Shown here one piece after another: positions 1-64,000 of a stretch of 64,000 nt of DNA. Within the stretch, counting starts at the first letter, position 1; the number at the start of each line of letters is the position of its first letter. Both the position numbers and the translations under genes were made by a program. The stretch is from a virus, in the IMG/VR virus record IMGVR_UViG_3300045988_160113, positions 71,791 through 135,790 of that record. The stretch is one strand, 5' to 3'. The notes beneath the pieces were generated by a model. It had not been told where the DNA came from. It saw only the letters and a program-made list of their open reading frames with translations, and did not search any database.

Positions 1-556
1 ATAGTTTTTATTTAGGTCATATGTCATTACATCCCAATCTTGAGTTAGTTCAAGAAGTCTTGCGGGATTGGCCCCACGGAAACCGTATAATTCTTGGCGT
101 GGGTCAAAGAATATCATATAATTCTTAGGCTGGATCATATCTAACATAAAATATAATTCATTTTCTGTTGAATCCTGTCCTTCATCCAAAAGCAAATAGT
201 CAACTTCTTTTATTGCCCATGGACGCTCTTTTATAATTTCAAAGAATTCATCAAAGTTTTCTTCTTGAATTAGTTTAGAAGTATCATAACCAGACATAAG
301 TAATAGACGATTACAATAAGCATGAACAGTTCCAATAAATAAGGATGGATAGTCTCCAATTCTTTTTCTCATTTCAATCGCGGCAGCATTAGTAAAAGTA
401 ATACATACTACTTTTGATGGATCAGCACCATGTTCAAGGATATATTTTAGTCGTGCTGTAAGGCAGTGAGTTTTTCCTACAGCGACAGAGGACATTACTA
501 ATACTTTTGATTCTTGTGTTTCTACTATTACTTTCTGCAAATCATTTAGTTCCATA
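1..556 (-). CDS. SF1 (UvrD/PcrA-like) helicase, N-terminal part; gene continues past window start
   Basis: Own reverse translation from ATG at 556: MELNDLQKVIVETQESKVLVMSSVAVGKTHCLTARL...EVDYLLLDEGQDST. Has Walker A GKT and DEGQD motif II. Not in ORF track because no stop in window. Confidence 0.6.
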
Positions 557-592
557 ATTCAACTCCTATCTTCTCTTTCCACTATTTATTTT

Positions 593-621
593 ATTATATT
601 TCAATTTTCTCAAAAATTCAA
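593..621 (-). promoter_or_regulatory. sigma70-type promoter for helicase operon
   Basis: Minus strand reads TTGAAT-17 bp-TATAAT, followed by an AGTGGAAAGAG leader. Confidence 0.6.
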
Positions 622-624
622 ATT

Positions 625-1719
625 TTAGCCGCTTGCCTTCATGTTGAATCCATATTTATCCGCTCCATAGAATTCAATCCAGAATTTTTCGCGCGCGGAT
701 AGGTTTTCCTTTTCTACTCTTTCAATTACTTCAAAAGTAAAATTATCAATTCCTTGTTTCTCCATTGCGTCATGAATTGCTGCCCATGAAATAGTTCCAG
801 TATGAAAAGCAGATTTACAATGCTGTTGCCAACGAGATTTGATATCGGTTGATTTGCCAATATAAATACGTTCGTCTGGCCCAGTAATTTTGTAAATACC
901 ACTAAAAGATTCATTATTTAGCACACGCTTCTCCATTTCTTTCACTGGTCGCGCAATATAAAGGTCATAAATAAGTTTATATAATGAGGTAGTATCATTT
1001 AGACGAGGCATGATAGACAATAATATTTGAATATCTTCTTTTGCGCCATCTGATAATTGGATTTTATAAAATTGACTTTGCTCTTCAACCGCACGCTTGC
1101 GAAGAATTGCTTCATTTATAAGTCTTTGTTTTTCTTTGAAGTCATTTACTTCGGATTGTAGACTTTCCTTCTGCGCGCATAATGAAAGAATATCATCATT
1201 TATAACTGCTTTTATTTCTTCTCCATACTCATTGATATTCTTTGCCATTTGGTCTTTAGAAGCCTGGACTTTCTCTTCCTCCGCGCGCAGAGTAGATTGA
1301 AGTTTTGTAATTGCTTCAACTTTATGGTGCTGAAGTTGTTCATCTACTAAAGCAATACGATGATTTTTATAATCATTTAGTCTAATTTCATATGCGTTTT
1401 TCAAATTCTCAGTATGTTGGTATAGAATATCTTGTTGCTTCAAAGCATCAAGTCTTGCTTCATCTATTTGATTTCTAATTGTATTTAGAGAACGCTCTTG
1501 CGCGGCAATAGAACTATTATAATTTTGTTGTAATTGCTTTATTTCTATGTCATACTTTTCTTTTTCTAATCTATATTCTTCTTGTATTCTTCTTCTTTCT
1601 TCTACATATTCACTAAAGTCTCTTTCAGTTAACTTTAGATATTTATTCTTCAAATATTTTGATAATAAAATTATTGCTATTATTGCTACTAATATAATTA
1701 TACCATATATCATAACCAC
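625..1719 (-). CDS. Membrane-anchored coiled-coil protein with C-terminal GIY-YIG nuclease domain
   Basis: N-terminal hydrophobic helix and a long E/K/Q-rich region. C-terminus reads GIYKITGPDERIYIGKSTDIKSRWQQH...EKFWIEFYG. Confidence 0.6.
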   Translation of the reverse strand: MVMIYGIIILVAIIAIILLSKYLKNKYLKLTERDFSEYVEERRRIQEEYRLEKEKYDIEIKQLQQNYNSSIAAQERSLNTIRNQIDEARLDALKQQDILYQHTENLKNAYEIRLNDYKNHRIALVDEQLQHHKVEAITKLQSTLRAEEEKVQASKDQMAKNINEYGEEIKAVINDDILSLCAQKESLQSEVNDFKEKQRLINEAILRKRAVEEQSQFYKIQLSDGAKEDIQILLSIMPRLNDTTSLYKLIYDLYIARPVKEMEKRVLNNESFSGIYKITGPDERIYIGKSTDIKSRWQQHCKSAFHTGTISWAAIHDAMEKQGIDNFTFEVIERVEKENLSAREKFWIEFYGADKYGFNMKASG

Positions 1720-1757
1720 TCCTCCATAGTTATTTTATCCCTATAATTATATTATAG

Positions 1758-1793
1758 CATAAAAAGAAGAGAGTGTCAAATTCTGACACTCTC
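1758..1793 (-). terminator. Rho-independent terminator (minus strand)
   Basis: 10-bp stem gagagtgtca/tgacactctc (1769-1793), followed on the minus strand by a T-run. Confidence 0.6.
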
Positions 1794-1802
1794 AACTTTT
1801 GA

Positions 1803-2363
1803 TTAGAGCTTCCCATCCCTAGAAAGCGTATTATAATATCCAATGATAAAAGCATATTCAACATCCATTTGTCCATTTGTCAAGTTATTAGCCTTCAACA
1901 ACTCATTATATTTTTTGTGAATGTCAAATATATGATTGAAATCATCTAAAGTGGGGACTGTAACACCATGACGGCATTGTGTGGCGAAGTGGAGAATTTC
2001 ATATCTAATGCGGTCAATTTCATTCTTGTCAACTTTTTCATTGAGAAGTTTTATCATATCATTTTGCGCGCGGTTTGTGTTTTCAATATCATCAAGTCGT
2101 TCATGGATATCATCAATTTTACTAAAAATTTCCCCATAAATTTCTTCTTGATGAATTTTGAATTGTTCAATCAATGTGTCTGCGGTTTGTTTAGAAATTT
2201 CTTGAATTCTATCTTTCCTTTTTTGTTCTCGCTTGGCGACACGTTTTTTGCCCGCGGTCGTAAATGTTTCCCAAAATTTGACTATTCCTAAAATTGCGCC
2301 GAGAAATCCCGCAATAGCAATGACTCCGCCAGAGAGATACTGTAAGTATTGTAAAATCATCAC
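1803..2363 (-). CDS. Hypothetical membrane-anchored protein
   Basis: ORF track. N-terminal TM segment, then a charged helical region. Confidence 0.5.
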   Translation of the reverse strand: MMILQYLQYLSGGVIAIAGFLGAILGIVKFWETFTTAGKKRVAKREQKRKDRIQEISKQTADTLIEQFKIHQEEIYGEIFSKIDDIHERLDDIENTNRAQNDMIKLLNEKVDKNEIDRIRYEILHFATQCRHGVTVPTLDDFNHIFDIHKKYNELLKANNLTNGQMDVEYAFIIGYYNTLSRDGKL

Positions 2364-2424
2364 AACACCTCCCTTATCAAAGATAAGTAGTTTTAGTGAC
2401 GGTAATTTACAATGTTTTGAGCAC

Positions 2425-2805
2425 TCAAGGCGGAGTCAAATAATCATTATGAAATTTTGATTTTACGAGATATTGTGGTCGAAATAAATCGTTGAAATTA
2501 TAAATTGTAGAAAGTTCCCAATAAGGAATACGGTAGAGTTTGAAATTGCGCGCGAGACAATAAGAATTTTTCTTACGGTCTCGTTCACGCGCGGCAAGAT
2601 AACCTTTATGGTTTGTAAATTGAGAGATTTGTTGATAATGCTGAATACCATCATATTCAATATGAATTTGATAATCTGGCAAATAAAAATCAAATCTCAA
2701 TGGGACATTTTTCTTTCCATGTAAATCTGGATAAGTTTTTTCTCTTTCAAACTTCACGTGCGCTGCGCGCAGAAGAGAAACAATGTAATCTTCTCCTTTA
2801 CTCAT
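2425..2805 (-). CDS. Restriction-endonuclease-fold (PD-(D/E)XK-like) protein
   Basis: Start moved to MSKGEDY (ATGAGTAA overlap with ligase stop). Motif PLRFDFYL...IEYDGIQHY is shared with the C-terminus of 3913-4794. Confidence 0.45.
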   Translation of the reverse strand: MSKGEDYIVSLLRAAHVKFEREKTYPDLHGKKNVPLRFDFYLPDYQIHIEYDGIQHYQQISQFTNHKGYLAARERDRKKNSYCLARNFKLYRIPYWELSTIYNFNDLFRPQYLVKSKFHNDYLTPP

Positions 2806-3916
2806 TGGCAATCTGAGAAAATTCGCACTCGCGTGCAGTCTTATCGGTTCGCCACTCAATAATCTTTGCATGACGGAACTTGAATGTATCCGGTTCAATT
2901 TCCATAGCATTGATAGACACTACACGGTCAGTCCAGTTCTCTGGATTTTTGACAATACCTTCCTTGACTTCTTCAGTAATACCAGAAATCCAACCTACGG
3001 GATAAACTTCATCGTTTCGATAGACACCAATTTCTACCGCGCTTGCCCAGTCATTATAATATCCCTTTGAAATTGGGTAATAAGGTTCACCAAGACTATA
3101 CTGTTTATAGTAATCACCATAAACTTTTTCGCCTGTCTGCTCATTTAGCCAATATTTCCAATCTTCAATATGGTCACCATTATAAGCGCGTGTAGAAGGC
3201 TTATAACGACCAGTCAGGAAACAATCAATGTAATTATCAAGTTCTTTCTTGATTTTGAGAGTTTTCTGTGCTGTGCGTTTACCTGGTTCAGCATGAGAAT
3301 CAGCACGTGTAATAACAATACCTTCGCCACCAGAAGACATAACTCTCATAAGTTCATTCCAAAGAGCATCCCCTTCATAATACTTAGCAAAGCGAATATA
3401 AGAAGCATCCTGATACTTTTCGGCAATTTTAGCAAGAAGGTCAAAGCGTTCGCGCGCAGTGAGAGAAAGACAAGAATGACCATTATATGCCCATACGTCG
3501 AAGACATAATACCATAAGTATCCACTCTTTTCTTGACGAGCAATGGCTTTATCTTTCAGGCAACCCATAAAAGTCGTAACTTTTCGACTTGCACTATCTT
3601 TTTCAAGATGAATTTCACCAAGGAGGCAAGTACCATTAGGAAGAGCATTAAAGAAAGGTCTAAGTTGAGGAACCCATTCAAGTTTATCTGTCATCTCACC
3701 TTTGACATTTTCATTGCGCGCGCAAAGAAATAGATTACCATCTTCATCCTTTGTAAGCCTATAGTATACTCCATCGCGTTTCTCACTACCAAGATAATCT
3801 CCAGAATAGATACGATTATGAATGTCAATTTTTACATTGGCTTTATTTTTTGCGAAAGACCAGTACTTCTCTGCTGGGAGATGATAAAAATCAATTCCAT
3901 CAATATATCCATTCAT
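2798..3916 (-). CDS. ATP-dependent DNA ligase
   Basis: Motif I SEKRDGVYYRL (KxDG), LLGEIHLE, GGEGIVITR, LKIKK. Confidence 0.7.
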   Translation of the reverse strand: MNGYIDGIDFYHLPAEKYWSFAKNKANVKIDIHNRIYSGDYLGSEKRDGVYYRLTKDEDGNLFLCARNENVKGEMTDKLEWVPQLRPFFNALPNGTCLLGEIHLEKDSASRKVTTFMGCLKDKAIARQEKSGYLWYYVFDVWAYNGHSCLSLTARERFDLLAKIAEKYQDASYIRFAKYYEGDALWNELMRVMSSGGEGIVITRADSHAEPGKRTAQKTLKIKKELDNYIDCFLTGRYKPSTRAYNGDHIEDWKYWLNEQTGEKVYGDYYKQYSLGEPYYPISKGYYNDWASAVEIGVYRNDEVYPVGWISGITEEVKEGIVKNPENWTDRVVSINAMEIEPDTFKFRHAKIIEWRTDKTARECEFSQIANE

Positions 3917-4794
3917 AAATTACATTTCTCCTTTATATAATTATAGTTTATTTTATCAAAATCTGTATATGGGATTTCTATAAGTGGGATATTATTTTCT
4001 TTACAATATTCTTTTTTCATATTATCAGAATTTTCTTTATTCCACAAATTATTTTTATCATAATGTTGTTCACCTTGATATTCAATTAGACAATATAACT
4101 TATTATCAATAAAAATAGCAAAATCAAAACGTAATGGATATATATTTTTTAGTTCTTGAAAAGAAAATTGTGTTTTGTAAGAAATATTATTTTTTTGTAA
4201 AATAGATAATATTTTTTGTTCTCCTTTAGAATTCATACAACCACAACTTTTTTTCGCTCCAGAGCATAATCTGCTAGTTGTAGATGAAGTAATATTACCA
4301 CAATCACATTTACATTCCCAAATACTTTGTTTGTTTTTATCTTGTCCTATTTTTCTTATTACTACTAATTTTCCAAAACGCATATTAGTAATATCTTTTT
4401 CTACACATTTTTTGTAAAAATTTTCTTCTCTTAGACAACCGCAAGATTGTGTTTGCCCACTATGTAATCGTGAACTAACTACGGAACAAATATTGCCACA
4501 ATCACATTGACAAATCCATTTTATTTTTTTATCGTTAGATAGTTCTATATCTTTTTTTATAACAGTTAGTCTTCCGTATCTATTACCAACTTCAGAACAA
4601 TTTTTACAATCTTTACTGGTTCCTTTTGTTAAACATTGAGTATTTACTTCTTTTTCGTTGCCACATTCGCAACGACATAACCATTTTCTATTTCCTTTAT
4701 ATTCTATAACTGTCCATTTGCTATTTTCTACTCCATGTTCTTTCATAACCCAACCAGTCATATCTATAAAATTATGAGGTCTTTTAGTTTTCAT
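3913..4794 (-). CDS. Cys-rich zinc-ribbon-repeat protein with C-terminal PD-(D/E)XK-like domain
   Basis: Three W.C.C.CGN...SCGC repeats. C-terminus reads PLRFDFAIF...IEYQGEQHY. No GCGCGC sites, as in the HEGs. Confidence 0.5.
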   Translation of the reverse strand: MKTKRPHNFIDMTGWVMKEHGVENSKWTVIEYKGNRKWLCRCECGNEKEVNTQCLTKGTSKDCKNCSEVGNRYGRLTVIKKDIELSNDKKIKWICQCDCGNICSVVSSRLHSGQTQSCGCLREENFYKKCVEKDITNMRFGKLVVIRKIGQDKNKQSIWECKCDCGNITSSTTSRLCSGAKKSCGCMNSKGEQKILSILQKNNISYKTQFSFQELKNIYPLRFDFAIFIDNKLYCLIEYQGEQHYDKNNLWNKENSDNMKKEYCKENNIPLIEIPYTDFDKINYNYIKEKCNL

Positions 4795-4828
4795 GATTCA
4801 CCTCTATATAATTCTTTATTATACTTTT

Positions 4829-4857
4829 ATTATATTTCATTTTTCTTCAAAAGTCAA
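4829..4857 (-). promoter_or_regulatory. sigma70-type promoter (minus strand)
   Basis: Minus strand reads TTGACT-17 bp-TATAAT upstream of 3913-4794. Confidence 0.55.
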
Positions 4858-4936
4858 ATTTCTTTTATATGAAAATGCTATACTTTTCTTTCAAAATATT
4901 TACTTCAAAATAGAATAGAATTATAGGAGGCGCGCA

Positions 4937-5032
4937 ATGAATAAGAAATTACTTTATGCTGCGGCCGCGGCTTCAAGACGACGTATGTTGATTATGCGTC
5001 TTATTTGTGCTCTTGGTGGTGGATTGAAGTGA
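4937..5032 (+). CDS. Small ORF (31 aa)
   Basis: ataGGAGGcgcgcaATG. GTGA overlap with the next ORF. Below the ORF-track length cut-off. Confidence 0.25.
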   Translation: MNKKLLYAAAAASRRRMLIMRLICALGGGLK

Positions 5033-5346
5033 AAAAAGAAAAACAAAAAAAGAAAATCGAAGCATCAAAATTATTTACTGATTTATCTTTTGGCTTGGCT
5101 TTTGGTTTTGTAATTTTTTGTTGCTATGAAATGCATAGACTACAAGACCTTACTCCTATTACTTATCTTGGTGGAGGAATTTTGATTTTACTTGGTATTG
5201 TAGTAAATGCCTATATGAAACGTGCTGCGGCAAAAGATTTAGCACGACAGAAAATATATGAAACTCAAATGCTTTCAAAAATAAAACAAAAATATGGCGA
5301 TGATTACCAAGAAGGAGAAGCACACGATACTGATGTAAAGATATAA
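5029..5346 (+). CDS. Small membrane protein
   Basis: Two hydrophobic segments. Start uncertain: GTG 5029 or TTG 5005. Confidence 0.4.
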   Translation: MKKEKQKKKIEASKLFTDLSFGLAFGFVIFCCYEMHRLQDLTPITYLGGGILILLGIVVNAYMKRAAAKDLARQKIYETQMLSKIKQKYGDDYQEGEAHDTDVKI

Positions 5347-5348
5347 TA

Positions 5349-5380
5349 AGAGGGTTGGAAATTCCAACCCTCTATTTTAT
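5349..5380. terminator. Bidirectional terminator between convergent genes
   Basis: agagggttgg-aaatt-ccaaccctct stem with T-run/A-run flanks. Confidence 0.6.
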
Positions 5381-5910
5381 TCTGCACAACGAATAAGCCA
5401 ATTTACAAAGGCATTCGCTTCATCTTGAAGATTATCAAGAGTAGAATTATTATTTACAAAATAATGATAAGGATAATTTTCAACACCATCATCTGAATCA
5501 TTACCCATTATTTTATTTGCCTCATCACGACGAACAAAAACTGCTGTTGCTCCATATTTATAAACATAATCATGGATTTCTTTTGGTTCGCGTACCATAA
5601 TAAGAATATATGTTGGATATGGAGTATCATTGAGACGGTCATATCTATTGGCTACATCTTCAACATTTTTCATAGTCAAATTTCCCCAAGGAGAATTTAC
5701 TAATACTTTCTTCATATCGCTCAAAAACTTGCGCGCTTCTGGTGTTTTTTTACCATCCCATCCTGCGCGCGCAACAAGGTCTTTTACAAGACTTACTGAG
5801 GAATAAACATATGCTCTTCGACCACGAATACCGAGTTCTTTTGTTGTGTAATCAGCAAAACTCGATTTTCCTGACCTGGCATGACCATTAACAATTACAT
5901 ACTTAACCAT
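5377..5910 (-). CDS. P-loop (d)NMP-kinase-like protein
   Basis: GHARSGKSS Walker A. Start moved to the second ATG for better RBS spacing. Confidence 0.55.
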   Translation of the reverse strand: MVKYVIVNGHARSGKSSFADYTTKELGIRGRRAYVYSSVSLVKDLVARAGWDGKKTPEARKFLSDMKKVLVNSPWGNLTMKNVEDVANRYDRLNDTPYPTYILIMVREPKEIHDYVYKYGATAVFVRRDEANKIMGNDSDDGVENYPYHYFVNNNSTLDNLQDEANAFVNWLIRCAE

Positions 5911-6400
5911 TTTCTGCATTTCTCCTTCCTATTACTGCTAAGCTATCAGCATAATTATTCCATTGAGAAGTAAAATTATCCCCTTTTTGATGGCCTCTTA
6001 CTTTTCGATATTCAAATCGCGTATCATCAAAAGTTGGAATGAGTTCCTCCCATAGCTTTTTATTTGCTACTGGTGTCTTTTGAGATGTCATCCAACCATT
6101 AGTCATCCATTTCAAATACCATCCTTGATTAGCACAATTTATAAGATAAGCACTATCTGTATAAATAATATATTCAAGTTCTCTAACAAAACCATTCTTA
6201 CTCATCAAATTTTTCTTGATATACTTTACTGCTTCTACTGCGGCAGTAAGTTCACCCCAGTTATTAGTGGTTCCTTTTTGACCACCATACTTAGAACAAA
6301 CTATATTTTCTTTATCATCAAGAATAACATAACCCCAACCGCCTACTTGATTAGGTTGACCATTTCTTGTGCTAGCACCATCAGTAAAAATATAATACAT
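5903..6400 (-). CDS. Ribonuclease H (RNase HI family)
   Basis: IFTDGAS...GELTAAVEAV...IYTDSAY...VRGH...NNYADSLA. Confidence 0.8.
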   Translation of the reverse strand: MYYIFTDGASTRNGQPNQVGGWGYVILDDKENIVCSKYGGQKGTTNNWGELTAAVEAVKYIKKNLMSKNGFVRELEYIIYTDSAYLINCANQGWYLKWMTNGWMTSQKTPVANKKLWEELIPTFDDTRFEYRKVRGHQKGDNFTSQWNNYADSLAVIGRRNAENG

Positions 6401-6402
6401 AA

Positions 6403-6816
6403 TTATCCTTTCTTATAATAAGCGTCATAAATATAAGTAGCAATATCCAATGGTAATTTTTCATTATAAGATACTTCATGACAAAAATCAAGAGGAATAA
6501 CTTTACCCTTATTATTTTTCATGATAGGTTTCCATTTGAAATTATTTTTATATTTACGTTTGAATTTTATATAGGTAAGCAAATTAGTATTCAAATATAA
6601 TGTTTTGTTTATCATATTTGAATACATAGAAGCAATTTCAAATGTAGTAAGGTGATATTTAGATTTTGGATTGAAATGATATAATACTACATTATTATCT
6701 TTTACAATAGAATGTAAATATACAAATGAACTATTCAAAAATCTATCATAGTTATTATAATTTTTTTCCATTTCTTTTTTTGCCATAACATCATAATTTG
6801 AAGTATAATCTTCCAT
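6403..6816 (-). CDS. Hypothetical protein
   Basis: ORF track. First gene of the leftward operon. Confidence 0.45.
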   Translation of the reverse strand: MEDYTSNYDVMAKKEMEKNYNNYDRFLNSSFVYLHSIVKDNNVVLYHFNPKSKYHLTTFEIASMYSNMINKTLYLNTNLLTYIKFKRKYKNNFKWKPIMKNNKGKVIPLDFCHEVSYNEKLPLDIATYIYDAYYKKG

Positions 6817-6848
6817 TTATTATAACCCTCCTATTTTATTATAATTAT

Positions 6849-6876
6849 ATTATACCAGATTTTTGAAGAAAATCAA
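6849..6876 (-). promoter_or_regulatory. sigma70-type promoter (minus strand)
   Basis: Minus strand reads TTGATT-16 bp-TATAAT. Confidence 0.5.
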
Positions 6877-6960
6877 ATTTTGACTTTTGAAGAAAAATAT
6901 ATTATTTCGCGCGGGCGCGCATTTTATTATAATGTATAAATAATGGATGGCTGTACAAAT

Positions 6961-6989
6961 TTGATTTTTCCTGAAAATTTTGGTATAGT
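6961..6989 (+). promoter_or_regulatory. sigma70-type promoter with conserved leader
   Basis: TTGATT-17 bp-TATAGT, then TTTATAGAAAGTGAGGG. Confidence 0.6.
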
Positions 6990-7016
6990 ATTTATAGAAA
7001 GTGAGGGTGATAAGAA

Positions 7017-7313
7017 ATGGCTAAGTTGTCTGACGAAAAAATTGCTGAAATCCAAAAGCGATATGCTGAATGTGGTGTCTATGCTCAAGTTGCCAGAGAA
7101 CTTGGTGTATCTCCTGCTACCGTCAAGAAGTATGTTTCTTCCTCTGACTCTGCGCGCAGTTCAAAAGTTAGTGTTCCTATTACCAAATTTGAGAGTGAAC
7201 CTCTTCCTATTGAACAAATTGTGTCCCCTTTGACTCATCAAGGTTGGCTAGACTGGTGTTCATTTACTGACGATGATTTGAAAAGTGTTGAAAGTCTGAA
7301 AGGAGAATTATAA
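7017..7313 (+). CDS. HTH DNA-binding protein
   Basis: GVYAQVARELGVSPATVKKYV helix-turn-helix. Confidence 0.55.
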   Translation: MAKLSDEKIAEIQKRYAECGVYAQVARELGVSPATVKKYVSSSDSARSSKVSVPITKFESEPLPIEQIVSPLTHQGWLDWCSFTDDDLKSVESLKGEL

Positions 7314-7603
7314 TGAAGTGGTTTACACTTGAAGAAACTCCATATCATAATAACGAATGGACTATTCGACCTTCTAATAAATTTTATGAAACTTTTAGTG
7401 GTATTCATGGTTCTTATCTTGTTTATCCTGCGCGCTTGTGTGGATTTACATATGGAGACTGGTGTAGATACTGCCGAGATAATTATCAAGCAAAACTCTA
7501 TGGTGGTTCTAAATATATTGTTGTAACTTTTCCTAACAAGGAAGATGCAAATACTTTAGCAAAATTTTTAGATGACAGAATGAATAAAATTGTAAAGGAG
7601 TAA
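7313..7603 (+). CDS. Hypothetical protein
   Basis: ORF track. ATGA-type overlap with the upstream gene. Confidence 0.5.
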   Translation: MKWFTLEETPYHNNEWTIRPSNKFYETFSGIHGSYLVYPARLCGFTYGDWCRYCRDNYQAKLYGGSKYIVVTFPNKEDANTLAKFLDDRMNKIVKE

Positions 7604-7608
7604 TTGAA

Positions 7609-8097
7609 ATGAAGGAAAAGAAGATTTATAAGATTGAGAATGAGGCTGCAAAGAAGAATCCTAAGCGCAATTACATTGAGTATTATGTGAACGAAGAGAA
7701 GAAGATTGTGACCGCAGTTTTGACTGGCGTGCGTCAGGAAATGTCGAATATGTTTGAAAAGAAGTTTGCTAATGCTGGTTTTTCTGCGCGCCGCGATACT
7801 TGGTTTCTTGGTGGAATCGAAGCACTTTCTGATGTTATGAAGTTTATTCCTGATAAGATTGTAGCAAGTGCTACTTGCGCGCCAGAAGATGAATTTGATG
7901 TAGAGTTTGGTTGTAGTCTTGCTCGTATGCGTCTAATTGAAAAGCTTTATACGTATCGTGAGAGAGTTTCTTATGACCTGGCAGTAAAAGTTGGCATGAT
8001 TCAGTGCGCTCTTATGGATTACAGTGAATTCTGCGGTATCAAGATTGAAAACCTTATGGAAGATATTGATGTTACTCTTTCCGAGCATAACTGGTAA
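7609..8097 (+). CDS. Hypothetical protein
   Basis: ORF track; RBS aaggag. Confidence 0.5.
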   Translation: MKEKKIYKIENEAAKKNPKRNYIEYYVNEEKKIVTAVLTGVRQEMSNMFEKKFANAGFSARRDTWFLGGIEALSDVMKFIPDKIVASATCAPEDEFDVEFGCSLARMRLIEKLYTYRERVSYDLAVKVGMIQCALMDYSEFCGIKIENLMEDIDVTLSEHNW

Positions 8098-8105
8098 TCA
8101 ATAAT

Positions 8106-8133
8106 TTGATTTTTACTAAAATTCAACTATAAT
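8106..8133 (+). promoter_or_regulatory. sigma70-type promoter
   Basis: TTGATT-16 bp-TATAAT. Confidence 0.5.
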
Positions 8134-8164
8134 AAATATATAATCAATAAAGGAGATATGTAAA

Positions 8165-8485
8165 ATGGAAATGGAAAAGATGGCTATCAAGGCTCAGGCA
8201 GAAACCCGCGCAAATCTCTATCGTATTGTTACTGATGCTCTTGGTAGCGAAAATTTTGCTACTCAGCCAATCAAGGGTGGCCGTCTGATTGATCTCAACA
8301 ATGGTTATTATGCTAAGGTTTCTATTAGTATTATTGACCCCAATAATGTTGAACCTGCGATTCAGGCATATGCCGACCAGATGCGTGTGAATGCTGCTCG
8401 TGCTGCTGAGCGCGCAGAAAAGGAAGCAGAAAAGGCTCGTAAGGCCGCAGAGCGTGCGGCTAAGCGTGGAGAGAAGACCGAGTAA
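8165..8485 (+). CDS. Hypothetical protein with A/E/K-rich tail
   Basis: ORF track; RBS aaggaga. Confidence 0.5.
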   Translation: MEMEKMAIKAQAETRANLYRIVTDALGSENFATQPIKGGRLIDLNNGYYAKVSISIIDPNNVEPAIQAYADQMRVNAARAAERAEKEAEKARKAAERAAKRGEKTE

Positions 8486-8501
8486 AAAAAAGAATAGATA
8501 A

Positions 8502-8527
8502 CGCCACAGGAAGCAATTCCTGTGGCG
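8502..8527 (+). terminator. Hairpin, weak terminator candidate
   Basis: cgccacagg-aagcaatt-cctgtggcg. Poor T-run. Confidence 0.35.
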
Positions 8528-8551
8528 CATAGTCATATTTGGAGGTAAATT

Positions 8552-8896
8552 ATGGAGAATATTATCGAGTTAGAAGTTGTAAATAAAAGTATTAGCACTA
8601 AATTTAGACAGAATAACTATGTTAGTGCTGGTGATGTGTATAAATTCAATTTTTCAAATGCTTGGGAGAAATTTTTAGGAGAGAATGCGCGCCTTCAAGC
8701 AACTTATTTGATTGAGAATGGAAGACAAGATATTTATTACTTTGACCCACTAAAAGATTGTAAAAGTAACGCACCTGAGGAATTATTTAGAGAAGAAAAT
8801 GAAGGAAAAACTGTTTATCTTGGTGTTTGTGGTGTGCATGAAGACGGCACTATTTACCCCAGTGTTTATTATCGTTTAGGCGCTATCCGTCTATAA
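8552..8896 (+). CDS. Fibre/baseplate N-terminal-domain paralogue
   Basis: Resembles the first ~110 aa of 8981-11554 (ME..IEL.V..K...; ...VY.G..G......Y.RLG). Confidence 0.5.
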   Translation: MENIIELEVVNKSISTKFRQNNYVSAGDVYKFNFSNAWEKFLGENARLQATYLIENGRQDIYYFDPLKDCKSNAPEELFREENEGKTVYLGVCGVHEDGTIYPSVYYRLGAIRL

Positions 8897-8980
8897 AATT
8901 CCTGATAGATATTCTTTTTTGCTATACGATGTAGTCCAAAAAATCACTTTATATTACAAGACGTATTGTGAGGTGATGAA

Positions 8981-11554
8981 ATGGAAAGCACGATTGAACT
9001 TTCAGTTCTAAAAAAAGAAATCCATTTTGTAAAGAAAGACAGTCTCACAACTGGACAACAAAGAAACTCCATGAAAATATCTTTCAATGGAAAAGAATGG
9101 AATGGACTAACTAAGTATGGTGTGTTCAAAGTTGAAGATACTGTCAAAGATGTCTTGATTGCTAACTCTGATATAGAGATACCTGCCGAAGTTTGCACCC
9201 TTGACAATCTTGGTAAAGTGGTTTATTTTGGTATCAAAGGAACTTATACAGAGACTATTAGTGGAACGGAAACGGAAACTGTTTATACTACTCCTTATTT
9301 TAGACTTGGAGTACTTGAACGTGGTACAGAAACTTCTGGAAGTATACCAGAATATCCAACACAAAATGCCATTGATGCGGCAATTGAAAATGCGCGTAGA
9401 TGGGCAGTTGGCCCAAGTTCTACAGATAAAGTTCCTACCGATACCAATAATGCGAAATATTGGAGTGACCAAGCAAAAGTAAATGTTGAAAATGTAAATG
9501 AGTATGCTAATAAAGCAAAGGCAGAAGCAGACCGCGCAGAAACTGCGGCAAATACCGCTGTAGAAAGTGTAAAAGGTTCTGTTGAAGCCGCTGCGAAGAG
9601 CGCCCAAGAAGCGGGACAATATGCTGAGAATGCTAAGACCGCTGTAAGAGAGTATCCTCGTATTGATAGTCATGGTCACTGGGAAAGATACGACCCTGAG
9701 AGTGGTAAATGGGTTGATACTGGCGCACTAGCAGAGTTCAAGATTAGGAAAACATATAGTACTATTGCTGAAATGAATGAACATTGGAGTGATAGTGATG
9801 TTTTTGTAAATGATTTTGTAATGATTGCTGGTGAAGTTGAACCGGATAATGGCCAACTGTATGTCAAACTTGCTGATAGTAATGCTAAATATCAGTATAT
9901 TGGTGACCTTAGTGGCGCTCAAGGTATCAAGGGTGAGAGTGCTTATGATATTGCAGTAGCGAAAAAGCAGTATGAAGGCACAGAAGATGATTTTGCGAAG
10001 TTCTTGGGAGAAGCAGTAAATAATGAACCTAAGAGACAAGAAGCAGAGACTGCTCGCAATAATGCCGAAAAAAATCGTAATGATGCTGAGTCTCTTCGCG
10101 CGCAGAATGAAACGCAACGAAAGACTGATGAATCTACTCGTCTATCAAATGAGACTGCGCGCATAGCAAATGAAAAAACTCGCGGTGAAAATGAAGATAG
10201 TAGAAAAGCAAATGAAGCAGACCGTGTAGAAAAAGAGACTGCTCGTGTCAATGCGGAAAAAAATCGTAATGATGCTGAGTCTCTTCGTGTGCAGAATGAA
10301 ACACAACGAAAGACTGATGAAACTACTCGTTCTACAAATGAGACTGCCCGTGGTAATGCTGAGAAAGCTCGTAACGAAGCAGAAACTGCTCGTAATAATG
10401 CTGAATCTTCTCGCGCGACTGCCGAAACGAATCGTGATAAAGCAGAGATTACTCGCGCGCAAAACGAAGAAAAGCGAGTCAATGCTGAGTCTTCTCGTGT
10501 GACTGCTGAAGGAACTCGCGCGACCAATGAACAAACACGAATTGACACAGAAAAAGCTCGCAATGAAGCAGAGAGTAAGCGTGTGATTGCTGAAACTTCT
10601 CGTATTGAATATGAGAAAACGCGCGAATCAAATGAAAGTGCACGTGCAAAAGCAGAAATTTCACGTGCGAATGCTGAAACTAACCGTAATAATGCTGAGA
10701 CTGCTCGTAACAAAGCAGAAACCGCCCGTGATTCTGCCGAGTCTCTCCGCGCGCAGAATGAAATTCAACGTCAGTCAAATGAGACTGCGCGCGAAATATG
10801 GGAAGACTATAACCAAGATAAAACTTATTACAAGGGAAATAAGGTAAGTCTCAATGGTAATAGTTATGTTTGTGTAGTCGAATCTACTACCAATCATCCT
10901 GGTCAATCTAATGATTGGTTACTTATTGCTCAAAAGGGCGATGGACTAGTAATCAAAGATAAATATACTACAATTGAGGAACTTCGCGCGGCTAATCCTA
11001 ATCATACTTATACTTACCAAGTTGAGCAACCTAATGGTGAACTTTATATTTACTCTGATATTGCCGGTGATTGGGTATCTATTGGTGCTATCCAAGGACC
11101 GAAAGGTGAAACTGGTGATAAGGGCGATAAAGGCGACCAAGGCATTCAAGGCAAGAAAGGTGATAAAGGTGATGCCTTTACTTATGCTGATTTTACTCCT
11201 GACCAACTCGCGGCGCTCAAGGGAGAAAAAGGTGATAAAGGTGACGCTTTTACTTATAATGACTTTACTCCTGAGCAACTTGCTTCTTTGAAAGGCGAAA
11301 AAGGCGACAAGGGTGACCCTGGTTCTTATACTGCTGGTACTGGTATTAAAATTGCCAATGGTGTTATTAGTGCGACCGCGGAAGTATATAAAGCGGGCGA
11401 CGGCATTAGTATCACTAATGGATTGATTAGTGCTTTACTTGGGGCTGGCCTCAAATTTGATACTGATAAAAAAATTACTCTTGATGAAACTACTTTTACG
11501 GAATATACAGATGATGAAATTACCTCGATTTATAATTCTGTTGAAATTTCTTGA
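8981..11554 (+). CDS. Tail fibre with ~37 xxExxRx heptads and collagen-like G-X-Y repeats
   Basis: NAEKNRN/DAESLRA/QNETQRK... heptad array, GPKGETGDKGDKGDQGIQGKKGDKGD and 2x FTY.DFTP.QLA.LKGEKGDKGD. Confidence 0.8.
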   Translation: MESTIELSVLKKEIHFVKKDSLTTGQQRNSMKISFNGKEWNGLTKYGVFKVEDTVKDVLIANSDIEIPAEVCTLDNLGKVVYFGIKGTYTETISGTETETVYTTPYFRLGVLERGTETSGSIPEYPTQNAIDAAIENARRWAVGPSSTDKVPTDTNNAKYWSDQAKVNVENVNEYANKAKAEADRAETAANTAVESVKGSVEAAAKSAQEAGQYAENAKTAVREYPRIDSHGHWERYDPESGKWVDTGALAEFKIRKTYSTIAEMNEHWSDSDVFVNDFVMIAGEVEPDNGQLYVKLADSNAKYQYIGDLSGAQGIKGESAYDIAVAKKQYEGTEDDFAKFLGEAVNNEPKRQEAETARNNAEKNRNDAESLRAQNETQRKTDESTRLSNETARIANEKTRGENEDSRKANEADRVEKETARVNAEKNRNDAESLRVQNETQRKTDETTRSTNETARGNAEKARNEAETARNNAESSRATAETNRDKAEITRAQNEEKRVNAESSRVTAEGTRATNEQTRIDTEKARNEAESKRVIAETSRIEYEKTRESNESARAKAEISRANAETNRNNAETARNKAETARDSAESLRAQNEIQRQSNETAREIWEDYNQDKTYYKGNKVSLNGNSYVCVVESTTNHPGQSNDWLLIAQKGDGLVIKDKYTTIEELRAANPNHTYTYQVEQPNGELYIYSDIAGDWVSIGAIQGPKGETGDKGDKGDQGIQGKKGDKGDAFTYADFTPDQLAALKGEKGDKGDAFTYNDFTPEQLASLKGEKGDKGDPGSYTAGTGIKIANGVISATAEVYKAGDGISITNGLISALLGAGLKFDTDKKITLDETTFTEYTDDEITSIYNSVEIS
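10030..10800 (+). repeat. 21-bp (heptad) coding repeat array with an internal 81-bp duplication
   Basis: 10061-10141 vs 10250-10330 differ at 5 positions; offset is 189 bp. Confidence 0.8.
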
Positions 11555-11636
11555 CCATGAAGTTCTGAAAATTTTATATCTTACATTTTATTTTCCTACT
11601 TTAGAAATGGAATGAATTTGATAAGGAGGTAAGTGT

Positions 11637-11909
11637 ATGGCTCATATCCTGAGAAAAATTGGAAATGCTTCTAATGTATCTGTTTATAGATATGAAGCAG
11701 ATACTGAAGCAGATATGCGCGCCATTGATGTCTCTATGGCTCCGATGGGCAGTCGCTGTTATATTATTGACACTGGTGATACTTATGCTCTAAACAGCAA
11801 AAAGGAATGGAAATCTGTTCCGAAAGGTTCTGGTGGCGATATTATCTATGATGGTGGCTCAGACAGTGGTTCTTCCGGTGACATTATTTACGATGGCGGT
11901 ACTACGTGA
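11637..11909 (+). CDS. Hypothetical structural protein
   Basis: RBS aaggagg. C-terminal GGDIIYDGG duplicated. Confidence 0.5.
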   Translation: MAHILRKIGNASNVSVYRYEADTEADMRAIDVSMAPMGSRCYIIDTGDTYALNSKKEWKSVPKGSGGDIIYDGGSDSGSSGDIIYDGGTT

Positions 11910-11919
11910 GGTGAAATAA

Positions 11920-12267
11920 ATGGCGCAAGTTATCAAGACTACGTTTAAGTTCCGTCGTAATACAGCAGAATATTGGAAGAATACAAATCCAGTTCTTGCT
12001 GACGGCGAACCTTGTTTTGAACTTGATACTGGTAAACTAAAAATTGGTAATGGCACTACTGCGTATAATGATTTGAAGTATATCAATGGTGATTCAGTTC
12101 AAATTGAAGTTGCTACAAAGGATATTATTGGCGCAGTTTTGAGTTCTGATGAAAAGAATCAAGTTTCTGTTGATGAAAGCGGTCACATGGAAGTCAATGA
12201 AATTGGAGTTGAAAAACTAAGTGATACTGTTGGTGTTACTTTAGTTATTGATGGTGGTTCTTTTTGA
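11920..12267 (+). CDS. Fibre/RBP adaptor protein with Mtd_N-like N-terminal motif
   Basis: TFKFRRNTAEYWKNTNPVLADGEPCFELDTGKLKIGNGTTAYNDLKYI. Confidence 0.6.
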   Translation: MAQVIKTTFKFRRNTAEYWKNTNPVLADGEPCFELDTGKLKIGNGTTAYNDLKYINGDSVQIEVATKDIIGAVLSSDEKNQVSVDESGHMEVNEIGVEKLSDTVGVTLVIDGGSF

Positions 12268-12291
12268 AATAACTAAATAGGAGGGAGACTA

Positions 12292-13404
12292 ATGGATAAG
12301 AAAGTTTTGACCACTACGATTCAGTTGCGCCGTGCGACTGAGGTACAGTGGGAAGCTATCAAAGATAGTTTCATTCCTGCCGTGGGTGAACCTTGTGTTA
12401 CTCTTGATGGTGATAATGCTGGCCAATTAAAAATTGGTGATGGTGTTACTCCTTGGGGTGAACTAAAATATTCTGGTGTTCATCTTGATGTACTCAAGAT
12501 ATATGGTGATTCCGTAGAAGATACTTCTATGTTTATTGACGGTGTAAAGTATGATACTGCCGCAGAAGCAATCAATGCTGTTCCTGATGGTGGCACTGTC
12601 AAAATGACTGGCGGTCTCGGTGCAGATGAAATTATCAATGTAGAAAAAAAACTCACTCTCGATATGAATAGTGCGGTTATTGTTGATAATAATAAATGTC
12701 CTATGGAAATTAGCACTAGTGGTGAACTTACTTTGTCTGGTAATGGTAGTGTTGAGTGTAATAAGAACGCTGAACCTGCTATTAATAACTGCGGCAAGAT
12801 GATTATTGAAAATGGTAATTATACTCGTAAGGTTGATGAAAAGAATGATACTTTCTATACTATTCTAAATCATGGTGATACCGTTATTAACAATGGTATT
12901 TTTCAAGCACCTGGTAATGTATCAAGTATGATTGAGAATGGTTATTGGGATTATAATTCTACCGACCCTAAGTATGGTCATGTTGTTGGAAAGAATGCTG
13001 AGACTTGTATATTGACTATCAATGATGGTACTTTTATCAATGCTTTTTATGTCATCAAGAATGATGATAATGGTATTGTAAACATCAATAGTGGTAAGTT
13101 CTATGGTACTATTTTCCACAATGGTATTGAGATGACCATCAATAATGGATATTTTGAAGTTAGTGATGGAACTTACAATATTGGTCTAAGAAAGTTGAAT
13201 GACAATATGAATGCTGGTAAAACCACTATCAATGGTGGTACTTATATTTCTAATGGTACATCTAATTTCAAAATCAATGATGGCGAACCTGAAGTAATTA
13301 TCAAAGGTGGTAAATTCAATAAAGAAGTTCCCGCCAGATTTATCGCTGAAGGATATAAGCAGAGTCTTGTCGATGGTTATTATGTTATAACCAAATCTGA
13401 GTAA
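12292..13404 (+). CDS. Receptor-binding protein, probable beta-helix (depolymerase-like)
   Basis: The same N-terminal motif (TIQLRRATEVQW...GEPCV...LKIGDGVTPWGELKY), then a repetitive N/G/I-rich region. Confidence 0.6.
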   Translation: MDKKVLTTTIQLRRATEVQWEAIKDSFIPAVGEPCVTLDGDNAGQLKIGDGVTPWGELKYSGVHLDVLKIYGDSVEDTSMFIDGVKYDTAAEAINAVPDGGTVKMTGGLGADEIINVEKKLTLDMNSAVIVDNNKCPMEISTSGELTLSGNGSVECNKNAEPAINNCGKMIIENGNYTRKVDEKNDTFYTILNHGDTVINNGIFQAPGNVSSMIENGYWDYNSTDPKYGHVVGKNAETCILTINDGTFINAFYVIKNDDNGIVNINSGKFYGTIFHNGIEMTINNGYFEVSDGTYNIGLRKLNDNMNAGKTTINGGTYISNGTSNFKINDGEPEVIIKGGKFNKEVPARFIAEGYKQSLVDGYYVITKSE

Positions 13405-13417
13405 GGAGGAATGAGTT

Positions 13418-13789
13418 ATGTTCAATATTGCTTATGCTAATAAAGATAAAATTCAAAATAGTATTGCTCAAGGCGTCATTCCTGCTGAAAGTTTGATTAT
13501 TACCAATAATGAGGAAGGTAAGGCTGAACTCAGTTACTATGATGAAAATGGCAATTTAAAGAGTATTGTTAAGAAAACTCAGTTTGAAAGTGAAGCAGAA
13601 GCTCGTCTTTGGACTGCTAAATATAATTATACTGGTGAGAATATTAGTGTCTACGATGCTAAAAGCGGCCAATGGAATAGTTATATTGTTAGTGTTGGTG
13701 GCGATATCAATAAGATTGCTAAAGCCGAAGATGTTGAGTCTTTCATGGAAGACTTGATTATTGATGGCGGCGGTGCTCCTCTAAAGTAA
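13418..13789 (+). CDS. Hypothetical structural protein
   Basis: ORF track; RBS aaggagg. Confidence 0.5.
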   Translation: MFNIAYANKDKIQNSIAQGVIPAESLIITNNEEGKAELSYYDENGNLKSIVKKTQFESEAEARLWTAKYNYTGENISVYDAKSGQWNSYIVSVGGDINKIAKAEDVESFMEDLIIDGGGAPLK

Positions 13790-13805
13790 AGGAGGAGTGA
13801 ATATT

Positions 13806-14321
13806 GTGGCAAAATTAATCAATACTACTATCAAACTGAGAAGGGATAATGATTATAACTACAGTAAAGTAGCAGATAGTTTTATCCCCATGAAAGGCGA
13901 GCCAGTACTTGTAGATACTGAACAATATGGACTTAGATTCAAAATTGGTGACGGTGTCACTTCTTATGGTGCGCTTGCTTATGCTGATGATAATAATAAT
14001 GTAGTTTTACTTGGTTATTATCTGAATAGTAAATTTTATATTGATAGCACTTATACAGTTGAATTAGAAAAAAATGAAAATAAACTGTATATTGATAAGA
14101 ATACTTATACAGTATATATTTGGGATAAAGAGAATTATATTCCACTTAGTCCCGAAGCTACTGAAACTGTTGCGGGCATGATGAAACTTTATCAAACTTC
14201 TGGTAATAATACTGATGGTACTATGAGCCAGAAAGCTATTACTGAAGGCGTAAATGCTATCAAATTTGAATTAGATGGGCAAGATAAAGAGTGTCTTGTT
14301 CTTGACCTCCCTTGGGACTAA
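13806..14321 (+). CDS. Receptor-binding protein with Mtd_N-like N-terminal motif
   Basis: Start moved to GTG 13806 to match paralogues (MAKLINTTIKLRR...GEPVLVDTEQYGLRFKIGDGVTSYGALAY). Confidence 0.55.
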   Translation: MAKLINTTIKLRRDNDYNYSKVADSFIPMKGEPVLVDTEQYGLRFKIGDGVTSYGALAYADDNNNVVLLGYYLNSKFYIDSTYTVELEKNENKLYIDKNTYTVYIWDKENYIPLSPEATETVAGMMKLYQTSGNNTDGTMSQKAITEGVNAIKFELDGQDKECLVLDLPWD

Positions 14322-14384
14322 GGGAGTAAATTGATACAAATATGGAAAACCACATTGTAAATAAAATTGAAAGGAGATTTTATT

Positions 14385-16055
14385 ATGGCTGATATTTCTA
14401 AAATCAAGCTTGCTAACGGCACAACTGTTACTTTGAAAGATGTTCAAGGTCGCACTGATATGACTACTCTTCTTGGTAAACATGCTCTTGAATCTCTTGG
14501 TGCTGCCGCTTGGAAGGCAGTTGCCACTGAAATTTCTGGTGAAGGCCTTGTTGATGCTTCTGTTGTTAAGGCCTATGTTGATTCTCAAGTTGGGCAAATT
14601 CATAGTTTTGATGTTGTAATTGATGCCGATGGTGGAGCTACTGGTCCTTCTGTGGCTGCTTCTAAAGACACTATGTATAAGATTTACATGGTTGCTGATG
14701 CTCAAGCTTCTGCTGGTACTTATATTGAGTGGATTACTATTCGTTCTGGGGTTAAAGACCCTTATACCTATGCTTGGGAAAAAATTGGTTCCACCAAGAC
14801 TGACCTTAGTGGTTATATTTCTAATACTATTACCATTGCTGGTATTCGACTTAACAGAGATATTTCTGTCTCTGACCTTCAGAAAGCTCTTACTCTTGGT
14901 TCTATGGCCTATGCTGATAAAGCTTCTGGTTCTGGCTCCGTTGAGACTGTTGATAGTATTACCATGAAAGAAGTCACTGTTGCTGGTAATGCTGCTGTTA
15001 CTTTCAAGGCTGCTGATGCTACTCTCACTAAGGCTAATTATACCCCTGCTGGTAAGGTTACTGGTTCTGCCATTTCTGGAGGTTCTATTGCTGTTACTTT
15101 GAAGGATTCTGCTACTAAGACTGCGGCCACTCTTAGCACCTCTGAGTTCACTCCTGCTGGTACTATCGCCGCCAAGGAGGGTGGTTCCTTCTCTGCTTTG
15201 AAGTCTGCCGCTTTCGGCGCTTCTGAAGATGGTGTTCAGATTGAGGGTACTGTCAGTGCTCCTGCAATTTCTCTTACCGCTGCTGACAAGACTTTTGCTA
15301 CTGGTTTGACTGGTGGTAGTAAGGCTTCCTTTACTGAGGGCGCTTTTACTCCTGCCGCAATTCAGGATGGTTTTTATACTGCTGGTAAGGCCGCTACTTG
15401 GACTGGTGCTGATTATACCGCTCCCAGTATGGGTGAGGCTTCCAAAGCAAAGTTTGCTTCTGAGGGTATTGTCGCCAGTCTTGATGCTGAAGATGCTGAA
15501 TGCCTAGTATTTACCACTGCTGGTACTGCTGATGCTGTTACTGCTCAGGGCGCCTTCAATGCTGGTAATGTTAACTTTGGTACTTTCAATGGTGGTTCTG
15601 CTACCGTTATCGATACTACTAAGTTCTCTGGTGGTTCTAAGGATGCTGATACTTTCGTTGCTAATGAACTTCAGACTGCTACTACTGGCAAGGTAAGTGA
15701 AGTTTCTGCCGCCGCTCTTGCTAATGCTCCTGTATTCACCGGTGAGAAGTATGCTATTGCTACTACTACTGATACCGCTCTCAAGGATGTCGCCTTTACT
15801 GCTACCAATAGTGCTACTATTGTTGATAAAGTTGAGTATGTCAAGCCTGAAATTGATGCTGCTACCTTTACTGGTACTGCTGCTACTCTTGGCTTTACTG
15901 GTACTGAGGTTGAGAATGCTCTTGTTACTAGCGTTAGTTATGATAAGGCCGATACCATTGCCGCATTTAGTGTTGCTGTTACTCCTGAGACCGATATTAT
16001 CAAGAAGACTGCTAAAACTGTTGAGGTTGAAGTTTCTCCTGTCGCTAAGCAGTAA
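14385..16055 (+). CDS. A/T/G/S-rich fibrous structural protein
   Basis: Start at MADISKIKLANGTTVTLKD after aaaggag. Low-complexity body. Confidence 0.6.
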   Translation: MADISKIKLANGTTVTLKDVQGRTDMTTLLGKHALESLGAAAWKAVATEISGEGLVDASVVKAYVDSQVGQIHSFDVVIDADGGATGPSVAASKDTMYKIYMVADAQASAGTYIEWITIRSGVKDPYTYAWEKIGSTKTDLSGYISNTITIAGIRLNRDISVSDLQKALTLGSMAYADKASGSGSVETVDSITMKEVTVAGNAAVTFKAADATLTKANYTPAGKVTGSAISGGSIAVTLKDSATKTAATLSTSEFTPAGTIAAKEGGSFSALKSAAFGASEDGVQIEGTVSAPAISLTAADKTFATGLTGGSKASFTEGAFTPAAIQDGFYTAGKAATWTGADYTAPSMGEASKAKFASEGIVASLDAEDAECLVFTTAGTADAVTAQGAFNAGNVNFGTFNGGSATVIDTTKFSGGSKDADTFVANELQTATTGKVSEVSAAALANAPVFTGEKYAIATTTDTALKDVAFTATNSATIVDKVEYVKPEIDAATFTGTAATLGFTGTEVENALVTSVSYDKADTIAAFSVAVTPETDIIKKTAKTVEVEVSPVAKQ

Positions 16056-16058
16056 TAA

Positions 16059-16163
16059 ATGGCTGAAATTTCTAAAATCAAATTGCCAGACAATACCGAG
16101 TACAACCTAAAGGACGAAGAACTTCGTACTATGTTGGAAATTTTGTTGGGTAATAAAAATTGA
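16059..16163 (+). CDS. 34-aa ORF duplicating the fibre N-terminal module
   Basis: MAEISKIKLPDNTEYNLKDEELRTMLEILLGNKN. No clear RBS. May be a cassette remnant. Confidence 0.3.
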   Translation: MAEISKIKLPDNTEYNLKDEELRTMLEILLGNKN

Positions 16164-16172
16164 TAGAGATAT

Positions 16173-16202
16173 GGAACGGGGAGACTCCGGTTTCTCCGTT
16201 CC
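16173..16202 (+). terminator. Hairpin, terminator candidate
   Basis: ggaacgg(gg)aga...tctccgttcc. Confidence 0.4.
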
Positions 16203-16242
16203 TACTTTAGAATAGAAACAAAGTGCTTCAAGGAGGGGTAAA

Positions 16243-16431
16243 ATGGCAAAGATAAAGACAATCAAACTTCCCAATGATACCTCTGCGCGCGAAGTATATG
16301 ATGTTGGCGCAGTCAGATTTGATGAAAAAGGTAATCTGACAGAAGCACAAAAAACTATCGCGCGTGCTAATGTTGGCGTAGAAGAGTATACTGCCGACGA
16401 GATTGAGAATATTTGGAATAGTACAACGTAA
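16243..16431 (+). CDS. Mini fibre-module protein (62 aa)
   Basis: N-terminal MAKIKTIKLPNDT, QKTIARANVG motif and C-terminal EEYTADEIENIWNS. Confidence 0.5.
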   Translation: MAKIKTIKLPNDTSAREVYDVGAVRFDEKGNLTEAQKTIARANVGVEEYTADEIENIWNSTT

Positions 16432-16439
16432 GTAAATAG

Positions 16440-16461
16440 GGTGGGAGTAAATACTCCCACC
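16440..16461 (+). terminator. Rho-independent terminator candidate
   Basis: ggtgggagt-aaat-actcccacc. Confidence 0.5.
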
Positions 16462-16472
16462 TTAGTAAAAAT

Positions 16473-16501
16473 TTGACGTGGAAAGTAATTTGTGGTATAA
16501 T
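16473..16501 (+). promoter_or_regulatory. Extended -10 sigma70 promoter upstream of the DGR target operon
   Basis: TTGACG-17 bp-(TGg)TATAAT. About 260 nt of leader precede 16766. Confidence 0.6.
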
Positions 16502-16765
16502 TATTATAGTGGATAAGAAATCTGCCTGGCTTGGAATGATAGTCAGTATAGCCCTTGAAAGTGATAGGGAGAAGAAGTTGACGGACGCTGAGCCAGTGGG
16601 TGAAGTGTCTGTTTTTTTATGTATATATTATATTCTGCGCACTTGTGAATTTTTTATAAAAGAAGATAGTGATTTTTATAGATTTTATACAAGGCCACGC
16701 GTAAGGATAGAAAGAATATAAATTGGCCTGCGCGAAAAGTGTAAGAGATAATAAAGGAGGTACAA

Positions 16766-16978
16766 ATGAGTAAGAATGTGAATGCTTGTAAAAGCGACAA
16801 TACTGAAAACTGGAATAAGGCAGTAAATTTTGTGCCTTCAAAGGGAGAAGTAATTATTTACTCTGATGTTGAACAGATGAAAGTCGGTGATGGAGTAAAT
16901 AGTGTTGTCAATTTGCCATTTAAGGACAGAGAATATGAGGATAAGGAAATTGAAGAGATTTATAATTCTGTGAGGTGA
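16766..16978 (+). CDS. Small fibre-adaptor protein
   Basis: FVPSKGEVIIYSDVEQMKVGDGVNSVVNLPF (Mtd_N-like) and C-terminal EYEDKEIEEIYNS. Confidence 0.5.
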   Translation: MSKNVNACKSDNTENWNKAVNFVPSKGEVIIYSDVEQMKVGDGVNSVVNLPFKDREYEDKEIEEIYNSVR

Positions 16979-16982
16979 AAGT

Positions 16983-17732
16983 ATGGGAATTATTATGTTG
17001 AATAACAAGGTTCTGGTGAATCAGAATAAGATTGCGATGTATATACCTCCTTTTGAACCACCTGCTAAAGGTTCGATTGTAAAGATGAATTTGGATGGGA
17101 CTGAAAGACAGTATAGAGTATTGAGTGTAAATGGAAACGTTTGTAAAGTATTAGGAATGTGGGATGACTTTGCAAGCAAATATAATGAAACAAGTACAAC
17201 TACTACTTTCGGAAGCACTACTGCTCAGAAATACGAAGGTTCTACTTTAGATACCTATTTAAATACTACTTGGTATAATACATTAACTAGTGCTGCTAAG
17301 GCGGCTATTGTACCTGAGAATGTAGTACAGTATTGTTATAAATATTATGATGAACCAAATACTCCAAATACACCTACATATACATATCAATATCAGCATA
17401 ACTGGTCTAATTCAGATTATGAAAATGCCGATAATGTAGGCAATGTAACTGTTGGAGAACGTAACGTGTTTGCTTTAGATTTGAAGGATATTTTTGATTA
17501 TATGGGAAAAGTGTGTATTACATCTGATGAACTAATGATTATGTTTTGGAATAGTACAACTAAAGTATCTAAATATCTATGGTTGCGGTCCTCTCTTGCC
17601 GACTATTCTTACGGTGCGTGGATTGTGTCCGGTGACACTGGTAATTTGAGCTACACTGGTGTTGCTAATAGTTGTGTCGTGCGGCCCGCGCTTAATCTAG
17701 ATATGTCCAAAATCCAGTACACCCTCGTGTGA
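16983..17732 (+). CDS. DGR variable (target) protein, WLRS...VRPA C-type-lectin-like C-terminus
   Basis: VR lies in frame in the last 50 codons: LRSSLADYSYGAWIVSGDTGNLSYTGVANSCVVRPA. Confidence 0.85.
   Translation: MGIIMLNNKVLVNQNKIAMYIPPFEPPAKGSIVKMNLDGTERQYRVLSVNGNVCKVLGMWDDFASKYNETSTTTTFGSTTAQKYEGSTLDTYLNTTWYNTLTSAAKAAIVPENVVQYCYKYYDEPNTPNTPTYTYQYQHNWSNSDYENADNVGNVTVGERNVFALDLKDIFDYMGKVCITSDELMIMFWNSTTKVSKYLWLRSSLADYSYGAWIVSGDTGNLSYTGVANSCVVRPALNLDMSKIQYTLV
17583..17690 (+). repeat. DGR variable repeat (VR)
   Basis: 108 bp aligned to TR without gaps. 20 mismatches, every one opposite a TR adenine. Confidence 0.9.
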
Positions 17733-17739
17733 GCGGGTA

Positions 17740-17765
17740 GCTGGAGGCGCCTCAGCGCCGACAGC
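17740..17765 (+). promoter_or_regulatory. GC-rich hairpin 50 bp downstream of VR
   Basis: gctg-ga-ggcgc-ctca-gcgcc-ga-cagc. Confidence 0.5.
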
Positions 17766-17828
17766 GTCCGCGGAGGAAAATATTTTCTAAAAATTATCAA
17801 ATAACATTTTATAAGGAGATTTTATTCA

Positions 17829-18203
17829 ATGGCTGAATTCAATCTTATCAATCGTGCAGAAAATATGGTTGACTATTTATTAACAATTACAGATAAAGCA
17901 CCTAAAAAACTTCGCTCAGATATTATCCCAGAACTTCGTAGAGCAAGTTTCAAATGTATTCAAGCAATCATTAAAGCTAATAATTGTCCACTTGACAAAA
18001 CTCAACCTTATTATACTGAACTTAGAAAACAATACCAACTTGAAACTAAAAGTTTTCTTCAAACAATTAGTGCTTATTCTGAGATTTGTATGAAGCATAA
18101 CTACATTACTAAGAAACAATTCGATGTACTAAACGACCATATTTTCAAATGTCAAGATACCCTTATAAAATGGATGACTTCAGATGAAAATCGTTTGAAG
18201 TAA
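17829..18203 (+). CDS. avd: Accessory variability determinant (Avd, four-helix-bundle family)
   Basis: 124 aa, helical. Carries ...TDKAPKKLRSDIIPELRR...AIIKAN. Sits between target and TR. Confidence 0.75.
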   Translation: MAEFNLINRAENMVDYLLTITDKAPKKLRSDIIPELRRASFKCIQAIIKANNCPLDKTQPYYTELRKQYQLETKSFLQTISAYSEICMKHNYITKKQFDVLNDHIFKCQDTLIKWMTSDENRLK

Positions 18204-18215
18204 CAGGTATATAAC

Positions 18216-18323
18216 TTGCGGTCCTCTAATGCCGACAATTCTAACAATGCGTGGAATGTGAACGGTAACAATGGTAATTTGAACAACAATGATGTTACTA
18301 ATAGTAATGTCGTGCGGCCCGCG
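18216..18323 (+). repeat. DGR template repeat (TR)
   Basis: 32 adenines. Reads as AAT/AAC-rich codons (N at the variable positions). Shares the 3' GTCGTGCGGCCCGCG with VR. Confidence 0.9.
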
Positions 18324-18470
18324 ATTAGGAAATAAAACAAAGATTTGTTTATAGTAACATGGGTTCTATACAATATCTTTTTTCTAAGGAGTTATATCCC
18401 TTCTGTAAAAAGAAAAATATTACTTGTGTATGATTATATCGTAACTATGTAATCTGCACTTCTTAGGAGG

Positions 18471-19403
18471 TTGCACAAGTTGTATAAAGAAATTTTGTGT
18501 AATTTTGATAATATTTATAAAGCTTATAAAATAGCTCATAGAGGAAAAACAGATGATAAAGAAGTAATTGAGTTTGATAAAGATAAGATATATAATTTGA
18601 AAAAATTACAAGAAAAACTATTGAATAAACAATGGGATGAAATATTTACCTATTATAGGTTTGTAATTACCGACCCGAAGAAAAGAACTGTTGATGCTTT
18701 ACATTTTGAAGGTAGAATAGTTCAACACGTTCTTTGTGATTTGATATTGAGACCTTACTTTGAAAGAAGATTGATAAAGGAAAATGCGGCTTGTAGAATA
18801 AATAAAGGAACTGAGTACGCAGTGAATTTATTGAAAAAAGGTATTATTGAATATTATAAGAAAAATGATGACGGTTATGTTCTTCAAGCCGATGTTCATA
18901 AATATTTTCCAAGTATTGATAGAAAGAAATTGAAGGAGATAATTGATTATCCAAATAAAGAGATTTTAGAATTGATTCATTGGATTATTGATTGCGCGCC
19001 TGGCAATGGTATTCCTATTGGTAATCAGTCTTCACAATGGTTTGCTTTATATTATTTGGATAAAATTGATAGAATTATCAAAGAGAAGTATAGATGTAAG
19101 ATTTATGTCAGATATATGGATGATTTGATAGTTATAGATAAAAGTAAAGATAAACTAAAAAGAATTTTAGGTGATATTATACGAATCGGCCGAGAATTCG
19201 GATTGGAATTCAATGGAAAGACGCAAATATTCCCGCTAAGAAAAGGAATTTGTTTTTTGAGTTGGAAGTTCATTAGAAAAGAAAATATAATAAAACTGTT
19301 GAATCCAAGAAAGAAGTCAGGGAAAATAAAGAAGATAAAAGAAATTTTCAATGAAGGACCTGATAAGTTTGGGAGCGTTTTCAGTCTATGCGCGCCTACT
19401 TAA
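18471..19403 (+). CDS. DGR reverse transcriptase
   Basis: IPIGNQSSQWFALYYL (the SQ hallmark) and YVRYMDDLIVI (YMDD). TTG start after aggagg. Confidence 0.9.
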   Translation: MHKLYKEILCNFDNIYKAYKIAHRGKTDDKEVIEFDKDKIYNLKKLQEKLLNKQWDEIFTYYRFVITDPKKRTVDALHFEGRIVQHVLCDLILRPYFERRLIKENAACRINKGTEYAVNLLKKGIIEYYKKNDDGYVLQADVHKYFPSIDRKKLKEIIDYPNKEILELIHWIIDCAPGNGIPIGNQSSQWFALYYLDKIDRIIKEKYRCKIYVRYMDDLIVIDKSKDKLKRILGDIIRIGREFGLEFNGKTQIFPLRKGICFLSWKFIRKENIIKLLNPRKKSGKIKKIKEIFNEGPDKFGSVFSLCAPT

Positions 19404-19473
19404 GATTAGGAAACACTTACTATTTTAGAAAGAAAAGACTGATATATAATTATATATAAAGGAGGTCACCTAT

Positions 19474-20292
19474 ATGAAATATGTTGGCGAAAATGCCCTC
19501 AAAAAATGGACTTCATTAGTCAAGTCCGACATAAAGAAAAAACTCGACAAAAACCAAGGCACTGCTAATTCTGGCAAAATTCTTGGTGTCAATGCGACTG
19601 GTGAAGTTGCACCTACTGATACTGAGGTTGCTACTCTGGTGGACGTCCCCAATGGGATTGTAAAGGGAGATGGGAGTACACTGAGTGCGGCAGTAGCAGG
19701 GACGGACTATATGGCTCCAGTTACCGGTGGTTCTTCCGGTCAAGTGCTGACGAAAACCGCCGATGGGCAGGAGTGGGCAGACGCGGCGGGGGGCGATGTG
19801 TTCTGGATTCACGCGACGTTGAGCGGGGCTACCGTTACCGCAGACAAAACCCCCAGCGAAGTCAAAGAAGCAATGGTAGCTGGGAAATTATGCCTTTTGG
19901 ATATTGGTTTTCCATATCCAACATTGGTTGGAGGCGATGTGCGGAATGTGTCGGGTATTCCTCAAAGCATAATATTTACAGCAGTTAAAGAGAAAAGTAA
20001 GGATTCAGAAGCAGGAACAGTCTACTCAGTGACATGCAGTTTTACAGTCGATGCATGGCAGGCTCTCACAAAAACCATTATCCCAAGAATACCTATACCG
20101 AATAGCTCCAACGAGGGCAAATTTGTAAAATCGATCTATGATGATGGTGACGAGGCGTATTATGCACGCTGGCAACCCATCGCCCCCTCCGACATCGGCG
20201 CTATCGCAAGCGGCAACATCGTCAAGCAGACGCTTGTGAACGTTGAGACCACGCCGACCGAGAACTACGCCATCAACTGGCTGTTCGGCTAA
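19474..20292 (+). CDS. Tail-fibre protein, chimeric (AT-rich 5' end, GC-rich remainder)
   Basis: N-terminus ...GIVKGDGSTLSAAVAGTDYMAP. Composition switches near 19640. Confidence 0.6.
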   Translation: MKYVGENALKKWTSLVKSDIKKKLDKNQGTANSGKILGVNATGEVAPTDTEVATLVDVPNGIVKGDGSTLSAAVAGTDYMAPVTGGSSGQVLTKTADGQEWADAAGGDVFWIHATLSGATVTADKTPSEVKEAMVAGKLCLLDIGFPYPTLVGGDVRNVSGIPQSIIFTAVKEKSKDSEAGTVYSVTCSFTVDAWQALTKTIIPRIPIPNSSNEGKFVKSIYDDGDEAYYARWQPIAPSDIGAIASGNIVKQTLVNVETTPTENYAINWLFG

Positions 20293-20302
20293 GGAGGCGC
20301 GC

Positions 20303-21433
20303 ATGGCTACATTTACTGTAGAGATAACGCCAGATTCTAGCAACGGTACTATCGCCCACGCAGTCGGAAAGTTTTCCGGAGGGTCAAGCAGCTATAAAGG
20401 TCGGCGACGCATGAACGTTACCGTCAGCGGCGTCGGGACATTTTCTGCGTTATCGCCGGAGACAAGCGGAGGCGAAAACACTTTTTCTCTCGACATCACG
20501 GGGCTGACGCCGGGGACAACGTACAACTGGAGCGCGTCACTCTACTACAAACATACGTCCGGGGGTTGGGTGACAGCAGGATCGCAGTACGATAAATCCG
20601 GAAGCTTTACGACGAAAAGTAAAACCCCTACATTACCAAAAACGCTCGTCAACGGCACTGCTTACGACGTTAAGGGCGGGAAGTGCCTCGTCAACGGCAC
20701 GGTGTACAATATCCTCAAGGGCAGGACGCTTATCGGCGGGACGGGGTATGATATTGCGCTGTCGAGCGCGGGGACAAAGATTGAGACGCTGAACGTGGGA
20801 CAATCAGTATATGCAAATGTTGGTGGCGTGCGCAAGGAATTCATCGTTGTCCATCAGGGCAAGCCAAGTTCTTTGTACGATGATTCCTGCAATGGCACTT
20901 GGCTGTTGATGAAGGATATCTACGAGAATAGGCAGTGGAACAGTTCCGATTCCAACGTATATGAAACCAGCACGGTCAACACTTACCTTAACGGGCCGTT
21001 TCTTGGGCTGTTTGACTCTAACATTCAAGGGATTATCAAACAGGTCAAGATACCGTACCGCAAAGGTGGCGGCAGCGGCACTGACCAGTCCGGCGCAAAT
21101 GGCCTGTCCGCGAAGATATTTTTGTTGTCTGGTTACGAAGTAGGCTGGACGACCAGCAACCACGAGTTGTTCCCACAGGATGGCGCGAAGCTGTCCTACT
21201 TTGAGTCTGGGACCGGCACGTCCGCCAACAAGAAGCGCATTGCGTACCTGGACGGCTCGGTCGCCATCTGGTGGCTCCGCTCCCCGAACATCGGCTACAC
21301 CGACGGGGTATGGCGCATCAGCGCCGGTGGCAGCTACGACTACAACAACGCATCCCGCTCGTACGGCATCCGCCCCTGCATCATTCTCCCGTCCACTACC
21401 CTCGTGGATGACGAATTCAATCTTACCACTTAA
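20303..21433 (+). CDS. RBP paralogue of the DGR target (WWLRSP...GIRPC C-terminus)
   Basis: Start at taaGGAGGcgcgcATG. ...TVNTYLNGPF...IFLLSGYEVG...IWWLRSPNIGYTDGVWRISAGGSYDYNNASRSYGIRPC. Confidence 0.6.
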   Translation: MATFTVEITPDSSNGTIAHAVGKFSGGSSSYKGRRRMNVTVSGVGTFSALSPETSGGENTFSLDITGLTPGTTYNWSASLYYKHTSGGWVTAGSQYDKSGSFTTKSKTPTLPKTLVNGTAYDVKGGKCLVNGTVYNILKGRTLIGGTGYDIALSSAGTKIETLNVGQSVYANVGGVRKEFIVVHQGKPSSLYDDSCNGTWLLMKDIYENRQWNSSDSNVYETSTVNTYLNGPFLGLFDSNIQGIIKQVKIPYRKGGGSGTDQSGANGLSAKIFLLSGYEVGWTTSNHELFPQDGAKLSYFESGTGTSANKKRIAYLDGSVAIWWLRSPNIGYTDGVWRISAGGSYDYNNASRSYGIRPCIILPSTTLVDDEFNLTT

Positions 21434-21445
21434 AGGAGTGAAACT

Positions 21446-22246
21446 ATGTCAACTTACATCAAAGTCAACAACACCGAATACCCCGCGACCATCACGGGCG
21501 AGCACAAAGACCGCACGTGGGGTGAGCGCGAGGTCAAGAACATCCGCCTGACGATGACCGCCACCGAGGCGGCGGCGCTGCTACCCGACAACACGCCGTG
21601 GAGCATCGTACAGCGCGACACCGTACCTAAGTACGATGAGGACGGCAAGCCCACGGGCGAGACCGAGGAGGTCGTCAACGAGTGGGACAACAGCGCGTAC
21701 AGCCTGAGCGGGGCGATCACCGACCACCGCGACGGCACGGTCACGGTCAAGATGGGAAAGCCCACGGAGACCGAGAGCGCCAAAGCGACCGTCACCGCCC
21801 TTGCTGGCGAGCCGGTCACATACGCCCGCGCGGTGGAGCTACGCCCCATTATCGAGCAGACAGCGGTCAGCCTGAGCGACGGCGAGGCGGCAAGCGTGCC
21901 GGAACTCATCACAGCATGGGCGTACCCCGTTGATTACGCTGAGGGCGACCGCAGGAGCTACGGCGGTAAGGTGCACAAGTGCCGTCAGGCACATACCTCG
22001 CAGGCCGACTGGACGCCGGACAAGACGCCCGCGTTGTGGGCGGTCATCGACGCCGAGCACGCGGGCACGCAGGCAGACCCCATCCCGGCAGCGCGCGGCA
22101 TGGAGTACGAGTACGGCAAGTACTACCTCGACGGCGAGGACGGCAAGGTGTACCTCTGCGAGCGCACGGGCGAGCAGGCGGGCGGCAAGATCACGCTGCA
22201 ATACCTGCCGCACGAGCTGGTGGGCAACTATTTCAAGGCGGCCTAA
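21446..22246 (+). CDS. Protein with CBM5/12-like carbohydrate-binding repeats
   Basis: YGGKVHKCRQAHTSQADWTPDKTPALWAVI plus a second degenerate copy. Confidence 0.55.
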   Translation: MSTYIKVNNTEYPATITGEHKDRTWGEREVKNIRLTMTATEAAALLPDNTPWSIVQRDTVPKYDEDGKPTGETEEVVNEWDNSAYSLSGAITDHRDGTVTVKMGKPTETESAKATVTALAGEPVTYARAVELRPIIEQTAVSLSDGEAASVPELITAWAYPVDYAEGDRRSYGGKVHKCRQAHTSQADWTPDKTPALWAVIDAEHAGTQADPIPAARGMEYEYGKYYLDGEDGKVYLCERTGEQAGGKITLQYLPHELVGNYFKAA

Positions 22247-22377
22247 GGTCGCAGAAAGGGAGCGAACCAATGGGAGATTTGGCAAGGGTCGTATCGGTGT
22301 GCTCGGAGATCACGGTTATCCTCAGTGCGTAAAGTAAGAGTCCAACAAAATTTCAACAAAAATTTTTCTCTCGAAAT

Positions 22378-22406
22378 TTGACTTTTCTTCAAACTTCAAC
22401 TATAAT
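22378..22406 (+). promoter_or_regulatory. sigma70-type promoter
   Basis: TTGACT-17 bp-TATAAT. Confidence 0.6.
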
Positions 22407-22502
22407 ATAATTAGAGAGTGGGAAGAGAACACTCTCCTACCTTATTTACTTATTTTTCTTTCTCTTCCCACTCTACTACATTATACTATGGAGGAATTTA
22501 CC

Positions 22503-22856
22503 ATGTCTGAATCCGCTCATCATGCTCCTGCGCCCGTTCCGCAACCGATTCCAGTTTATAAAACCGTCGATATTTCTACAGTCAAACGACAAGGTGATAC
22601 TTGGTTACTAAACTCTCAACTCACCTATACCGATTCTCAAAACTTCTCATCTGTCCATTTTATCTCAAATGGTCAATCATTTACCGCTATTTCTCATTAC
22701 CCAAAAGACAATTCCGAATGTCTTTATTATGACCTCATCAAAGTCAATAACGGCTCTCCATTTTGGCTTGATGATAACTATCGAGTAATATCACTTACTC
22801 ATAAACCAGATAAGAAATTACTCGCCTGGCTTACTGCTAATGGCGTAAAGATATAG
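22503..22856 (+). CDS. Hypothetical protein
   Basis: Start at ATG 22503 after ggagga. Confidence 0.45.
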   Translation: MSESAHHAPAPVPQPIPVYKTVDISTVKRQGDTWLLNSQLTYTDSQNFSSVHFISNGQSFTAISHYPKDNSECLYYDLIKVNNGSPFWLDDNYRVISLTHKPDKKLLAWLTANGVKI

Positions 22857-22864
22857 ATTTTTAG

Positions 22865-22889
22865 GAGAGCGGAAGCTCTTCTTTTTTTA
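22865..22889 (+). terminator. Rho-independent terminator
   Basis: agagc-ggaa-gctct followed by T8. Confidence 0.55.
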
Positions 22890-22902
22890 TAGGAGGAATA
22901 TA

Positions 22903-23694
22903 ATGACAGAACAAAACCTGCGTAGGCTAGTAGTAGACACATTCTGTTCCTATAATGGTGCCAAACAGAATTCTACTAAACACAAAAACCTTATTGACAC
23001 ATACAACACAATTATCCCTCTTCCTCGTGGAGTGAAGATGACTTACTCCATGTCTTGGTGTGCGGCAACAGTAAGCGCGATTTCACAGAAGCTTGGACTG
23101 ACAGATATTCTTCTTCCTGAGTGTTCCTGCTCCAAAATGATTGAAGCGTATCAAAAAATTGGCCGCTGGGAAGAGCGTGATAACTATGTTCCTCAGATTG
23201 GCGACTTAGTTATGTATGACTGGCAAGATGGAAGTGATTATGTTAGTGTAGATAATACCGGTGCACCCGACCATGTTGGTATGGTGGTTGATGTGAATAA
23301 GGCTTCGAAAATGATGAGAATTATCGAAGGGAATAAAGGAACTCCATCAACTTGTGGATATCGATCACTACAAATCAATGGACGATTTATTAGAGGATTC
23401 TGTTTACCAGATTATGCAAAGGCTGCTAAGACATACAAGACAAGTTCCACTACAAAAATTGAATATTGTAGCGTAAACCTACCAGTTCTCACTCAAGGCG
23501 CGACTGGACAAACTGTAGAGACACTACAAGTTATACTGCGCGCGCTGGGATATAAGATTGATTTAGATGGTTCTTTCGGTCCTGCGACGGCGAATGCACT
23601 CAGTCAGTTCCAGAAAGGGAGTGGCCTAGCGGTTGATAAGTCCTGTGGACCTCTTACATGGACCGCTTTGATTACAGGAGGAGAATTGAAATGA
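22903..23694 (+). CDS. Endolysin: CHAP/NlpC-P60 domain + PG_binding_1
   Basis: SWCAATVS (Cys), DHVGMV (His). C-terminus DGSFGPATANALSQFQKGSGLAVDKSCGPLTW. Confidence 0.75.
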   Translation: MTEQNLRRLVVDTFCSYNGAKQNSTKHKNLIDTYNTIIPLPRGVKMTYSMSWCAATVSAISQKLGLTDILLPECSCSKMIEAYQKIGRWEERDNYVPQIGDLVMYDWQDGSDYVSVDNTGAPDHVGMVVDVNKASKMMRIIEGNKGTPSTCGYRSLQINGRFIRGFCLPDYAKAAKTYKTSSTTKIEYCSVNLPVLTQGATGQTVETLQVILRALGYKIDLDGSFGPATANALSQFQKGSGLAVDKSCGPLTWTALITGGELK

Positions 23695-24677
23695 AATACT
23701 ATGTATCTAATGGTATCAAAATTATTGAATGCGCGCCCAGTGAATTCAAAGTGGTCATGGTGAATCAACACAAGAAAAATGTGCGCAAGTCCACTTTTGT
23801 AAATGCGAATTTCTTTGCGGGTGGGCAGAAACTCAACAATGAAGTATTCACGTTACCAGTAAATCACCTTATTTGTGATTATGAAGCAAGTGGAAACTCG
23901 GAGCGGATTCGTAATGAGCAGCGTGGCACTTTCAAAGGTAATAAATATTACTATGATTCTTACTCTTACGGCGCACCCACTGACCAATTCTATCATAAAA
24001 CCTTGACTGTCTTGGCTATCAAGAACAAAAAGCCAAGCATCTTTGATATGGCTGTATTGGATAAGTCATATGAATATCTTGTTGCTGGTATTCCAGTAAT
24101 GAAGAATGGCAAGGATGTAAAGTGGAAGACTTATGTTTCTAAGCAAGGTTGGACTGGTGGTGAGCTATATGGAACCTATCACATTTTTGCTGGTTTGAAG
24201 AATGGAACTGACACTATTTACCTAATGAGTTGGAAAACTACTTCTTCAAATTTGATTTATAGTGGTGAAGCATTTAGAAGGTTCTCAGCGATGGGTTTTA
24301 GGGATGTCATCAAGCTTGATGGCGGTGGCAGTGAGATTATGAGGTATAACAATGTTACCAAGCACGCGACTGCTGAAAATCGGCAAATCAGCGCCATTAT
24401 TGAGGTAGTTGGTAAAGAAGTTGCTACAACTCCAAATCGTCCACAGAGCAAGGCTAATCCATACGCAGTCCCCACCAAGGCTCTCAAACGTGGCTCGACT
24501 GGTAATGGAGTTCGCTGGATGCAGTTCCAACTAAATAAAGCTGGATTTACTTGTTCTATTGATGGCTCTTTCGGCCCAGCAACTGAGAAGGCACTCAAGT
24601 CCTATCAATCTGCGCGCAGTCTCGAAGTTGATGGAAGCTGTGGTCCTGCTACTCGCGCGGCATTGAAGAAGGAATAA
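23691..24677 (+). CDS. Second cell-wall hydrolase (phosphodiester-glycosidase-like) + PG_binding_1
   Basis: ATGA overlap. KLDGGGSE motif. C-terminus DGSFGPATEKALKSYQSARSLEVDGSCGPATR. Confidence 0.55.
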   Translation: MKYYVSNGIKIIECAPSEFKVVMVNQHKKNVRKSTFVNANFFAGGQKLNNEVFTLPVNHLICDYEASGNSERIRNEQRGTFKGNKYYYDSYSYGAPTDQFYHKTLTVLAIKNKKPSIFDMAVLDKSYEYLVAGIPVMKNGKDVKWKTYVSKQGWTGGELYGTYHIFAGLKNGTDTIYLMSWKTTSSNLIYSGEAFRRFSAMGFRDVIKLDGGGSEIMRYNNVTKHATAENRQISAIIEVVGKEVATTPNRPQSKANPYAVPTKALKRGSTGNGVRWMQFQLNKAGFTCSIDGSFGPATEKALKSYQSARSLEVDGSCGPATRAALKKE

Positions 24678-24678
24678 T

Positions 24679-24707
24679 TTGACTTTTGAATTCTTTTATG
24701 ATATAAT
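24679..24707 (+). promoter_or_regulatory. sigma70-type promoter
   Basis: TTGACT-17 bp-TATAAT. Confidence 0.6.
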
Positions 24708-24752
24708 ATATATAAAGGTGGATGACACCAATAAATATGAGAGGATTATAAA

Positions 24753-24971
24753 ATGGTAAAGCTAAGCGTAACAGAAAAGTATCGTGCAGAGACTCGTGAG
24801 GAAGCAGAAGATTTCATTCGTGCACAGCGTGAGAATGGAGCTAAGGAAGGGTATGATATTACTAAAGCTGAGTATACCCATAAAGACAAGAAAAAGGGTG
24901 GGGAGATTATTGATTCGTGTGAAGTAGTCACCATCACTAAGGTCTATTGTGGTATGTGGGACATGGAGTAA
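24753..24971 (+). CDS. Hypothetical protein
   Basis: ORF track. Confidence 0.45.
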   Translation: MVKLSVTEKYRAETREEAEDFIRAQRENGAKEGYDITKAEYTHKDKKKGGEIIDSCEVVTITKVYCGMWDME

Positions 24972-24973
24972 CT

Positions 24974-25141
24974 ATGGAAAAAACCTATACTTGCTACACT
25001 TGCCTCAATTTTGATGAACTTTGCTCCAAACTCGAAAATGGTGAGCGGCCTCCAAAAATTTGTAAAAAGTGCGCATGGCATGAGCAGGGAGATGAACTCC
25101 CTCTCAAGAAGCGCCCTAATTATATTTCAATGAATCTATAA
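24974..25141 (+). CDS. Small Cys-containing protein
   Basis: Start at MEKTYTCYTC. Confidence 0.4.
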   Translation: MEKTYTCYTCLNFDELCSKLENGERPPKICKKCAWHEQGDELPLKKRPNYISMNL

Positions 25142-25153
25142 GGAGAATCAACT

Positions 25154-25567
25154 ATGGAAATTTTTCAACAGTGTCTAACCGAACTACTCCGTGTAGTAGT
25201 CCTTGTTATCATCGCCGGTTTTGGTGTTCTTGCCCGTATGTATCTTGTTCCTCTACTCAAGTCTTGGGTTGAAAAGGCTAAGTCTGCCGCAGATAAAGCT
25301 GGTATTGACCTAACTGCCGAACAGGTTGAACAGGCAAAGAAGATTATTGCTGCGATGGTTGCTTCGGCATATCGTTTAAAGCTCGGTGGTAAGATTGAAG
25401 ATGCTAAGGCTTATGTCAATGAGCTGGCAAAGACTGAACTTGCTAAACTTGGCATTGAACTGAGTGATGAAATGATTGATGAGTTTCGTCGTGCGGCGCT
25501 TGGTGAGCTTGAGCGCACTATGGCCGAGTGGAAGACTCTTACTGAAATTGAGGGAGAGACAGAGTAA
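25154..25567 (+). CDS. Holin candidate (LL-H-like: one N-terminal TM + long helical tail)
   Basis: LLRVVVLVIIAGFGVLARMYLVPLL. Lies adjacent to the lysins. Confidence 0.45.
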   Translation: MEIFQQCLTELLRVVVLVIIAGFGVLARMYLVPLLKSWVEKAKSAADKAGIDLTAEQVEQAKKIIAAMVASAYRLKLGGKIEDAKAYVNELAKTELAKLGIELSDEMIDEFRRAALGELERTMAEWKTLTEIEGETE

Positions 25568-25585
25568 TCTGTCTCTCTTTTTTTT
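25554..25585 (+). terminator. Rho-independent terminator ending the late region
   Basis: gagagacag-agtaat-ctgtctctc followed by T8. Confidence 0.75.
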
Positions 25586-25590
25586 GAAAT

Positions 25591-25619
25591 TTGATTTTTG
25601 AAGAAAAATTTTGTATAAT
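25591..25619 (+). promoter_or_regulatory. sigma70-type promoter with conserved leader
   Basis: TTGATT-17 bp-TATAAT, then ATAGAAAGTGAGGAAAG. Confidence 0.65.
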
Positions 25620-25643
25620 GATTATAGAAAGTGAGGAAAGATT

Positions 25644-25868
25644 ATGAAAGGTATTGAGGAAATTTTATACCATTTCAAGGCTTGGTTTAGAAGTCTTGGC
25701 TTATCAGTATATAATGTAAAGTTATGGCGGGAAGAAGAAACTAAAAATGTATATGTAGGAAGTCAGTTTTTCTTTAGATATAAAGCAGCAAAATTTTGGA
25801 AAGATAGCTGGGATGAAGATAAAGAAATTACTGCTACTATCACTAAAGAAACCGTATTCTTATTTTGA
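25644..25868 (+). CDS. Hypothetical protein
   Basis: ORF track. Confidence 0.45.
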   Translation: MKGIEEILYHFKAWFRSLGLSVYNVKLWREEETKNVYVGSQFFFRYKAAKFWKDSWDEDKEITATITKETVFLF

Positions 25869-25995
25869 TTATGAAAGTAGAAAAAGGAACTATTGCTAAA
25901 CTTCGTCGTTGCGCGCGGATTGAACCATTGTTTCCAGAGTTGAAATGGTGGCAGAAAATTTATTTGAGAATCTATGAAAGGGTACGGGGTGTATT

Positions 25996-26145
25996 ATGGA
26001 AGATAAGAAGGAAGATAGGAATTCGACCTCGAAGATGACTCCTGAACAGTTAGAAAAATGGCTTGCTCTGCGTAAGAAGTGTCATGTGCATAAGAGCAAG
26101 AAAGACTATACTCGAAAGGAGAAGCATAAGAAACAGTATGAATAA
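25996..26145 (+). CDS. Small basic ORF (49 aa)
   Basis: Own translation MEDKKEDRNSTSKMTPEQLEKWLALRKKCHVHKSKK.... ATGAATAA overlap with the next gene. Confidence 0.3.
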   Translation: MEDKKEDRNSTSKMTPEQLEKWLALRKKCHVHKSKKDYTRKEKHKKQYE

Positions 26146-26347
26146 AAATATTATATTTGGATTCAAACTTGCTTTGGCAGTATTTTGCTCGGTATTTAGC
26201 TTGATTTTACCTTATGTATTTCTTTTTTATATTGTTACTCATCCTGTTTGGTGGATTTGGCTGTTAGGATTTCCTACTCTTGCCGCGCTAATTGCTCTTG
26301 AAGTATGTATTTGTGAATATATATGGGAGGAATGGATTGATGATTGA
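26138..26347 (+). CDS. Small membrane protein
   Basis: Start MNKNIIFGF; two TM segments. Confidence 0.45.
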   Translation: MNKNIIFGFKLALAVFCSVFSLILPYVFLFYIVTHPVWWIWLLGFPTLAALIALEVCICEYIWEEWIDD

Positions 26348-26936
26348 TAATTTTGAGAATATAAAGAATATTCCAGTTACAAATATGACTATTGGAGATA
26401 TTTTGAAATATTTTGAAGTTGTTACTGAACGTGAACACAATAGTGAAGAAGAAGTAAAGAGAAGTATGTCTGAGGTTGCTAATCGTTTTATGGTAGAAGC
26501 GATGTATAAATATTATAATCCTAATGAATATCAAAGCGAGACATCAAAGGTTTCTATGCGCAAGGATGGCGAAAACTGGGAAAAAGGGGGAATAATTAGT
26601 GGTTATTTTTATCCACCCAATTCACGAGCGGCTATTGTCAGAGAATTGACAAATAAATTCAAAGATGATTTGATTCGAGGGAAAATTTTATTTTCAGAAG
26701 AGAATAAAAATTTTTTCTTCAAAACCGCAGACCATCCTACCTGTAAACTTACTCTTAGCATCGAAGATGGTAATTTAGTTATTACTTATTATATTGGTGA
26801 TACCGTTTATACCAAGAAAATTTTACCTGACTCTTCCGATTTTGTAAATAAAAGTGACGAATTTTGGAAAAAGTATGGGGAAATTATTATATCTTCGTCC
26901 AATGAGTTGGTTGCGCAAATCAATGAAGGTCATTGA
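26340..26936 (+). CDS. Hypothetical protein (paralogue A)
   Basis: PVTNMTIGDILKYFEVVTEREHNSEEEVKRSMSEVANRFMVEAMYK. Confidence 0.5.
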   Translation: MIDNFENIKNIPVTNMTIGDILKYFEVVTEREHNSEEEVKRSMSEVANRFMVEAMYKYYNPNEYQSETSKVSMRKDGENWEKGGIISGYFYPPNSRAAIVRELTNKFKDDLIRGKILFSEENKNFFFKTADHPTCKLTLSIEDGNLVITYYIGDTVYTKKILPDSSDFVNKSDEFWKKYGEIIISSSNELVAQINEGH

Positions 26937-26957
26937 CTAGGAGAAATATCCTAAAAT

Positions 26958-26986
26958 TTGATTTAGTAAGAAATATTTGCTATAAT
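26958..26986 (+). promoter_or_regulatory. sigma70-type promoter
   Basis: TTGATT-17 bp-TATAAT. Confidence 0.6.
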
Positions 26987-27040
26987 ATTTATAGAAAATT
27001 GAGACAAATTATATTTGAAAGGAGAAGTGTAAGAAAGATT

Positions 27041-27721
27041 ATGCTGAATAATGAAGATTATTCAAAGGTGTTGAAAAAGCCTATCAAAGACATGACTATT
27101 GGTGATGTAGTTGAATACTTTGATATCATCTGCGCGCGGAAACATGGCGGTGATGAAGATGTAAAGCGCACTGCTTCTGAATTGAAGGCGCGTTTTATTA
27201 TGGAAGCTCTCTATAAGAATGATGAGTTTTTTTCGAAAGAGCGGCAAGGAAATGTAATCAACGATTGGTATAATAAGACTTGTAAAGACGGTCATCTAAT
27301 ATTAGTACCTTCTTCTTATGAAATTGCCCAAGCAAGAAACTATCTTGATTCTGATTGTAGGCTGCTGTCTCCTCAACTGTTGCGAGACCGACAGAGTGCG
27401 AAGGAACTAAAGAATTTGGTTAGGGAATTTTGTGAAGATAGAGATGCTGGTAGACTTATTCACCCTAATAGTGTCTGTGCCAATCCCGTTTTTGATAGAG
27501 TAAATGGGAAAACTCGACTTATAATTTCCAAGATTGCTAATAATCAACTTTTCGTTCGAGTAATTATCAATGGTTCAGCAAGATATTTCTATGTCAATGT
27601 AAGGTTCAATAGAACACCATTTGCTTATAATTGGTGGAAGATGTATAGTCGTCGCATTACAAAGAAACTTGGGAAAATTATCGACAAACTTGAGAAAGGA
27701 GATTATAATGAACAATTTTGA
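27041..27721 (+). CDS. Hypothetical protein (paralogue B)
   Basis: PIKDMTIGDVVEYFDIICARKHGGDEDVKRTASELKARFIMEALYK. Confidence 0.5.
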   Translation: MLNNEDYSKVLKKPIKDMTIGDVVEYFDIICARKHGGDEDVKRTASELKARFIMEALYKNDEFFSKERQGNVINDWYNKTCKDGHLILVPSSYEIAQARNYLDSDCRLLSPQLLRDRQSAKELKNLVREFCEDRDAGRLIHPNSVCANPVFDRVNGKTRLIISKIANNQLFVRVIINGSARYFYVNVRFNRTPFAYNWWKMYSRRITKKLGKIIDKLEKGDYNEQF

Positions 27722-28358
27722 TGTAACCATTCTTACCCCACAGGGAGATAACTATGTAAAATTATATCCTCTTATTAATGGAGCAATACTTAAAACCAGT
27801 CAGTCTAAACCTGGCAGTTTCAAAAATATTGATATTGAACTAACCAATGAAGGCCTTGAGCAATTGCGCGTATGGCTTGATTGTTACTTCAAAGAACATG
27901 AAGAAGACGAAAAGAAACAAAAGCTAATTTCTAATCGTATGGCCACATATGAAGTATATATTGAAGGATTAGCAGATTTCAAAATTGTCAACTCCGAGAT
28001 TCCTAAAAATACCATTGAGTATTTCAATCACCTAAAAAATTATCTTGATTTTTCAGTTCTCACACCACAATTATATGCTTCTCTTCGTCATACAGTTCTT
28101 ATGGGATTTTACAAAGTAAGTGAAAAAGCAACTCATAAGCTCACTTTAGAATTTTTGATGAGTGGCAATTCAGTAAATACAATTTTGTATAAAATTGAAA
28201 GTTGCGATGACCATATTGGGAGATATGAATTTACAGACGAAGGACTCAAAATTATCCCATTGGGCACAGCTGGGCTAGCAGAAGACCTAAACTTCAAACT
28301 TTGCGCGAAAGCTATCAAAGATATTTATAATGAATTTATGGAGACTGATTATGAATAA
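27708..28358 (+). CDS. Hypothetical protein
   Basis: Start MNNFDVTIL after aaaggag. Confidence 0.5.
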   Translation: MNNFDVTILTPQGDNYVKLYPLINGAILKTSQSKPGSFKNIDIELTNEGLEQLRVWLDCYFKEHEEDEKKQKLISNRMATYEVYIEGLADFKIVNSEIPKNTIEYFNHLKNYLDFSVLTPQLYASLRHTVLMGFYKVSEKATHKLTLEFLMSGNSVNTILYKIESCDDHIGRYEFTDEGLKIIPLGTAGLAEDLNFKLCAKAIKDIYNEFMETDYE

Positions 28359-28365
28359 TCAAATT

Positions 28366-28394
28366 TTGACTTTTTAGAAAAAATTTGTTATAAT
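28366..28394 (+). promoter_or_regulatory. sigma70-type promoter driving a tRNA
   Basis: TTGACT-17 bp-TATAAT. Confidence 0.6.
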
Positions 28395-28489
28395 ATTTAT
28401 AGAAAGTTGAGAGAGAAACAACTTTCTATGATGGCTGCACGGTGGTTTTGCGGTTCCATCGGTCAACATAAATAAACCGTAGTATATAT

Positions 28490-28563
28490 GGCACTGTAAC
28501 CCAATTGGCAGAGGTAAATCACTCAAAATGATTGAAGTATGAATTCGAATTTCATCAGTGCCA
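28490..28563 (+). tRNA. tRNA, anticodon CAA (nominally Leu) but with a short variable loop
   Basis: Hand fold: acceptor ggcactg/cagtgcc, anticodon arm aatca-CTCAAAA-tgatt, T arm atgaa-ttcgaat-ttcat, CCA encoded. Confidence 0.6.
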
Positions 28564-28662
28564 CCATAAAGAATTTGGGATAGAGCAGAAAAGCGCACCT
28601 GCTTGATAAGAGTAACTCCCTCTTCCCTTATTCTTATCTTATGGAGTTAGTAAGGAGTAAAA

Positions 28663-29364
28663 ATGGAAGAATATGGCATATTTCAAATTCTTGAAAAGTT
28701 AGATGAAAGAGATAAATATCATCATCAATTATGTCGTATTAGATGCAAATATTGTGGAAGAGAATTTATTCGAGCATATAGTCAAGTAAAAGCTCCGTCT
28801 TCTTACACAACGGTTTGTAACCATAAAAGGAAAAATGGTGAAGATGTTCAGTATGGGATACACTGGAAAAATTCTCGTATAAGAAGTATTTATGCTGGAA
28901 TTATATCTCGTTGTTTCAATGAGGAGGATAGAGATTATCGTTTTTATGGAGCAAAAGGGGTTTCTATTTGTAAAGATTGGCAAGAGAATCCTTTACATTT
29001 TGAAGATTGGGCTTTAGCTAATGGTTATAAAGATAATCTAACTATTGATAGAGAAGATGAGACTAAAGATTATTCACCTGATAATTGTCGATGGATAACA
29101 GGAGAAGAAAATGCTCGTTGGAAATCAACAACAAATCGAATTGATGTTGATGGAGAAATAAAAACTGGACAGCAATGGGCTAAATATTTGGGTTTTGGTC
29201 CAAATCTTATAAATAGTTATATTAGAAAATATGGATGGGATAATACTGTAGAATTTATTCGTCGTTATAAAGCACATCCATATCAAGGATTGCTACCTCA
29301 TAAAACAAGTTATTATTCTATGTATATGTCTGATAATTATAAAAAGGAGAACAATAATGAATAA
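28663..29364 (+). CDS. HNH_3/AP2-like homing-endonuclease-family DNA-binding protein
   Basis: FYGAKGVSICKDW...LTIDREDETKDYSPDNCRWITGEENARW. Confidence 0.5.
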   Translation: MEEYGIFQILEKLDERDKYHHQLCRIRCKYCGREFIRAYSQVKAPSSYTTVCNHKRKNGEDVQYGIHWKNSRIRSIYAGIISRCFNEEDRDYRFYGAKGVSICKDWQENPLHFEDWALANGYKDNLTIDREDETKDYSPDNCRWITGEENARWKSTTNRIDVDGEIKTGQQWAKYLGFGPNLINSYIRKYGWDNTVEFIRRYKAHPYQGLLPHKTSYYSMYMSDNYKKENNNE

Positions 29365-29572
29365 TTATTCCTACTTTATTGGCGATCGTGTTTTTGTAAA
29401 GGATTATGGTGTTGGAACTATCACCAAGATTGACGAGAAGTCGCGTGACTTCACCTATTTCGTCCGTTTCAAGGGACACGCAAGAGGCTGGTTCCCTGAG
29501 TATCGTCTGAGCGAGTATGTGGAACCAGTTGTGAAGGTAGAATCTTCTGATGAGGAAGTATCTACCCTGTAA
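29357..29572 (+). CDS. Hypothetical protein
   Basis: ORF track. Confidence 0.45.
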   Translation: MNNYSYFIGDRVFVKDYGVGTITKIDEKSRDFTYFVRFKGHARGWFPEYRLSEYVEPVVKVESSDEEVSTL

Positions 29573-29593
29573 ATCCATTATCGACTAACTTTT

Positions 29594-29657
29594 CGCGGCC
29601 TTGTGTAAATTGCTTCATTTATAGATAGATTTTTTGGTAAATTTATACAAGGCCGCG
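29594..29657 (+). other. 18-bp-arm inverted repeat
   Basis: cgcggccttgtgtaaatt ... aatttatacaaggccgcg (one G-T). Loop is 28 nt. Confidence 0.6.
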
Positions 29658-29700
29658 ATAAGAGTTTGCTCTGCGCGCAGAATGTGAGAAAGGAGTAATT

Positions 29701-29907
29701 ATGACTTGCCTTGAACATTTGATTGAGAACACTCTTGATAGTTTCAGTAAACGAAAACCCGTCCAAGAAATCTGTGATAGAATTAGAGAAGATGTAAATT
29801 TATCTGGCTCTGGTCTTACTGTTGAGCAGTGTTATGAAATTTGTCAGTTCATTTTTTACGATGTTCTTCCCTATTCTAATTATTATTTAGAAGATAACAG
29901 ATACTAA
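29701..29907 (+). CDS. Hypothetical protein
   Basis: ORF track. RBS lies within CTGCGCGCAGAATGTGAGAAAGGAG. Confidence 0.45.
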   Translation: MTCLEHLIENTLDSFSKRKPVQEICDRIREDVNLSGSGLTVEQCYEICQFIFYDVLPYSNYYLEDNRY

Positions 29908-29910
29908 AAT

Positions 29911-29939
29911 TTGATTTTTCTCAAAATTTCTGCTATAAT
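29911..29939 (+). promoter_or_regulatory. sigma70-type promoter
   Basis: TTGATT-17 bp-TATAAT. Confidence 0.65.
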
Positions 29940-29970
29940 ATTTATAGAAAGTTGAGAGGAGATACATAAA

Positions 29971-30189
29971 ATGAATACCTTGAATTTTGGTGAATTTTAC
30001 AATGAACTCGATGAGAGTGGTAATTCCACTGGTCGTGTCTATAAATGCATTGGTATCGCCGCAGATTATTACCAGACTGGTGAGGAAGTAGTTCTTATGG
30101 CTCGTATTGGTGATGGTGGCTATTCTAATGGTTTGCTTTATATTCCTGTTGGAGATTTCATGGTAGATTTCGAGGAGATTCGAAAATGA
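29971..30189 (+). CDS. Hypothetical protein
   Basis: ORF track. Confidence 0.45.
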   Translation: MNTLNFGEFYNELDESGNSTGRVYKCIGIAADYYQTGEEVVLMARIGDGGYSNGLLYIPVGDFMVDFEEIRK

Positions 30190-30386
30190 ATGAAGATTAT
30201 GTAAAGGGAGAAATGTTAGAAAATTTCTCCAATTCTAACAAAAATCCAGACTATCCTATTATTTGGAGCGATACTGTATGGGAAGATATGAATGTTCCTA
30301 TGTCTTGTCGAATGTGCAGTAATCATCCTATCAATGGTGGAAGTGGAATTTGCTGGTGCGTTCTCGGAGTTCCAGAAATTAGGTAA
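30186..30386 (+). CDS. Small Cys-rich protein
   Basis: ORF track. Confidence 0.45.
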   Translation: MNEDYVKGEMLENFSNSNKNPDYPIIWSDTVWEDMNVPMSCRMCSNHPINGGSGICWCVLGVPEIR

Positions 30387-30392
30387 ATAAAT

Positions 30393-30464
30393 ATGGGCGT
30401 GGTGTAATTGGTAGCATAATAGTCTCCAAAACTATTGGTTTTCGTTCAAGTCGAAACGCTCATG
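30393..30464 (+). tRNA. tRNA-Trp (CCA)
   Basis: Hand fold: atgggcg/cgctcat, atagt-CTCCAAA-actat, tttcg-ttcaagt-cgaaa, CCA encoded. Confidence 0.7.
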
Positions 30465-30567
30465 CCATGCCACGGCGTCGTAGTGTAATTGGCAACACGG
30501 TGCGTAATAAATAAAAGGAAAGGGTAATAAAAGGAAGAGAGGTATTTTATTTTATGGAGTGGTAGTA

Positions 30568-31347
30568 ATGAAAAAGATTGGTATTTATAAAATTATAAAT
30601 ACGGTGAATGGGAAAATTTATGTTGGTCAGTCTATAAATATTTATGACAGATGGACACAGCATAAGTATAAAAGTATCTATTCTGAAGAATTGGGGTATA
30701 ACTCCGCAATTCATGCTGCAATGAGGAAATATGGTTTTGAAAATTTTGTATTTGAAATTATTGAAGAATGTGAACCGGAATTATTAGACGAAAGAGAAAG
30801 ATATTGGATTGAAAAATTGAATTCTTTGACTCCAAATGGTTACAATATCATGCCTGGAGGACAGAAAAATAAAAGAATAATTCATAGATGCTGTGATTGT
30901 GGAGCGATAATTAGCAAAGGTGCGAAAAGATGTGAAAAATGTGCTCATAAAAATCAAGAAAGAGCAAAAAATCCTTTTGAACCTTTGGAATTAGCAGAAG
31001 AAATTAAAGAAAAGGGCTTTGAAGCTTTGGGCAAAGAGTATGGGTATACAAATGGGCGCCCTATAAAAAAATGGTGTAAGCAACTTGGTTTACCAGTGTA
31101 TAAAGAAGAAATTATTAAATGGTATGATGAACAAATGGGGATAAAACCTCCTGAAAAAGTTCAAAAAAAGAATAAGGAAAGGCCAGTTTATAAAATAGAT
31201 TTACAAACAGGAGAGATTTTAGAAGTTTTTTCAAGCATAGCAGAAGCAGCAAGAAGCATTGGAAAAAAGAAAGGTAACCATATTACAGAGGTTTGTAAAG
31301 GAAAATTTCTTTCTGCTTATGGCTATGGGTGGAAATATGTAGAATAA
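30568..31347 (+). CDS. GIY-YIG homing endonuclease (I-TevI-like)
   Basis: GIYKIINTVNGKIYVGQSINIYDRWTQH...RERYWIEKL...NGYN, followed by a Zn-finger/HTH tail. Confidence 0.85.
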   Translation: MKKIGIYKIINTVNGKIYVGQSINIYDRWTQHKYKSIYSEELGYNSAIHAAMRKYGFENFVFEIIEECEPELLDERERYWIEKLNSLTPNGYNIMPGGQKNKRIIHRCCDCGAIISKGAKRCEKCAHKNQERAKNPFEPLELAEEIKEKGFEALGKEYGYTNGRPIKKWCKQLGLPVYKEEIIKWYDEQMGIKPPEKVQKKNKERPVYKIDLQTGEILEVFSSIAEAARSIGKKKGNHITEVCKGKFLSAYGYGWKYVE

Positions 31348-31349
31348 AT

Positions 31350-31420
31350 GTCGTATTGGTGTAATGCTAGCATAAGACACTTCCAATGTCTTGGTGGCAG
31401 TTGGAATCTGCTATACGACC
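31350..31420 (+). tRNA. tRNA-Gly (TCC)
   Basis: gtcgtat/atacgac, agaca-CTTCCAA-tgtct. T loop ttggaat. Starts 3 nt after the HEG stop. Confidence 0.65.
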
Positions 31421-31525
31421 CCATCGTCACACACTCCGTGACGAAAATTCTCTTTCCCCCCTTTCCTTTGCCCTGGCAGGCGGCATTATAGTCTGCTTTC
31501 CCCCTCAATAGTAATATATATATAT

Positions 31526-31599
31526 GGAGCAGTAACTCAGTTTGGTAGAGTAGCGGTCTTTTAAGCCGTCTGTCGGGTGTTCGAATCACCTCTGCTTCA
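31526..31599 (+). tRNA. tRNA-Lys (TTT)
   Basis: ggagcag/ctgcttc, gcggt-CTTTTAA-gccgt, gggtg-ttcgaat-cacct, CCA. Confidence 0.75.
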
Positions 31600-31605
31600 C
31601 CATAC

Positions 31606-31678
31606 GGGAGATTAGCTCAGTTGGTAGAGCGCGTGACTGTTAATCACGATGGCGTAAGTTCGAACCTTACATTTCCCG
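31606..31678 (+). tRNA. tRNA-Asn (GTT)
   Basis: gggagat/atttccc, gctc-agttggta-gagc, cgtga-CTGTTAA-tcacg, gtaag-ttcgaac-cttac, CCA. Confidence 0.8.
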
Positions 31679-31828
31679 CCAAGGTTACCACTGAGCCGTA
31701 AAGTGGCGGGTGAAATTCTCGATAGCTGGGGTCTGAGTTTTACGCTATCTCTTTTGACATGGGGTTAAAGCGGTTAATCAGAATTAAATGAGGAAACAGT
31801 GTCATTAATCTCTACCAGCAAATTTTAT

Positions 31829-31902
31829 GGGACAATAGCTTATGAGGTCTGAGCACTGGTCTGAAAAACCAGAGGGTGATGGATCGTTACCATCTTGTCC
31901 CA
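31829..31902 (+). tRNA. tRNA-Phe (GAA), atypical T loop
   Basis: gggacaa/ttgtccc, ctggt-CTGAAAA-accag, gatgg-atcgtta-ccatc, CCA. Confidence 0.6.
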
Positions 31903-31933
31903 CCATTTGAAATTCATTATAAAGATGACGCTA

Positions 31934-32005
31934 TGGTGCGGTAGTTTAGTTGGTAAAACGGAGGACTTATAATCCTTTGTCTCTTGTTCAAACCAAGGGC
32001 GCACC
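31934..32005 (+). tRNA. tRNA-Ile (TAT)
   Basis: gttt/aaac D stem, gagga-CTTATAA-tcctt, tcttg-ttcaaac-caagg, CCA. One acceptor mismatch. Confidence 0.6.
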
Positions 32006-32017
32006 ACCACTTCAAAA

Positions 32018-32046
32018 TTTGACAAATCCACAAATTTTTGCTATAC
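32018..32046 (+). promoter_or_regulatory. sigma70-type promoter
   Basis: TTGACA-17 bp-TATACT. Confidence 0.6.
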
Positions 32047-32098
32047 TATATGTACAAACTAAGAAATGAATCTAAATAATTTTGAAAAGGAGAACGAA

Positions 32099-33994
32099 AT
32101 GAATAACACTATTGACCTTACTAAGGCACTTCTCCATTTTTCCCATGTGGTTCTTGATACTACTTCTACTGGTCGTGGTAATTATTTTACTAACGATGAT
32201 TTTATGGAGTGTGGTATTTTATTCCTCAAGTCTGATGGCACTGAATTCAAGGGTGTAATTCCCGAAGACATTGCTAAACTCGTTTTCGACGAATTTGACA
32301 TCACTCATTCTGCTATCAATACTTTTCATAAGTCTTGGGAGAAGGTAGCAAATGCTGATTATAATCAGCTACTCATTGAGCAGGTACTTCATTATATGTC
32401 TACTTATGGCATGGAATTTTTTGGTGCTCGCGCAGTGCCTATGATTCCCGTTGAGGAACTAATCGCTGACCCGAATGCTCGTCCTAGTTATAATGCCATT
32501 CGTATTATTACTGTTGTAAGCGAGGACGAAGCACAGAAGCTTATCAATGAGTTTCTTATGTCTGTCAAGGCTCCTAACCAGATGTTTATGCCCGAGTATG
32601 AGGCTTATGTTCGCTCGGCTACTATTACCGCAGAGGACATTGCTTCTTTTGAGTTGAAGTGCGTCTGGTATGAGTATCATAATAGCGTGCCTGAGCGTGG
32701 TCAGGAGTTTTTGCGCTATGCGATGTATAAGATGATTGGGTCTACTTTGATTATCAAGAACAATCGTACTATCAAGTCTCTTCAGAGTGCTTGTGAGCGC
32801 GAACCTGCCAAGGCATATAACCTGTTTAAGAATGCGAATACGGTGGAATTAGCTAAGTGCTTCTTCCGTTTCAAGCCTTTGTTCCTTGCATTCAAGAAGT
32901 CTAAGCCTTGTGCGCCGATTATCAATGAGATTCGTCGTCTTGCTGATGTATTCCATAAGCCTATGGGTGAACTGACCATTCAGAATGTGTCTAAGCTGAT
33001 GAAGCAGGGTCGCTATGAAGAGGCTGGTAAGGTTCTCAAGACCGCAGATAATCGTCAGTTAATCAAGTTGATGAATTATTTTGCTACGGATGATAGAGTA
33101 AAAGCGCCTGCTGTTTTCAACATTCGCAATGGCAAGATTCATGTTCGTGAGGATTTCAAGCGTTTGAATGCCGGTGCAGCAATGGTTTTTGCGGAACTCG
33201 TAGAGAAGAATCAGTATTCTCTTGCTGGTAAAACTTTCTATATTCCCTCTTATATCCATTATGCTGCGCCTGTGAGTGAAAAGCAGATGATTGGTGATAT
33301 TCCTTATGGCACTCTGCTTGAAGCACCTCAATCTGGTAAGTTCTCTGCGGCGATTTGCTGGGATAACTACAAGGGAATGAGAACTGATATTGACCTGCAT
33401 ATGAATAGCAAGAATGCTTCGTTTGGTTGGAATAGTGCTTATCGTGGCCGTGATGGAGAGATTCTGTACTCTGGTGATATGACCGATGCAACTCATGGTG
33501 CGGCTGAAGCATTTTATTTTGAACCACAGGAAGATGTGTTTATTCTGAGCGCAAATAACTATACTGGTGTGCCGAACGTGCCTTTCAAGTTTTTCATTAG
33601 TGATGCTCAACCTAAAGCGCGTTCTTATCGTGATGCGACTCCTCCTATTGATGTGGAGAGTGCCCTGTTCCCTGCCGTTCCTCTTCGCTTTGCGGCAGGT
33701 AATGGAACCGGTATTGGTATTTTCAATGGCTGCGACTTCTACTTTTATGGTGGAATGCTCGATAGGGGTATTGTTCCTGACCGGAATAAGTATCCTATGT
33801 TCATTGATGGTATTGTTGACCGACTGGATAGAATGATGGACCTCGAAGTTTTCATTCGTATCTGCGGCGGCACTGTTATCAATGAGATGCCTGAGGATGG
33901 AGAGATTGATAAGGATATTATCGACCTTTCTCCTAACACTCTTACTGCGCGCACCCTATTTGACATTGTTGATGGGGTGCTCGCTAAGAAGTAA
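32099..33994 (+). CDS. Large protein (631 aa) with possible TerD-like C-terminal region
   Basis: Start at ATG after aaaggag. TDIDLHMNSKNASFGWNSAYRGRDGEILYSGDMTDATHGAAEAFYF resembles the TerD Ca-binding pattern. Confidence 0.55.
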   Translation: MNNTIDLTKALLHFSHVVLDTTSTGRGNYFTNDDFMECGILFLKSDGTEFKGVIPEDIAKLVFDEFDITHSAINTFHKSWEKVANADYNQLLIEQVLHYMSTYGMEFFGARAVPMIPVEELIADPNARPSYNAIRIITVVSEDEAQKLINEFLMSVKAPNQMFMPEYEAYVRSATITAEDIASFELKCVWYEYHNSVPERGQEFLRYAMYKMIGSTLIIKNNRTIKSLQSACEREPAKAYNLFKNANTVELAKCFFRFKPLFLAFKKSKPCAPIINEIRRLADVFHKPMGELTIQNVSKLMKQGRYEEAGKVLKTADNRQLIKLMNYFATDDRVKAPAVFNIRNGKIHVREDFKRLNAGAAMVFAELVEKNQYSLAGKTFYIPSYIHYAAPVSEKQMIGDIPYGTLLEAPQSGKFSAAICWDNYKGMRTDIDLHMNSKNASFGWNSAYRGRDGEILYSGDMTDATHGAAEAFYFEPQEDVFILSANNYTGVPNVPFKFFISDAQPKARSYRDATPPIDVESALFPAVPLRFAAGNGTGIGIFNGCDFYFYGGMLDRGIVPDRNKYPMFIDGIVDRLDRMMDLEVFIRICGGTVINEMPEDGEIDKDIIDLSPNTLTARTLFDIVDGVLAKK

Positions 33995-34005
33995 ATAAAT
34001 TTTTG

Positions 34006-34403
34006 GCATAGAGAGTTCCTTTTTTCTATAATCTTGCCGAGAGATAGACTAATACCTATTATTAGGACTATCTTTTGGCGCATACTTGAAGAAAACTCTC
34101 CGCCAACGATTAGCATAGATAGTTCCTTTATGGAGAAAATACTATCCGCTAATCCTATATAAGCGCACAAGTAGTTCCTTTATTCAAATATTAAGAAACA
34201 ATAATTTACACTACTCGCGCTAATCACCTCCTTACGCCGCATAGAAAGTTCCTCTAAAAAGGTATTCTTCAGAAAATATTGATTTACTTTCCGCGGCAAT
34301 TTACTTTGAATGTATAGCATCGAGAGTTCCTTTTGCCGAAAGGCGCTAGACTGCTAATCTAATTTTCACTCTCCGCTATATTGGTCGCATAAGAACTTCC
34401 TTT
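34006..34403 (+). repeat. Six degenerate 17-bp direct repeats (GCAyAGArAGTTCCTTT), iteron-like
   Basis: Copies at 34006, 34113, 34165, 34239, 34317 and 34387. Each later copy is preceded by CTCyCCGCtAA. Confidence 0.7.
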
Positions 34404-34450
34404 TTCTAATAGATATTTAGGTTATTTATGTTAGTTCTCGCGACTAAAAT

Positions 34451-34479
34451 TTGAAATTTTTATAAAAGTATTATATAAT
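34451..34479 (+). promoter_or_regulatory. sigma70-type promoter with conserved leader
   Basis: TTGAAA-17 bp-TATAAT, then ATATATAGAAAGTGAGGGAAAG. Confidence 0.65.
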
Positions 34480-34504
34480 ATATATAGAAAGTGAGGGAAA
34501 GAAT

Positions 34505-34957
34505 ATGAGATTTTATTCTGATATGCTTGAGAAGTTTTTTGATAGTGAAGAAGAGTGTCTTTGGGCTGAGAAGGAAACTCTTGATAAGAGTCGTAAAGCA
34601 ATTCAGCGTGCGAATGATGAACTAGAACTCAAAGACCTTCATAAGAAAATTAGCAATTTGCGTGCAGAGCTTGAGAATAGTTTTGAAGAGTATTATCGGC
34701 TTCAGTATGTGTATTTTGATAATTATGGTGTTCTTTGTGACATGACTGAAGAAGAAGGCCATCCTGACCCTGTGGGTGAAAAGGGTGAAAAGGGTGACTG
34801 TGACTGTGATTGTGTCTGTAAGTGTAGCGATGATGATAATTGTGATTGTGCCACTAAGGATGAAGATGATTTCAATCCTATCACCATTCATATGACCACT
34901 TATCGTCCTTTCAAGGATACTTATCCTCATCTGTGGAAATTTTTTGGAGGTAAGTGA
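34505..34957 (+). CDS. Hypothetical protein with GEKGEKGD and CDCDC segment
   Basis: ORF track. Confidence 0.5.
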   Translation: MRFYSDMLEKFFDSEEECLWAEKETLDKSRKAIQRANDELELKDLHKKISNLRAELENSFEEYYRLQYVYFDNYGVLCDMTEEEGHPDPVGEKGEKGDCDCDCVCKCSDDDNCDCATKDEDDFNPITIHMTTYRPFKDTYPHLWKFFGGK

Positions 34958-34958
34958 T

Positions 34959-35237
34959 ATGTTTATTCCTGCTAATCCATCTGTTTTTCCTTGTGAAAAT
35001 TGTACACATCGTGGTATTTGTAAATATGAAGATGATGTAATGAGTTTTGTTCGCTGTGCTAAATTGCCTGAACAAGAATGCTTGTCTATCAAGTATGAAT
35101 GTAAGTATAAGACTTATACAAATTTGTTTGGTGGATATAGGGATTTTGAAGTGACTAAGATTAGTAATACTAATGGTTGTACTACTTCTCGTCCTTATAC
35201 TATTGATACATCTTCAGAATGTATTGATAAAATTTGA
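34959..35237 (+). CDS. Small Cys-rich protein
   Basis: Start MFIPANPSVFPCENC after ggaggtaag. Confidence 0.45.
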   Translation: MFIPANPSVFPCENCTHRGICKYEDDVMSFVRCAKLPEQECLSIKYECKYKTYTNLFGGYRDFEVTKISNTNGCTTSRPYTIDTSSECIDKI

Positions 35238-35261
35238 CAAAATCTAAAATTTCTGATATAA
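35233..35261 (+). promoter_or_regulatory. sigma70-type promoter driving ORF-free region
   Basis: TTGACA-17 bp-TATAAT. Confidence 0.65.
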
Positions 35262-35267
35262 TATATT

Positions 35268-36594
35268 CAGAAAGTGAGAGGAGAACTAAATCTCCTCAAT
35301 ATAGCAGTAGGGAGAAACGGTTTCCTCGCTTGGCTCATAACCAAGAGACATCTGGGTCAGCACCAGTTACCGCAACCACAATTAAAAACAATGAGGCTAA
35401 CGGCAGTTGCATCAACGAAAGTTGATTAGACGGGTCGGGGTTAGCAAAGAAAGGTTAACAGGTAGTGCAGCGGTAGGTAACAAATCCGTAAGTCGAAATG
35501 AGTTGGGAAAACCAAATGATACGGCTTAGTCCTTCGTAAGAAGTTGAAGAGAGATTTTAGGTAAAAGGTAACAACTTTTAACTGCTCTTCGTAATTGACC
35601 ATGAAACAGGGTCATAGCTACCACTCATTGTTTTTAGATGTTTTATCAAAGAAGACGAATGGTTGGTGAGTCTCAAAACAACCCAACTACCACATTACTA
35701 ATCATCGCTACTCGTGGTTAGTAAGTTGTTTTAGAAGTAGCAAACCTACGAGTATGGTAGGCGGCGCGGTAATAGTCGTAAAGGGTGAGGTAAAGCTGAA
35801 TTATCATTTGAGGTAGTTTCTTTCTCCTAGCCAAAAACAGAAACCGGTGCGCAGTCGTGAAATGCGGGAATGGTAGATAAGCCTTAGTGTACTACTCATA
35901 CGGTTGTGAGTTCTCCTATGTATCTTGAGAACTCTCGGCGGCGAATGCCTAAATCTCCCCGCCCGCGCGGTTATAGCGGCGTTTACCAAACTGTTATTCG
36001 ATAAAATGGTTTGGAAGTGCGAGTAGTAACTTGGAATTACTCCCGAAAGCAACGGTTAGATTGCTCAACTTGCTAGACTCAAGTTGACAAATGGGAGGTG
36101 GCCCCTCCTATGTCTCCCACGCAACACTAAGCGCGGGCGTATATGGGAAATAGTCAACCATATACTTATTGGGTTGAGAGTGTAATATTATACATAAAAT
36201 CCCTCTGCGCGCAGAGTAAATCTGCGGTATCGTAGTAAAAACTCTACAAAAAAACTATATCAAAGGGACGACTCTAAACGAGGTAAGGGAAACAAAGTAA
36301 AGAGTACATTCTCTTAGGCTACTTTGGTATTATATGTGGTGTGGTTGAGGAGTATGGGCGACGATACACCGGAATGCGGAGTTAGCGACATACTGTGTAG
36401 ATGGCGAGTCAACAGAGCGATATAGTTTATTTTGGCTTCCTTTCCGCTCTTGCGGGATGACTCTAGGATAGCGATACTACAAAGTAAAGGAGGACTGTGA
36501 TTTATTCATAGCCCTCTTTTGCTTTACCAAAATTGTGTATTTTTAGGTAGAAAATTTTACTTAGTAATAAGAGGTTATAAAATTATAACCTTTT
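35268..36594 (+). ncRNA. Candidate large structured ncRNA (R1, ~1.3 kb)
   Basis: Promoter at 35233 and terminator at 36573. No ORF above 82 aa in any frame. GC visibly higher than the flanks. Many local stems. 5' motif GAATGGTTGGTGAG...AACCCAACTACCA is shared with R2. Confidence 0.55.
36573..36594 (+). terminator. Terminator candidate at end of R1
   Basis: ggttataaaattataacc palindrome followed by TTTT. Confidence 0.5.
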
Positions 36595-36627
36595 ATAATA
36601 TATTTTATAAAACAAGGAGGGAATAAT

Positions 36628-37239
36628 ATGGATAATATAGTTGTTTCCATTCCCGAACGTGCGAACACAACCATCCCTGACCCAAGTCTATTATGGTATT
36701 ATGAAGACTTAGAAGATAGAGTTTATCAATTGGTTGGAGAGGTTGATGAAGGTTTGCTAGATTTCTCACGCCACGTTATTAGATGGAATAGAGAAGATAA
36801 AGGAAAACCAGTTGAAGAGCGTAAGCCTATAAAATTATTTTTCTTTAGTCCTGGTGGAAGTCTTGATATAAATTATTCTGTCATTGATATTATTCGCTTG
36901 AGCAAAACTCCTATTATTGGCATCAATATGGGTGTTTGTTGTTCTGCGGCGGCGTATATTTATCTTGCTTGCCATAAGCGTTATATGCTCCCTCATTCTT
37001 ATTTTGTATTTCATCAAGGCAGTTCTCAAATGTCAGGAACTTATGGTGAAGTTGTTGCTATTATGACTGATTATCAGAATCAAGTTGCTGAATTAAGTTC
37101 CTTTATGGAAGAGAGAACTACTTATACTAGTGAGGAAATTACTGACAATATCGTTACTGAATGGTATGTAAGGGAAGAGGAAGCTCTTGAAAAGGGAGTA
37201 TGCCACGAAGTAATAGAAGATATAGAGGTGCTATTATAA
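36628..37239 (+). CDS. ClpP-family serine protease
   Basis: LFFFSPGGSLD...GVCCSAAAYI...FVFHQGS (Ser/His positions as in ClpP). Confidence 0.7.
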   Translation: MDNIVVSIPERANTTIPDPSLLWYYEDLEDRVYQLVGEVDEGLLDFSRHVIRWNREDKGKPVEERKPIKLFFFSPGGSLDINYSVIDIIRLSKTPIIGINMGVCCSAAAYIYLACHKRYMLPHSYFVFHQGSSQMSGTYGEVVAIMTDYQNQVAELSSFMEERTTYTSEEITDNIVTEWYVREEEALEKGVCHEVIEDIEVLL

Positions 37240-38067
37240 GTGGGATATATTTATAAGATTAGCAATACTGTAAATAATAAAGTTTATATAGGGCAAACCT
37301 CTCGAACGGTAGAAAAAAGATGGAATTTACATAAGCGAACAGCAAAAAATCCTTCTTATCTATCTTATTCATATCCTTTATATCAAGCTATGAGAAAATA
37401 TGGTATAGATAATTTTCAAATTGAAGTTATTGAAGAAACTGATAATAAAAATTTGAATGAGCGAGAAGTTTATTGGATATCTTATTATGATTCATATAAT
37501 AAAGGTTATAATATGACTTTAGGTGGAGATGGCCATTATAAATATGAAGATGAAGATTTTTTAGAATTATGGAATCAAGGGTATAATGCTGCTCAAATTA
37601 CAGAAATGCTACATTGTGATAGACATACAGTCGCCGATAGGCTATCTCAATTAGTTCCAAATTATTCTAATTTACAAAAAGAGAGACAAACTCCTTCAAG
37701 ATATTCTTTTGAAAAAGAGCAAAAAATTAGAGAATGCTGGGATAAAGGAATGAGTTCTAAACAGATTCAAGAAGAATTAGGAATAAATAGAAAAGGTATA
37801 AAGGGATATCTGGTAAAATATAAAAATTTTTCCGAAGAAGACTGGGAAAAAAGAAATTATGTTCAAAGAAAAAATAGCAACCCTCAAAAAATTGCTATAA
37901 AACAATTGACTTTAGATGGTCAAGAAGTAGCAGTACATCAATCTATTGCTGATGCTGGAAGAGCAGTTGGAGATGTTAGACGAAGTGCCAATATTCGCGC
38001 TTGTCTTATTGGAAAACAAATAACGGCATATGGATACAAATGGCAATATGCTGATAAGGAGAACTAA
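37240..38067 (+). CDS. GIY-YIG homing endonuclease
   Basis: GYIYKISNTVNNKVYIGQTSRTVEKRWNLH...REVYWISYY...KGYN. GTG start abutting the ClpP stop. Confidence 0.8.
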   Translation: MGYIYKISNTVNNKVYIGQTSRTVEKRWNLHKRTAKNPSYLSYSYPLYQAMRKYGIDNFQIEVIEETDNKNLNEREVYWISYYDSYNKGYNMTLGGDGHYKYEDEDFLELWNQGYNAAQITEMLHCDRHTVADRLSQLVPNYSNLQKERQTPSRYSFEKEQKIRECWDKGMSSKQIQEELGINRKGIKGYLVKYKNFSEEDWEKRNYVQRKNSNPQKIAIKQLTLDGQEVAVHQSIADAGRAVGDVRRSANIRACLIGKQITAYGYKWQYADKEN

Positions 38068-38072
38068 ACTAT

Positions 38073-38900
38073 ATGGATTATACTGGATACAAAAGTATTA
38101 TTCTTGATGATAAGGACTTAGCACAGTTATATCAAGATGGAACTGTTGATGGCCTTGAACTATATGAAAATGAATACCTCGCGGTTATGAATGAGAATGA
38201 GGAAATAGTTGATAAGTTCAAAATGAAGAAGGGCGGTTTAGAAAAAGTCCCATTTTATAGTTTCGAATCTCGTCAAATGGGAACTGTCAAACCAAAGACT
38301 TTTGAACAGCATTTTGCTATGGATTTATTGCGAGATAGACAAATTACAGTAAAAATGATACGTGGTGTGTATGGAAGTGGAAAAGACTACCTTATGTCTG
38401 CATACGCTATCGAAGCCCTTGAAAAGGGTTATTATAATAAAATTGTTTATATTCGCCCTAATGTGTCTCTAAAGGATGTTCCCGAGACTGGTTATCTCAA
38501 AGGTTCAATTATGGATAAATTGGGTTGGACTTTAGGCCCTCTTTATGATAAATGGGGTGGAGAAGATGGTGTCCAAATGATGATTGATAATGGTCAATTA
38601 GAACTTGCTCCTTTACAATTTATTCGCGGTCGTAGTTTTGAGAATTGTTTGATTTATGTTTCTGAAGGACAGAACATTACGACTGAAGTTGCTAAATTGC
38701 TCCTTGGCCGAGTTGGAGAAAATTCTGCTCTCATTATCAATGGTGATACGCATCAGACAGATAATAGAGTATATGAACGTGATAATGGTGTTCTAAAGAT
38801 GATTGACCGTCTCAAAGGTCATCCTCTCTTCGGCTACATTTATCTTTCTCAAACCCTACGTAGTGAAACTGCTAATTTAGCAAATCTTCTCGATGACTAA
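38073..38900 (+). CDS. phoH: PhoH-like ATPase
   Basis: GVYGSGKDYL, LIYVSEGQNIT, INGDTHQTD. Confidence 0.75.
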   Translation: MDYTGYKSIILDDKDLAQLYQDGTVDGLELYENEYLAVMNENEEIVDKFKMKKGGLEKVPFYSFESRQMGTVKPKTFEQHFAMDLLRDRQITVKMIRGVYGSGKDYLMSAYAIEALEKGYYNKIVYIRPNVSLKDVPETGYLKGSIMDKLGWTLGPLYDKWGGEDGVQMMIDNGQLELAPLQFIRGRSFENCLIYVSEGQNITTEVAKLLLGRVGENSALIINGDTHQTDNRVYERDNGVLKMIDRLKGHPLFGYIYLSQTLRSETANLANLLDD

Positions 38901-38907
38901 TTATTTC

Positions 38908-38937
38908 GGGCGGCGTCTCTGCGCGCCGCCCATTTTT
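38908..38937 (+). terminator. Rho-independent terminator
   Basis: gggcggcg-tctctgcg-cgccgccc followed by aTTTTT. Confidence 0.7.
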
Positions 38938-38951
38938 ATGGAAGTGATGAA

Positions 38952-40601
38952 ATGGCGAACCTATTGGGTGAAAGTAAGCAACTTGCCAGCAAATTTGTAT
39001 TCTACGACCAACTAAAAGAGTATGACCCTGGTACTATTCAACGCTCTCTATACGATAGCGCTGTTTCTGCTGGTGAAGCAGTTCTTGCTCTCAATAAACC
39101 AGAGTCGCGAGCAGCATTCATCGCTTCTAATCTGCGCGCGCAAGCAAGAAATGAAGCACAGAAAGATATAATGTTGCTCAATACTTACTTTGGTGGGAAT
39201 TATAATATTGACGATGTTTATAATAAAGATATTGGTAAAAAAATCACCATTGCTCTCAATGAAGCACTCAATTTGAAAGATATTTTTCAACGCAATTATG
39301 ACCGTATTGTAAATGAGAAAGGTGATGGGCGCGCAGCAAAGGTTACTATTTCTTCTGTTATGGAGAGTTATGTAATAACAGAAATTAGAAACAGTTGGCC
39401 TACTATTTGTAATCATGTATTGAAACGCTTAGCAGATAGTAATGGTGAATACTCTATCGCGCAAGCAATAGAGGAAGAATTCAATTCTGAATATATAAAG
39501 AAAGTTATTGGACGCGCGCTGGACAAAGCATTAGCATCACCTACTTGGACTGGTGGAAATGATAATCCTTTCAAAGAATTAGTGGACTATTTGAATACCC
39601 ATAAAGACCGTCGCAATGAAATTCTTGACAAAATGTGGCAGTATTTAGGAATTGATAGATTGAAACAAAATATGGTAGAAAATATTACTAATTCTGAACA
39701 ATTGAAGAATTTCAAAAATAGCCGAAAGAGCGGAAAAATAAATTTGACTACTTCAATCAAAAGCGGAGTCCAGCGAGGGCTTATGGGAGAAGCACTTTCT
39801 CAAGTTGTTAGTGAGGCCGCGGTAAAATTGAATACAGAGAATACTAAGTTTACTTCTGAGCAAGTTGGCTCTATCGGCGCGAAGCCAGATGTAATATTAG
39901 GTTTTCAAATCAAAGTGGATACTATTAGTGGTATTATGACTAATGATAGATTCAAAGGGTCTGATAGGGAAACTAATCGAAGTAGATTTATTGAAATCAA
40001 TGAGCATTTGAAGAGATTGAATAAAGGAATTGTTGTCTACTCTAATGTAAAAGATTACGCACTTGGTCAAGATTTCAAGAGACGTGGTGGTTTTTCTACT
40101 GGTGGAGACATGACATTAGATACCTATGCTAATATAATGAAAAAGACAAAAACAGGCGAGTTCATTGGCGCTGTTGCTAATGCTATGGATAAAGCAGTAT
40201 TTGGCGATGATAAGCATAGGCAAGCAATTTTAGAAATGATAACTCAAGATATGGCAAACTTTTTGTTCGATGATGTATTTACCGTTGGTAAAGAAATGAC
40301 TGGCGGCGCAACTGCGATACATCTGATGAATTTAGATGGAGTATATATTCCAGTTTCATATTTACTATTGCTTTTAGCAGAAGCATTTGAAAAGGAAGAT
40401 AAGAATAATTATCGAGATATTTTCTATCCAACTATTAGGTATACGGAAATTTTATATCCTGATGGCGGTGAAGGCCATGAGGGAGATAATATATGGTCTT
40501 TTGAAGACTGGAAGAGACAGAGAGACGACGCACTAAACAAGATTACTATTGGCGCTCATTTTGCGCGCAGTTTTGTTGATATTGTAAAGGAATTGAAATA
40601 A
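38952..40601 (+). CDS. Hypothetical protein (549 aa)
   Basis: ORF track. A possible PD..QxK segment (AKPDVILGFQIKV) is weak. Confidence 0.55.
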   Translation: MANLLGESKQLASKFVFYDQLKEYDPGTIQRSLYDSAVSAGEAVLALNKPESRAAFIASNLRAQARNEAQKDIMLLNTYFGGNYNIDDVYNKDIGKKITIALNEALNLKDIFQRNYDRIVNEKGDGRAAKVTISSVMESYVITEIRNSWPTICNHVLKRLADSNGEYSIAQAIEEEFNSEYIKKVIGRALDKALASPTWTGGNDNPFKELVDYLNTHKDRRNEILDKMWQYLGIDRLKQNMVENITNSEQLKNFKNSRKSGKINLTTSIKSGVQRGLMGEALSQVVSEAAVKLNTENTKFTSEQVGSIGAKPDVILGFQIKVDTISGIMTNDRFKGSDRETNRSRFIEINEHLKRLNKGIVVYSNVKDYALGQDFKRRGGFSTGGDMTLDTYANIMKKTKTGEFIGAVANAMDKAVFGDDKHRQAILEMITQDMANFLFDDVFTVGKEMTGGATAIHLMNLDGVYIPVSYLLLLLAEAFEKEDKNNYRDIFYPTIRYTEILYPDGGEGHEGDNIWSFEDWKRQRDDALNKITIGAHFARSFVDIVKELK

Positions 40602-40831
40602 TGAAAGTAAGAACTATAAAGAAAGATAAACTATTGGAGTTAGTGAGCAATTATAATTGGGACCCGATTCCTAAAGAAGTAGTCGACCATTGGCTTTGTA
40701 TTTGGGGTTTGACTATTGAGATTGAACCCGAGACGCGCGCTGAAGAAAATGAAGCAAAGAAAACAGACTGCGCGCAGAACGAAATAAAAGAACAAAAAAA
40801 TAATGATAATAAAGTAGAGGAAGAGCATTAG
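40601..40831 (+). CDS. Hypothetical acidic protein
   Basis: ORF track. Confidence 0.45.
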   Translation: MKVRTIKKDKLLELVSNYNWDPIPKEVVDHWLCIWGLTIEIEPETRAEENEAKKTDCAQNEIKEQKNNDNKVEEEH

Positions 40832-40846
40832 TCTCTTCCTCTTTCT
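40817..40846 (+). terminator. Rho-independent terminator
   Basis: gaggaagag-cattagt-ctcttcctc followed by TTTCT. Confidence 0.6.
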
Positions 40847-40849
40847 AAT

Positions 40850-40878
40850 TTGAAAATTTTAGAAATATATGATATAAT
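40850..40878 (+). promoter_or_regulatory. sigma70-type promoter with conserved leader
   Basis: TTGAAA-17 bp-TATAAT. Confidence 0.65.
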
Positions 40879-40910
40879 ATATATAGAAAGTGGAAAGAGA
40901 GGAACTAAAA

Positions 40911-41213
40911 ATGTATAAATCCAATAAGTATTCTGCTCAGAGAGATGCTATCATTGAGGGTTGCGCAATGGTGAAACTTGCTGAAGCAAGTGATGCCCTT
41001 ACTCTTGATGAAATTATTTGCGGCGAGCCACTTCTTGCTGGAGTAAGCACTCAGAAGCTCGCGCGAGTAATGATGAAGTTTGTTGATATGGGTTTCGTGG
41101 TAAAGTCTAAGCGCCGCGATGGTAAGATGATTTATAAAACTGTTGCTAAGATGGAAGAAGAGGGATATGAGAGAGACCCTGTTACTCATTTGTTTGGAGG
41201 AGAAATGGCATGA
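40911..41213 (+). CDS. Winged-helix-like DNA-binding protein
   Basis: Start MYKSNKY. ...STQKLARVMMKFVDMGFVVKSKRRDGKMIYK. Confidence 0.45.
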   Translation: MYKSNKYSAQRDAIIEGCAMVKLAEASDALTLDEIICGEPLLAGVSTQKLARVMMKFVDMGFVVKSKRRDGKMIYKTVAKMEEEGYERDPVTHLFGGEMA

Positions 41214-41440
41214 CTGATTTGAAGTATTATATTGGTAATACAGTTGAAGATACTGTTATGGTAACTCCCGATGATAAAGCAATTTATTTTGATACAGAAG
41301 AAGAAGCACAGTTTTTCTTTGATAACTATCTTACACCCGAAGACAGAGAAATTGCTATTATCATTCATTGTATTTTGTTTTATGATGGTGGCTATGTAAA
41401 TTGGAAAGAATATAAAAAAGAGTTAGAACAGGAGGAATAA
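41210..41440 (+). CDS. Hypothetical protein
   Basis: ORF track. Confidence 0.45.
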   Translation: MTDLKYYIGNTVEDTVMVTPDDKAIYFDTEEEAQFFFDNYLTPEDREIAIIIHCILFYDGGYVNWKEYKKELEQEE

Positions 41441-41441
41441 T

Positions 41442-42635
41442 ATGACTGTTCATGATACTTATGATAATCTAATGGAAGTCCAAAAGTTTATTCTTGACCA
41501 CGAAAATTGGAAAGAACTCTTGGAAAATCCTCCTTACTGCCTGAAGATTACCGTAGAGGGTACTCTTATTATGTTCAATTATAGTCAGTTGGATTCTGAT
41601 TTCTATAATCCTATCGTCAAGGAATGCCGTGGTTTGATTCTTGATAAAAATACTTACCGAGTTGTGTGTCGCGCGATGGATAAGTTTATGAATGCTGAGG
41701 AAGGTGCAAGTGACCTCAATAAAATCAACTGGTTTGATTTTCAGATTCAGACTAAAATTGATGGGTCTTTGATTCGTCTTTATCATTATAACGGCGAATG
41801 GCACGTGTCCACCAGTGGTACGATTGATGCCTTCAATGCACCTCTCAATGTTGGCGGTTACAAGACTTTCGGTGATTTATTTGCGGCAGCACTATGGAAG
41901 TATATCAATCCTGAGTGTTTTTATGGAATGCTTGACCCTACTCATACTTATTGGTTTGAGTTGACTTCTCCGTATAACCGCGTTGTTATTCCTTATGATG
42001 AAATTGAATTGACTTTTCTTGGTTGGCGCGCAAATTATGCTCCCTATAAGGAAAAGTGGCCCTCTCAGTCAGTTGTCGCAGAGTATATTCCTATTGCTAG
42101 TAGGCTTCCTCGTCAATCTTATCAGTCTCTCCGCGCGCTGGCTGATTCATTGCCTTGGAATGAAGAGGGCTTTGTAATTTGTGATAATAATTTCCATCGT
42201 GTCAAGGTGAAGTCTCCTGCTTGGATTTCTGCGCACTATCTGCGGAATAATGGCATTCAGCCTGACCGTAGACTTATTGATGTTATCCTACATGGTGAGC
42301 AGGAAGAATTGCTTACTTATGCTCCTGAATATACCGACCGTCTACACGAACTTCAAGCAATGATGGAAGAGTATCACCTGCGCGCTGATGAACTTTTTAG
42401 TGTTTATTTGGAAATGTATATTGGTTTGGATTGTCCTGGCCGCGCATGGTTCGCAAAAACTGTAAAGAAGAATAAAGAAGATTGTGAACCGTATTTGTTT
42501 TGGGCTTTCAGTAAGATTTATGGCACTCCGCGCGGTGAAATGGATGATAATAAAGATTATTCTTTCAAGAGATATGAGAAGGAAAATCTTGATGCGCGCA
42601 AGTGGGTAAGATTGTTGAAGTTGAAGGAGGAATAA
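41442..42635 (+). CDS. ATP-dependent RNA ligase family protein
   Basis: ECRGLILD..., motif I QTKIDGSLIRLYHY (KxDGS), EGFVICD, VKVKSP. Confidence 0.65.
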   Translation: MTVHDTYDNLMEVQKFILDHENWKELLENPPYCLKITVEGTLIMFNYSQLDSDFYNPIVKECRGLILDKNTYRVVCRAMDKFMNAEEGASDLNKINWFDFQIQTKIDGSLIRLYHYNGEWHVSTSGTIDAFNAPLNVGGYKTFGDLFAAALWKYINPECFYGMLDPTHTYWFELTSPYNRVVIPYDEIELTFLGWRANYAPYKEKWPSQSVVAEYIPIASRLPRQSYQSLRALADSLPWNEEGFVICDNNFHRVKVKSPAWISAHYLRNNGIQPDRRLIDVILHGEQEELLTYAPEYTDRLHELQAMMEEYHLRADELFSVYLEMYIGLDCPGRAWFAKTVKKNKEDCEPYLFWAFSKIYGTPRGEMDDNKDYSFKRYEKENLDARKWVRLLKLKEE

Positions 42636-42636
42636 T

Positions 42637-43467
42637 ATGACTCGTGAAGAGAGAATTATGAATGGCGTGAAAGACCATTGGGACGATGCACAGAGAAATG
42701 GTCAGATGCCACAGTTTTCATTAGGAATTTTTCTTCAAGGAAGTCAGAACTATGGCCTTGATTATGAGGGTAGTGATATTGATACCAAGTTGATTACTCT
42801 TCCAACTTTCAAGAGCATTATTCATAATGATGCGCCTGTTAGCACAACTTTTGTAAGAGAGAATAATGAGCATACTGATTACAAAGATGTGAGATTGTAT
42901 ATTAAGAATTTCAAGAAACAGAATATCAATTTTTTGGAGATTTTATTTACAAATTTTGGGATTGTAAACAAGAGATTTGAGGAAGATTGGCTTAGTCTCC
43001 AGTTGAATAGAGAAAGGATTGCTCATTACAATCGTTTTCGCGCGCTGAAAGTGATGAAGGGAATGACGCTTGAGAAGTATGCGGCACTTGAACATCCGTA
43101 TCCATCTAAGAAAGAGGTATTGGAGAAGTACTCATTCGACCCAAAACAACTTCACCATATCCTTCGTCTCAATGACTTCATTAGCCGTTATACCCAAGAA
43201 GAGTCTTTTGCAGATTGTCTTATTCCTACTAATCCAGAATTCCTTATCGAAGTAAAGAAAGGCAATGTATACGATTTGGACCGCGCGCGAGAAGTAGCCA
43301 AGAAAGTCGTTGCTAATACTGTTGAAATCGCTGATAAATTCTGCGAACTTATTCCTGACCGCGGCGACCCTATTGTTGATGAAATTCTTGACGAGTTTCT
43401 TTGCAATGTAATGAAAGAGTCTCTTAGTTTGGAGTTCAGTAATTTTTACTGTTCAGAAATATATTGA
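42637..43467 (+). CDS. Pol-beta-superfamily nucleotidyltransferase
   Basis: LQGSQNYGLDYEGSDIDTKLI (GS...SDxD). Confidence 0.6.
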   Translation: MTREERIMNGVKDHWDDAQRNGQMPQFSLGIFLQGSQNYGLDYEGSDIDTKLITLPTFKSIIHNDAPVSTTFVRENNEHTDYKDVRLYIKNFKKQNINFLEILFTNFGIVNKRFEEDWLSLQLNRERIAHYNRFRALKVMKGMTLEKYAALEHPYPSKKEVLEKYSFDPKQLHHILRLNDFISRYTQEESFADCLIPTNPEFLIEVKKGNVYDLDRAREVAKKVVANTVEIADKFCELIPDRGDPIVDEILDEFLCNVMKESLSLEFSNFYCSEIY

Positions 43468-43488
43468 CCAAGGAATTATCTACGATTT

Positions 43489-43517
43489 TTGACTTTTTCT
43501 CAAATTTTTGATATAAT
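43489..43517 (+). promoter_or_regulatory. sigma70-type promoter with conserved leader
   Basis: TTGACT-17 bp-TATAAT. Confidence 0.65.
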
Positions 43518-43542
43518 ATATATAGAAAGTGAGGAAAGAGTT

Positions 43543-44274
43543 ATGGATATTGTTTCGCTTCGTGAACAGTGGAAGCCTTTCTTTGATAAAATTAGACAGA
43601 CCAAGGAGTTTGAAGAGTTTACTAAAGACCCTTGGTCTCGGTCTTTTTCTCATCTTTGCGAGGCCATCAAGGAAAATTTTCCTGACTTTGCTTTTACTTC
43701 TGATAGTGGTGAAACAAAGTTTGTGATTATTCCAGAAGATTATGACATAGTTCTCAAGTTTCCTAATGCTCCGACAAGACATGACTTTTCTATTGATTAT
43801 TGTCTTGTTGAAGCAAGAAATTATCGCGCGGCAGTAGAGAAGCATTTAGATAAATATTTTGCTTGGTGCGATAAACTTTTTGACGTATATACGCCTAATG
43901 GGTATTATCCTATTTATGTTATGGAAAAGGTAAACTGTGATGAACAGTCTATCAATGAAGAGTTGATGGATTGGTTCAATAACAACTATGATGAACCCGA
44001 TTCTAAAGATGAAAAAGAAATGATTGAGTATGAAGATACTCTTCAGGAATTTTCCGATGGCTCTAGTGTTGCTGTTGACCTTTGGTTTGAGTCTATTTTC
44101 TCTGATGACTATATGCGTCTTATTCAGTTTTTCGCTACTAATCTTATTGATGATATCCATAGTGGTAATCTTGGATATCGCAATGGAGAAATTGTTATCA
44201 TTGATTATTGCGGTTACAGCACACTTTTCAATTCCAAACTTCCTAAAGATTGGTATTCAAAGTATGGTTTTTGA
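43543..44274 (+). CDS. Hypothetical protein
   Basis: Start MDIVSLREQW after the leader gtgaggaaagag. Confidence 0.5.
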   Translation: MDIVSLREQWKPFFDKIRQTKEFEEFTKDPWSRSFSHLCEAIKENFPDFAFTSDSGETKFVIIPEDYDIVLKFPNAPTRHDFSIDYCLVEARNYRAAVEKHLDKYFAWCDKLFDVYTPNGYYPIYVMEKVNCDEQSINEELMDWFNNNYDEPDSKDEKEMIEYEDTLQEFSDGSSVAVDLWFESIFSDDYMRLIQFFATNLIDDIHSGNLGYRNGEIVIIDYCGYSTLFNSKLPKDWYSKYGF

Positions 44275-44361
44275 TGGATTCTTCTGCTCAAAATTCCTCT
44301 TATAATAGGGAGAACTCTCCCTTTATAATATATTTATGCGGCTTGCCGCAGAGGAGGAAAT

Positions 44362-45159
44362 ATGGCTAACAAACATATGAAATCCTCAAACATTATTCTT
44401 ATGGTTGTTATTGTATTTATGGTGATGATGGGAACTGGATTTTACTCATTATGCCATGCAAACGACACAGAGGTTCTGCGCGCGGAGAAAACGCAAGAAT
44501 ATGAAAGTGTTGAAGTAGCAACCAAAGACCCAAATGAGTTGAAACAACTCATGGCAGAGTGTGAGAGTACAATGAAGACCGCCAATATTATGGCAGAGTC
44601 AGCAAGAACCCTTGGATATGATGAGGGACATATAATTATTGCTCTTGCGAAAGAAGATTATGGACGCGCGCAGAAAGAATATGAAGTATACTGTGCAGTC
44701 TATGATGACATAATGAAAGTATGGGAGGAATGTGCGGCTGAATATCCTGCGGCCACTCAAGCATGGTTATATTTATATAACCTTGGATATTCTGATTCAG
44801 TAATTGCTGGTATTATCGGTAATATGATGGTTGAATGTGGTGGGCATACTCTTGCTCTAAATCCAACTATCTATTCTAAGGATGGATACTATGGTCTTTG
44901 TCAATGGAATAAGAATTATGGTATTCATGGAACTTCTATTGAAGTTCAATTAGATTATTTAGCTAATAGTATTGAAGAAACATTTGATAATTTTGGTTAT
45001 CTTTACCAACGAGGCTTTGATTATTCCAGTTTTATGAGTCTCACGAGTGAAAAAGAAGCGGCTTTAGCATTTGCTAGAGTGTATGAACGTTGTACTATAT
45101 TTTCCTACGGCGCGCGTAGAGCATGTGCAACTACGGCCTATAATTACTTTGTGAAGTAA
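44362..45159 (+). CDS. Membrane-anchored protein with phage tail-lysozyme-like domain
   Basis: N-terminal TM. VIAGIIGNMMVECGGHTL...YGLCQWNKNY...QLDYL. Confidence 0.55.
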   Translation: MANKHMKSSNIILMVVIVFMVMMGTGFYSLCHANDTEVLRAEKTQEYESVEVATKDPNELKQLMAECESTMKTANIMAESARTLGYDEGHIIIALAKEDYGRAQKEYEVYCAVYDDIMKVWEECAAEYPAATQAWLYLYNLGYSDSVIAGIIGNMMVECGGHTLALNPTIYSKDGYYGLCQWNKNYGIHGTSIEVQLDYLANSIEETFDNFGYLYQRGFDYSSFMSLTSEKEAALAFARVYERCTIFSYGARRACATTAYNYFVK

Positions 45160-45184
45160 GTAAGATAAAGAATAATGTTTGAGG

Positions 45185-45216
45185 AGAGGACGTTTATAAT
45201 GAGCGTCCTCTTTTTC
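45185..45216 (+). terminator. Rho-independent terminator
   Basis: agaggacg-loop-cgtcctct followed by TTTTT. Confidence 0.65.
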
Positions 45217-45220
45217 TAAT

Positions 45221-45249
45221 TTGATTTTTTCTGAAAATTTTAGTATAAT
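45221..45249 (+). promoter_or_regulatory. sigma70-type promoter
   Basis: TTGATT-17 bp-TATAAT. Confidence 0.65.
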
Positions 45250-45269
45250 ATTTATATAAAATAAGGAGA

Positions 45270-45674
45270 GTGGTATTATTGTTTAGAATTATTGGAAGTT
45301 TTTATTTGTTTGTTTGTTTTTTCAATATTCTTTACTTTATTGTAGTTATTACTGATACACTCAGAGAAGTGAATAATGGTTTACATGAACTACAGCAGAA
45401 TATTGATACCGTAACAAATGGAAAGATGGATATTGAGATTCCTTTAGTTGGAATTAGTGTGATAAAATCATGGCCTTATTTACTTCATTCTATTATTCCT
45501 ATTTGGCATTTGGCTCTCTTTTATACTTTTATTACAAAGAGAGATAAAGTTTATAATACTTTTTATACAGTGTTTCAAGGTAAGGCTGTCAAAAATGTTA
45601 GCGAAGTTATGGAAAGTATTGGTGTAAAAGACTTCGGCAAAGAAATGGAGGAAAATCATGACGACGTTTTATGA
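45270..45674 (+). CDS. Membrane protein
   Basis: ORF track. Start GTG 45270 or TTG 45279. Confidence 0.45.
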   Translation: MVLLFRIIGSFYLFVCFFNILYFIVVITDTLREVNNGLHELQQNIDTVTNGKMDIEIPLVGISVIKSWPYLLHSIIPIWHLALFYTFITKRDKVYNTFYTVFQGKAVKNVSEVMESIGVKDFGKEMEENHDDVL

Positions 45675-45915
45675 AATTAGAGCAGAATACTTTGATACGG
45701 ATAATAAGGATAGTAATGTTGGTACATTTAGGGGTTATGTTTGTGCACAGAACTATGCTAATGCCGCGGCAATTGTTGAAAAAGAGTTTGAAGGAATTTT
45801 GATTAGTATGAGTTTACTTGAAACTAACTGCGGCCCTATTCTAGATGTAGACGATACTGGTCCTGATAAAATTGATTGGAAGATTAGGGAGAATGGTGGT
45901 AAGAATGAAGAATAA
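45658..45915 (+). CDS. Hypothetical protein
   Basis: ORF track. Confidence 0.45.
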   Translation: MTTFYEIRAEYFDTDNKDSNVGTFRGYVCAQNYANAAAIVEKEFEGILISMSLLETNCGPILDVDDTGPDKIDWKIRENGGKNEE

Positions 45916-46075
45916 ATCTTTCAATCAGGAGACTTGGGAGAAAGCTATTGAAAAACTTCATGAATTAGGAATTAGTACAGTTCATGAAGATGGAACTCTT
46001 TTGACTGGTTATGAACTTTTAGAAGCAATGGCTGAAAAATGGTCTGAATTGGAGGGAATTTTCAATGAAGAATAA
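45905..46075 (+). CDS. Hypothetical protein
   Basis: Start MKNKSFNQ. Confidence 0.4.
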   Translation: MKNKSFNQETWEKAIEKLHELGISTVHEDGTLLTGYELLEAMAEKWSELEGIFNEE

Positions 46076-46424
46076 AGAAGTTCTCAAGTTACGTCGTAAA
46101 ATTTGTAAAGGTTTTCGCGTGCTGAATAATAATCTTCGTGATGATTATCTTTGGCGTGGTAGATTTGAAGTACGTATGAAAGATTTCCAATATAGGAAAT
46201 ATTTCGATAATAGTGGTTATCAAGTTTGGGTCTGCGCGCAGTTTATTGACCATAAGACTGGTCAAACTAAAGACCTGTGGGGAAATTATTTTGATTGGAC
46301 TAGTGGTTGGAAAGTATTCGTAGCAATGAATGTTTTTATTGTTGAAGATTGCCATGTTTGGGAATATGATAAAGAAGACCCAAACTATCCAACTAATGAT
46401 AAAACTGTGTATAGGAGTAAATGA
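46065..46424 (+). CDS. Hypothetical protein
   Basis: ORF track. Confidence 0.5.
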   Translation: MKNKEVLKLRRKICKGFRVLNNNLRDDYLWRGRFEVRMKDFQYRKYFDNSGYQVWVCAQFIDHKTGQTKDLWGNYFDWTSGWKVFVAMNVFIVEDCHVWEYDKEDPNYPTNDKTVYRSK

Positions 46425-46425
46425 T

Positions 46426-46737
46426 ATGACTTACGAAGAGTTTCTGGATTTTGTCAAGGGCTATGATGAGTTCAATAATTATGTGAATAGTCTATATGAA
46501 TTGGGTATGGTAACTGATGATTGTCCTATTATGGAAATGTACGGTTATTATGCCAAGGCGATTTGTAAGAATTTTGGTGCGGACTATGCTTGGTTTTTGA
46601 ATTGGGCAGATGATAAGTGCCTTCATGTCAAAGACTATAGTGATAATCATCCTGGTATTGATTTTTGGGTGCGCGATGGCTTGGAAATGTATAAGTTCCT
46701 ACAATCTGAGACTGCGCGCGAAGAGTGCTGGATTTGA
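46426..46737 (+). CDS. Hypothetical protein
   Basis: Start MTYEEFLDF after aggag. Confidence 0.45.
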   Translation: MTYEEFLDFVKGYDEFNNYVNSLYELGMVTDDCPIMEMYGYYAKAICKNFGADYAWFLNWADDKCLHVKDYSDNHPGIDFWVRDGLEMYKFLQSETAREECWI

Positions 46738-46746
46738 TAAGCAAAT

Positions 46747-46775
46747 TTGAAATTTTCTCAAACTTATTATATAAT
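46747..46775 (+). promoter_or_regulatory. sigma70-type promoter followed by ~230-nt leader
   Basis: TTGAAA-17 bp-TATAAT. Confidence 0.6.
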
Positions 46776-47003
46776 ATATGTAGAAAGTGAGAGAGAAAAA
46801 GATAATAAAATTCAGAAGGGCGTTCACTTCTCTATAAGGATAAAGAATAGTCCATACCTCTCAAAGTGCTATTCAATAAGGTTAGATTATAAGTAGGTAT
46901 GATAGTTCTGCTAATAAACTTGAATAGAGTCAATGACGTTGTGGCTTTGATTGTATGATACCTCCAAAAGAATTTTATTAGAAAGAAAGTGAGGGAAAAG
47001 AAT

Positions 47004-47375
47004 ATGTATGCTTATTTTTGTTTGACTGCTGAATACACTGTCAAGGATGGTGAAAAAATCGACGAAGCCAAAGAAAGCGATTGTCTTTATGATGTTTCCA
47101 TTGACGCTAAAATCGATTTTGACTATTCTGCTGCGCGAAAAGTGAAAGTTGGTAGGCTTGGCGATATTCTTGATGATACTTTTGAGTGGAATACTTACTA
47201 CGAAGATATTCTAAGACTTAGCCGTGAACACCCAAATGTTCTCTTTGACCTTTACTATGAAGATACAGAAGAGTTCGCAAGCGCGCATATCTACTTTATT
47301 GCTGGACTTTATCAGTATAGTCCTGCGATTGTAAAGTATGAAGAGTTTGACTCGAATAAATTATGTTCATATTGA
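47004..47375 (+). CDS. Hypothetical protein
   Basis: Start MYAYFCL after gtgagggaaaag. Confidence 0.5.
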   Translation: MYAYFCLTAEYTVKDGEKIDEAKESDCLYDVSIDAKIDFDYSAARKVKVGRLGDILDDTFEWNTYYEDILRLSREHPNVLFDLYYEDTEEFASAHIYFIAGLYQYSPAIVKYEEFDSNKLCSY

Positions 47376-47388
47376 GAGGAGATTGATT

Positions 47389-47577
47389 ATGAGAGACCCT
47401 AATCGTATTTATGTTATTTGTTCTCAGATTGCTAAAGCTTGGTATGATAATGTCCCTGATTGGCGTTTTACTCAGATGTTATGTAATTTTCTCTCTTATA
47501 TGGGTTCCGATTGTTTCTATATGGAAGATGAAGTATTTATGGAAAAATTCAACGAGTATATGAGGACACTTGTATGA
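47389..47577 (+). CDS. Hypothetical protein
   Basis: Start MRDPNRIYV after gagagga. Confidence 0.45.
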   Translation: MRDPNRIYVICSQIAKAWYDNVPDWRFTQMLCNFLSYMGSDCFYMEDEVFMEKFNEYMRTLV

Positions 47578-47744
47578 ATGTATTTTTACTTCGAGTTATA
47601 TTGACAATTCTTATCGGTTCTTTTTGGTATGAAGCCAAAAGAATTTTTGAATTAGAGAAGAGAGAAAATGGCGCGCGAATATTTATGTATTGTTATACGG
47701 TGCTGTTGATTTTGGTACTGTGTTTTATTTGGTTTTTGATGTGA
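47574..47744 (+). CDS. Small membrane protein (56 aa)
   Basis: Own translation MNVFLLRVILTILIGSFWYEAKR...; ATGA overlap. Confidence 0.35.
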   Translation: MNVFLLRVILTILIGSFWYEAKRIFELEKRENGARIFMYCYTVLLILVLCFIWFLM

Positions 47745-47760
47745 AAGGAGAGTGATGTGT

Positions 47761-48322
47761 ATGGCAATCTGGATTACTTCAGATTGGCATTAGGCATTTT
47801 TGCCATGATAGAGAATTTCTTTATAAGCCACGCGGTTTTGATAATATTCAAGATATGAATCGTGCAATTATTCAGAGGCATAATAAACTGGTAAACTGGG
47901 ATGATGATGTCTATACTCTTGGTGATTGTATGCTCAATAATAACGATGAGGGAAGAAGTTGCATTGCTCAGTTGAATGGACAAATTCATATTATTAGAGG
48001 AAACCACGACAGTAATGGCCGTATGGAAATCTATCGTGGCCTTCATAATGTAGTTGAAGTGTGCGAAGGTAAATTCCTGCGCAATGGAAAATACCATTTC
48101 TATCTTTCTCATTATCCTTGTCTTACGAGTAATTGGGATGAAGATAAACCTCTCAAGGCGCGCATGACGAATTTGTGTGGTCATAGTCATACTAAAGACC
48201 ATTTTGCAGACTGGGGCAAAGGTCTAATTTTTCATTGTGAAATGGATACAAATAATTGTGAACCCATTCTTCTTGATGATATTATCAAGAAAATTGAAAT
48301 CAAGTTAGGAGAAAATAAATGA
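47761..48322 (+). CDS. Calcineurin-like metallophosphoesterase, reading frame broken after codon 10
   Basis: MAIWITSDWH-TAG in frame 1. Frame +1 continues RHFCHDREFLYKPRGFDNIQDMN...VYTLGDC...IIRGNHD...GHSH. Confidence 0.5.
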
Positions 48323-48687
48323 ATACTGGAAAAATTATTGCTCTCGGTGCAGTGAGTGCTATTGCTATCAATGCGCTTGGTTATTTTGCGATGAATACCG
48401 GCATTGGCTATAATATTATCGTATTTGGCTGTATTGCCATTGTGGAAGTTCTTGCTATTATTGCTTTTGTGAAGTGGATTTTTGCTCCGCGCGCGGAAGA
48501 AAAGATTACTTCTCGTGGTAAGCGCGCACCATCCAATGCTTTCAAAGATGGCGATGTGGCACTTTATAATTCCGATACTGGTGATTATGATGTGCTTAGT
48601 GATTACGAAGCGCCTGATATTGACCTAAAGGAAGCATATGATAACCTCGATAAGACACTTGAGAATTGTGATGTAAAGGAGAACTAA
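48319..48687 (+). CDS. Membrane protein
   Basis: ORF track; two TM segments. Confidence 0.5.
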   Translation: MNTGKIIALGAVSAIAINALGYFAMNTGIGYNIIVFGCIAIVEVLAIIAFVKWIFAPRAEEKITSRGKRAPSNAFKDGDVALYNSDTGDYDVLSDYEAPDIDLKEAYDNLDKTLENCDVKEN

Positions 48688-48688
48688 A

Positions 48689-49192
48689 ATGCTTGTTGTT
48701 CTTGTTGGCCCTTCGTATAGTGGTAAGTCAACTGTATGTGAATTTTTCAAGAGATATTATAAGATGCAGGAACTTCCTATGTATGTTGTTTGTCCTGATG
48801 ATATTCGTGAAGAACTTCTTGGTGATGCTAGCGACCAGTCAAATGGCAAGATGATTTTTGAGACTGCTTATGAAAGAGTAGACAAGGCACTAAATTCTTC
48901 TTTGAATACTGTTTTCTTTGATGCTACTTCGCTTACTCCTGCGCGCAGAAAGCCTCTTATTGAAATTGCGAAGAAACATAAAACGTGTTGCTTTGCCGTG
49001 GTTATGCCTAACTTTACTGAAGAAGAACTCACTGCGCGCGCAGCAACTCGTGAACGTAAGGTTCCTTTAGATGTGGTCTACGCGCAGAAACAGAGAATGA
49101 TTTATCCTAATGTTGAAGAAGGCTTTGATTATACTATGGAGATTCCGAAGTCTTCATTGGATATTATGAAGGAGCGACTAAATGATTGTTAG
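48689..49192 (+). CDS. P-loop kinase (AAA_33 / polynucleotide-kinase-like)
   Basis: MLVVLVGPSYSGKSTV Walker A. Confidence 0.55.
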   Translation: MLVVLVGPSYSGKSTVCEFFKRYYKMQELPMYVVCPDDIREELLGDASDQSNGKMIFETAYERVDKALNSSLNTVFFDATSLTPARRKPLIEIAKKHKTCCFAVVMPNFTEEELTARAATRERKVPLDVVYAQKQRMIYPNVEEGFDYTMEIPKSSLDIMKERLNDC

Positions 49193-49778
49193 TATTCTTG
49201 CTATTCTTGCTATTGTAATATTCACTGGTTCGTTTATTACCAATTTTATTTTTCGTTATCAAGCATATAAGAAAAATGACCATTATTTTTATCATGACAC
49301 TTGGTATGGAGATAAACCTAAAATTTGGGCTTATTTTGGAGAATGGCTTTTGCTAATTCTTGTCATTGGTTTTTTATATGTTTTTATCAGTTTTGGTATT
49401 TATATATTTACTGAGGGTTCAGATAATTTTACCCATTATGAAAAAGATAATGAATGGACTATTTATGCTTTAGATGATTCCATTGGTGCAAGTGGAAGAT
49501 TTTTCCTTGGTAGCGGCAGAATTGATTCAGATATCTATTATTATTATGTTTATAATACTGTTCATGGGCAGAAAATTGGAAAGCTTCGCGCTTCTAATGT
49601 ATATCTAAAATATGATGATGATAACCATTATATTGAAAAGTATAGTAGGCATTATAATGATGATTTGAAGACTAAACTATTGGTAACTCAGTTATTCACT
49701 AAATGCGAAGATAGTTATTATGTTATTTATATTCCAGAAGGTAGTATTACAAATGATTTTACTGTTGATTTACAGTAA
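49182..49778 (+). CDS. Membrane protein
   Basis: ORF track. Confidence 0.5.
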   Translation: MIVSILAILAIVIFTGSFITNFIFRYQAYKKNDHYFYHDTWYGDKPKIWAYFGEWLLLILVIGFLYVFISFGIYIFTEGSDNFTHYEKDNEWTIYALDDSIGASGRFFLGSGRIDSDIYYYYVYNTVHGQKIGKLRASNVYLKYDDDNHYIEKYSRHYNDDLKTKLLVTQLFTKCEDSYYVIYIPEGSITNDFTVDLQ

Positions 49779-49793
49779 TTTAGTAACTAAAAT

Positions 49794-49822
49794 TTGAAAT
49801 TTTCTGAAGTATATGATATAAT
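49794..49822 (+). promoter_or_regulatory. sigma70-type promoter with conserved leader
   Basis: TTGAAA-17 bp-TATAAT. Confidence 0.65.
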
Positions 49823-49849
49823 ATATATAGAAAGTGAGAGAAAGAGAAA

Positions 49850-50053
49850 ATGAGAATTCTTTTTATTATACTGTTTATCATTGGTGTTGCAGTTTTTCTT
49901 TTTTGTTTTATTCAATGGTGTTTTGCTTTGGCTAATATTAGTAGTAAAAATGATTCAAAAGAAATTGAAAGAATACTTTATTGGAATCTGTGGATTGCAT
50001 TTTCTGCTCTTTATATAAACATTATCAATATTTTATTCAAACTTTGTGTATGA
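49850..50053 (+). CDS. Small membrane protein
   Basis: ORF track. Confidence 0.4.
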   Translation: MRILFIILFIIGVAVFLFCFIQWCFALANISSKNDSKEIERILYWNLWIAFSALYINIINILFKLCV

Positions 50054-50226
50054 AGAAAAAAATTATGAAGAAGAAGATTGTTGAAAAGTTATCTGAACTT
50101 GAGAGACGAGATAAATTCTTCACTGAGTTAGAAGAAACTTGTCCCATTCATTATGAAGGAACAGATATTGTAGCAGATGTTTCTCTTGATGTGGAATTTA
50201 TCTTTCAAAATTTGAAAAATTCATAA
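50050..50226 (+). CDS. Hypothetical protein
   Basis: Start MKKKIMKKKIVEKL; ATGA overlap. Confidence 0.4.
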   Translation: MKKKIMKKKIVEKLSELERRDKFFTELEETCPIHYEGTDIVADVSLDVEFIFQNLKNS

Positions 50227-50240
50227 ATCTTTGCTATAAT
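50212..50240 (+). promoter_or_regulatory. sigma70-type promoter
   Basis: TTGAAA-17 bp-TATAAT. Confidence 0.65.
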
Positions 50241-50269
50241 ATTTATAGAAAGTGAGAGAGGTAAACAAA

Positions 50270-50482
50270 ATGAATAGAAGTGAGTTCTTTGAATTAGTTC
50301 ATGATGTTGTTGATACATATGGTGTTTATTCTTGCCTTGATAATGAGGATGACATTGAAGAGAATAATCTCTGGTTCAACTGTCCAAATTGTGGAGACCC
50401 AATTTTGTATGACGATTTCAAGAACGACAAAGACCTTCATGCCGGCTTCTGTCCGATTTGTGAATCTCAACTTTTTGATTGA
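50270..50482 (+). CDS. Zn-ribbon protein
   Basis: Start MNRSEFF. CPNCGD...CPIC. Confidence 0.45.
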   Translation: MNRSEFFELVHDVVDTYGVYSCLDNEDDIEENNLWFNCPNCGDPILYDDFKNDKDLHAGFCPICESQLFD

Positions 50483-51870
50483 TAAATCCTTTCAATACTC
50501 GAATGGTCGGTGAGAGTATAAATAACCTGACTACCATGGTGAAACGGTAGTAGCCAACCAGTATAGAGGAGTTCGATTCTCTGAACCGCGGCGTTCGACT
50601 CGTCCGGTGCGAGGGCAAAACTGGTATAGCGCGAAGAAATTGGAGAGCCAGATGACGCGCTACTCTCTGATGCTGGTCAGTCTCACGTCTTGCAGAAAGC
50701 ATCTAAAACACGGGGTACGCTGAGCATTAGTCGATGCGGCGGCTTCCTAGGAGAGTTCTAACCTAGGCCAAGGTTTATGAACACCGCAAGTAAGGTTCTT
50801 CTTTTCGAGGGTGATGTATTGTGAGGAAGGGCTGAAAGACTTAGATGGGAAGTAATGATGATTACTCGATCTAAGTGTGTAGAAAATTAGAATCGAAGAC
50901 CTCGTAGCGGCCGTAGCGAGGCTACCGTGTGGACGGTAATCGTGTCCTCCAAAGTGCTAGGCAAAGCGGGCATACAGAGTGGTGATTGAACAGTTATTGG
51001 CTAGTCCACTCATTGAAGCTACTAATCCTGACGTCGGAGGTAGTAGTTGACGGCAATCAAAAAGATTGTAAGTCCATGGAACTAATGCGCTGTGCTCATT
51101 GTCTATGGCATGACTGTGAAGACTCAATAGGATGTCTTCCAAAACGATGTGAGAAGTCGTGCAGAGTGGTGATAACACTAGCCCACTCAATAAATCCAGA
51201 TGATACTGGTTGAGTTGTGTGTAAGGAAGAGGTAAGGTTGGTGTGCGGTATATAAAGAAGGCCGTGATTAGCATACAACAAAAAATACAGACGAGGGGTT
51301 AGGTAATGTGATGGATTCGGCGGGTGAAAGTCCCGTGGAGGTAGTCTGTATTCTAATTCTAATTCTAAAAACCTACATAGAAGTAATTCCACCTTGAGAA
51401 GGGTCGTCATTCGACGAAGTATAAGTTGAGTACTACTTATACTAATAAAACAGACTGGTGGTTGAGTAGGTCATCTGGATTCTTCTAATAGGTAGCAGTC
51501 ACCTACGTCAAGCGGGCCTTGTATCACGGTTTCCCGCGGAAGGCTGTAGACTGTGAGAGTGTGATAGTAAATGGGAACAGGGGAGGCCCTCAAGCACACG
51601 GGCGAGCGCACGCCTTTCTCCCTATATATGCTTAGTTGGTGTAAGGGGTAGCATAAGCCGCGGAAGCGGAGACTCTGGTTCGAACCCAGAACTAAGCACA
51701 GTAATGTGGTAACTACCATGCTCAACGCGCGAGAGTACCCGGAAGGTAGTTGACAGCCAGGAAAGACTGGCAGGCCTGGTCGATTAGTGTAACGGTAGCA
51801 CGCCATCCTTTTATGGAGGAAGAGAGGTTCGACTCCTATGCGATCTCAATTATTTATTAGGTAGTCATTA
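50483..51870 (+). ncRNA. Candidate large structured ncRNA (R2, ~1.4 kb), paralogous to R1
   Basis: ORF-free apart from spurious minus-strand ORFs, and GC-enriched. Carries GAATGGTCGGTGAG...AACCTGACTACCA. Has duplicated CAGAGTGGTGAT..CTAGyCCACTCA hairpins (50977, 51163) and tRNA-like modules at the 3' end. Confidence 0.55.
51630..51698 (+). ncRNA. tRNA-like element lacking an anticodon loop
   Basis: Perfect acceptor gcttagt/actaagc, D arm gtgt-aaggggta-gcat, T arm tctgg-ttcgaac-ccaga. The anticodon arm is replaced by ccgc-GGAA-gcgg. No CCA. Confidence 0.55.
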
Positions 51871-51955
51871 CTCCATCGCGAGGAGCCTAAACAAGAGTAA
51901 AAGAATGACTGGCACTCTGGAAAGACGGAGAGACGTCTATAAAGAGGTAGTTGAT

Positions 51956-52162
51956 ATGGATTGGAAAGAAGTTGTTATTTGTGCGCCAGAGGACGCCGTA
52001 AAGAAAGCAATAAAGTTTTGTGAAAGTCATGAGTGCGTGGAATGTCCAATTCATATCAATGATATTGAGCATAGAACAAAGTATGATAAATGTTGTGAAT
52101 TTGTTCCTTGTGTGGCTAATTTGATTTATGAGTTGGTTGTGCACCCACATTATGAACTTTAG
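51956..52162 (+). CDS. Small Cys-rich protein
   Basis: Start MDWKEVV after agagg. Confidence 0.4.
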   Translation: MDWKEVVICAPEDAVKKAIKFCESHECVECPIHINDIEHRTKYDKCCEFVPCVANLIYELVVHPHYEL

Positions 52163-52202
52163 TTTGGTCGGTTAGTCAAGTGGGCTAAGACACAAGGTTT
52201 TG

Positions 52203-52940
52203 GAGATGGTAATATAGCAATTATTGATTCTTACAGTAAAGAAGAATTAGAAAGTATTATCAAAAGTTCTTATTCTTATAAAGAAGTTCTTGAAAAATTA
52301 GGTTATTATAGTCATAGCGGAAGTTCTTATAAAATGCTACAAGATAGAATTCAAAAATATAATATAGATATATCTCATTTTACTAAGAAAAAGAATATTG
52401 TTCGGAATGAAGAGAATATATTTATAAAAGATTCTACTGTTTCTCAGCATTGTTTACGAGATTGGTATTTGAAAGGTAAATATACTGAGTATAAATGCTC
52501 TATCTGTGGACAGGAACCTTTTTGGCAAGGTAAGCCTCTTACGCTTATTTTGGATCACATAAATGGGAAAAACCATGATGATAGATTGGAAAATCTTCGA
52601 TGGGTTTGTCCTAATTGTAATCAACAATTAGATACTACTGGCTATAGAAAATTCAGAACGGAACAAAAAAGCAAGAAAGAATATTTTTGTTCAAATTGTG
52701 GTAAAAAAATATCTAAAGGTTCTACTTTATGTGTAGAATGTTTAGGGAAAACTAACCGGATTTGTGAACGACCGAATAGACAAGAATTGAAAAATATGAT
52801 AAGAACAATGAACTTTGTTGATATTGGTAAAAAATATAATGTATCTGATAACGCTATTAGAAAATGGTGCGATACTTATAATTTGCCTCGGCTTGCTACA
52901 CTTATAAAACAAATTCCCGATAACGAATGGGAAAAAATCT
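52203..52940 (+). mobile_element. HNH endonuclease gene insertion inside a tRNA gene
   Basis: The insertion is almost entirely ORF. The stop TAA overlaps the first 2 nt of the 3' tRNA half. Confidence 0.55.
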
Positions 52941-52942
52941 AA
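52334..52942 (+). CDS. HNH homing endonuclease
   Basis: LILDHINGKNHDDRLENLRWVCPNCNQQLD. The frame is open upstream to 52163 and encodes a typical N-terminal ...SKEELESIIKSSYSYKEVLEKLGYYSHSGSSYK, so the true start is probably a non-ATG codon upstream. Confidence 0.75.
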   Translation: MLQDRIQKYNIDISHFTKKKNIVRNEENIFIKDSTVSQHCLRDWYLKGKYTEYKCSICGQEPFWQGKPLTLILDHINGKNHDDRLENLRWVCPNCNQQLDTTGYRKFRTEQKSKKEYFCSNCGKKISKGSTLCVECLGKTNRICERPNRQELKNMIRTMNFVDIGKKYNVSDNAIRKWCDTYNLPRLATLIKQIPDNEWEKI

Positions 52943-53222
52943 CCTTGGAACAGGAGTTCGATTCTCCTACCGACTCCCACGAGTGAGCATTGGGCCAACT
53001 AACACTCTCAAAAATGATTGTCCCTTCTTCACCCTCCGCGTGGGCTACTCATAGCACAGAGACCACAAATGCGCGGCCATTATCAAAAGTCAAAAATCCT
53101 TGGCTTTGTATAAGTATAGTTCTACTGGTTGAGCAACAGTATGATAATACTTTAGTTTGATGGTTGATGTGTAGAGACTTTACTTGGTTCGGCTCGGAAG
53201 TGGGTAAAGTCTTGATTTATTT

Positions 53223-53294
53223 AGAGGATTAGTGGACCAGTGGACACGCTCGGCTTTGACCCGAGAGAAAGACGGCCAGCACGTCTATCCTCTG
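53223..53294 (+). tRNA. tRNA-Gln (TTG) with non-canonical T loop
   Basis: Perfect acceptor agaggat/atcctct, ctcgg-CTTTGAC-ccgag, T arm agacg-gccagca-cgtct, CCA encoded. Confidence 0.5.
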
Positions 53295-53321
53295 CCATAA
53301 TAATTTTATAAGAAGGGAGAT

Positions 53322-53963
53322 ATGAACGGTTATATTTATAAAATTACTAACGATATAAATGATAAAGTATATATCGGAAAAACATTATTGAATATTGAAA
53401 AAAGATTTCTTCAACATAAAAACGATAGTCGGAGAATTAGATTAGAAGTTCGTCCATTATACCGAGCAATAAAAAAATATGGATGTGAACATTTTTATGT
53501 TGAATTAGTAGAAGAATGCCCAATAAAAGAATTATCTAATAGAGAAATTTATTGGATTGATTTTTATGATTCATATAAAAATGGATATAATGCTACTATG
53601 GGTGGAGAAGGTAAACAATTTTATGATTATGACATTATCGTAAGTGAATTTTTATCTGGTAAAACAACAAAAGAAATAATGAATGATTTGGGTTGTTGTA
53701 TTGAAACTGTACGTAATGCTTTACATTTAGCAAATATAGATATAAATACAAATAATTATAAAAAGTATCAAAAGAATTTTGTAGCAAAGGATAAAGACAA
53801 AAAAATTGTTCAAAATTTTTTGACTAAAAGAGAAGCCGCAGAATGGCTAATCAAAAATGGTTATTCCAAAACCGATAACATTAAAAGTATTACAAGTGTA
53901 ATTGGCCGAGTATTGAATGGTCAGCGAGAAAAAGCTTATCATTTTTATTGGGAGTATACTTAG
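53322..53963 (+). CDS. GIY-YIG homing endonuclease
   Basis: NGYIYKITNDINDKVYIGKTLLNIEKRFLQH...REIYWIDFY...NGYN. Confidence 0.85.
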   Translation: MNGYIYKITNDINDKVYIGKTLLNIEKRFLQHKNDSRRIRLEVRPLYRAIKKYGCEHFYVELVEECPIKELSNREIYWIDFYDSYKNGYNATMGGEGKQFYDYDIIVSEFLSGKTTKEIMNDLGCCIETVRNALHLANIDINTNNYKKYQKNFVAKDKDKKIVQNFLTKREAAEWLIKNGYSKTDNIKSITSVIGRVLNGQREKAYHFYWEYT

Positions 53964-54014
53964 TTTATCAAATCTACCTGCGCCGCCATAAGAATTTATA
54001 AAGGAGAATTATCT

Positions 54015-54137
54015 ATGAATTTTCGTACTTACGACCATTATCTCAATCGTATTTCTAAGCTAATGTCTAAGGGTGATACTAATAAGCGTCTGGTCAATAA
54101 GACCAAGCGTCGTCTGAACCAGATGAAGGAGAAGTAA
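54015..54137 (+). CDS. Small basic ORF (40 aa)
   Basis: aaaggag RBS. MNFRTYDHYLNRISKLMSKGDTNKR.... TAATG overlap. Confidence 0.35.
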   Translation: MNFRTYDHYLNRISKLMSKGDTNKRLVNKTKRRLNQMKEK

Positions 54138-54409
54138 TGAAGAAGGTATTTATGTTTTGTCTTGCGCTGGTTATGTGCTTGGTGATTACTGCTTGTAATG
54201 GTCATAACAGTATTGGTGCTGATGCCGACGCGGCCATTCCAGTCTTTACCGACACCGGTATTCGAGTGAAGAATCATCAGGACCGTGTGTATAGTATTGT
54301 CAAAGATACGAATGGTTTTCTTTATTATTGCTCCGATGTAGAAGGTACTCTTGCTCCTGTTTATAGTGAGTATGGGCTTCCTACTAAAGATATGGATATG
54401 TTTGATTGA
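54137..54409 (+). CDS. Lipoprotein
   Basis: MKKVFMFCLALVMCLVITAC signal peptide with lipobox. Confidence 0.6.
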   Translation: MKKVFMFCLALVMCLVITACNGHNSIGADADAAIPVFTDTGIRVKNHQDRVYSIVKDTNGFLYYCSDVEGTLAPVYSEYGLPTKDMDMFD

Positions 54410-54413
54410 TAGC

Positions 54414-54447
54414 CGCGCCGTGAGAGACGATGTTCTTTCACGGCGCG
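54414..54447 (+). other. GC-rich hairpin
   Basis: cgcgccgtga...tcacggcgcg. No T-run. Confidence 0.4.
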
Positions 54448-54505
54448 TGGTCTATAAATTGGTAGGAAAATAGGCTGCGCGAAGAGTGAGAAGATATAAT
54501 GAAAT

Positions 54506-54534
54506 TTGAAAATTTGTTATAGTTATGATATAAT
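54506..54534 (+). promoter_or_regulatory. sigma70-type promoter with conserved leader
   Basis: TTGAAA-17 bp-TATAAT. Confidence 0.65.
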
Positions 54535-54558
54535 TATTATAGAAAGTGAGGGAGAGTA

Positions 54559-54774
54559 ATGAATAAACAGTATATTGACCATATAGTTTTTTGGGGTAAG
54601 CAATGCGCTACAATGAACAAAATTCAGGAAGCAAGAATTGCCTTACTTGATGAAATTATTTTCTATAATGATATGGTAGTTATTCTTTACGACTATGACC
54701 CTCGTGCAGCACAGGAGTTATATTGGAAAACGCATAATATTTTTATTACCAATTTTCCAAAGGAGGAAGAATAA
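54559..54774 (+). CDS. Hypothetical protein (paralogue pair with next gene)
   Basis: ...IIFYNDMVVILYDYDPRAAQELYWKTHNIFITNFP. Confidence 0.45.
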   Translation: MNKQYIDHIVFWGKQCATMNKIQEARIALLDEIIFYNDMVVILYDYDPRAAQELYWKTHNIFITNFPKEEE

Positions 54775-54776
54775 TA

Positions 54777-55021
54777 TGAAACGTGACCTTTATCTTGATT
54801 ATCTTATTCGTTGGAACAAGGCAGATAAAATTGCTCTTAGAGTGAATGAAGCAGAACAAAAGTTTCTTGAAGAAGTTCTTTTTTGGAATAGACTGGGTAT
54901 GATTTTATGTTCTTGTGATTTGAAAACTTCAAGAGAACTTAATGATTGGGTTGGTAACGTTCTCTTTACCAACTATCCTGAGTATTGCGATAAACTTTCG
55001 GAGTATCATAATGCTGACTAA
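54777..55021 (+). CDS. Hypothetical protein (paralogue)
   Basis: ...VLFWNRLGMILCSCDLKTSRELNDWVGNVLFTNYP. Confidence 0.45.
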
Positions 55022-55424
55022 ATCGCAACGTGCTTATTTTCGTGCTGCGCGCGCAGTGAGTGAATTGTCAGATTATCCGCGACATCATCTTGGTTGTGTG
55101 ATTGTTGATAAACATAGAATTGTATCGAGTGGATATAACAGTAATACAAAATGTGATTCTATTCAGGCAAAAATGGATATTGAAAGACACGGAGTATTCT
55201 GTCCTGGTAAAGTTCACGCTGAATGCGCGGCGTTGATGCCGATTTTGAAGAATAAGATAAGTTTGAGTAATGCTGAACTTTATGTGTATAGAGAACATAA
55301 AAATGGAAGTTTGGCTATGAGTAGACCTTGTCCTAGTTGTATGAAGTTGATTAGAAAATGCGGAATTAGATATATCAATTATACAACTGAAGATGGATAT
55401 GCGTTTGAGACATTGGAGGTTTGA
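55011..55424 (+). CDS. dCMP/cytidine deaminase (zinc-dependent)
   Basis: HLGCVIV..., HAECAAL, PCPSCMKLI. Confidence 0.75.
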   Translation: MLTKSQRAYFRAARAVSELSDYPRHHLGCVIVDKHRIVSSGYNSNTKCDSIQAKMDIERHGVFCPGKVHAECAALMPILKNKISLSNAELYVYREHKNGSLAMSRPCPSCMKLIRKCGIRYINYTTEDGYAFETLEV

Positions 55425-55426
55425 GT

Positions 55427-55636
55427 ATGGATTGTGGGTATGGACATGGAGAATGTAAAGCTCCAGATACACAATGCCCTCATTGGCAAGGAACTTTTTG
55501 TGAGTTAGACCAAGGACCGATTATGCGCGACTGTCACAAGTGTGTTTATGAAGGTGCTTATGGTGGTTGTCATGAAAGTCCACTTGGTTGTAAGAAATAT
55601 AAACGTGATGCTCCTGATGGAGGGTATTATGGATAA
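55427..55636 (+). CDS. Small Cys/His-rich protein
   Basis: Start MDCGYGHGEC after ggaggtttgagt. Confidence 0.4.
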   Translation: MDCGYGHGECKAPDTQCPHWQGTFCELDQGPIMRDCHKCVYEGAYGGCHESPLGCKKYKRDAPDGGYYG

Positions 55637-55700
55637 TTTAGAGTTGCTAAAGTTTTGTTCTGCGCGCGGAGTGAAAGTTTAGCAACTTTCTTTTTATAAT

Positions 55701-55729
55701 TTGAAATTTTCAGAAATATATGGTATAAT
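55701..55729 (+). promoter_or_regulatory. Extended -10 sigma70 promoter
   Basis: TTGAAA-17 bp-(TGg)TATAAT. Confidence 0.65.
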
Positions 55730-55760
55730 ATATATAGAAAATGAGAGAGGGGAATTGATT

Positions 55761-56060
55761 ATGAAATATATTATTCGTGATACCTCTACTTATCCTTGGT
55801 TTTCGTTTTGTGTTTGTTCTACTGAATCTGATGCTGAGGAAATGGTACTTGCGCTGAGTGAAGAAGAACTTTACCAGGCTTGGTTTTCTTATACTCAGAT
55901 AAAGGAAGATGATGAACCTGATTTTTGGGAAAATATTAGGATTTATAAAGAGCGCTGTTTCGCGGCTGGTAATACAGTTATTTATAAGACCTTGTTTTGT
56001 TTAGCAATTTATTGTGATACTCCCAATGGTTGGGACTACATGGAAATTGAGGAGGTTTGA
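55761..56060 (+). CDS. Hypothetical protein
   Basis: Start MKYIIRD. Confidence 0.45.
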   Translation: MKYIIRDTSTYPWFSFCVCSTESDAEEMVLALSEEELYQAWFSYTQIKEDDEPDFWENIRIYKERCFAAGNTVIYKTLFCLAIYCDTPNGWDYMEIEEV

Positions 56061-56062
56061 GT

Positions 56063-56371
56063 ATGAAATATGCAATTTACGCTGGTTTGGGTGGTAGTTT
56101 TGGTGGAGCTACTTTTCAGTATGTAGATGATTTTAACACTGAAGAAGATGCTCTGGATACTGCATATTTGCTTGCAGTCCAGGAATACGAAAGTTATGAA
56201 GGTCTTCATGGCCTCCCAAGTTGGGAAGATGTCCGAGATGAACTAAGCGATAGTTATGGTCCAGATGAAGAGCCAAGTGATGATGATATTCGCGAAGTTT
56301 ATCTTGACCACCGTGATAATTGGCTCGATTATAGAGTTGAGAAATACGAGGAGGGTAAAGATTATGAGTAA
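56063..56371 (+). CDS. Hypothetical acidic protein
   Basis: Start MKYAIYAG after gaggaggtttgagt. Confidence 0.45.
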   Translation: MKYAIYAGLGGSFGGATFQYVDDFNTEEDALDTAYLLAVQEYESYEGLHGLPSWEDVRDELSDSYGPDEEPSDDDIREVYLDHRDNWLDYRVEKYEEGKDYE

Positions 56372-56543
56372 TAATTATCGTCCCACTATTGATGAGGCAC
56401 TTGAATCAGTTGAGAAGTTAGATGATATGATTGATATGTTTGCTTATAGTGGCGAGCTTAGTTCTGATGAAGTAGATGAAGCGTGTATGGCATTGACCAC
56501 CATCAAACTCTATATTCAAAGTTCTGTTCCGCGCGCAGAATGA
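56364..56543 (+). CDS. Hypothetical protein
   Basis: Start MSNNYRPT. Confidence 0.4.
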   Translation: MSNNYRPTIDEALESVEKLDDMIDMFAYSGELSSDEVDEACMALTTIKLYIQSSVPRAE

Positions 56544-56561
56544 ATTCAAAGGAGGCTAATT

Positions 56562-56834
56562 ATGGGAAATAAAATTTATATTGTTGAAAATTGTGATAAT
56601 GGCGAGTATTTTGCTTTTACTTCCGAAGTGAAAGCAAAGGAGTTCATGCTAAAGTCTTATCTAAAGAACGACATTATTAATGCTAAGTATTGTGTAGCAG
56701 ATAGTACCAATGTTGATGATGTTGTTAATGTTATCAAAGCTGATATCGAATGTATCCTTGAACAGGGTTATCTTGAAGACACGATGTATATGTCAGTTGC
56801 AGAATTGGATAAGGAAGTAGAAGATGATGAGTAA
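56562..56834 (+). CDS. Hypothetical protein
   Basis: ORF track; RBS aaggagg. Confidence 0.45.
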   Translation: MGNKIYIVENCDNGEYFAFTSEVKAKEFMLKSYLKNDIINAKYCVADSTNVDDVVNVIKADIECILEQGYLEDTMYMSVAELDKEVEDDE

Positions 56835-57297
56835 ACTTGGTAAGATTTTTATTGTTAAATATCGCGCGGGCGAATATAGCAAAGAAGTTTATCCTGTCGT
56901 ATATGAGAATCAGGAGCGATATGTATGTAAGGTTCCTGGCTGCCACGAAATTAGAGAATTCCTCAAAGATAACTCACGCTATGGAGTCATTACTGTTGAA
57001 GAATTTTATCGAGAAGTTCAGATGGGTCTGAATCCTTCCCATGCTTATAAAGTGTTTGTTAGTAATCAGGATAAAATTGATTTCGAAAAGTATCGTACAG
57101 TAAGTCCTAATGAAATCAATTTGAAGAAACTTGAAGCTAAATTAGATTACGACGAAAAGCGTATTGAGATTTGGAAGAATGAAATCGAAGATACCAAAAA
57201 GCGTATTAATGATATGAAAGTTACCAATAGGCAAACCAAAGCTAAAATTGCCCAACTAAAAGCGCTGATTGAAAAGGAGAAAAATGATAATGAATAA
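56824..57297 (+). CDS. Hypothetical protein with C-terminal coiled coil
   Basis: ORF track. Confidence 0.45.
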   Translation: MMSKLGKIFIVKYRAGEYSKEVYPVVYENQERYVCKVPGCHEIREFLKDNSRYGVITVEEFYREVQMGLNPSHAYKVFVSNQDKIDFEKYRTVSPNEINLKKLEAKLDYDEKRIEIWKNEIEDTKKRINDMKVTNRQTKAKIAQLKALIEKEKNDNE

Positions 57298-57628
57298 TTT
57301 TGATGTTTTTATTGGCCCGCGCGGATGTGGTGTTTCTTCTCAGATTGCTGAAGTAGCAGTTGAAAATGATGGAGTGATTGTTGTCCCTACTCTTGTAGCT
57401 AAAAGAGAAATGACCAGTAAAGTTCTTGATGCTTTAGCTAATTCAATGGAAGAGCATCACGTTAATGTATTTACAATTTATGAACTTATTAATGGTAGCG
57501 GAAGAGGCATTGATTATAATCGTCCTATTTATATTGATGACTTTGACAAGTGTTTTATTGAATTGCTTTCCATTCATCATATTGGGAATAAAGTAGTATG
57601 TTATGGTACTACAATGGAGGATATTTAA
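57284..57628 (+). CDS. Hypothetical protein
   Basis: Start MIMNNFDVF after aaggag. Confidence 0.45.
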   Translation: MIMNNFDVFIGPRGCGVSSQIAEVAVENDGVIVVPTLVAKREMTSKVLDALANSMEEHHVNVFTIYELINGSGRGIDYNRPIYIDDFDKCFIELLSIHHIGNKVVCYGTTMEDI

Positions 57629-57629
57629 T

Positions 57630-57980
57630 ATGAATAACTGTGAGTACTACCATGAATACAAAACCATCAAAGGATGGGAAAATTCAGAGCGTCCTATTTA
57701 TGGTAAAGTAGGAGTTTGCTATGGGCAAAAAGAGACACCGGAGTGCTATTATAATGGTTGTCCTGATGAATGTGATTTACTCCGCGCGCGGAATGAAAGA
57801 GAAGCAAGTAAGAAAGTAACATTCAAAACTTACTTTGACCTAATTGTGAATGGAACACCTGAACAGCTAGCATTGTTTGTGGCGAAACTTATTGAAAAGT
57901 CAAAGTCATATCCTAAACTTGGAGATTACAATGTTATTCTTGATTCGTTAAATAGTAAGGTAGATAAAGATGAAGAATAG
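57630..57980 (+). CDS. Hypothetical protein
   Basis: Start MNNCEYYHEY after ggagga. Confidence 0.45.
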   Translation: MNNCEYYHEYKTIKGWENSERPIYGKVGVCYGQKETPECYYNGCPDECDLLRARNEREASKKVTFKTYFDLIVNGTPEQLALFVAKLIEKSKSYPKLGDYNVILDSLNSKVDKDEE

Positions 57981-58155
57981 AGAATATTATGGACTTGTCA
58001 TTTCATTATTCCTTTGTATCCTCTGTATTTTCTGCGCGCATAATGAGTTTGTAAATGATAGACTTTTTGAATGCGGTCTATTTGGTTTTGCAGCAATAAT
58101 CAATGGTTGCTCCGCAGTTATGGAGTGGATTAACAATGGAAACAAAAGACTATAA
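57970..58155 (+). CDS. Small membrane protein
   Basis: ORF track. Confidence 0.4.
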   Translation: MKNREYYGLVISLFLCILCIFCAHNEFVNDRLFECGLFGFAAIINGCSAVMEWINNGNKRL

Positions 58156-58315
58156 AGAAGCTATCGACCTTATAAACACTCCTACTTCAAAATGGATTGG
58201 GAGAAGTGTATATGGAGTATGGTGTTATGAATGTGAGAATTGCCATGCTCCTCAACCCACTTTGAGTAATGATAAATATTGTCCCAACTGTGGATTTTAT
58301 ATGAAAGGAAATTGA
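58136..58315 (+). CDS. Zn-ribbon protein
   Basis: Start METKDYKE. CYECENC...CPNC. Confidence 0.4.
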   Translation: METKDYKEAIDLINTPTSKWIGRSVYGVWCYECENCHAPQPTLSNDKYCPNCGFYMKGN

Positions 58316-58316
58316 T

Positions 58317-58502
58317 ATGGATTATTATTTGCCTACTTATGAAGACATTGAAGAAATGGCTAAAGACTGGCGTCCTAACTATGTTTCTGCACGCAGAGCA
58401 ATACAGCATTTGAATAGAAGTCGAGATAATATGGCAAGTTTTTATGCGCGTGACTGCTATGATTATCTTGAAGATGATGATGAAATGGAGTATGAAAGAT
58501 GA
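58317..58502 (+). CDS. Hypothetical protein
   Basis: ORF track. Confidence 0.4.
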   Translation: MDYYLPTYEDIEEMAKDWRPNYVSARRAIQHLNRSRDNMASFYARDCYDYLEDDDEMEYER

Positions 58503-58699
58503 TTGTATATAGATGCGATAGATGTAAAAGAGACATTGATCTTGGTGTATCTGCCTTTGATGGAGAAGAGTGTCTGACTTTAGATACTAAGCCATATAAC
58601 TATCGTGGATTTAATTCTTCTAAGCATTATATGCTTTGTAAGGATTGTGTGAAAAATTTTGAAGACTTTATGAATGGTTTGGAGGTAGATGCAACGTGA
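58499..58699 (+). CDS. Small Cys-containing protein
   Basis: ORF track. Confidence 0.4.
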   Translation: MIVYRCDRCKRDIDLGVSAFDGEECLTLDTKPYNYRGFNSSKHYMLCKDCVKNFEDFMNGLEVDAT

Positions 58700-59070
58700 G
58701 TTTTAGTAGTCAATTTATTGAAGTGCTTGATGCACTTTGTGATAAGATTGGTATTGCCATTGACTGGACTTCACAGAATATCGTGCCTTATGTAACCGAC
58801 TTAGCTACAAGAATTATTACTTATGAGATTTCAACAAGCGTGGCTTGGATTGTTATTGCGGCAATTGTATTTCTAATCATTTGGAAAATGACTAAGAATC
58901 TGTGCAAAGAAGATGCTTTTGACGATGGATGGTTTTTAGGCTGGGCTATTAGAATTGCTGTAGGCATTCTTTGCTTTGGTGAGATTGGTTTTGAAGTTTT
59001 TGATATCATTGAAGCAGTAGCATTGCCAGAGAAGACATTGTATGATTTTATTACGGGGTTGATGAGCTAA
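58696..59070 (+). CDS. Membrane protein
   Basis: ORF track; GTG start. Confidence 0.45.
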   Translation: MSFSSQFIEVLDALCDKIGIAIDWTSQNIVPYVTDLATRIITYEISTSVAWIVIAAIVFLIIWKMTKNLCKEDAFDDGWFLGWAIRIAVGILCFGEIGFEVFDIIEAVALPEKTLYDFITGLMS

Positions 59071-59309
59071 TGGGACTTGATAGAGATGAGGTTTTATACA
59101 TTACTACGGCTGATGGTACAACGCTCGGTGTTTTGGAAGATTGTGAAGTTACGATTAGTGCGGAGACCATTTCAAGTAGAGAGACAGTGCTTGATGCCGA
59201 TGGCCTAGTAAAGACAAAAGTAAGTAATCGAATTGAAGAGCCACCAGTGATTACAATTACTGGCAAAATGGTTGATTGGGATGCATCTATTCATGTGAAG
59301 ATTGTATAA
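59070..59309 (+). CDS. Hypothetical protein
   Basis: ORF track. Confidence 0.45.
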   Translation: MGLDRDEVLYITTADGTTLGVLEDCEVTISAETISSRETVLDADGLVKTKVSNRIEEPPVITITGKMVDWDASIHVKIV

Positions 59310-59311
59310 TT

Positions 59312-59359
59312 CTGCGCGCAGACTGAATTGTAGTGATATAGCAGTTTGGTCTGCGCGCA
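59312..59359 (+). other. Inverted repeat whose arms each contain GCGCGC
   Basis: ctgcgcgcagac ... gtctgcgcgca. Loop is about 25 nt. Confidence 0.55.
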
Positions 59360-59379
59360 TTATTATAGATAAATATAAT

Positions 59380-59408
59380 TTGAAATTTTTAGAAATGTAT
59401 GATATAAT
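59380..59408 (+). promoter_or_regulatory. sigma70-type promoter with conserved leader
   Basis: TTGAAA-17 bp-TATAAT. Confidence 0.65.
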
Positions 59409-59440
59409 ATATATAGAAAGTGAAAGAGAGGAAATTGATT

Positions 59441-59752
59441 ATGGCTCGTATTAATGAACTTACTCATAGAGAGTCGTTGTTTAGTATAATTAGTGAATAT
59501 GGTCATCTTGAAAAAATAGATGAAATTCTCTTTATTACTCCTCGTAACAGTGTTATGGCTATGATGTTTGATGATTCCAAAATTCAAAGAAAAATCTCTG
59601 CTAGAGAGTTTTGCTTTTTGCGCGAACTAAACGTTCGTGAAATTTGGAAAGAACTGTATGGCGATAAACCGTATGAAGGTATTAGACAAGACAAATATCT
59701 TATTGGTTTATGGAAAAGATATTATGAAAGTATTCTTAGAGGAGAATTGTAA
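59441..59752 (+). CDS. Hypothetical protein
   Basis: Start MARINELTH. Confidence 0.45.
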   Translation: MARINELTHRESLFSIISEYGHLEKIDEILFITPRNSVMAMMFDDSKIQRKISAREFCFLRELNVREIWKELYGDKPYEGIRQDKYLIGLWKRYYESILRGEL

Positions 59753-60273
59753 TGGATAACTATATCATGCTCAATGGTGAGAAAATTGAACTTACTGATT
59801 TTCAGTCTGGTATGCTTCAGATGATGGTTGATGATAAAAAACTTGGTAATCGAGATATCTTTGATAGAGTAAATAAGAATGAGAAATATTATTTCATTGC
59901 CGAGAATGGTAAAGTCGAAGAAGATAAAGATACTCGTGATCCGGTTGACGATGACCTTTATCATGTTGCTAGTTATTGTACTGATAAGCGCATTATTACT
60001 GAGCGTTCCTATGATGAAGTAGTTAATCGTTTACTTTGGCGCTATGCTTACCGTGCAAATGGTGGTAAGCTAGACCCTAATGGTGATGGTATGAAGTATA
60101 CTATCATTTGGAATGATGCGAAAAATAAATTTGAGCCTAAAGCAGAACCTTGGAATGTCAGCATTCAAGGTGCAATTTATTTCAAGAATCTTGCTGATGC
60201 TTATACGGCTATTGAAGGTATTATTATTCCATTTTGTGTGGAGTTAGTGTCAGGAGAAAAGAATAATGGATAA
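59752..60273 (+). CDS. Hypothetical protein (paralogue pair)
   Basis: MDNYIMLNGEKIEL...YCTDKRIITERSYDEVVNRLLWRYA. Confidence 0.5.
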   Translation: MDNYIMLNGEKIELTDFQSGMLQMMVDDKKLGNRDIFDRVNKNEKYYFIAENGKVEEDKDTRDPVDDDLYHVASYCTDKRIITERSYDEVVNRLLWRYAYRANGGKLDPNGDGMKYTIIWNDAKNKFEPKAEPWNVSIQGAIYFKNLADAYTAIEGIIIPFCVELVSGEKNNG

Positions 60274-60811
60274 CTATATTTGTATTGATGGTGTGAAGGT
60301 TTTACTAAATGATTCACAGATTTCTGAACTGCGCGCGACTTTGGAGAAGAGAGAAGCCGACAAGAATTCTCCCTTTAAGCGTCAGAAGTATGGTGATGAT
60401 TATTATTGTATCACCAGTGATGGAGAAGTAAATATTTTTCCCGATTTTGCTCTTGGTTGTGATTCGATTCATCATAATATTGCTAATTATTGTACTGATA
60501 AAGAACTTCTCAAGCAGCGCGCACTTGAAGAAATTCTTGCGCGTCGGCTCTGGCGTTACTCTATGGAACATGGTGGAGATAAGATTGATTGGAGTGACGA
60601 TAGGGATAAGTTCGCAATTTATTATGATGCTGAGAATGGTTCGTTTTATATTACTAATAATGTAGATTGTCAAATCACCAGCACAGCCTATTTTGTAGAC
60701 CGCGAAACCGCTATAAATGCCATCAAAGAAATTGCTGAGCCGTTTATGAAAGAGTATCCTGGCTTCAAAAGTTATAGAACTTGTTATGCACATGACTCGA
60801 AAGGAGAATAA
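60266..60811 (+). CDS. Hypothetical protein (paralogue)
   Basis: MDNYICIDGVKVLL...YCTDKELLKQRALEEILARRLWRYS. Confidence 0.5.
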   Translation: MDNYICIDGVKVLLNDSQISELRATLEKREADKNSPFKRQKYGDDYYCITSDGEVNIFPDFALGCDSIHHNIANYCTDKELLKQRALEEILARRLWRYSMEHGGDKIDWSDDRDKFAIYYDAENGSFYITNNVDCQITSTAYFVDRETAINAIKEIAEPFMKEYPGFKSYRTCYAHDSKGE

Positions 60812-60812
60812 T

Positions 60813-60950
60813 ATGAAAGTTTATGTGACTTATATTTATAATGAAGTTATTGACGTACCTGATGATGCTACTGATGATGAGATTGGTGATATTTGTGCAG
60901 AAGAAGCGCCAAGAGGGGATTATGATGAATTTAGTTGGGAGAAATATTGA
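60813..60950 (+). CDS. Small acidic ORF (45 aa)
   Basis: aaaggag RBS. Own translation MKVYVTYIYNEVIDVPDDATDDEIGDICAEE.... Confidence 0.35.
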   Translation: MKVYVTYIYNEVIDVPDDATDDEIGDICAEEAPRGDYDEFSWEKY

Positions 60951-61315
60951 TGGGCTATACTGATTATGAACCATTAGTAATTCCAATGGTAGAATATTTC
61001 AATTCTCACAGACTAAAAACTATTATGTCTTGCCAAGGGCATAATCAAACTAATATGTCTATGTTTTGGATTGGCTTTGATAGTAGCGTGACAGAAGAGG
61101 ACATCATCAAATTTCAACGAGCACACTTGGATGAGAATGGTAATTTCTGTATTTGCGGACGTATGAATAAGCGTTATGTTGTTGGTGAGAATGGAGTATG
61201 GACTCGTTTTGAGTATGATGCGGCCACAGTAGATGCCGCAGATATGGATTTACTTCATTGGATGCTAATAGATAAATATCACGAGAAACGTAGCGAAATT
61301 GATAGCGAAGCATAA
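60950..61315 (+). CDS. Hypothetical protein
   Basis: Start MGYTDYEPLV; TGATG overlap. Confidence 0.45.
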   Translation: MGYTDYEPLVIPMVEYFNSHRLKTIMSCQGHNQTNMSMFWIGFDSSVTEEDIIKFQRAHLDENGNFCICGRMNKRYVVGENGVWTRFEYDAATVDAADMDLLHWMLIDKYHEKRSEIDSEA

Positions 61316-61419
61316 CCTATAGTAAAAGCTGAATAGTCGTAAATAAACAATTATTTTGAATTCAATGAGAGTAGAAAAATTGATAGTGTAGAAACTACGA
61401 TTGAAGTAGTTGGAATAGG

Positions 61420-61458
61420 AAAACGAAGTGGATTTATTTCTACTTCGTTTTTCTTTTG
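61420..61458 (+). terminator. Rho-independent terminator
   Basis: aaaacgaagtgga-loop-tctacttcgtttt followed by T-run. Confidence 0.65.
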
Positions 61459-61517
61459 CTCTATGTAGGTTGATAGAAAGACAGTAGTTCGGTCTGCGCG
61501 CGAAGTGAGAGTAAAAT

Positions 61518-61546
61518 TTGATTTTTCGTCTTATTTATGCTATAAT
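61518..61546 (+). promoter_or_regulatory. sigma70-type promoter
   Basis: TTGATT-17 bp-TATAAT, preceded by TCTGCGCGCGAAGTGAGAG. Confidence 0.65.
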
Positions 61547-61577
61547 ATATTTATAAAGATAAGAAAGGAGTCTATTC

Positions 61578-62078
61578 ATGACTACCGAACAAAAGAATCG
61601 CATTGCTGAAATTGATTCCCAAATTGCTTCTCTTATGAAAGAAAAAGAAACTATCAATCCTTACTCTAATCTCAAATCATTCTCAAACAAAAATTTTGGT
61701 GAAGCATGGAGTGAACCTCACATTCTTGCGCGCTGCCCATCTTTTACTAAAGTAGATAGTAAAGGTTATGACTTCATTAGTGATGGGCTTGGCAAAGTAG
61801 AGGTAAAGTCTTGCCGTTTGCCTGCCACGACAGTAAATCAATGCCATCCGAATGATTGTGATTATTTTCTTTTTGCTCTTTATGATTGTGATGAATGTGA
61901 AGACCACCTTTATCTCGTCCCAAGTAAGAACTTTATGGAGTTTTCTCCTACTGTTCAACATGATAGAGGTGAGTCTGGTTGTTACTCTATGTCTCTAAAG
62001 ACAAAGAGACGTCAAGAACTTTTGAAGCAATATAAAGTAAGTTACAATGAACTTGAACTGCGCGCAGCGAATAACTAA
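61578..62078 (+). CDS. Putative PD-(D/E)XK restriction-endonuclease-like protein
   Basis: GYDFISDGLGKVEVKSC (D...ExK). Lies directly upstream of the MTase. Confidence 0.4.
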   Translation: MTTEQKNRIAEIDSQIASLMKEKETINPYSNLKSFSNKNFGEAWSEPHILARCPSFTKVDSKGYDFISDGLGKVEVKSCRLPATTVNQCHPNDCDYFLFALYDCDECEDHLYLVPSKNFMEFSPTVQHDRGESGCYSMSLKTKRRQELLKQYKVSYNELELRAANN

Positions 62079-62092
62079 ATGGAGTGATATTT

Positions 62093-62899
62093 ATGGCAAA
62101 ACTAGCATATGATAAATATTATACAGAAAGTGATTTAGCAAAACATTGTGTAGAAAAAACTTTTGAAATTATTGGCTCTAATTGGGAGAGAGTAATTGAA
62201 CCAAGTGTGGGTGCTGGTGCTTTTCTTCCATTTCTTCCAGAGAATACGATTTACTATGACTTAGTCCCAGATGAGGACTGTCCTGGAACTATTGAAATGG
62301 ATTGGCGGGAAGTCAAACTTCCTTATATCAAGCAGTCATTAGTAATTGGTAATCCTCCTTTTGGGCGCGCGAATAAATTGTCTGTTCAATTTATTAAGAA
62401 AGCTATGGAATTGGGCGACTATTGTGCTTTTATTCAACCTATTAGTCAGTTGAATCAAAATCGAACTATGAAAGATACTGAACTATTATATAGTGAAGAC
62501 CTTGGTACTATTGCTTATAGTGGTCGAAAGGTTCACTGTTGTTTCAATGTGTATCATAAGTGTATTGGTGGACATAAACAAGACTTTAATATTCCAGGAA
62601 TTATTGAATGCCGTCACATTTTCAGAAGTGGAAAGTATAAACATGATGATAGTATTTTGAATGATAAATGGGATTTTAGAGTTGCGGCTTGGGGTAGTAT
62701 ACGGTTATTAGGAGAAGATGAGTTTTGTCCCAATGAAGTAGTGTTCAAATGTGAAGAGAATATAAAGGATTGGCTTGGGCAAAAGTTAAGAGAATGTGAT
62801 TATAGCAAAGTAGTAAATAGTGTGACTACGCCGAATTTACCTGCTTGGAGATTGAGAAAGTGGTTGAAAGAGGAGTACGAAAAGGAGAGGACTGAATAA
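62093..62899 (+). CDS. N6-adenine DNA methyltransferase (gamma-type order)
   Basis: Motif I IEPSVGAGAFL, motif IV VIGNPPFGRANK. Confidence 0.75.
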   Translation: MAKLAYDKYYTESDLAKHCVEKTFEIIGSNWERVIEPSVGAGAFLPFLPENTIYYDLVPDEDCPGTIEMDWREVKLPYIKQSLVIGNPPFGRANKLSVQFIKKAMELGDYCAFIQPISQLNQNRTMKDTELLYSEDLGTIAYSGRKVHCCFNVYHKCIGGHKQDFNIPGIIECRHIFRSGKYKHDDSILNDKWDFRVAAWGSIRLLGEDEFCPNEVVFKCEENIKDWLGQKLRECDYSKVVNSVTTPNLPAWRLRKWLKEEYEKERTE

Positions 62900-62910
62900 G
62901 TCCTCTTTTT
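62886..62910 (+). terminator. Rho-independent terminator
   Basis: agaggac-tgaataa-gtcctct followed by TTTT. Confidence 0.6.
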
Positions 62911-63030
62911 GTTTGGTAGGAGTTTGCTCTGCGCGCAGAATTGAGAAAGAGATGGTTGAAAATTTGAAAATTGAAATTTGGGATAGATAGTGGAATTTTT
63001 TTGTTGGAGGAAGGAAAAAAGAAAAGCTAC

Positions 63031-63194
63031 TTAAATAAAAACAAGAGAGAAAATAATATAGAAATAATTATTTTATTATTTTATATAGTTATATTATATA
63101 AATAATTATAAAGATAATAATAAAATAATTATATTAGGGCCAGGTAATAAAAATATTATCTGGTTTTTATTATAGAAATAATAAAATAATATAA
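63031..63194. repeat. Almost pure A/T block with AAATAATTAT word repeats
   Basis: Read directly. Contains one hairpin, ccaggtaata-aaaa-tattatctgg (about 63140-63163). Confidence 0.7.
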
Positions 63195-63660
63195 GGGTAG
63201 TAGGGGTAGTATATAGTAATATAATAATATAGTAAAATGGTCTGCGCGCAGAGTGAAAGAAAATAATTATAAAAATAATTATTAGGGGTAGGGGGTAGTA
63301 TTTAGGGTAGGGGTAGTAGAAAATAAATAAGAAAATTTTGGGAAAATTGAAATTTTAGAATTTTGGAGAAAGGGGAGAGGGGGTCCCGTGCGCGAAGCGC
63401 ACTGGGGGAGAGGGGCGAAGCCCCTCTCCAGGGAGAGTGAGAGGAGGGTAGTAGGGGTAGGTGTAGGGGTAGTAGGGGTAACAAGTTAGGTAGTGTAGGA
63501 GTAGGGGTAGTGTAGCTGGTGTGGGGGTAATGTAGATGTAGTCTAGTAGCTGAGCTAGTAGTCGGACTAGTAGCCGGACTAGTAGCCTCTATATAGGGGT
63601 AGTAGGGGAATTAGTAAGGGGTTGGTGTAGGCTGGTGTGGGTTGATGTAGGGGTAGGTGT
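63195..63660 (+). repeat. Strand-biased GGGGTAG(TAG) repeat region (G-quadruplex-prone)
   Basis: At least 15 GGG(G)TAG units, all on the + strand. Long stretches lack C. Confidence 0.75.
63388..63429. other. Two adjacent GAA-triloop hairpins, each containing GCGAAGC
   Basis: gtgcgc-GAA-gcgcac (63388-63402) and ggagaggggc-GAA-gcccctctcc (63407-63429). Confidence 0.75.
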
Positions 63661-63808
63661 AATAGTCGTACGAGGCCTCTATATAAGGGGCAGCTGCGGG
63701 ACTAGTAGCCTCTCTAGTCTTCTCTATATAGGCCCTCCAAAACTCTTTTACTGTCGGAGTCAAAATTCCAGCCAACGACCTCCCTTTTATGGTATAGACA
63801 ACGACGCC

Positions 63809-64000
63809 TATTAGTGAAGTTGCCCTATAAGGCAGAGAATTTACCATATAAATAATGAAATTGCTTATAGATAGCGAAGTTACCCTATAAGGTAGAGAAT
63901 TTCCTTATGTAGTAAAGAATTTACCATATAGTAAGGAAACTTACCTATAGATAGCGAAGTTACCCTATAAGGTAGAGAATTTCCTTATGTAGTAAAGAAT
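63809..64000. repeat. Tandem repeats, 80-bp period, running to window end
   Basis: tatagatagcgaagttaccctataaggtagagaatttccttatgtagtaaagaat occurs at 63867 and 63947. A diverged copy starts near 63809. Confidence 0.8.

Follow-up and report, generated by a model that had tools for sequence, protein, structure and literature searches.

GCGCGC Sites in the Phage Genome

We found 83 overlapping matches to the palindrome GCGCGC (exact count) in the window, the whole 64-kb stretch of DNA analyzed, which has a GC content of 37% and comes from an uncultured gut phage with a genome of ~136 kb. The matches are held in 77 distinct alternating-G/C runs; with runs containing only CGCGCG counted in, there are 94 such runs of at least 6 nt. 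These runs are listed below in window coordinates, with the strand of each given as “.”:

690..697, tttCGCGCGCGgat, in ORF
1173..1178, tctGCGCGCata, in ORF
1282..1288, ctcCGCGCGCaga, in ORF
2066..2072, tttGCGCGCGgtt, in ORF
2548..2554, attGCGCGCGaga, in ORF
2588..2593, tcaCGCGCGgca, in ORF
2765..2770, gctGCGCGCaga, intergenic; full 10-mer
3451..3457, gttCGCGCGCagt, in ORF
3716..3723, attGCGCGCGCaaa, in ORF
4930..4935, gagGCGCGCaat, intergenic
5731..5736, cttGCGCGCttc, in ORF
5765..5772, cctGCGCGCGCaac, in ORF
6908..6913, tttCGCGCGggc, intergenic, divergent promoter region
6915..6920, cggGCGCGCatt, intergenic, divergent promoter region
7152..7157, tctGCGCGCagt, in ORF; full 10-mer
7430..7435, cctGCGCGCttg, in ORF
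7786..7791, tctGCGCGCcgc, in ORF
7877..7882, cttGCGCGCcag, in ORF
8410..8415, tgaGCGCGCaga, in ORF
8687..8692, aatGCGCGCctt, in ORF
10097..10103, cttCGCGCGCaga, in ORF, tail fibre repeat
10157..10162, actGCGCGCata, in ORF
10412..10417, tctCGCGCGact, in ORF
10454..10460, actCGCGCGCaaa, in ORF
10517..10522, actCGCGCGacc, in ORF
10620..10625, aaaCGCGCGaat, in ORF
10748..10754, ctcCGCGCGCaga, in ORF, tail fibre repeat
10787..10793, actGCGCGCGaaa, in ORF
10985..10990, cttCGCGCGgct, in ORF
11717..11722, tatGCGCGCcat, in ORF
16285..16291, tctGCGCGCGaag, in ORF
16359..16364, tatCGCGCGtgc, in ORF
18994..18999, attGCGCGCctg, in ORF
19390..19395, tatGCGCGCcta, in ORF
20297..20302, gagGCGCGCatg, in ORF
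21827..21832, gccCGCGCGgtg, in ORF, GC-rich island
22091..22097, gcaGCGCGCGgca, in ORF, GC-rich island
23538..23545, actGCGCGCGCtgg, in ORF
23731..23736, aatGCGCGCcca, in ORF
24612..24617, tctGCGCGCagt, in ORF; full 10-mer
24654..24659, actCGCGCGgca, in ORF
25911..25917, gttGCGCGCGgat, in ORF
27132..27138, tctGCGCGCGgaa, in ORF
29673..29678, tctGCGCGCaga, intergenic; perfect 12-mer
33947..33952, actGCGCGCacc, in ORF
35964..35969, gccCGCGCGgtt, in weak ORF
36207..36212, tctGCGCGCaga, intergenic; perfect 14-mer CTCTGCGCGCAGAG
38921..38926, tctGCGCGCcgc, intergenic, within terminator-like hairpin
39134..39141, tctGCGCGCGCaag, in ORF; column conserved in 10/10 relatives
39329..39334, tggGCGCGCagc, in ORF
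39513..39519, ggaCGCGCGCtgg, in ORF
40563..40568, tttGCGCGCagt, in ORF
40734..40740, agaCGCGCGCtga, in ORF
40770..40775, actGCGCGCaga, in ORF; full 10-mer
41060..41065, gctCGCGCGagt, in ORF
41670..41675, tgtCGCGCGatg, in ORF
42026..42031, ttgGCGCGCaaa, in ORF
42132..42138, ctcCGCGCGCtgg, in ORF
42380..42385, cctGCGCGCtga, in ORF
42529..42534, ctcCGCGCGgtg, in ORF
42594..42599, gatGCGCGCaag, in ORF
43039..43045, tttCGCGCGCtga, in ORF
43282..43289, gacCGCGCGCGaga, in ORF
43825..43830, tatCGCGCGgca, in ORF
44478..44484, tctGCGCGCGgag, in ORF
44665..44671, ggaCGCGCGCaga, in ORF
45110..45116, acgGCGCGCGtag, in ORF
46234..46239, tctGCGCGCagt, in ORF; full 10-mer
46714..46720, actGCGCGCGaag, in ORF
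47281..47286, caaGCGCGCata, in ORF
47671..47677, atgGCGCGCGaat, in ORF
48158..48163, aagGCGCGCatg, in ORF
48488..48495, ctcCGCGCGCGgaa, in ORF
48522..48527, taaGCGCGCacc, in ORF
48941..48946, cctGCGCGCaga, in ORF; full 10-mer
49034..49041, actGCGCGCGCagc, in ORF
51726..51731, caaCGCGCGaga, in weak ORF
55047..55054, gctGCGCGCGCagt, in ORF, dCMP deaminase
55662..55668, tctGCGCGCGgag, intergenic; apex of long terminator-like hairpin, 33 nt upstream of strong promoter-like site
56530..56536, ttcCGCGCGCaga, intergenic, immediately upstream of ribosome-binding site
56863..56868, tatCGCGCGggc, in ORF
57318..57323, gccCGCGCGgat, in ORF
57783..57790, ctcCGCGCGCGgaa, in ORF
58034..58039, tctGCGCGCata, in small ORF
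59314..59319, tctGCGCGCaga, perfect 12-mer; a doubtful 50-aa ORF is the only ORF here
59353..59358, tctGCGCGCatt, doubtful 50-aa ORF; 21 nt upstream of strong promoter-like site
60331..60337, actGCGCGCGact, in ORF
60517..60522, gcaGCGCGCact, in ORF
61496..61502, tctGCGCGCGaag, intergenic; 16 nt upstream of promoter-like site
61728..61733, cttGCGCGCtgc, in ORF
62060..62065, actGCGCGCagc, in ORF; full 10-mer
62365..62371, tggGCGCGCGaat, in ORF, at NPPF motif of methyltransferase-like gene
62931..62936, tctGCGCGCaga, intergenic; perfect 12-mer, left edge of AT-rich repeat region
63244..63249, tctGCGCGCaga, intergenic; perfect 12-mer, right edge of AT-rich stretch

The preliminary description had counted roughly 75-80 matches; its example positions are all correct except 29672 (the true start is 29673), and its list lacks 22091 and 36207, as well as the second of the overlapping matches in the GCGCGCGC runs (e.g., 3718, 5767, and 23540). 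It had also noted at least 12 full 10-mers; the exact counts are 12 for CTGCGCGCAG and six for GCGCGCGC.

Enrichment Beyond Composition and Codon Usage

The massive excess proposed earlier is real. The window contains 21.5% G and 15.6% C (not 17-18% each, as first described, although the expectation of about two copies stands), giving 2.4 expected GCGCGC copies at order 0, 3.3 at order 1, and 21 at order 2; across this phage and its relatives the motif occurs at ~25-35 times its chance frequency. GCGCGC ranks first by far among the hexamers of the window (z = 44); CGCGCG comes second, at 57 copies. We also compared the 72 GCGCGC copies in ORFs with 500 codon shuffles preserving amino acids and codon usage, which gave 8.5 ± 3.1 copies in the genome-wide version and 15.3 ± 3.7 in the within-gene version, and never more than 27; in non-coding DNA, 11 copies were seen against 0.19 expected. 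The enrichment is independent of codon and dinucleotide bias.

As the preliminary description had it, the motif occurs in all frames and on both coding strands (20/22/16 in plus-strand ORFs, 5/4/5 in minus-strand ORFs), and within genes it is written through GCG and CGC codons: 30% of Ala-Arg dipeptides are encoded by GCG-CGC and 33% of Arg-Ala by CGC-GCG, where codon usage predicts 3.9% (GCT-CGT is the second commonest Ala-Arg pair). The two dipeptides are themselves over-represented, by 1.5-1.6 times. The contrast drawn earlier with palindrome avoidance proved stronger than claimed, since nearly every other short palindrome is strongly avoided in this genome (observed/expected 0.07 for GATC, 0.11 for TTAA, 0.26 for CTAG, and 0.32 for TGCA).

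Shape of the Motif

Enrichment is confined to alternating G/C runs of 6-8 nt (11-72 times). Runs of 3-4 nt are at expectation in the window; GCGC or CGCG by itself is therefore not in excess, and no run in the window exceeds 8 nt. With its flanks the consensus is TTYnnTCT-GCGCGC-AGAnnRAA, a degenerate palindrome of ~20 bp whose flanks show Watson-Crick complementary symmetry out to positions ±7-8, with ±4 and ±5 unconstrained. The CT and AG flanks are favored in synonymous choices (20 vs. 8.5 and 13 vs. 7.2). Left and right flanks are statistically independent (both present at 12 sites, ~11 expected), and so offer by themselves no argument for cooperative dimer contacts. None of the five perfect 12-mers falls within a credible gene: each is intergenic or sits in a doubtful 50-aa ORF. 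Of the 12 10-mers, 5 are non-coding (p = 0.01).

Conservation and Distribution among Relatives

In a comparison with a 90%-identical relative, 12.8% of third codon positions within sites differ, compared with 37.5% for CpG third positions elsewhere (p = 0.0007) and 22.9% for G/C third positions elsewhere; silent positions within sites change 2-3 times more slowly than comparable ones. At orthologous positions able to hold the motif, the probability of finding it in a relative is 0.57-1.0 if the window carries it and 0-0.16 if the window does not, and this persistence holds even at a four-fold-site identity of 0.34-0.48 (near saturation); in a 549-aa gene, alignment columns that carry the motif are shared by as many as 10 of the 10 taxa compared. 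Selection at the DNA level, as suggested earlier, is borne out: the presence of sites in all frames, on both strands and in non-coding DNA, the 12-mers outside credible genes, the synonymous flank bias, the slow silent positions, and the persistent orthologous sites together show directly that purifying selection acts on the DNA motif as such.

The trait is common to all relatives down to 38% identity in the 549-aa protein and is present in 12 IMG/VR relatives; it is the mark of one phage clade, and is missing from some close relatives. The adenine-type methyltransferase reported earlier is present as the one methyltransferase-like gene, at 62093-62899, with motifs DKYYT, EPSAGxG, and NPPF. 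This gene also occurs in relatives without GCGCGC enrichment; gene and trait are thus unlinked. No C5-methyltransferase, Vsr or Z-alpha domain, and no reader protein, was found in the ~80 kb examined of the ~136-kb genome.

Interpretation

Our tentative reading, to which we give slightly less than an even chance (about 0.45), is that the phage has its own, lineage-specific “highly iterated palindrome,” equivalent to the HIP1 of cyanobacteria, with sites across the genome that a two-fold-symmetric protein would recognize. Besides the failure to find a reader in the ~80 kb examined and the independence of the two flanks, several observations weigh against it: genomes with 90% identity differ at ~40% of sites, CpG transitions accounting for most of the changes; whole-hexamer conservation between such genomes is 57% for sites, not above the 62% of average hexamers; several intergenic sites are lost in a close relative; the outer flanks carry low information; and the distribution is patchy, the density of 1.3-2.6 sites per kb seen along most of the chromosome falling to 0.52 per kb at 11.8-38.9 kb and to zero at 49.1-55.0 kb.

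Alternatively, the GCGCGC excess may come from a host-wide mutational or repair bias. A generic Z-DNA signal, one of the candidates put forward earlier, fits poorly, because the flanks are sequence-specific and the runs stop at 8 nt. A packaging signal is unsupported, being needless at 1-2 copies per kb. The earlier analogy with T5 nick sites fails: those are few in number, lack symmetry (R/GCGCRGG) and occur on a single strand, and a 50-kb stretch of T5 holds one GCGCGC vs. three expected. Nor is there support for local RNA hairpins, gyrase wrapping, slippage, or a mismatch-repair (VSP) signature.

On the HIP1-like reading, each copy would be recognized as double-stranded DNA. Purifying selection holds the copies in position; the perfect ones stand in non-coding DNA, and weaker, core-only ones are fitted into coding sequence via GCG and CGC codons and even through favored Ala-Arg and Arg-Ala dipeptides. 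We infer that a protein reads the site, that this reader is a dimer, and what its reading brings about. The trait is missing from closely related phages, so the reader probably belongs to the host or to the phage's accessory genes and not to its core genes. The phage array resembles the unexplained HIP1 palindromes of cyanobacteria, and by analogy with HIP1, Chi, and DNA uptake sequences, other genome-wide tags, it would most likely target phage DNA for some DNA transaction, with modification, repair or recombination, shielding from a nuclease, and chromosome organization as candidates.

Size and nature of the excess

The preliminary description had reported a massive over-representation of GCGCGC, and this holds: the window (37.1% GC; G 21.5%, C 15.6%) contains 83 copies against 2.4 (order 0) or 3.3 (order 1 Markov) expected, and GCGCGC is the most over-represented of all hexamers (z = 44), with CGCGCG second (57 copies); CTGCGCGCAG and GCGCGCGC are found 12 and six times, respectively. 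With ORFs called crudely (as the longest non-overlapping ORFs), 87% of the sites fall within ORFs. There we observed 72 copies of GCGCGC, compared with 8.5 or 15.3 after synonymous-codon shuffling (genome-wide or within genes, respectively) and 7.0 after shuffling of the codon order; the maximum over all shuffles was 27, so codon-preserving shuffles, the test proposed earlier, fall far short of the count. As had also been described, the sites use all three frames on either coding strand (20/22/16 on plus-strand ORFs). Eleven sites lie in non-coding DNA, where 0.19 are expected (58-fold). The earlier remark on codon choice was likewise correct: Ala-Arg is written GCG-CGC in 30% of cases and Arg-Ala is written CGC-GCG in 33% (3.9% expected), and the two dipeptides are themselves 1.5-1.6 times in excess; therefore, the DNA motif shapes protein sequence.

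It is extremely improbable that dinucleotide, codon or amino-acid bias, or repeats internal to genes, explain the count, since neither Markov models up to order 2 nor any of three codon shuffles reach it (they miss it 3- to 35-fold), non-coding DNA is enriched, other dinucleotide repeats are not, and related phages of similar GC lack the trait. A few sites do fall in tail-fibre repeats, and an order-4 Markov model does yield 80 copies, but only because that model includes the motif's own 5-mers. An artefact of composition is thus already refuted by the Markov models, codon shuffles and non-coding counts. The enrichment depends on the length of the run, as follows.

Enrichment of maximal alternating G/C runs, by length
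3-4 nt: 0.9-1.2 times, at expectation
5 nt: 2-2.6 times
6 nt: 11 times (CGCGCG), 18 times (GCGCGC)
7 nt: 33-40 times
8 nt: 72 times
more than 8 nt: none within the window

One run longer than 8 nt was counted against about 11 expected by a rough extrapolation from the run-length series. Since 4-nt runs are at expectation, the tetramers GCGC and CGCG are not enriched by themselves, and tetramer enrichment was ruled out. Slippage (a microsatellite origin) was ruled out as well, because other dinucleotide repeats show no enrichment. Single-mismatch neighbours, including those with T for C, are not depleted (observed/expected: GTGCGC 11/5.9, GCGTGC 10/5.9, GCGCGT 13/4.6), which argues against a very-short-patch-repair (VSP-type) signature.

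Flanks and the ideal site

We pooled 219 sites from nine loci for the flank analysis. T, C and T are preferred at positions -3 to -1 and A, G and A at +1 to +3 (about 50-58% each), whereas positions ±4 and 5 are free and those from ±6 to ±8 show a weaker complementary preference; the specificity fades at about ±8 bp. G is almost never found at -2, nor C at +2, and because of this near exclusion the runs end at 8 nt. The symmetry of the flanks is Watson-Crick on DNA, and flank choice is also seen at the synonymous level, given the amino acids (5′ CT 20 versus 8.5; 3′ AG 13 versus 7.2). Perfect copies of the 12-mer TCTGCGCGCAGA occur five times (at 29673, 36207, 59314, 62931, and 63244), each outside credible genes, and five of the 12 copies of the 10-mer are non-coding (p = 0.01). 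The location of the perfect copies outside genes indicates that the ideal site is a palindrome of at least 12 bp, of which weaker versions are accommodated in coding DNA.

A subfamily of sites with a consensus of about 26 nt (AGTTTGnTCTGCGCGCAGARTGAAAG) is found in the early-gene cluster at 55600-63300 (members at 55662, 56531, 57784, 58034, 59314, 61496, 62931, and 63244, plus one at 29673). These sites occupy spacers that lead directly into a strong TTGAAA-17-TATAAT promoter or a ribosome-binding site, and where the consensus falls within a gene it encodes recurrent R-A-Q-N-E peptides.

Genomic context and distribution of the sites

The window belongs to a metagenome scaffold of 135,895 bp. 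The phage is large and of lytic type, with genes on the minus strand at 0.6-6.8 kb and almost all on the plus strand thereafter. The features to which we refer are listed below.

Features identified in the window
8981-11554: tail fibre
11920-13404: proteins with Mtd_N domains
16983-19403: complete diversity-generating retroelement
16983-17732: DUF6273 protein, the C-terminus of which is the variable repeat (17583-17694)
18216-18327: template repeat
18471-19403: reverse transcriptase, with Mtd-like targets in the window
20000-22400: GC-rich island (56% GC, compared with 37% for the genome) with a DUF6273 "Hoc-like" protein and a CBM_5_12 carbohydrate-binding protein
22903-24677: two endolysins
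35396-35523 (plus strand): Rfam RAGATH-33 RNA
41442-42635 and 48689-49192: T4-type RNA ligase 1 and polynucleotide kinase (Pnkp-like)
62093-62899 (plus strand): methyltransferase-like ORF
62900-64000: non-coding, repeat-rich region
Elsewhere: ATP-dependent DNA ligase, RNase H, ClpP, PhoH, dCMP deaminase, several GIY-YIG nucleases, one HNH nuclease, and eight tRNAs

In the retroelement, every difference in the aligned core of the two repeats falls at a template adenine. The GC-rich island was probably acquired recently. The RAGATH-33 match is full-length (130 bits, above the gathering score) and sits in a 2.5-kb stretch (34.1-36.6 kb) without convincing plus-strand ORFs. The RNA ligase and kinase, together with a metallophosphatase found nearby in relatives, probably form a tRNA-repair set that counters host anticodon nucleases. 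To the left of the window, a locus of the same species (L022, 13362-21071) carries a UvrD-like helicase, GyrB, and GyrA with a C-terminal beta-pinwheel domain, with the gene of a GIY-YIG homing endonuclease lying within or between the gyrase genes. The repeat-rich region continues into L020 (10808-12340), a locus that extends the window sequence, and makes up about 1.5 kb of non-coding DNA where transcription diverges; it contains (T)AGGGGTAG arrays, 12-nt GGACTAGTAGCC tandem repeats, and an 80-nt tandem pair (63820-63979), and an AT-rich stretch within it (63035-63340) is flanked on both sides by perfect copies of TCTGCGCGCAGA. From its sequence, this region resembles an origin of replication or the boundary of a terminal repeat.

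Density of sites along the window
0-11.8 kb: 2.2 sites per kb
11.8-38.9 kb (tail fibres, retroelement, lysins, tRNAs, homing nucleases): 0.52 sites per kb
38.9-49.1 kb: 2.65 sites per kb
49.1-55.0 kb: 0 sites per kb
55.0-63.3 kb: 1.9 sites per kb

The sites show no tie to gene starts in the window. A role as promoter element was rejected because the association is weak: a copy of the motif lies in the 120 nt upstream of 10 out of 33 strong promoter-like sites (4.8 expected), and most promoters have none. The phage genome is also enriched outside the window.

A search of INPHARED found no close phage and no cultured relative, a search of IMG/VR with the 549-aa protein (the product of the window gene used for finding relatives) gave no match, and nothing was found in GTDB genomes with the endolysin and the 549-aa protein. 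The promoters, which have the consensus TTGAAA-17-TATAAT and TG extensions, and the strong ribosome-binding sites (AGGAGG) point to a host that may resemble low-GC Gram-positives. Phages usually avoid palindromes, as the preliminary description remarked, and the window strongly avoids nearly all short ones other than the motif (ratios to expectation: GATC 0.07, TTAA 0.11, CTAG 0.26, TGCA 0.32, and AGCT 0.35); GATC, for example, has 16 copies against about 210-235 expected, and eleven 6-bp palindromes are wholly absent, including CTGCAG, GGATCC, AGATCT, and TGATCA. Avoidance this extreme implies heavy Type II restriction pressure from the host.

Conservation of the sites

Selection at the DNA level, as suggested earlier, is borne out by silent positions, by the occupancy of orthologous positions and by the excess of sites in non-coding DNA. 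Between the window and L002, a relative with 90% identity, third codon positions differ in 12.8% of cases within sites, in 37.5% at other CpG (p = 0.0007), and in 22.9% at other G/C. Five more pairwise comparisons gave broadly the same ranking; in L008 and L010, which have the smallest samples, third positions within sites are far below other CpG and about level with other G/C. At orthologous positions that permit the motif, a relative has it at a rate of 0.57-1.0 if the window has it and 0-0.16 if not, and this contrast persists in relatives of which the four-fold sites are 34-48% identical (near saturation). In the gene for the 549-aa protein, identical alignment columns bear the run in up to ten out of ten taxa, down to 38% protein identity. 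Among close relatives, the identity of whole hexamers is 57% for sites and 62% on average, and nearly all site losses are CpG transitions. Taken together, the silent-position and occupancy data indicate that the sites turn over, yet far more slowly than silent positions would permit; several of the conservation counts are small, and overlapping 6-mers of one run are not independent. The same pattern of conservation has been taken as an argument for selection on the cyanobacterial palindrome HIP1 (Xu, Lawrence and Durand 2018, PMC5861425).

In the window-L002 alignment (28.4-50.1 kb), CpG third positions outside the motif are the fastest-changing class, mostly by transitions, and the excess of 37.5% over 22.9% hints that CpG may be hypermutable in these phages. 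Identity along the same alignment jumps from about 70% to 99% in blocks, which indicates mosaic recombination; the boundaries were compared with the sites at low resolution.

Spread among related phages

The enrichment is common to all relatives found via the 549-aa protein down to 38% identity (GC 36-45%) and is missing in relatives at 26-28% identity. In the distant loci L006 and L017, a candidate alternate palindrome was rejected, as it reflects just local GC-rich segments and not an iterated palindrome. We also gathered 33 IMG/VR loci via the conserved methyltransferase-like protein. Twelve of them (GC 35-38%) have GCGCGC and CGCGCG enriched 10-40 times, and in most of the twelve these rank first and second among hexamers. 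The excess is weaker in L027, where GCGCGC has 10 copies against 0.9 expected and does not rank first. Loci counted as trait-bearing include L027-L034, L037, L038, L045 and L046, and those without the trait include L025 and L042-L044. No GCGCGC excess was found in a group of four loci (L035, L036, L039, and L040; GC 41-42%), in the more distant groups among the 33, or in the controls (T5 and two gut phages). The group of four is 88% identical to a trait-bearing cluster and is nested among trait-bearing lineages in a tree built by UPGMA from a single protein. From this pattern of presence and absence, the trait is clade-specific and evolutionarily labile; it is accompanied by low GC and by an extreme avoidance of palindromes other than the motif.

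The four trait-free loci have a real excess of GGCCGC (35 versus 5.2 expected, per 20 kb), which we considered as a switched motif and rejected: it has a 2:1 strand bias, and 14 out of 20 copies are in the NNG-GCC-GCN frame (by hand count), so that, being asymmetric and mostly in one reading frame, it is not equated with the palindrome. These loci also bear a repeated 10-mer, TCAACGACTA, and GATATAGTCT.

The methyltransferase-like ORF (62093-62899) contains DKYYT, EPSAGxG, and NPPF motifs, typical of adenine (gamma-class-like) methyltransferases, in agreement with the earlier assignment as adenine-specific. It had no match in Pfam or among PDB sequences, and 588 close homologues in large phage contigs; the homologues share 52-82% identity across hundreds of phage contigs of 100-180 kb, and the family appears to be one of unannotated, widespread phage orphan methyltransferases. 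Relatives that lack the trait have this gene just as well, so it does not cause the GCGCGC excess and was rejected as its driver.

Interpretation and alternatives

The signal acts on DNA, is under selection, and is symmetric on the duplex. Recognition of the sites by a two-fold-symmetric protein would be the most economical mechanism. As the trait is missing from close relatives, a host factor or an accessory phage gene is a likelier reader than a core gene. We tentatively propose, at a probability of about 0.3, that the motif would be the first highly iterated palindrome carried by a virus: a tag with conserved positions, present about once per kb, by which a dedicated symmetric reader would distinguish phage from host DNA. 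Such a tag, which closely related phages can gain or lose, might serve in protection, in recombination-dependent replication or in organising the phage chromosome.

Among described phenomena, HIP1 (GCGATCGC) and its alternates, the cyanobacterial highly iterated palindromes, come closest (Elhai 2015, PMC4390886; Xu, Lawrence and Durand 2018, PMC5861425). Like the phage motif, these are GC-rich palindromes of 6-8 nt with roughly one copy per kb, which amounts to a 15-300-fold excess. They are found in every frame of coding DNA as well as outside it; their sites persist across genomes more than neutral change would allow, their consensus reaches past the core, related lineages may lack them, and their function is debated. 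The phage motif thus shares with them an excess of more than an order of magnitude, presence both within and between genes, and conservation of sites; it is not, however, GCGATCGC in a cyanobacterial chromosome, as its sequence is GCGCGC without a GATC core, its carrier is a clade of gut-metagenome phages instead of a cellular chromosome, and about 80 kb of the phage genome scanned contained no cognate methyltransferase for the motif. HIP1-type palindromes also show a 10-90-kb periodicity, for the comparison of which the phage genome is too small.

The most serious rival is a host Chi-like signal, because Chi of Lactococcus and Streptococcus is GCGCGTG (in B. subtilis, another low-GC Gram-positive, it is AGCGG). 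The motif, or its GCGCG half, would stop degradation by the host's AddAB, RexAB or RecBCD, and a palindrome would protect a linear genome from either end. Chi is likewise a short GC-rich word in AT-rich DNA, frequent and specific to the lineage or host, serves as a tag of DNA, and shares GCGCG with the phage motif; the density of about one per kb, the promoters and ribosome-binding signals resembling those of low-GC Gram-positives, the variation of the trait among closely related phages (as for a signal set by the host), and the independence of left and right flanks (as with two overlapping oriented sites) are all consistent with it. We nevertheless consider it unlikely. Known Chi sites are asymmetric and orientation-dependent, whereas the phage unit is palindromic with symmetric flanks and is not an asymmetric, strand-skewed word of 5-8 nt: 5-nt runs, which have one orientation, are enriched 2-2.6 times compared with 11-72 times for 6-8 nt, no orientation bias exists beyond G/C skew, and GCGCGTG itself occurs only five times. 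Moreover, the excess of Chi in bacteria is roughly few-fold, and the 25-35-fold excess and long-term positional conservation seen here far exceed it. Both the magnitude of the excess and the strict preference for a palindrome, which is the same on the two strands, thus weaken the Chi-like reading.

Sites without a function could also be made or restored as a by-product of a GCGCGC cytosine methyltransferase (of host or phage) together with Vsr-type T:G or methyl-directed mismatch repair, a possibility that we regard as improbable. One model of HIP1 is alike, and the alternate HIPs of cyanobacteria are always accompanied by a cognate methyltransferase; site differences among relatives are almost all C/T or G/A at CpG, CpG third positions outside sites change fastest, and repair that restores sites would make existing ones persist too. 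However, no depletion is seen among the T-for-C neighbours, a scan of about 80 kb of the ~136-kb genome revealed neither a C5-methyltransferase nor Vsr, flank preferences out to ±8 are unexpected for a 6-bp methyltransferase site, and just about one third of Ala-Arg and Arg-Ala dipeptides bear the motif, with occupancy that is position-specific across saturated divergence.

A structural or topological role, with (CG)3-4 tracts as B-Z transition points, as GC clamps in AT-rich DNA or as sites for the phage gyrase, seems quite improbable. The phage encodes GyrB and a GyrA with a C-terminal wrapping domain, both registers (GCGCGC and CGCGCG) are enriched, two perfect copies flank the AT-rich stretch of the origin-like repeat region, and gyrase cleavage cores are degenerate palindromes (GATC is the commonest in S. 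pneumoniae and is lacking in this phage). Gyrase wrapping was rejected, since the symmetric core is present but the 10-11-bp phased GC arms that are its signature were not found around the sites (no ~10.5-bp phased GC/AT arms beyond ±8). The Z-DNA-prone signal suggested in the preliminary description does not fit either: runs capped at 8 nt, with sequence-specific flanks and G excluded at -2, contradict a generic alternating tract, 6-8 bp is too short for Z-DNA formation from supercoiling alone, and no Z-alpha domain was found in the sequence scanned.

Two further alternatives are very unlikely. The first, nicking as in T5 (which had been suggested earlier) or cleavage by the phage's GIY-YIG or HNH nucleases, draws on the T5 major nick sites (R/GCGCRGG), which contain GCGC and belong to a phage that is likewise large, AT-rich, lytic and well supplied with tRNAs and homing endonucleases; the window phage also has at least six GIY-YIG nucleases, one HNH nuclease, and a DNA ligase. 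Known nick sites, unlike the palindromic motif at 1.3 per kb, are asymmetric, on one strand, and few (4-14 per genome), T5 has no genome-wide excess of GCGCGC or GCGC, and nicks on both strands at about 170 palindromes per genome would fragment the genome. The second, that the self-complementary sequence works in transcripts through hairpins, site-site pairing or nuclease processing, is favoured by the transcription of nearly every site, by site 55662 at the apex of a -22 kcal/mol hairpin, and by the extended, partly G-U-compatible consensus of the early-region subfamily. Only one out of 77 sites, however, has a predicted core-centred hairpin of at least 5 pairs (plus strand), the Watson-Crick symmetry of the DNA flanks is broken at ±4 and ±5, which leaves no continuous helix, and sites lie between divergent genes and past terminators; by these predictions, local RNA hairpins appear largely refuted. 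Methylation plus repair, gyrase topology, nick sites, and RNA roles thus each fail at least one direct test.

Other known elements share single properties with the motif. The recognition sequence of BssHII-type Type II enzymes is the same 6-bp palindrome, but phages normally purge Type II restriction sites, and the phage motif, far from being avoided, is enriched (25 times) and has flank preferences that such enzymes need not have. DUS/USS are genome-wide short tags at about one per kb, but are asymmetric and serve transformation. REP/BIME elements are palindromic and bind gyrase, but are extragenic, hairpin-forming, and at least 35 nt long, unlike the phage sites, which are mostly within genes and form no hairpins; overall, the sites qualify as none of REP/BIME, a Z-DNA-prone (CG)n tract, or a strong gyrase site.

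Significance

The motif contradicts the general rule that palindromes are purged, a rule that the genome otherwise follows to an extreme. It predicts unusual digestion by BssHII, HhaI, and BstUI, and in practice it provides a cheap metagenome marker for this phage clade. With dozens of related genomes that have or lack the tag, the reader gene or host factor should be findable by phylogenetic profiling, and then testable. A HIP-like signal of different sequence in a clade of abundant gut phages shows that such palindromes extend beyond cyanobacteria and beyond cellular genomes. If the proposed reading is true, a small, rewritable phage genome may make the function of HIP-type palindromes, a question of 30 years' standing, accessible to experiment.

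Follow-up and report, generated by a model that had tools for sequence, protein, structure and literature searches.

Diversity-generating retroelements (DGRs) that target C-lectin-like receptor-binding proteins are already well documented in gut phages. The domain DUF6273 has been modelled as C-lectin-like (PMC10743442). In Quimbyvirus the reverse transcriptase (RT) is spread over three reading frames, and it was judged active because 22 adenine sites varied (PMC8008677). Wu et al. (PMC5758913) include a variant in which IMH and IMH* are alike in their GC-rich part and diverge just after it. The spacer RNA of BPP-1 includes a priming A, a cPRT Stop, a Thumb Ring and a bRT-binding stem; the thumb of bRT touches the cPRT Stop and the Thumb Ring among these, and the template:primer duplex as well (bioRxiv 10.1101/2023.10.23.563531).

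The locus described here lies in a 64,000-nt stretch of the virus record IMGVR_UViG_3300045988_160113, hereafter the window. A DUF6273 target, a hairpin, Avd, TR, a structured 156-nt spacer and an RT follow each other in the canonical DGR layout (Table 1). The first-pass annotation had called a DGR here, and it was right in this call, in the parts named and the order of the genes, and in placing the locus among tail-fibre genes; its ORF positions were recovered, apart from the ends of the RT. We conclude that this is probably a canonical phage DGR of the BPP-1 type, active in its phage lineage, of which the copy in the window has recently been disabled with its VR frozen at one receptor-binding variant. 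The 70-aa Mtd_N-like ORF is kept beside the target in all relatives, and the orthologue in locus L100 gives an unmarked Mtd_N match.

Table 1. Features of the DGR locus (positions in the window)
Feature	Position	Strand	Basis or remark
Sigma-70-like promoter match, extended -10	16473..16501	+	TTGACG-17-TATAAT preceded by TG; 11/12 consensus positions
Structured leader RNA	16508..16620	+	Ends in terminator-like hairpin 16580-16613, then U7
Mtd_N-like ORF, 70 aa	16766..16978	+	Pfam Mtd_N E = 2e-4, under curated cut-off; ends 4 nt 5' of target ATG
DGR target gene, 249 aa, DUF6273	16983..17732	+	Pfam PF19789 E = 1.9e-13, residues 73-240
VR	17583..17694	+	Core 17583-17690 = codons 201-236 of the 249 of the target
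IMH-like GC-rich VR end GTCGTGCGGCCCGCG	17676..17690	+	Direct reading, repeat alignment
GC-rich inverted repeat	17740..17765	.	DNA fold; 3' of VR and target stop
avd, 124 aa, pI 9.0	17829..18203	+	PHROG 3206 E = 1.1e-9
TR, non-coding	18216..18327	+	32 adenines, mostly AAY in target frame
TR-RT spacer, 156 nt (3' part of DGR RNA)	18324..18479	+	Conserved secondary structure
RT gene, frameshifted allele, 307 aa (native 326 aa)	18480..19403	+	bRT-type match
1-nt deletion site	19368..19370	+	T3 here, T4 in relatives (AAGTTTTGGG -> AAGTTTGGG)
Out-of-frame remnant of native RT C-terminus (WERFQSMRAYLRLGNTYYFRKKRLIYNYI*)	19370..19459	+	DNA = intact relatives

The computed alignment of VR (17583-17690) with TR (18216-18323) is ungapped over 108 nt, at the coordinates given by the first-pass annotation. 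That annotation had counted 20 mismatches; the recount gives 18. All 18 lie opposite TR adenines, as had been claimed, and TR does hold 32 adenines in its 108 positions. The chance of every mismatch falling on these adenines is p ~3e-12. The repeat reaches 112 nt (17583-17694 / 18216-18327), and a nineteenth mismatch, at 17691, is opposite a TR adenine too. In the target frame every mismatch hits the first or second codon position, never the third. Read in this frame, TR gives N at 15 codons, and the earlier translations of TR and VR were exact. The 18 sites at which VR departs from TR show that homing has occurred in the past. GTCGTGCGGCCCGCG closes both repeats, VR 17676-17690 being identical to the TR end 18309-18323, in line with the shared GC-rich, IMH-like end noted earlier. 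The A-site differences stop upstream of GTCGTGCGGCCCGCG, no variable site lies inside it, and homology between the repeats is lost 4 nt past it. In their GC-rich part IMH and IMH* do not differ, and they diverge 1-5 nt further on. With every adenine of TR replaced by N, the query found two copies only in the window and 0 in shuffled sequences, and there is a single VR for this TR within the window. The TR is shared unchanged by loci L001, L002, L088, L089 and L090.

The phages of this lineage are about 135 kb in size and the relatives come from human-gut metagenomes. We found 1366 homologues of the target, and the best 120 of these are 78-100% identical. Among these 120, each AAY-templated codon has an entropy of about 3 bits (11-16 residue types), as against a mean of 0.37 bits outside the VR. 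Hypervariability at all AAY-templated codons, on a scaffold that hardly changes, means that the DGR is clearly running in the phage lineage. Close relatives give the same picture. L001 and L002 have the same cassette and the same TR, but 22 VR sites separate them; between L096 and L099 there are 26 such sites, and 4 more in the remainder of the cassette. In a three-way comparison of the window, L001 and L002, 29 VR positions vary, 28 of them at TR adenines. Megahit contigs of phages with an intact RT break off short of the first variable VR site, at a distance of exactly k nt (k = 127 or 119).

A search of the target against the PDB, with the single sequence and with a profile, gave zero matches. 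Its AF2 model (pLDDT 37) is unusable, because all sequences in the 120-sequence alignment are at least 78% identical. A second DUF6273 gene is located at 20303-21433. The cassette and 24.5 kb of neighbouring DNA, used as queries against GenBank phages, gave short chance-level matches only. A scan of IMG/VR for the TR/VR pattern and near RT relatives found none, and a profile scan of IMG/VR returned only relatives of at most 61% identity.

About one DGR in three has a GC-rich inverted repeat 3' of the VR, which may act as a cruciform or as an RNA element. Here it reads GCTG-GA-GGCGC-CTCA-GCGCC-GA-CAGC, and the relatives L004/L085, L005, L006, L086 and L087 carry a strong hairpin of unrelated sequence at the same place. 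The Avd-like gene that the first-pass annotation had placed between target and TR is matched in three libraries: PHROG 3206, 'Avd protein of DGR' (residues 2-122), NCBIfam DivGenRetAVD (E = 3e-6) and Pfam bAvd (E = 1.9e-4), the latter two under their curated cut-offs. An hhalign comparison with Bbp7 of BPP-1 is colinear over 104 columns and weak (E = 0.0019, probability 14%). Single-sequence and profile searches of Avd against the PDB gave no significant match, the best being the pentameric helical proteins 2rld and 2gsc (E 0.2-0.9).

In the spacer, a long-range stem, ACTTGTG (18422-18428) with CACAAGT (18474-18480), encloses a hairpin at 18432-18454. RNAalifold, run on 7 lineages only, has 22 of 30 spacer pairs keeping their pairing through two-sided changes, and the long-range stem covaries (ACCGTGTG/CACACGGT, ACTCATATG/CATATGAGT, AATTATAAA/TTTATAATT). 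Rfam at E <= 1 found nothing in 16300-19600, group II intron and retron RNAs included.

Upstream of the target, the cassette had been given an extended -10 promoter of its own. What stands at 16473 is a consensus match only, and a terminator-like hairpin with U7 follows about 110 nt downstream. The leader RNA that ends in this hairpin folds with an MFE of -33.5 kcal/mol (z = -3.5), which was equalled by 0 of 200 shuffles. A small RNA and an attenuator are candidates for it, and its membership in the DGR is uncertain. Leader differences were checked for compensatory changes, and none were informative. A hairpin at 16440-16461, closing the upstream gene, sits just 5' of the promoter match.

The RT was first annotated at 18471-19403 with the motifs IGNQSSQ and YMDD. 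Motifs and DGR family hold, but its start is likely 18480 and its end at 19403 results from a frameshift. The most likely start codon is TTG 18480, with the RBS AGGAGG at 18465-18470, and gene callers on three sources give the same start. Compared with 97%-identical relatives, the window RT has lost one T from a T4 run. The frameshift swaps the last 29 residues (WERFQSMRAYLRLGNTYYFRKKRLIYNYI; 298-326) for GSVFSLCAPT, shortening the protein from 326 aa to 307 aa, and no intact RT reading frame is present in the window copy. All close RT homologues are 324-341 aa long. Within the lineage the normal RT is a single 326-aa ORF and the truncated allele is rare. In the AF2 model of the intact allele (pLDDT 94.5), the thumb has three helices, and the lost segment covers the third completely and the greater part of the second. 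It contains the nearly invariant S303, L308, G311 and T313 (S..L..G.T motif), which are at least 90% conserved, and its out-of-frame remnant aligns with the Brt C-terminus. We searched the window for a further TR or RT, one that could serve the DUF6273 gene at 20303-21433 or complement the broken RT, and found none; the intact RT of a co-infecting relative could act in trans. As the 1-nt deletion removes thumb helices of the RT, a recently disabled DGR with a frozen VR is the most likely state of the window genome.

Seven contigs from ENA, Logan and JGI assemblies encode the identical 307-aa product, and they represent 3 distinct places. The T4 allele is represented by SRR22421255, SRR23175367 and the runs behind L096-L099. 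The three genomes with the T3 allele (samples ERZ19693459, SRR11649986 and SRR27975523) are 11-24 flank substitutions and a swapped downstream gene apart, yet they have 0 of 108 VR differences, whereas pairs with an intact RT that differ anywhere have 22-26; the comparison covers only three genomes with the frameshift and two intact pairs that were informative. Two groups with an intact RT, L093-95 and L096-98, likewise share their VR, but they are uninformative as extra controls because each is 100% identical over 4 kb. The frameshift genomes agree throughout the core cassette; where they differ is the leader, two sites of the target gene, and the downstream gene. Their split may therefore be very recent, and it looks partly recombinational. 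The first-pass annotation called the DGR apparently active, and this applies to the phage lineage. For the window genome it does not stand: a frameshifted RT goes together with a VR that is identical across the T3-allele genomes, the very pairing of a disabling RT mutation with lack of VR heterogeneity that the annotation had itself named as evidence to the contrary.

The DGR of the window genome may still be fully active, which we regard as unlikely. The 307-aa RT would then work as it is, or -1 ribosomal frameshifting or slippage at AAG-TTT-G would restore the native C-terminus, and the shared VR would come from the clonal spread of a successful variant or from strong selection on it. The RT keeps its catalytic core and its adenine-mutagenesis residues intact, but two of the three thumb helices are gone together with the conserved S..L..G.T motif. 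The C-terminal remnant is readable one frame over, with DNA as in intact relatives, but AAGTTTG is not a slippery heptamer of the form X-XXY-YYZ, and transcriptional slippage would need a longer run than T3. Past homing, seen in the 18 VR/TR differences, is consistent with activity, as is the Quimbyvirus RT, which is split over three frames while its VRs still vary (PMC8008677). Because the core cassettes of the three frameshift genomes are otherwise identical, little time may have passed. Against this, the VR has stayed the same through the flank substitutions and the gene swap, when the differing intact pairs changed at more than twenty VR sites.

It is very improbable that the deletion arose in sequencing or assembly and that the real phage encodes an intact 326-aa RT. 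The deletion does sit in a homopolymer, but this is a T4 run, in which short-read platforms are not error-prone. Several of the 135-kb contigs may share one sample (2 samples for 5 contigs), but the same product recurs on all seven contigs, from three runs or samples and with different flanks.

The family of the RT is clear. In phmmer searches of the PDB the best match is bRT 8ub7_A (E = 2.8e-33, group II 1.8e-8), and in profile searches bRT 8ub7 reaches E = 2.3e-58 (group II 2e-19). Brt of BPP-1 is matched by hhalign with a probability of 100% (E = 1.1e-43, 305 columns), and with the AF2 model the top Foldseek match is 8ub7_A (TM 0.85/0.84, 328 columns). YMDD is present, as is IGNQSSQ, which fits the [LIV]GxxxSQ motif that DGR RTs carry instead of the group II / retron version, and equivalents of bRT R74, D138, I181 and D215/D216 are kept. 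The RT belongs to the DGR clade and is far closer to bRT than to retron or group II RTs. A purpose-made finder detected an A-biased TR/VR pair beside the RT in 62 of 83 loci (L001-L083, being 3 close relatives and 80 IMG/VR loci with related RTs). That the gene is a retron, group II intron or defence RT, beside a repeat made by chance or by recombinational duplication, has a negligible probability, for although the best NCBIfam matches are group II, Drt3a and retron models, this is because NCBIfam has no DGR-RT model, and their scores are far under the cut-offs (71 bits vs 300, 56 vs 200, 40 vs 235), bRT outscores the others by more than 20 orders of magnitude, Rfam has no group II intron or retron RNA here, chance hardly accounts for the mismatch pattern, and population hypervariation tracks the TR adenines.

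By analogy with BPP-1, the DGR transcript (the 3' end of avd, TR and the 156-nt spacer) would fold and be bound by the RT and a pentameric Avd. TR would be reverse transcribed with random insertion opposite its adenines, and the cDNA would replace the VR, starting from the GC-rich IMH and aided by the downstream hairpin. The predicted outcome is a recoding of 16-18 AAY-templated positions in a DUF6273 (C-type-lectin-like) receptor-binding protein encoded beside tail-fibre genes. In the window genome, the 1-nt deletion in the T4 run has cost the RT its last 29 residues, which would leave the VR frozen.

The DGR itself is genuine and ordinary, with the full set of parts in the usual layout, and recent inactivation in the window genome is most likely. 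Anatomy, family assignment, population hypervariation, the frameshift and the shared VR of the frameshift genomes are observed, and from them loss of activity and its cause are inferred. Since such DGRs are well documented, the element adds one more phage lineage, of ~135 kb, for which neither GenBank phages nor IMG/VR gave a close relative. Its value lies in a natural allele pair: an intact RT, with re-randomised VRs and assembly breaks, and a thumb-truncated RT with a VR identical across samples. With this pair one could test, directly and at low cost, whether mutagenic homing requires the C-terminal thumb. There is also a warning here for DGR finders, as the TR/VR pattern alone would score the window copy as complete and active. 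We speculate, with considerable doubt, that the T4-to-T3 frameshift is a selected and in principle reversible off-switch, shutting the DGR after a successful receptor-binding variant has been reached. If so, natural populations would be polymorphic for DGR-on and DGR-off alleles, and the intact and truncated alleles would be a natural experiment on the last two RT thumb helices.

Compared with BPP-1 (mtd-avd-TR-brt; AY029185), the order of target, avd, TR, spacer and RT is the same. The first-pass annotation had likened this order, and a TR-RT spacer of about 150 nt, to BPP-1, and correctly so, the spacer being 144 nt in BPP-1 and 156 nt here. The native RT has 326 aa (328 aa in BPP-1), the same fold from end to end (TM 0.85) and the equivalents of R74, D138, I181 and D215/D216. 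Both elements have a small basic Avd between target and TR, adenine-only mismatches, a GC-rich IMH-like VR end and a GC-rich inverted repeat 3' of the VR. Unlike in BPP-1, the target is a 249-aa DUF6273 protein without detectable Mtd sequence similarity (hhalign probability 4.6%), and a 70-aa ORF of its own holds the Mtd_N-like piece. The VR is 108 nt long (134 nt in BPP-1) and ends 42 nt before the stop codon (5 nt in BPP-1), VR and TR have the same GC-rich end, ~50 nt separate the VR from the inverted repeat downstream, and the RT of the window genome is frameshifted.

The DUF6273/C-type-lectin DGRs of gut phages (PMC10743442), including Faecalibacterium prophages (PMC11792537), share with this locus a DUF6273 target, a VR in which Tyr, Ser, Asp, Arg and Gly abound at AAY-templated sites, other DUF6273 genes close by and relatives from human-gut metagenomes, whereas the single VR sets our locus apart. 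In tentaclins the VR domain is N-terminal and Ig domains come after it, in contrast to the single domain with a C-terminal VR found here, and the 'target2' proteins of 234-294 aa are closer to our target (PMC10743442). The Quimbyvirus DGR (PMC8008677) is alike in its interrupted RT frame and in that VRs were compared among nearly identical genomes. It differs in that the frameshift is a rare allele in our lineage, and the genomes carrying it show zero VR variation.

The locus is a genuine diversity-generating retroelement (DGR) with a DUF6273 target and the architecture of the reference DGR of Bordetella phage BPP-1. The variable and template repeats (VR and TR) align without gaps over 108 nt, and all 18 mismatches of the recomputed alignment fall on TR adenines, of which there are 32 (hypergeometric p ~3e-12), and affect only first or second codon positions in the target's frame. 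The first-pass annotation had the gapless 108 bp, the 32 adenines and the restriction to A-sites right, but its 20 mismatches become 18 on recount. The repeat can be followed to 112 nt, which adds a mismatch at 17691 (the 19th), again at an A-site. With A replaced by N, the TR pattern has only two copies in the 64-kb window, TR and VR, and 0 matches in shuffled sequences. In the target frame TR reads LRSSNADNSNNAWNVNGNNGNLNNNDVTNSNVVRPA and VR reads LRSSLADYSYGAWIVSGDTGNLSYTGVANSCVVRPA, exactly as first translated, and the GC-rich end reported as shared is GTCGTGCGGCCCGCG in both repeats; homology is lost 4 bases further on.

Features of the DGR locus and its surroundings (window positions)
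Feature	Position	Remarks
Homing-endonuclease genes	625-1719, 3913-4794, 37240-38067	
857-aa protein	8981-11554	tail-fibre matches; upstream of cassette
ORFs opening with Mtd_N-like motif	12292-13404, 13797-14321, 16243-16431, 16766-16978	...GE.V...D......K.GDG.....L.
Promoter-like site	16473	good consensus match
Folded leader	16508-16620	three hairpins
Leader stretch compared with relatives	16511-16741	
Terminator-like hairpin	16580-16613	last of the three; then U7
70-aa ORF, Mtd_N-like motif	16766-16978	ends 4 nt 5' of target
DGR target, 249 aa	16983-17732	DUF6273, Pfam E = 1.9e-13
VR	17583-17690	
Codon 230 (Ser)	17670-17672	TR codon AGT, 18303-18305
GC-rich inverted repeat	17740-17765	GCTG-GA-GGCGC-CTCA-GCGCC-GA-CAGC; ~50 nt 3' of VR, just beyond target stop codon
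Avd, 124 aa		between target and TR; PHROG 3206 'Avd protein of DGR' 1.1e-9, full length
TR	18216-18323	
RT Shine-Dalgarno	18465-18470	AGGAGG
Long-range stem, 3' arm	18474-18480	overlaps RT start codon
RT start codon	18480	TTG
Shortened T run in RT	19368-19370	T3 for T4
Native RT tail, one frame over	19370-19459	
GC island	20243-22246	52-61% GC; phage about 35%
Second DUF6273 gene	20303-21433	3' of RT; PHROG 'Hoc-like head decoration' 1.3e-55
CBM_5_12 gene	21446-22246	3' of RT
Endolysins	22903-24677	
Seven tRNA genes, RAGATH-33 RNA	28490-32006, 35396-35523	RAGATH-33 129.9 bits, above gathering score 120.4

The reverse transcriptase (RT) carries the motifs IGNQSSQ and YMDD, and sequence and profile searches agree with its earlier assignment to the DGR RTs. 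Its best solved relative is the RT of the Bordetella phage DGR (bRT, 8ub7_A, E = 2.8e-33; best group II RT 1.8e-8), the family profile gives 2.3e-58 for bRT (8ub7) against 2e-19 for group II, and hhalign with BPP-1 Brt gives a probability of 100% (E = 1.1e-43). The numbering of 8ub7 (D138, D215, D216) agrees with that of the bRT paper (bioRxiv 10.1101/2023.10.23.563531). Models of retron, group II and defence RTs scored far below their cut-offs, and Rfam gave no structured RNA of such systems over the cassette. Residues equivalent to bRT R74 and I181 are retained; these residues reportedly have a role in adenine mutagenesis, as Handa et al. described in 2018. Among 83 loci (3 close relatives and 80 IMG/VR loci with related RTs), our own simple finder detected an A-biased TR/VR pair adjoining the RT in 62. 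The Avd-like (accessory variability determinant) ORF noted at first is matched by models of three libraries: PHROG, NCBIfam (DivGenRetAVD, 3e-6) and Pfam (bAvd, 1.9e-4), the latter two below curated cut-offs. The protein is basic (pI 9.0).

The DGR is active in the phage lineage, judging from sequence variation. In the best 120 of 1366 target homologues (78-100% identical, contigs up to 136 kb), entropy is ~3 bits at each AAY-templated codon, where 11-16 types of residue occur. The scaffold positions between these codons (W, G, L, S, V, RP) hardly vary, and mean entropy is 1.62 bits within VR vs 0.37 bits outside. Cassette and TR are the same in the close intact-RT relatives L001 and L002, which differ at 22/108 VR positions. 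Megahit contigs from phages with an intact RT break off upstream of the first variable VR site, at a distance of exactly 127 nt (k127) or 119 nt (k119), as expected of a de Bruijn graph when a sample holds several VR variants. These contigs are L097, L098 and L099 (locus position 1 is the contig end). Breaks at VR or TR are also found in further intact-RT contigs (L093-95, L101, L102), and in the frameshift lineage the 135-kb contigs pass through VR unbroken. By the record names of its relatives (gut.metagenome, Hadza), this is a lineage of the human gut. It should be noted that 112/120 homologues keep serine at codon 230, whose first position corresponds to a TR adenine and whose AAT neighbours are hypervariable. 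Retention of this serine despite templating suggests that one templated adenine is under strong purifying selection.

In this genome the RT gene is truncated. Compared with L001 and L002 (97.1% identical to the window over 6.7 kb), it has a single difference, the loss of one T (AAGTTTTGGG to AAGTTTGGG). The native product of 326 aa ends ...PDKFWERFQSMRAYLRLGNTYYFRKKRLIYNYI; that of the window has 307 aa, counted from the TTG, and ends ...PDKFGSVFSLCAPT. The native tail has the same DNA as in the relatives, and the mutation is therefore recent. Close RT homologues all have 324-341 aa. The lost tail includes S303, L308, G311 and T313, which align with the Brt C-terminus; two alignments, of 32 and 55 DGR RTs with 42-95% identity, show conservation of at least 90% at these residues. 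The AF2 model of the intact RT (pLDDT 94.5, pTM 0.88) superposes on bRT across all 328 residues (TM 0.85/0.84) and places thumb helices at 276-290, 294-308 and 314-320. Since the frameshift follows residue 297, the truncated RT is predicted to lack most of the second thumb helix and the whole third. The bRT thumb touches the duplex of template and primer, the cPRT Stop and also the Thumb Ring RNA (bioRxiv 10.1101/2023.10.23.563531). An artefact is ruled against by the identical 307-aa protein on 7 contigs (ENA, Logan, JGI) from three distinct places: ERZ19693459 (identical to the window), SRR11649986 and SRR27975523. We saw no obvious rescue at the deletion site, where AAGTTTG read directly is no slippery heptamer. 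A T3 run is too short for transcriptional slippage.

The VRs of the three frameshift genomes are identical (0/108) in pairwise comparisons over 3.6-3.8 kb, with 11-24 non-VR differences and one swapped downstream gene, a 486-aa DUF6273 gene in place of a 376-aa one. The intact genomes L091 and L092 differ at 22/108 VR positions with 30 non-VR differences, and L096 and L099 at 26/108 with 11 (4 elsewhere in the cassette), although these are small numbers of genomes and pairs. Identical VRs in intact-RT genomes were found only within L093-95 and L096-98, which are 100.000% identical over ~4 kb and thus the same strain. The differences among frameshift genomes comprise eight leader transitions, two target-gene sites and clustered changes in the gene that follows, and this flank divergence looks in part recombinational. 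As they do not differ in the core cassette, they may have separated only very recently. The RT of a co-infecting relative may also complement in trans. Based on these observations, we consider it probable that the DGR of this genome was recently inactivated by truncation of the RT thumb, with its VR frozen. The first description as complete and apparently active thus holds for the layout and, by VR hypervariation, for the lineage, but probably not for this genome. Benler et al. based their case for an active three-frame RT in Quimbyvirus on the same kind of VR comparison (PMC8008677); in the present phages its outcome is the reverse. Together, the intact and truncated alleles make a clean natural test of what the RT C-terminal thumb does, and caution DGR finders against inferring activity from the TR/VR pattern alone.

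A strong hairpin occurs at the place of the post-VR inverted repeat in six divergent relatives with unrelated sequences; it is the structure that is conserved and not the sequence. RNAalifold on the TR-RT spacer of seven lineages predicts 30 pairs, 22 of which persist through two-sided changes; among these lineages the fold is conserved. A long-range stem just 5' of the RT start covaries (ACTTGTG/CACAAGT in the window; ACCGTGTG/CACACGGT, ACTCATATG/CATATGAGT and AATTATAAA/TTTATAATT in relatives). The RT Shine-Dalgarno lies within the loop closed by this conserved stem. With the 3' arm at the TTG start, folding of the DGR RNA may limit RT translation.

The window is phage DNA, with homing endonucleases, a DNA ligase and an RNA ligase / tail-fibre attachment catalyst among its genes. 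The receptor-binding setting proposed at first is borne out by the tail-fibre-like gene upstream, the Mtd_N-like ORF and the DUF6273 and CBM_5_12 genes 3' of the RT. The latter two look like a recombining, horizontally acquired receptor-binding cassette. No TR for the second DUF6273 gene was found in the window, and at its place relatives carry various DUF6273 genes (369, 376, 428 or 486 aa). The promoter assigned to the cassette matches the consensus well; the terminator-like hairpin and U7 ~110 nt downstream leave its role hypothetical. The leader folds well (z = -3.5; equally good in 0/200 shuffles), has no Rfam match and may form a small RNA or act as an attenuator gating the target operon. 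Eight differences, all transitions, separate it from L001, L002 and the further frameshift-RT genome L089, which carries the leader allele of intact-RT genomes; 0/8 lie within the terminator-like hairpin.

Among gut phages such an element is commonplace (PMC10743442, PMC11792537, PMC8008677). As first proposed, the order target-avd-TR-spacer-RT is that of BPP-1, and the spacer lengths match (156 nt here, 144 nt in BPP-1). By position, the long-range spacer stem is like the stem of the BPP-1 RNA that binds bRT, and we infer that the two may be equivalent. In the BPP-1 target Mtd, an N-terminal docking piece is fused to the variable C-lectin-like domain, whereas here the 70-aa Mtd_N-like ORF directly before the target suggests that the two are split into separate ORFs.

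Follow-up and report, generated by a model that had tools for sequence, protein, structure and literature searches.

Phage segments of atypical composition that were acquired from elsewhere are known as ‘morons’, or as mosaic modules in the sense of Hendrix and colleagues. Receptor-binding proteins and tail fibres are hotspots of swapping and fragment shuffling (bioRxiv 10.1101/2024.10.15.618418; Smug et al. 2023, PMC10684548): variable cassettes occupy a fixed place between conserved flanks, crossovers fall within genes at conserved linkers, and sibling genomes carry alternative cargo that affects host-interaction functions. Recent gene flow between large virulent and temperate phages was described by Moura de Sousa et al. 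2021 (PMC8136500), who compared isolate genomes gene by gene, at protein identities of 80% or more. DUF6273 has been described as C-lec-like (PMC10743442), and as a C-lec receptor-binding-type domain (PMC10743442; bioRxiv 10.1101/2024.10.15.618418). In the systems of the DGR-containing hotspot of Toutatisvirus and nd4/nd12-like gut phages, and of tentaclins (same two sources), DUF6273 proteins adjoin an Avd-TR-RT block in a variable region, and some relatives lack this block but keep the target gene.

The locus studied here is a GC-rich island at positions 19640-22335 of the window, i.e., of the whole 64-kb stretch of viral DNA that we analysed. By composition, by its donors and by comparison with siblings, it is a horizontally acquired mosaic module. 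Like morons, it is a segment of foreign GC and codon usage with sharp edges between native genes, but it is no additional, self-contained gene equipped with a promoter and terminator of its own: it takes the place of part of an existing structural operon, with in-frame joints within two genes. The swap is of a kind already known in phages, receptor-binding-module swapping, and it shares the traits of the swapping hotspots listed above. It is notable for its 20-point GC gap: unlike in these hotspots, the partners are ~20 GC points apart, have a threefold difference in genome size and, in the stretches compared, resemble each other in nucleotides nowhere but in the module, and the latest event is resolved to crossover intervals of 18 and 14 nt. 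As in the system of PMC8136500, a large virulent-type phage shares a near-identical segment with an unrelated smaller family, of which one relative is a prophage, and the exchange implies co-presence in one cell; here, however, the evidence is at the nucleotide level, the genomes are uncultivated, and the lifestyle of both partners is inferred. The resemblance to the DGR hotspot lies in the DUF6273 proteins next to an Avd-TR-RT block with a patchy distribution. In contrast to that hotspot, the DUF6273 gene of the island is not a DGR target and owes its diversity to allele replacement, not to retrohoming. We regard it as very probable that the island is a captured, repeatedly updated host-recognition cassette of a large AT-rich phage. 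The features on which this reading draws are listed in Table 1.

Table 1. Features of the locus, in order along the window.
Feature	Position	Strand	Description
DGR target gene (DUF6273 / C-type-lectin-like)	16983-17732	+	Outside the island; Pfam DUF6273 E 1.9e-13; VR 17583-17694
DGR engine	17829-19403	+	Avd-like gene 17829-18203, TR 18216-18327, reverse transcriptase 18471-19403; Pfam bAvd, RVT_1
Fibre gene codons 1-55	19474-19638	+	AT-rich, lineage-specific N-terminal part; GC3 0.35, backbone-like codon usage
Fibre gene codons 56-128	19639-19857	+	Older GC-rich tract with GDGSTLSAAVAGTDY...GQVLTKTADGQEW linker motif; GC3 0.60
Fibre gene codons 129-224	19858-20145	+	Central domain, AT-type composition; GC 0.41, GC3 0.33
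Fibre gene codons 225-272	20146-20292	+	GC-rich C-terminus; GC3 0.81
Left crossover interval	20203-20220	+	L170 identical to window up to 20220; L168 identical to window from 20203
Most recently replaced tract	20221-21675	+	~1.46 kb: end of fibre gene, whole DUF6273 gene, start of CBM gene
DUF6273 gene	20303-21433	+	376 aa; Pfam DUF6273 E 3.6e-36, residues 197-364; PHROG 10993
CBM gene	21446-22246	+	266 aa; CBM5/12 module residues 157-198; Pfam CBM_5_12 E 2.2e-12
Right crossover interval	21668-21681	+	Inside CBM gene, codons 75-79; identity to L168 and L171 switches
20-codon stub (MGDLARVVSVCSEITVILSA*)	22271-22333	+	Truncated 5' end of a 101-aa gene found downstream of the CBM gene in one donor variant
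Promoter-like site	22378-22406	+	TTGACT-17-TATAAT, 11/12; opens AT-rich backbone

The first-pass annotation had placed a jump from about one third to more than one half GC near 19640, inside ORF 19474-20292 and shortly before GDGSTLSAAVAGTDY (aa 66-80). The measurements bear this out: GC is 0.567 in the island and 0.363 in the remainder of the window, and other segments of 2.7 kb have a mean of 0.364 (sd 0.025, maximum 0.427), which gives the island a z-score of ~8. Maximum-likelihood change points lie at ~19585 on the left and ~22316 on the right. The latter, with a junction at ~22330, agrees with the proposed end of the island shortly before an AT-rich promoter at 22378, where a promoter-like site is indeed present; overlapping spurious ORFs on both strands were equally confirmed. 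The GC content is highest, 0.69, at 21800-22099 (windows of 300 nt). Codon usage also sets the island apart from the backbone: GC3 is 0.60-0.87 across its GC-rich parts, with 0.87 in the CBM gene and 0.67 in the DUF6273 gene, compared with 0.21-0.41 in backbone genes, and synonymous codon usage (codon log-likelihood) is donor-like within the island and backbone-like outside it. The GC shift is not due to amino-acid content. No intrinsic terminators were found on the + strand of the island, and the junction RNA folded no better than shuffled sequences. We also observed a low-GC block inside the island (19859-20146, GC 0.41), on which the earlier annotation was silent.

The fibre gene is a mosaic of AT-, GC-, AT- and GC-type composition. 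Its protein has no match in Pfam, PHROG or PDB sequences, and its putative role is therefore deduced from its position and homologues; its neighbours are Mtd_N-type tail genes, and it shares a modular repeat motif with longer fibre-like proteins. The first 55 codons are 86-91% identical in nucleotides to those of five siblings and encode the presumed virion anchor. The fibres of these siblings show a similar change of composition (GC 0.42-0.45 for aa 1-55, 0.54-0.59 for aa 56-104), homology to them reaches 19718-19782, and the linker motif is repeated in many fibre homologues. Codons 129-224 gave no nucleotide match in donors or siblings and no close homologue beyond the strain cluster, the top outside protein matches being 54-58%. 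The last 29 residues (IASGNIVKQTLV..TPTENYAINW..) form a peptide that is conserved in donor and sibling fibres, with 79-100% amino-acid identity in dozens of otherwise different fibres, and that is also found in the donors’ collagen-repeat fibre. This peptide is the left homology arm of the replacement analysed below, and it may have a structural role besides.

[quoted passage not shown] The AF2 model has a pLDDT >90 for most of residues 160-280 and 54-94 beyond, and is of low confidence in the N-terminal part. The Pfam match and the confidently modelled domain place a C-type-lectin-like scaffold in this gene. Its BFVD matches are DUF6273 proteins, and the sole match of the DUF6273 model in a fold search of the PDB was the IgA peptidase of T. 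ramosa, which has an N-terminal domain that is itself annotated DUF6273. We presume that the protein is an adhesin. It differs from tentaclins as defined in PMC10743442 because its DUF6273 is at the C-terminal end (197-364) and the β-strand-rich part is N-terminal. The claim that it is a paralogue of the DGR target was right about the family, DUF6273, but not about closeness: at 21% identity the two are distant relatives. The CBM5/12-like protein that had been proposed was recovered with a Pfam match of 47.2 bits (curated cut-off 26.2). It matches the CBMs of chitin deacetylases and chitinase A1 among PDB sequences, and aligns with those of 4ny2 and 1ed7, W/Y positions included. By these matches it is a CBM5/12 carbohydrate-binding module protein with predicted sugar binding; its AF2 model has a pLDDT of 51.

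Two AT-rich, near-isogenic siblings of the window (L170 and L171) carry a different allele, of 486 aa, between flanks that match the window at 99.9-100%, and this delimits the latest change. The changed tract starts ~24 codons before the end of the fibre gene, includes the complete DUF6273 gene and extends ~77 codons into the CBM gene. On the left, L170 follows the window as far as 20220, with 2 mismatches over 3546 nt; beyond this point it shows 20 mismatches within 70 nt and has another gene downstream. On the right, the window is 82-96% identical to L171 up to 21667 and ~100% from there to 22700. L171 has flank identities of 97.6% and 98.6%, and 71-96% across the tract. The donor L168 gives the complementary picture: it is 100% identical to the window at 20203-20469 and 99.8% at 20724-21681, with zero mismatches at 21289-21681, and 82-98% beyond 21682. 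L168/L169 (a 42,140-bp contig) is colinear with the window over 20203-22264. L168 is patchy at 20470-20723, where the patch 20480-20720 is 100% identical to another donor, L027; the whole tract is matched by no single sampled donor. With such sharp breakpoints, the alignments indicate that ~20221-21675 was overwritten by homologous recombination. The earlier idea that a host-recognition module was recently swapped in from a compositionally distant donor thus holds, but for a smaller extent than 19640-22335, as the latest event covers only ~20221-21675.

The donors belong to a family represented by 355 loci in IMG/VR (median GC of 0.587 in the 80 fetched together with L001), consisting of 42-43 kb gut phage contigs with 54-59% GC. 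Their gene order is the same (fibre, DUF6273, CBM, holin-like gene, endolysin), and the cassette of the recipient, between DGR and lysis genes, is at the same relative place. The relatives of the CBM protein in IMG/VR number 355, with 79-96% amino-acid identity among those listed, and a scan of contigs with this protein returned mostly mis-binned phage contigs in MAGs. When GenBank phages were compared with positions 12-30 kb of the window by megablast, only the island was matched, to MT835513. We found no lifestyle markers in the donor L168. The siblings were located through protein look-ups; searches of IMG/VR with the RT protein returned nothing, and those with the N-terminal module of the fibre only distant matches. 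Among the AT-rich siblings, the cassette is variable, partly deleted or absent. L159, L161, L162 and L164 carry other cassettes, those of the siblings all differ, and the GC-rich allele of L164 is ~83% identical to that of the window.

Other parts of the island are older. The N-terminal fibre module that contains the GC step near 19640 is found in each of the five diverged siblings in which it was examined, and L159, L164 and L171 have the right edge near 22330 in common with the window. Since diverged siblings share them, both edges are older than the latest replacement. The island had been described as a single block; its GC excess stands, but it is a composite of different ages and not the product of one event. 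The stub at the right edge is 91-96% identical in nucleotides to sequences of L087, L093, L146 and L149, located directly 3' of their CBM genes, and stub and junction also occur in the siblings L159, L164 (decayed) and L171 (identical). From 22336 onward the backbone is 93-95% identical to that of siblings. The promoter-like site is followed by a 122-aa gene and two endolysin genes (22903-24677; endolysin PHROGs).

These results lead to the following history. The recipient is a phage of ~136 kb and 36% GC with tRNA genes and homing endonucleases. The island is very probably its distal host-recognition cassette, made of a fibre tip, the adhesin-type protein of 376 aa and the CBM5/12 protein, and it derives from the abundant donor family of gut phages (42-43 kb, 54-59% GC). 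Capture preceded the split of the sampled siblings, which accounts for two features that they share: the junction at ~22330 with its donor stub, and the GC step of the N-terminal fibre module. Since then, homologous recombination with phages of that family has repeatedly overwritten the cassette, with the 29-aa peptide and the ribosome-binding site as left arm and conserved parts of the CBM gene as right arm. In the latest event, the 376-aa allele came in and the double-DUF6273 allele of 486 aa, still present in L170 and L171, went out. The exchange would require a cell holding both genomes, by co-infection or in an infected lysogen, and would be expected to change receptor specificity. Among the window proteins scanned there are no recombinase genes, only ligases, RNase H, PhoH, Clp protease and homing endonucleases.

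The same transfer could have had a chromosomal prophage or remnant as immediate source, during lytic infection, instead of a co-infecting free phage. We give this route a substantial chance, if somewhat below an even one: a module-bearing prophage is integrated in an Oscillospiraceae contig, and virulent phages are described to acquire genes from the prophages of an infected lysogen (PMC8136500), but the best donors (L168 and L027) are 42-43 kb contigs without bacterial flank and the integrated example is just an 86-93% match. The two routes are not distinguishable from sequence alone. The reverse direction, with a cassette that originated in the AT-rich lineage and passed from there to the GC-rich phages, is very unlikely. 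In its favour, identity by itself says nothing about direction, and several AT-rich siblings have versions of the cassette. However, its composition and codon usage (GC3 up to 0.87) are those of the GC-rich family and foreign to the AT-rich backbone; its place is conserved in hundreds of GC-rich genomes (355 IMG/VR loci), whereas AT-rich siblings have it in variable, partly deleted form or lack it; and AT-rich genomes keep a truncated stub of the donor’s next gene.

The neighbouring DGR belongs to the AT-rich backbone, immediately 5' of the island, and acts on the gene at 16983-17732, where 19 out of 19 TR-VR differences are at TR adenines. The block is absent from the corresponding place in siblings L161-L164. 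One might suppose that the DUF6273 gene of the island is a second target, with its odd composition tied to retrohoming, because it lies shortly downstream of the RT, belongs to the family of the known target, has a C-terminus like a VR scaffold (WWLRS...GIRP), and two-target DUF6273 DGRs have been described (PMC10743442; bioRxiv 10.1101/2024.10.15.618418). Yet, this gene has no nucleotide similarity to the TR or to any other part of the window, the window contains no second VR or TR-like copy for it, the stretch equivalent to a VR is not hypervariable among 22 close homologues, the donor loci fetched have no RT, and retrohoming changes ~100 nt, not 2.7 kb. The gene is not a target of the local DGR, and we consider this explanation of the island extremely improbable.

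The first-pass annotation’s own alternative, that an assembler joined reads of the AT-rich phage with those of a co-occurring GC-rich one, is scarcely credible even if the donor family is abundant in gut samples and one SPAdes assembly is broken inside the shared tract (at 21177-21231), because positions 9474-32246 are 100% identical in MEGAHIT (ERZ19693459) and SPAdes (ERZ1755967) assemblies of two samples, identical proteins occur on further contigs of 135,790-135,895 bp, the older junctions are kept in siblings 7-16% diverged, and identity between donor and sibling types at the crossovers spans only 18 and 14 nt, far less than the k-mer lengths that the contig names and the overlap point to (k119; 55-nt overlap). 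Judged from its continuity in assemblies, the island appears to be real sequence and not an artefact.

The island also bears on the host. The prophage mentioned above (L166, on a 227.7-kb contig) has the fibre-CBM-lysis module at 86-90% nucleotide identity, and is flanked by bacterial proteins with identical counterparts named Oscillibacter sp. or Oscillospiraceae. It has only this module in common with L168-type donors, not the head and tail genes, which makes the Oscillospiraceae assignment of the actual donor indirect. The shared host is probably a GC-rich member of the Oscillospiraceae, and the swap hints at a GC-rich host for the AT-rich phage. The endolysin of this phage has its closest matches in Lachnospiraceae phages (45-49%), which is not decisive for the host. 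The phage's tRNA set suits A/U-ending codons, which the Oscillospiraceae proxy rarely uses, but the same would be expected of any AT-rich phage. Given a distant link to phAss-1, stop-codon recoding was considered and gave no signal. Tentatively, and with slightly less confidence than would make it our expectation, we propose that this lineage of ~136 kb and 36% GC infects Oscillospiraceae of ~57-60% GC and diversifies its host recognition on two levels, by DGR point mutagenesis of one C-lec protein and by repeated, wholesale replacement of the neighbouring C-lec/CBM cassette with alleles supplied by prophages of this host or by phages that co-infect it. Composition-based host prediction would then be off by ~20 GC points for this lineage, and the shared cassette would point directly and testably to the host of a large, uncultivated gut phage.

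The locus is an unusually clean natural record, in which donor, recipient, a near-isogenic sibling with the other allele and both crossovers are sampled. It suggests that two lineages as different as these (36% GC and ~136 kb; 54-59% GC and 42-43 kb) co-occur in cells often enough for repeated DNA exchange, and gives a concrete Oscillospiraceae host hypothesis for the large phage. It also cautions against host prediction based on GC or k-mers, and against dropping such contigs as chimeras. With cassette swapping and a DGR adjacent in one locus, it should be useful for understanding how two modes of host-range change divide the work. Recurrent exchange is also indicated by the sibling L159, which has a second donor-like GC-rich patch, in another tail gene.

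The GC-rich block that the first-pass annotation had described by eye is real and large. GC content is 0.567 in 19640-22335 vs. 0.363 in the remaining window, and the other windows of 2.7 kb reach at most 0.427 (mean 0.364, sd 0.025), placing the island at z ~8. The content peaks at 0.69 near 21.8-22.1 kb (300-nt windows) and dips to 0.41 at 19859-20146; the maximum-likelihood change points are at ~19585 and ~22316. Third codon positions show the largest shift (GC3, see table), and synonymous codon usage changes from backbone-like to donor-like at the same places as GC3 does in the fibre gene. Other expected landmarks were also recovered: the motif GDGSTLSAAVAGTDY at amino acids 66-80 of the fibre, a promoter-like TTGACT-17-TATAAT downstream of the island (22378-22406), spurious ORFs on both strands, and Pfam matches to DUF6273 and CBM_5_12.

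The island had been interpreted as a recent module swap from a donor of different composition. The identification of both donor and siblings supports this, while the boundaries and the history had to be corrected. The CBM protein has more than 5000 relatives in the protein database and 355 in IMG/VR, of which the best 80 listed are 79-96% identical and come mostly from contigs 40-44 kb long. The fetched loci of this donor family have a median GC of 0.587 and encode, in order, tail genes, a fibre with collagen-like repeats, the DUF6273 protein, the CBM protein, small holin-like genes, and an endolysin. These GC-rich phages hold the module in its native place and composition. Homology to donors spans 20177/20203-22264 (blastn). 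The best single donor (L168; ENA ERZ21647318, 42,140 bp), which recurs in a second sample (L169), is colinear with 20203-22264 at 95% identity. On contigs of 40-43 kb there are also members of the 90% cluster of the island protein that depart from it at only 1-3 of its C-terminal 226 residues.

Features of the island, of the adjoining diversity unit (DGR), and of the window
Feature	Position	Remark
DGR target (DUF6273)	16983-17732	VR 17583-17694
Avd-like gene	17829-18203	
TR	18216-18327	
RT	18471-19403	
Backbone genes		GC3 0.21-0.41
Fibre, aa 1-55		GC3 0.35
Fibre, aa 56-128		GC3 0.60
Fibre, aa 129-224		GC3 0.33
Fibre, aa 225-272		GC3 0.81
DUF6273 gene	20303-21433	GC3 0.67
CBM gene	21446-22246	GC3 0.87
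Donor L168 vs. window	20203-20469	100%
Donor L168 vs. window	20470-20723	43 mismatches; patch 100% identical to donor L027
Donor L168 vs. window	20724-21681	two mismatches
Donor L168 vs. window	21682-22264	82-98%
tRNA genes (8)	28490-32009 and 51777-51847	Leu-CAA, Trp-CCA, Gly-TCC, Lys-TTT (x2), Asn-GTT, Phe-GAA, Ile-TAT
Homing-endonuclease-type genes (5)	625-1719 (-), 30559-31347, 37240-38067, 52334-52942, 53322-53963	four GIY-YIG, one HNH

We recovered eight related AT-rich genomes or fragments (L159, L161, L162, L163, L164, L170, L171, and the window's own lineage), which share the backbone on both sides and differ in the cassettes between the N-terminal fibre module and the 117/122-aa gene. 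Two siblings, L170 and L171, are nearly isogenic with the window. L170 has 2 mismatches in the 3546 nt of 16675-20220, with an identical VR, then 20 mismatches within 70 nt, followed by a different downstream gene. L171, on a contig of 123.8 kb, agrees with the window at 97.6% over 9474-20300 and at 98.6% over 21363-29950, with a 486-aa double-DUF6273 gene in the place of the 376-aa one. Within the CBM gene, L171 matches the window at 82-96% until 21667 and at ~100% for 21668-22700, whereas donor L168 has zero mismatches in 21289-21681 and diverges beyond. These reciprocal identities point to a latest event that replaced ~20221-21675, with crossovers placed within 20203-20220 and 21668-21681. 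The left one falls in the stretch coding the last 29 fibre residues, a peptide conserved at 79-100% as the terminus of many otherwise unrelated fibres of donors and siblings, and this stretch would act as a homology arm.

The alternative that the island is an assembly chimera is rejected on three lines of evidence, all at the level of assembled sequence. First, 9474-32246 is 100% identical to contigs of two samples produced by different assemblers, MEGAHIT (ERZ19693459) and SPAdes (ERZ1755967). Second, the outer junctions are kept in diverged sibling genomes. Third, the identical bases common to donor-type and sibling-type sequences at the recent crossovers number 18 and 14, so a k-mer assembly graph (k >= 55) is unable to cross there. 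The SPAdes assembly builds both outer junctions and is broken at 21177-21231, where NODE_123 and NODE_538 overlap by 55 nt within a tract 99.8-100% identical to donors. The position of this split suggests that the sample also contains a donor-type phage.

The edges of the island belong to older layers. The left edge at ~19640, previously taken for the swap junction, lies within the N-terminal fibre module (amino acids 1-104), whose GC is 0.42-0.45 (amino acids 1-55) and 0.54-0.59 (amino acids 56-104) in all five more diverged siblings; it is thus old and common to the lineage, and does not mark the recent swap. The composition of the fibre centre (19858-20145) is of the AT type, and close relatives of this part are confined to the strain cluster. 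On the right, homology to the common donor type extends past the CBM stop codon, includes the following ribosome-binding site, and ends at 22264. Bases 22270-22329 match, at 91-96% identity, the opening codons of a 101-aa gene located after the CBM gene in another donor variant (L087, L093, L146, L149). The window keeps 19 codons of this gene before the AT backbone resumes from ~22330. The stub and its switch point are also found in L159, L164 (partly decayed), and L171, whose backbones are 91-95% identical; the first capture is therefore older than the split of these siblings.

DNA was exchanged several times between the two phage lineages, as deduced from three siblings. L164 has its own GC-rich allele, ~83% identical to that of the window and ~82% to donors. 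L159 keeps just the CBM C-terminus and the stub, and has a second GC-rich patch (3890-4300, GC 0.65-0.75) matching donor-family fibre genes at 83-90% nucleotide identity, within the gene of a 1073-aa tail protein homologous to 8981-11554 of the window. L161 retains a short donor-like remnant. Besides genes for a GT2 glycosyltransferase and for a protein of 573 aa, the AT-rich cassette of L161 (8928-14691) contains two more DUF6273 genes, one of which resembles the DGR target, including the VR region (80% to window 17157-17689).

The domain families of the island proteins and their position between fibre and lysis genes suggest a putative receptor-binding role. In the 376-aa protein, an N-terminal part rich in beta-strands (low-confidence model) is followed by a linker, also strand-rich, and by a DUF6273 domain modelled with confidence. 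The best PDB match was a bacterial IgA peptidase with an N-terminal DUF6273 domain. DUF6273 has been reported to be C-type-lectin-like and to provide gut-phage DGR targets and tentaclins with their variable receptor-binding scaffold (PMC10743442; bioRxiv 10.1101/2024.10.15.618418). The domain order of tentaclins is opposite to that of the island protein. The 266-aa protein contains a bona fide CBM5/12 module. The DGR upstream is canonical, with 19/19 TR-VR differences at TR adenines. The island DUF6273 gene was ruled out as a local target because nothing in it resembles the TR and because close homologues show no hypervariability across the stretch that corresponds to the VR. The Avd-TR-RT block (17829-19403) is an insertion/deletion polymorphism among siblings: the window, L159, L170, and L171 have it, whereas L161, L162, L163, and L164 keep the target gene and lack the block between target and fibre genes.

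Information on the host comes from prophage L166, which carries the fibre-CBM-holin-endolysin module at 86-90% nucleotide identity and lies in a gut contig 227.7 kb long with 55-60% GC. The flanking bacterial proteins are identical to ones named Oscillibacter sp. or Oscillospiraceae bacterium and cluster with Hominicoprocola fusiformis. For the actual donor such a host is a probable one, since L166 has only this module in common with L168-type donors. To recombine, the two genomes must be present in the same cell, and the AT-rich phage therefore probably shares an Oscillospiraceae-type host range. Most of its tRNAs read A/U-rich codons (UUG, GGA, AAA, AAU, UUU, AUA), which the phage uses 2-9x more often than an Oscillospiraceae proxy does, a pattern compatible with such a host and not specific to it. 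The recipient endolysin points to Clostridia, no finer.

The literature documents swapping of receptor-binding modules at hotspots, shuffling of fragments within such proteins, and genes moving recently between temperate phages and large virulent ones (bioRxiv 10.1101/2024.10.15.618418; PMC10684548; PMC8136500). The island is a new, well-resolved case of such module exchange, distinguished by the 20-point GC gap between partners, the near-100% identity of the exchanged tract, crossovers resolved to 18 and 14 nt, a layered history, and the adjoining DGR.

Contigs with the same genes as the window are 135.5-135.9 kb long, and the window also encodes DNA ligase, RNA ligase, RNase H, PhoH, and Clp protease; the recipient is therefore a large, AT-rich phage with features of the virulent type. 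We found no close relative of it among GenBank phages. A 122-aa gene and two endolysin genes follow the island. The 642-aa protein (32066-33994) aligns over 98% of its length, at 35% identity, with a hypothetical protein of phAss-1 (OQ749652), a 135,976-bp gut phage from a clade decoding TAG as Gln; a stop-codon test gave no sign of recoding in the window. A RAGATH-33 RNA motif at 35396-35523 (+) exceeds the Rfam gathering threshold (129.9 bits, E 5e-27). The ~1.3 kb at 50490-51780, ending at a tRNA-Lys, have raised GC (0.46-0.54), no convincing + strand ORF, no Rfam match, and a predicted fold weakly better than shuffles (z -2.1; 1/20 as good); a large non-coding RNA and a gene in decay are two possible explanations. 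Finally, a 23-nt direct repeat (96% identical) occurs at 14385-14407 and 16059-16081. The first copy, ATGGCTGATATTTCTAAAATCAA, encodes MADISKI, 7 codons past the TTG start of the gene of a 562-aa Ala/Thr-rich protein, and the second starts right behind the stop codon of this gene; the repeat may be a trace of a duplication or of a swap point.
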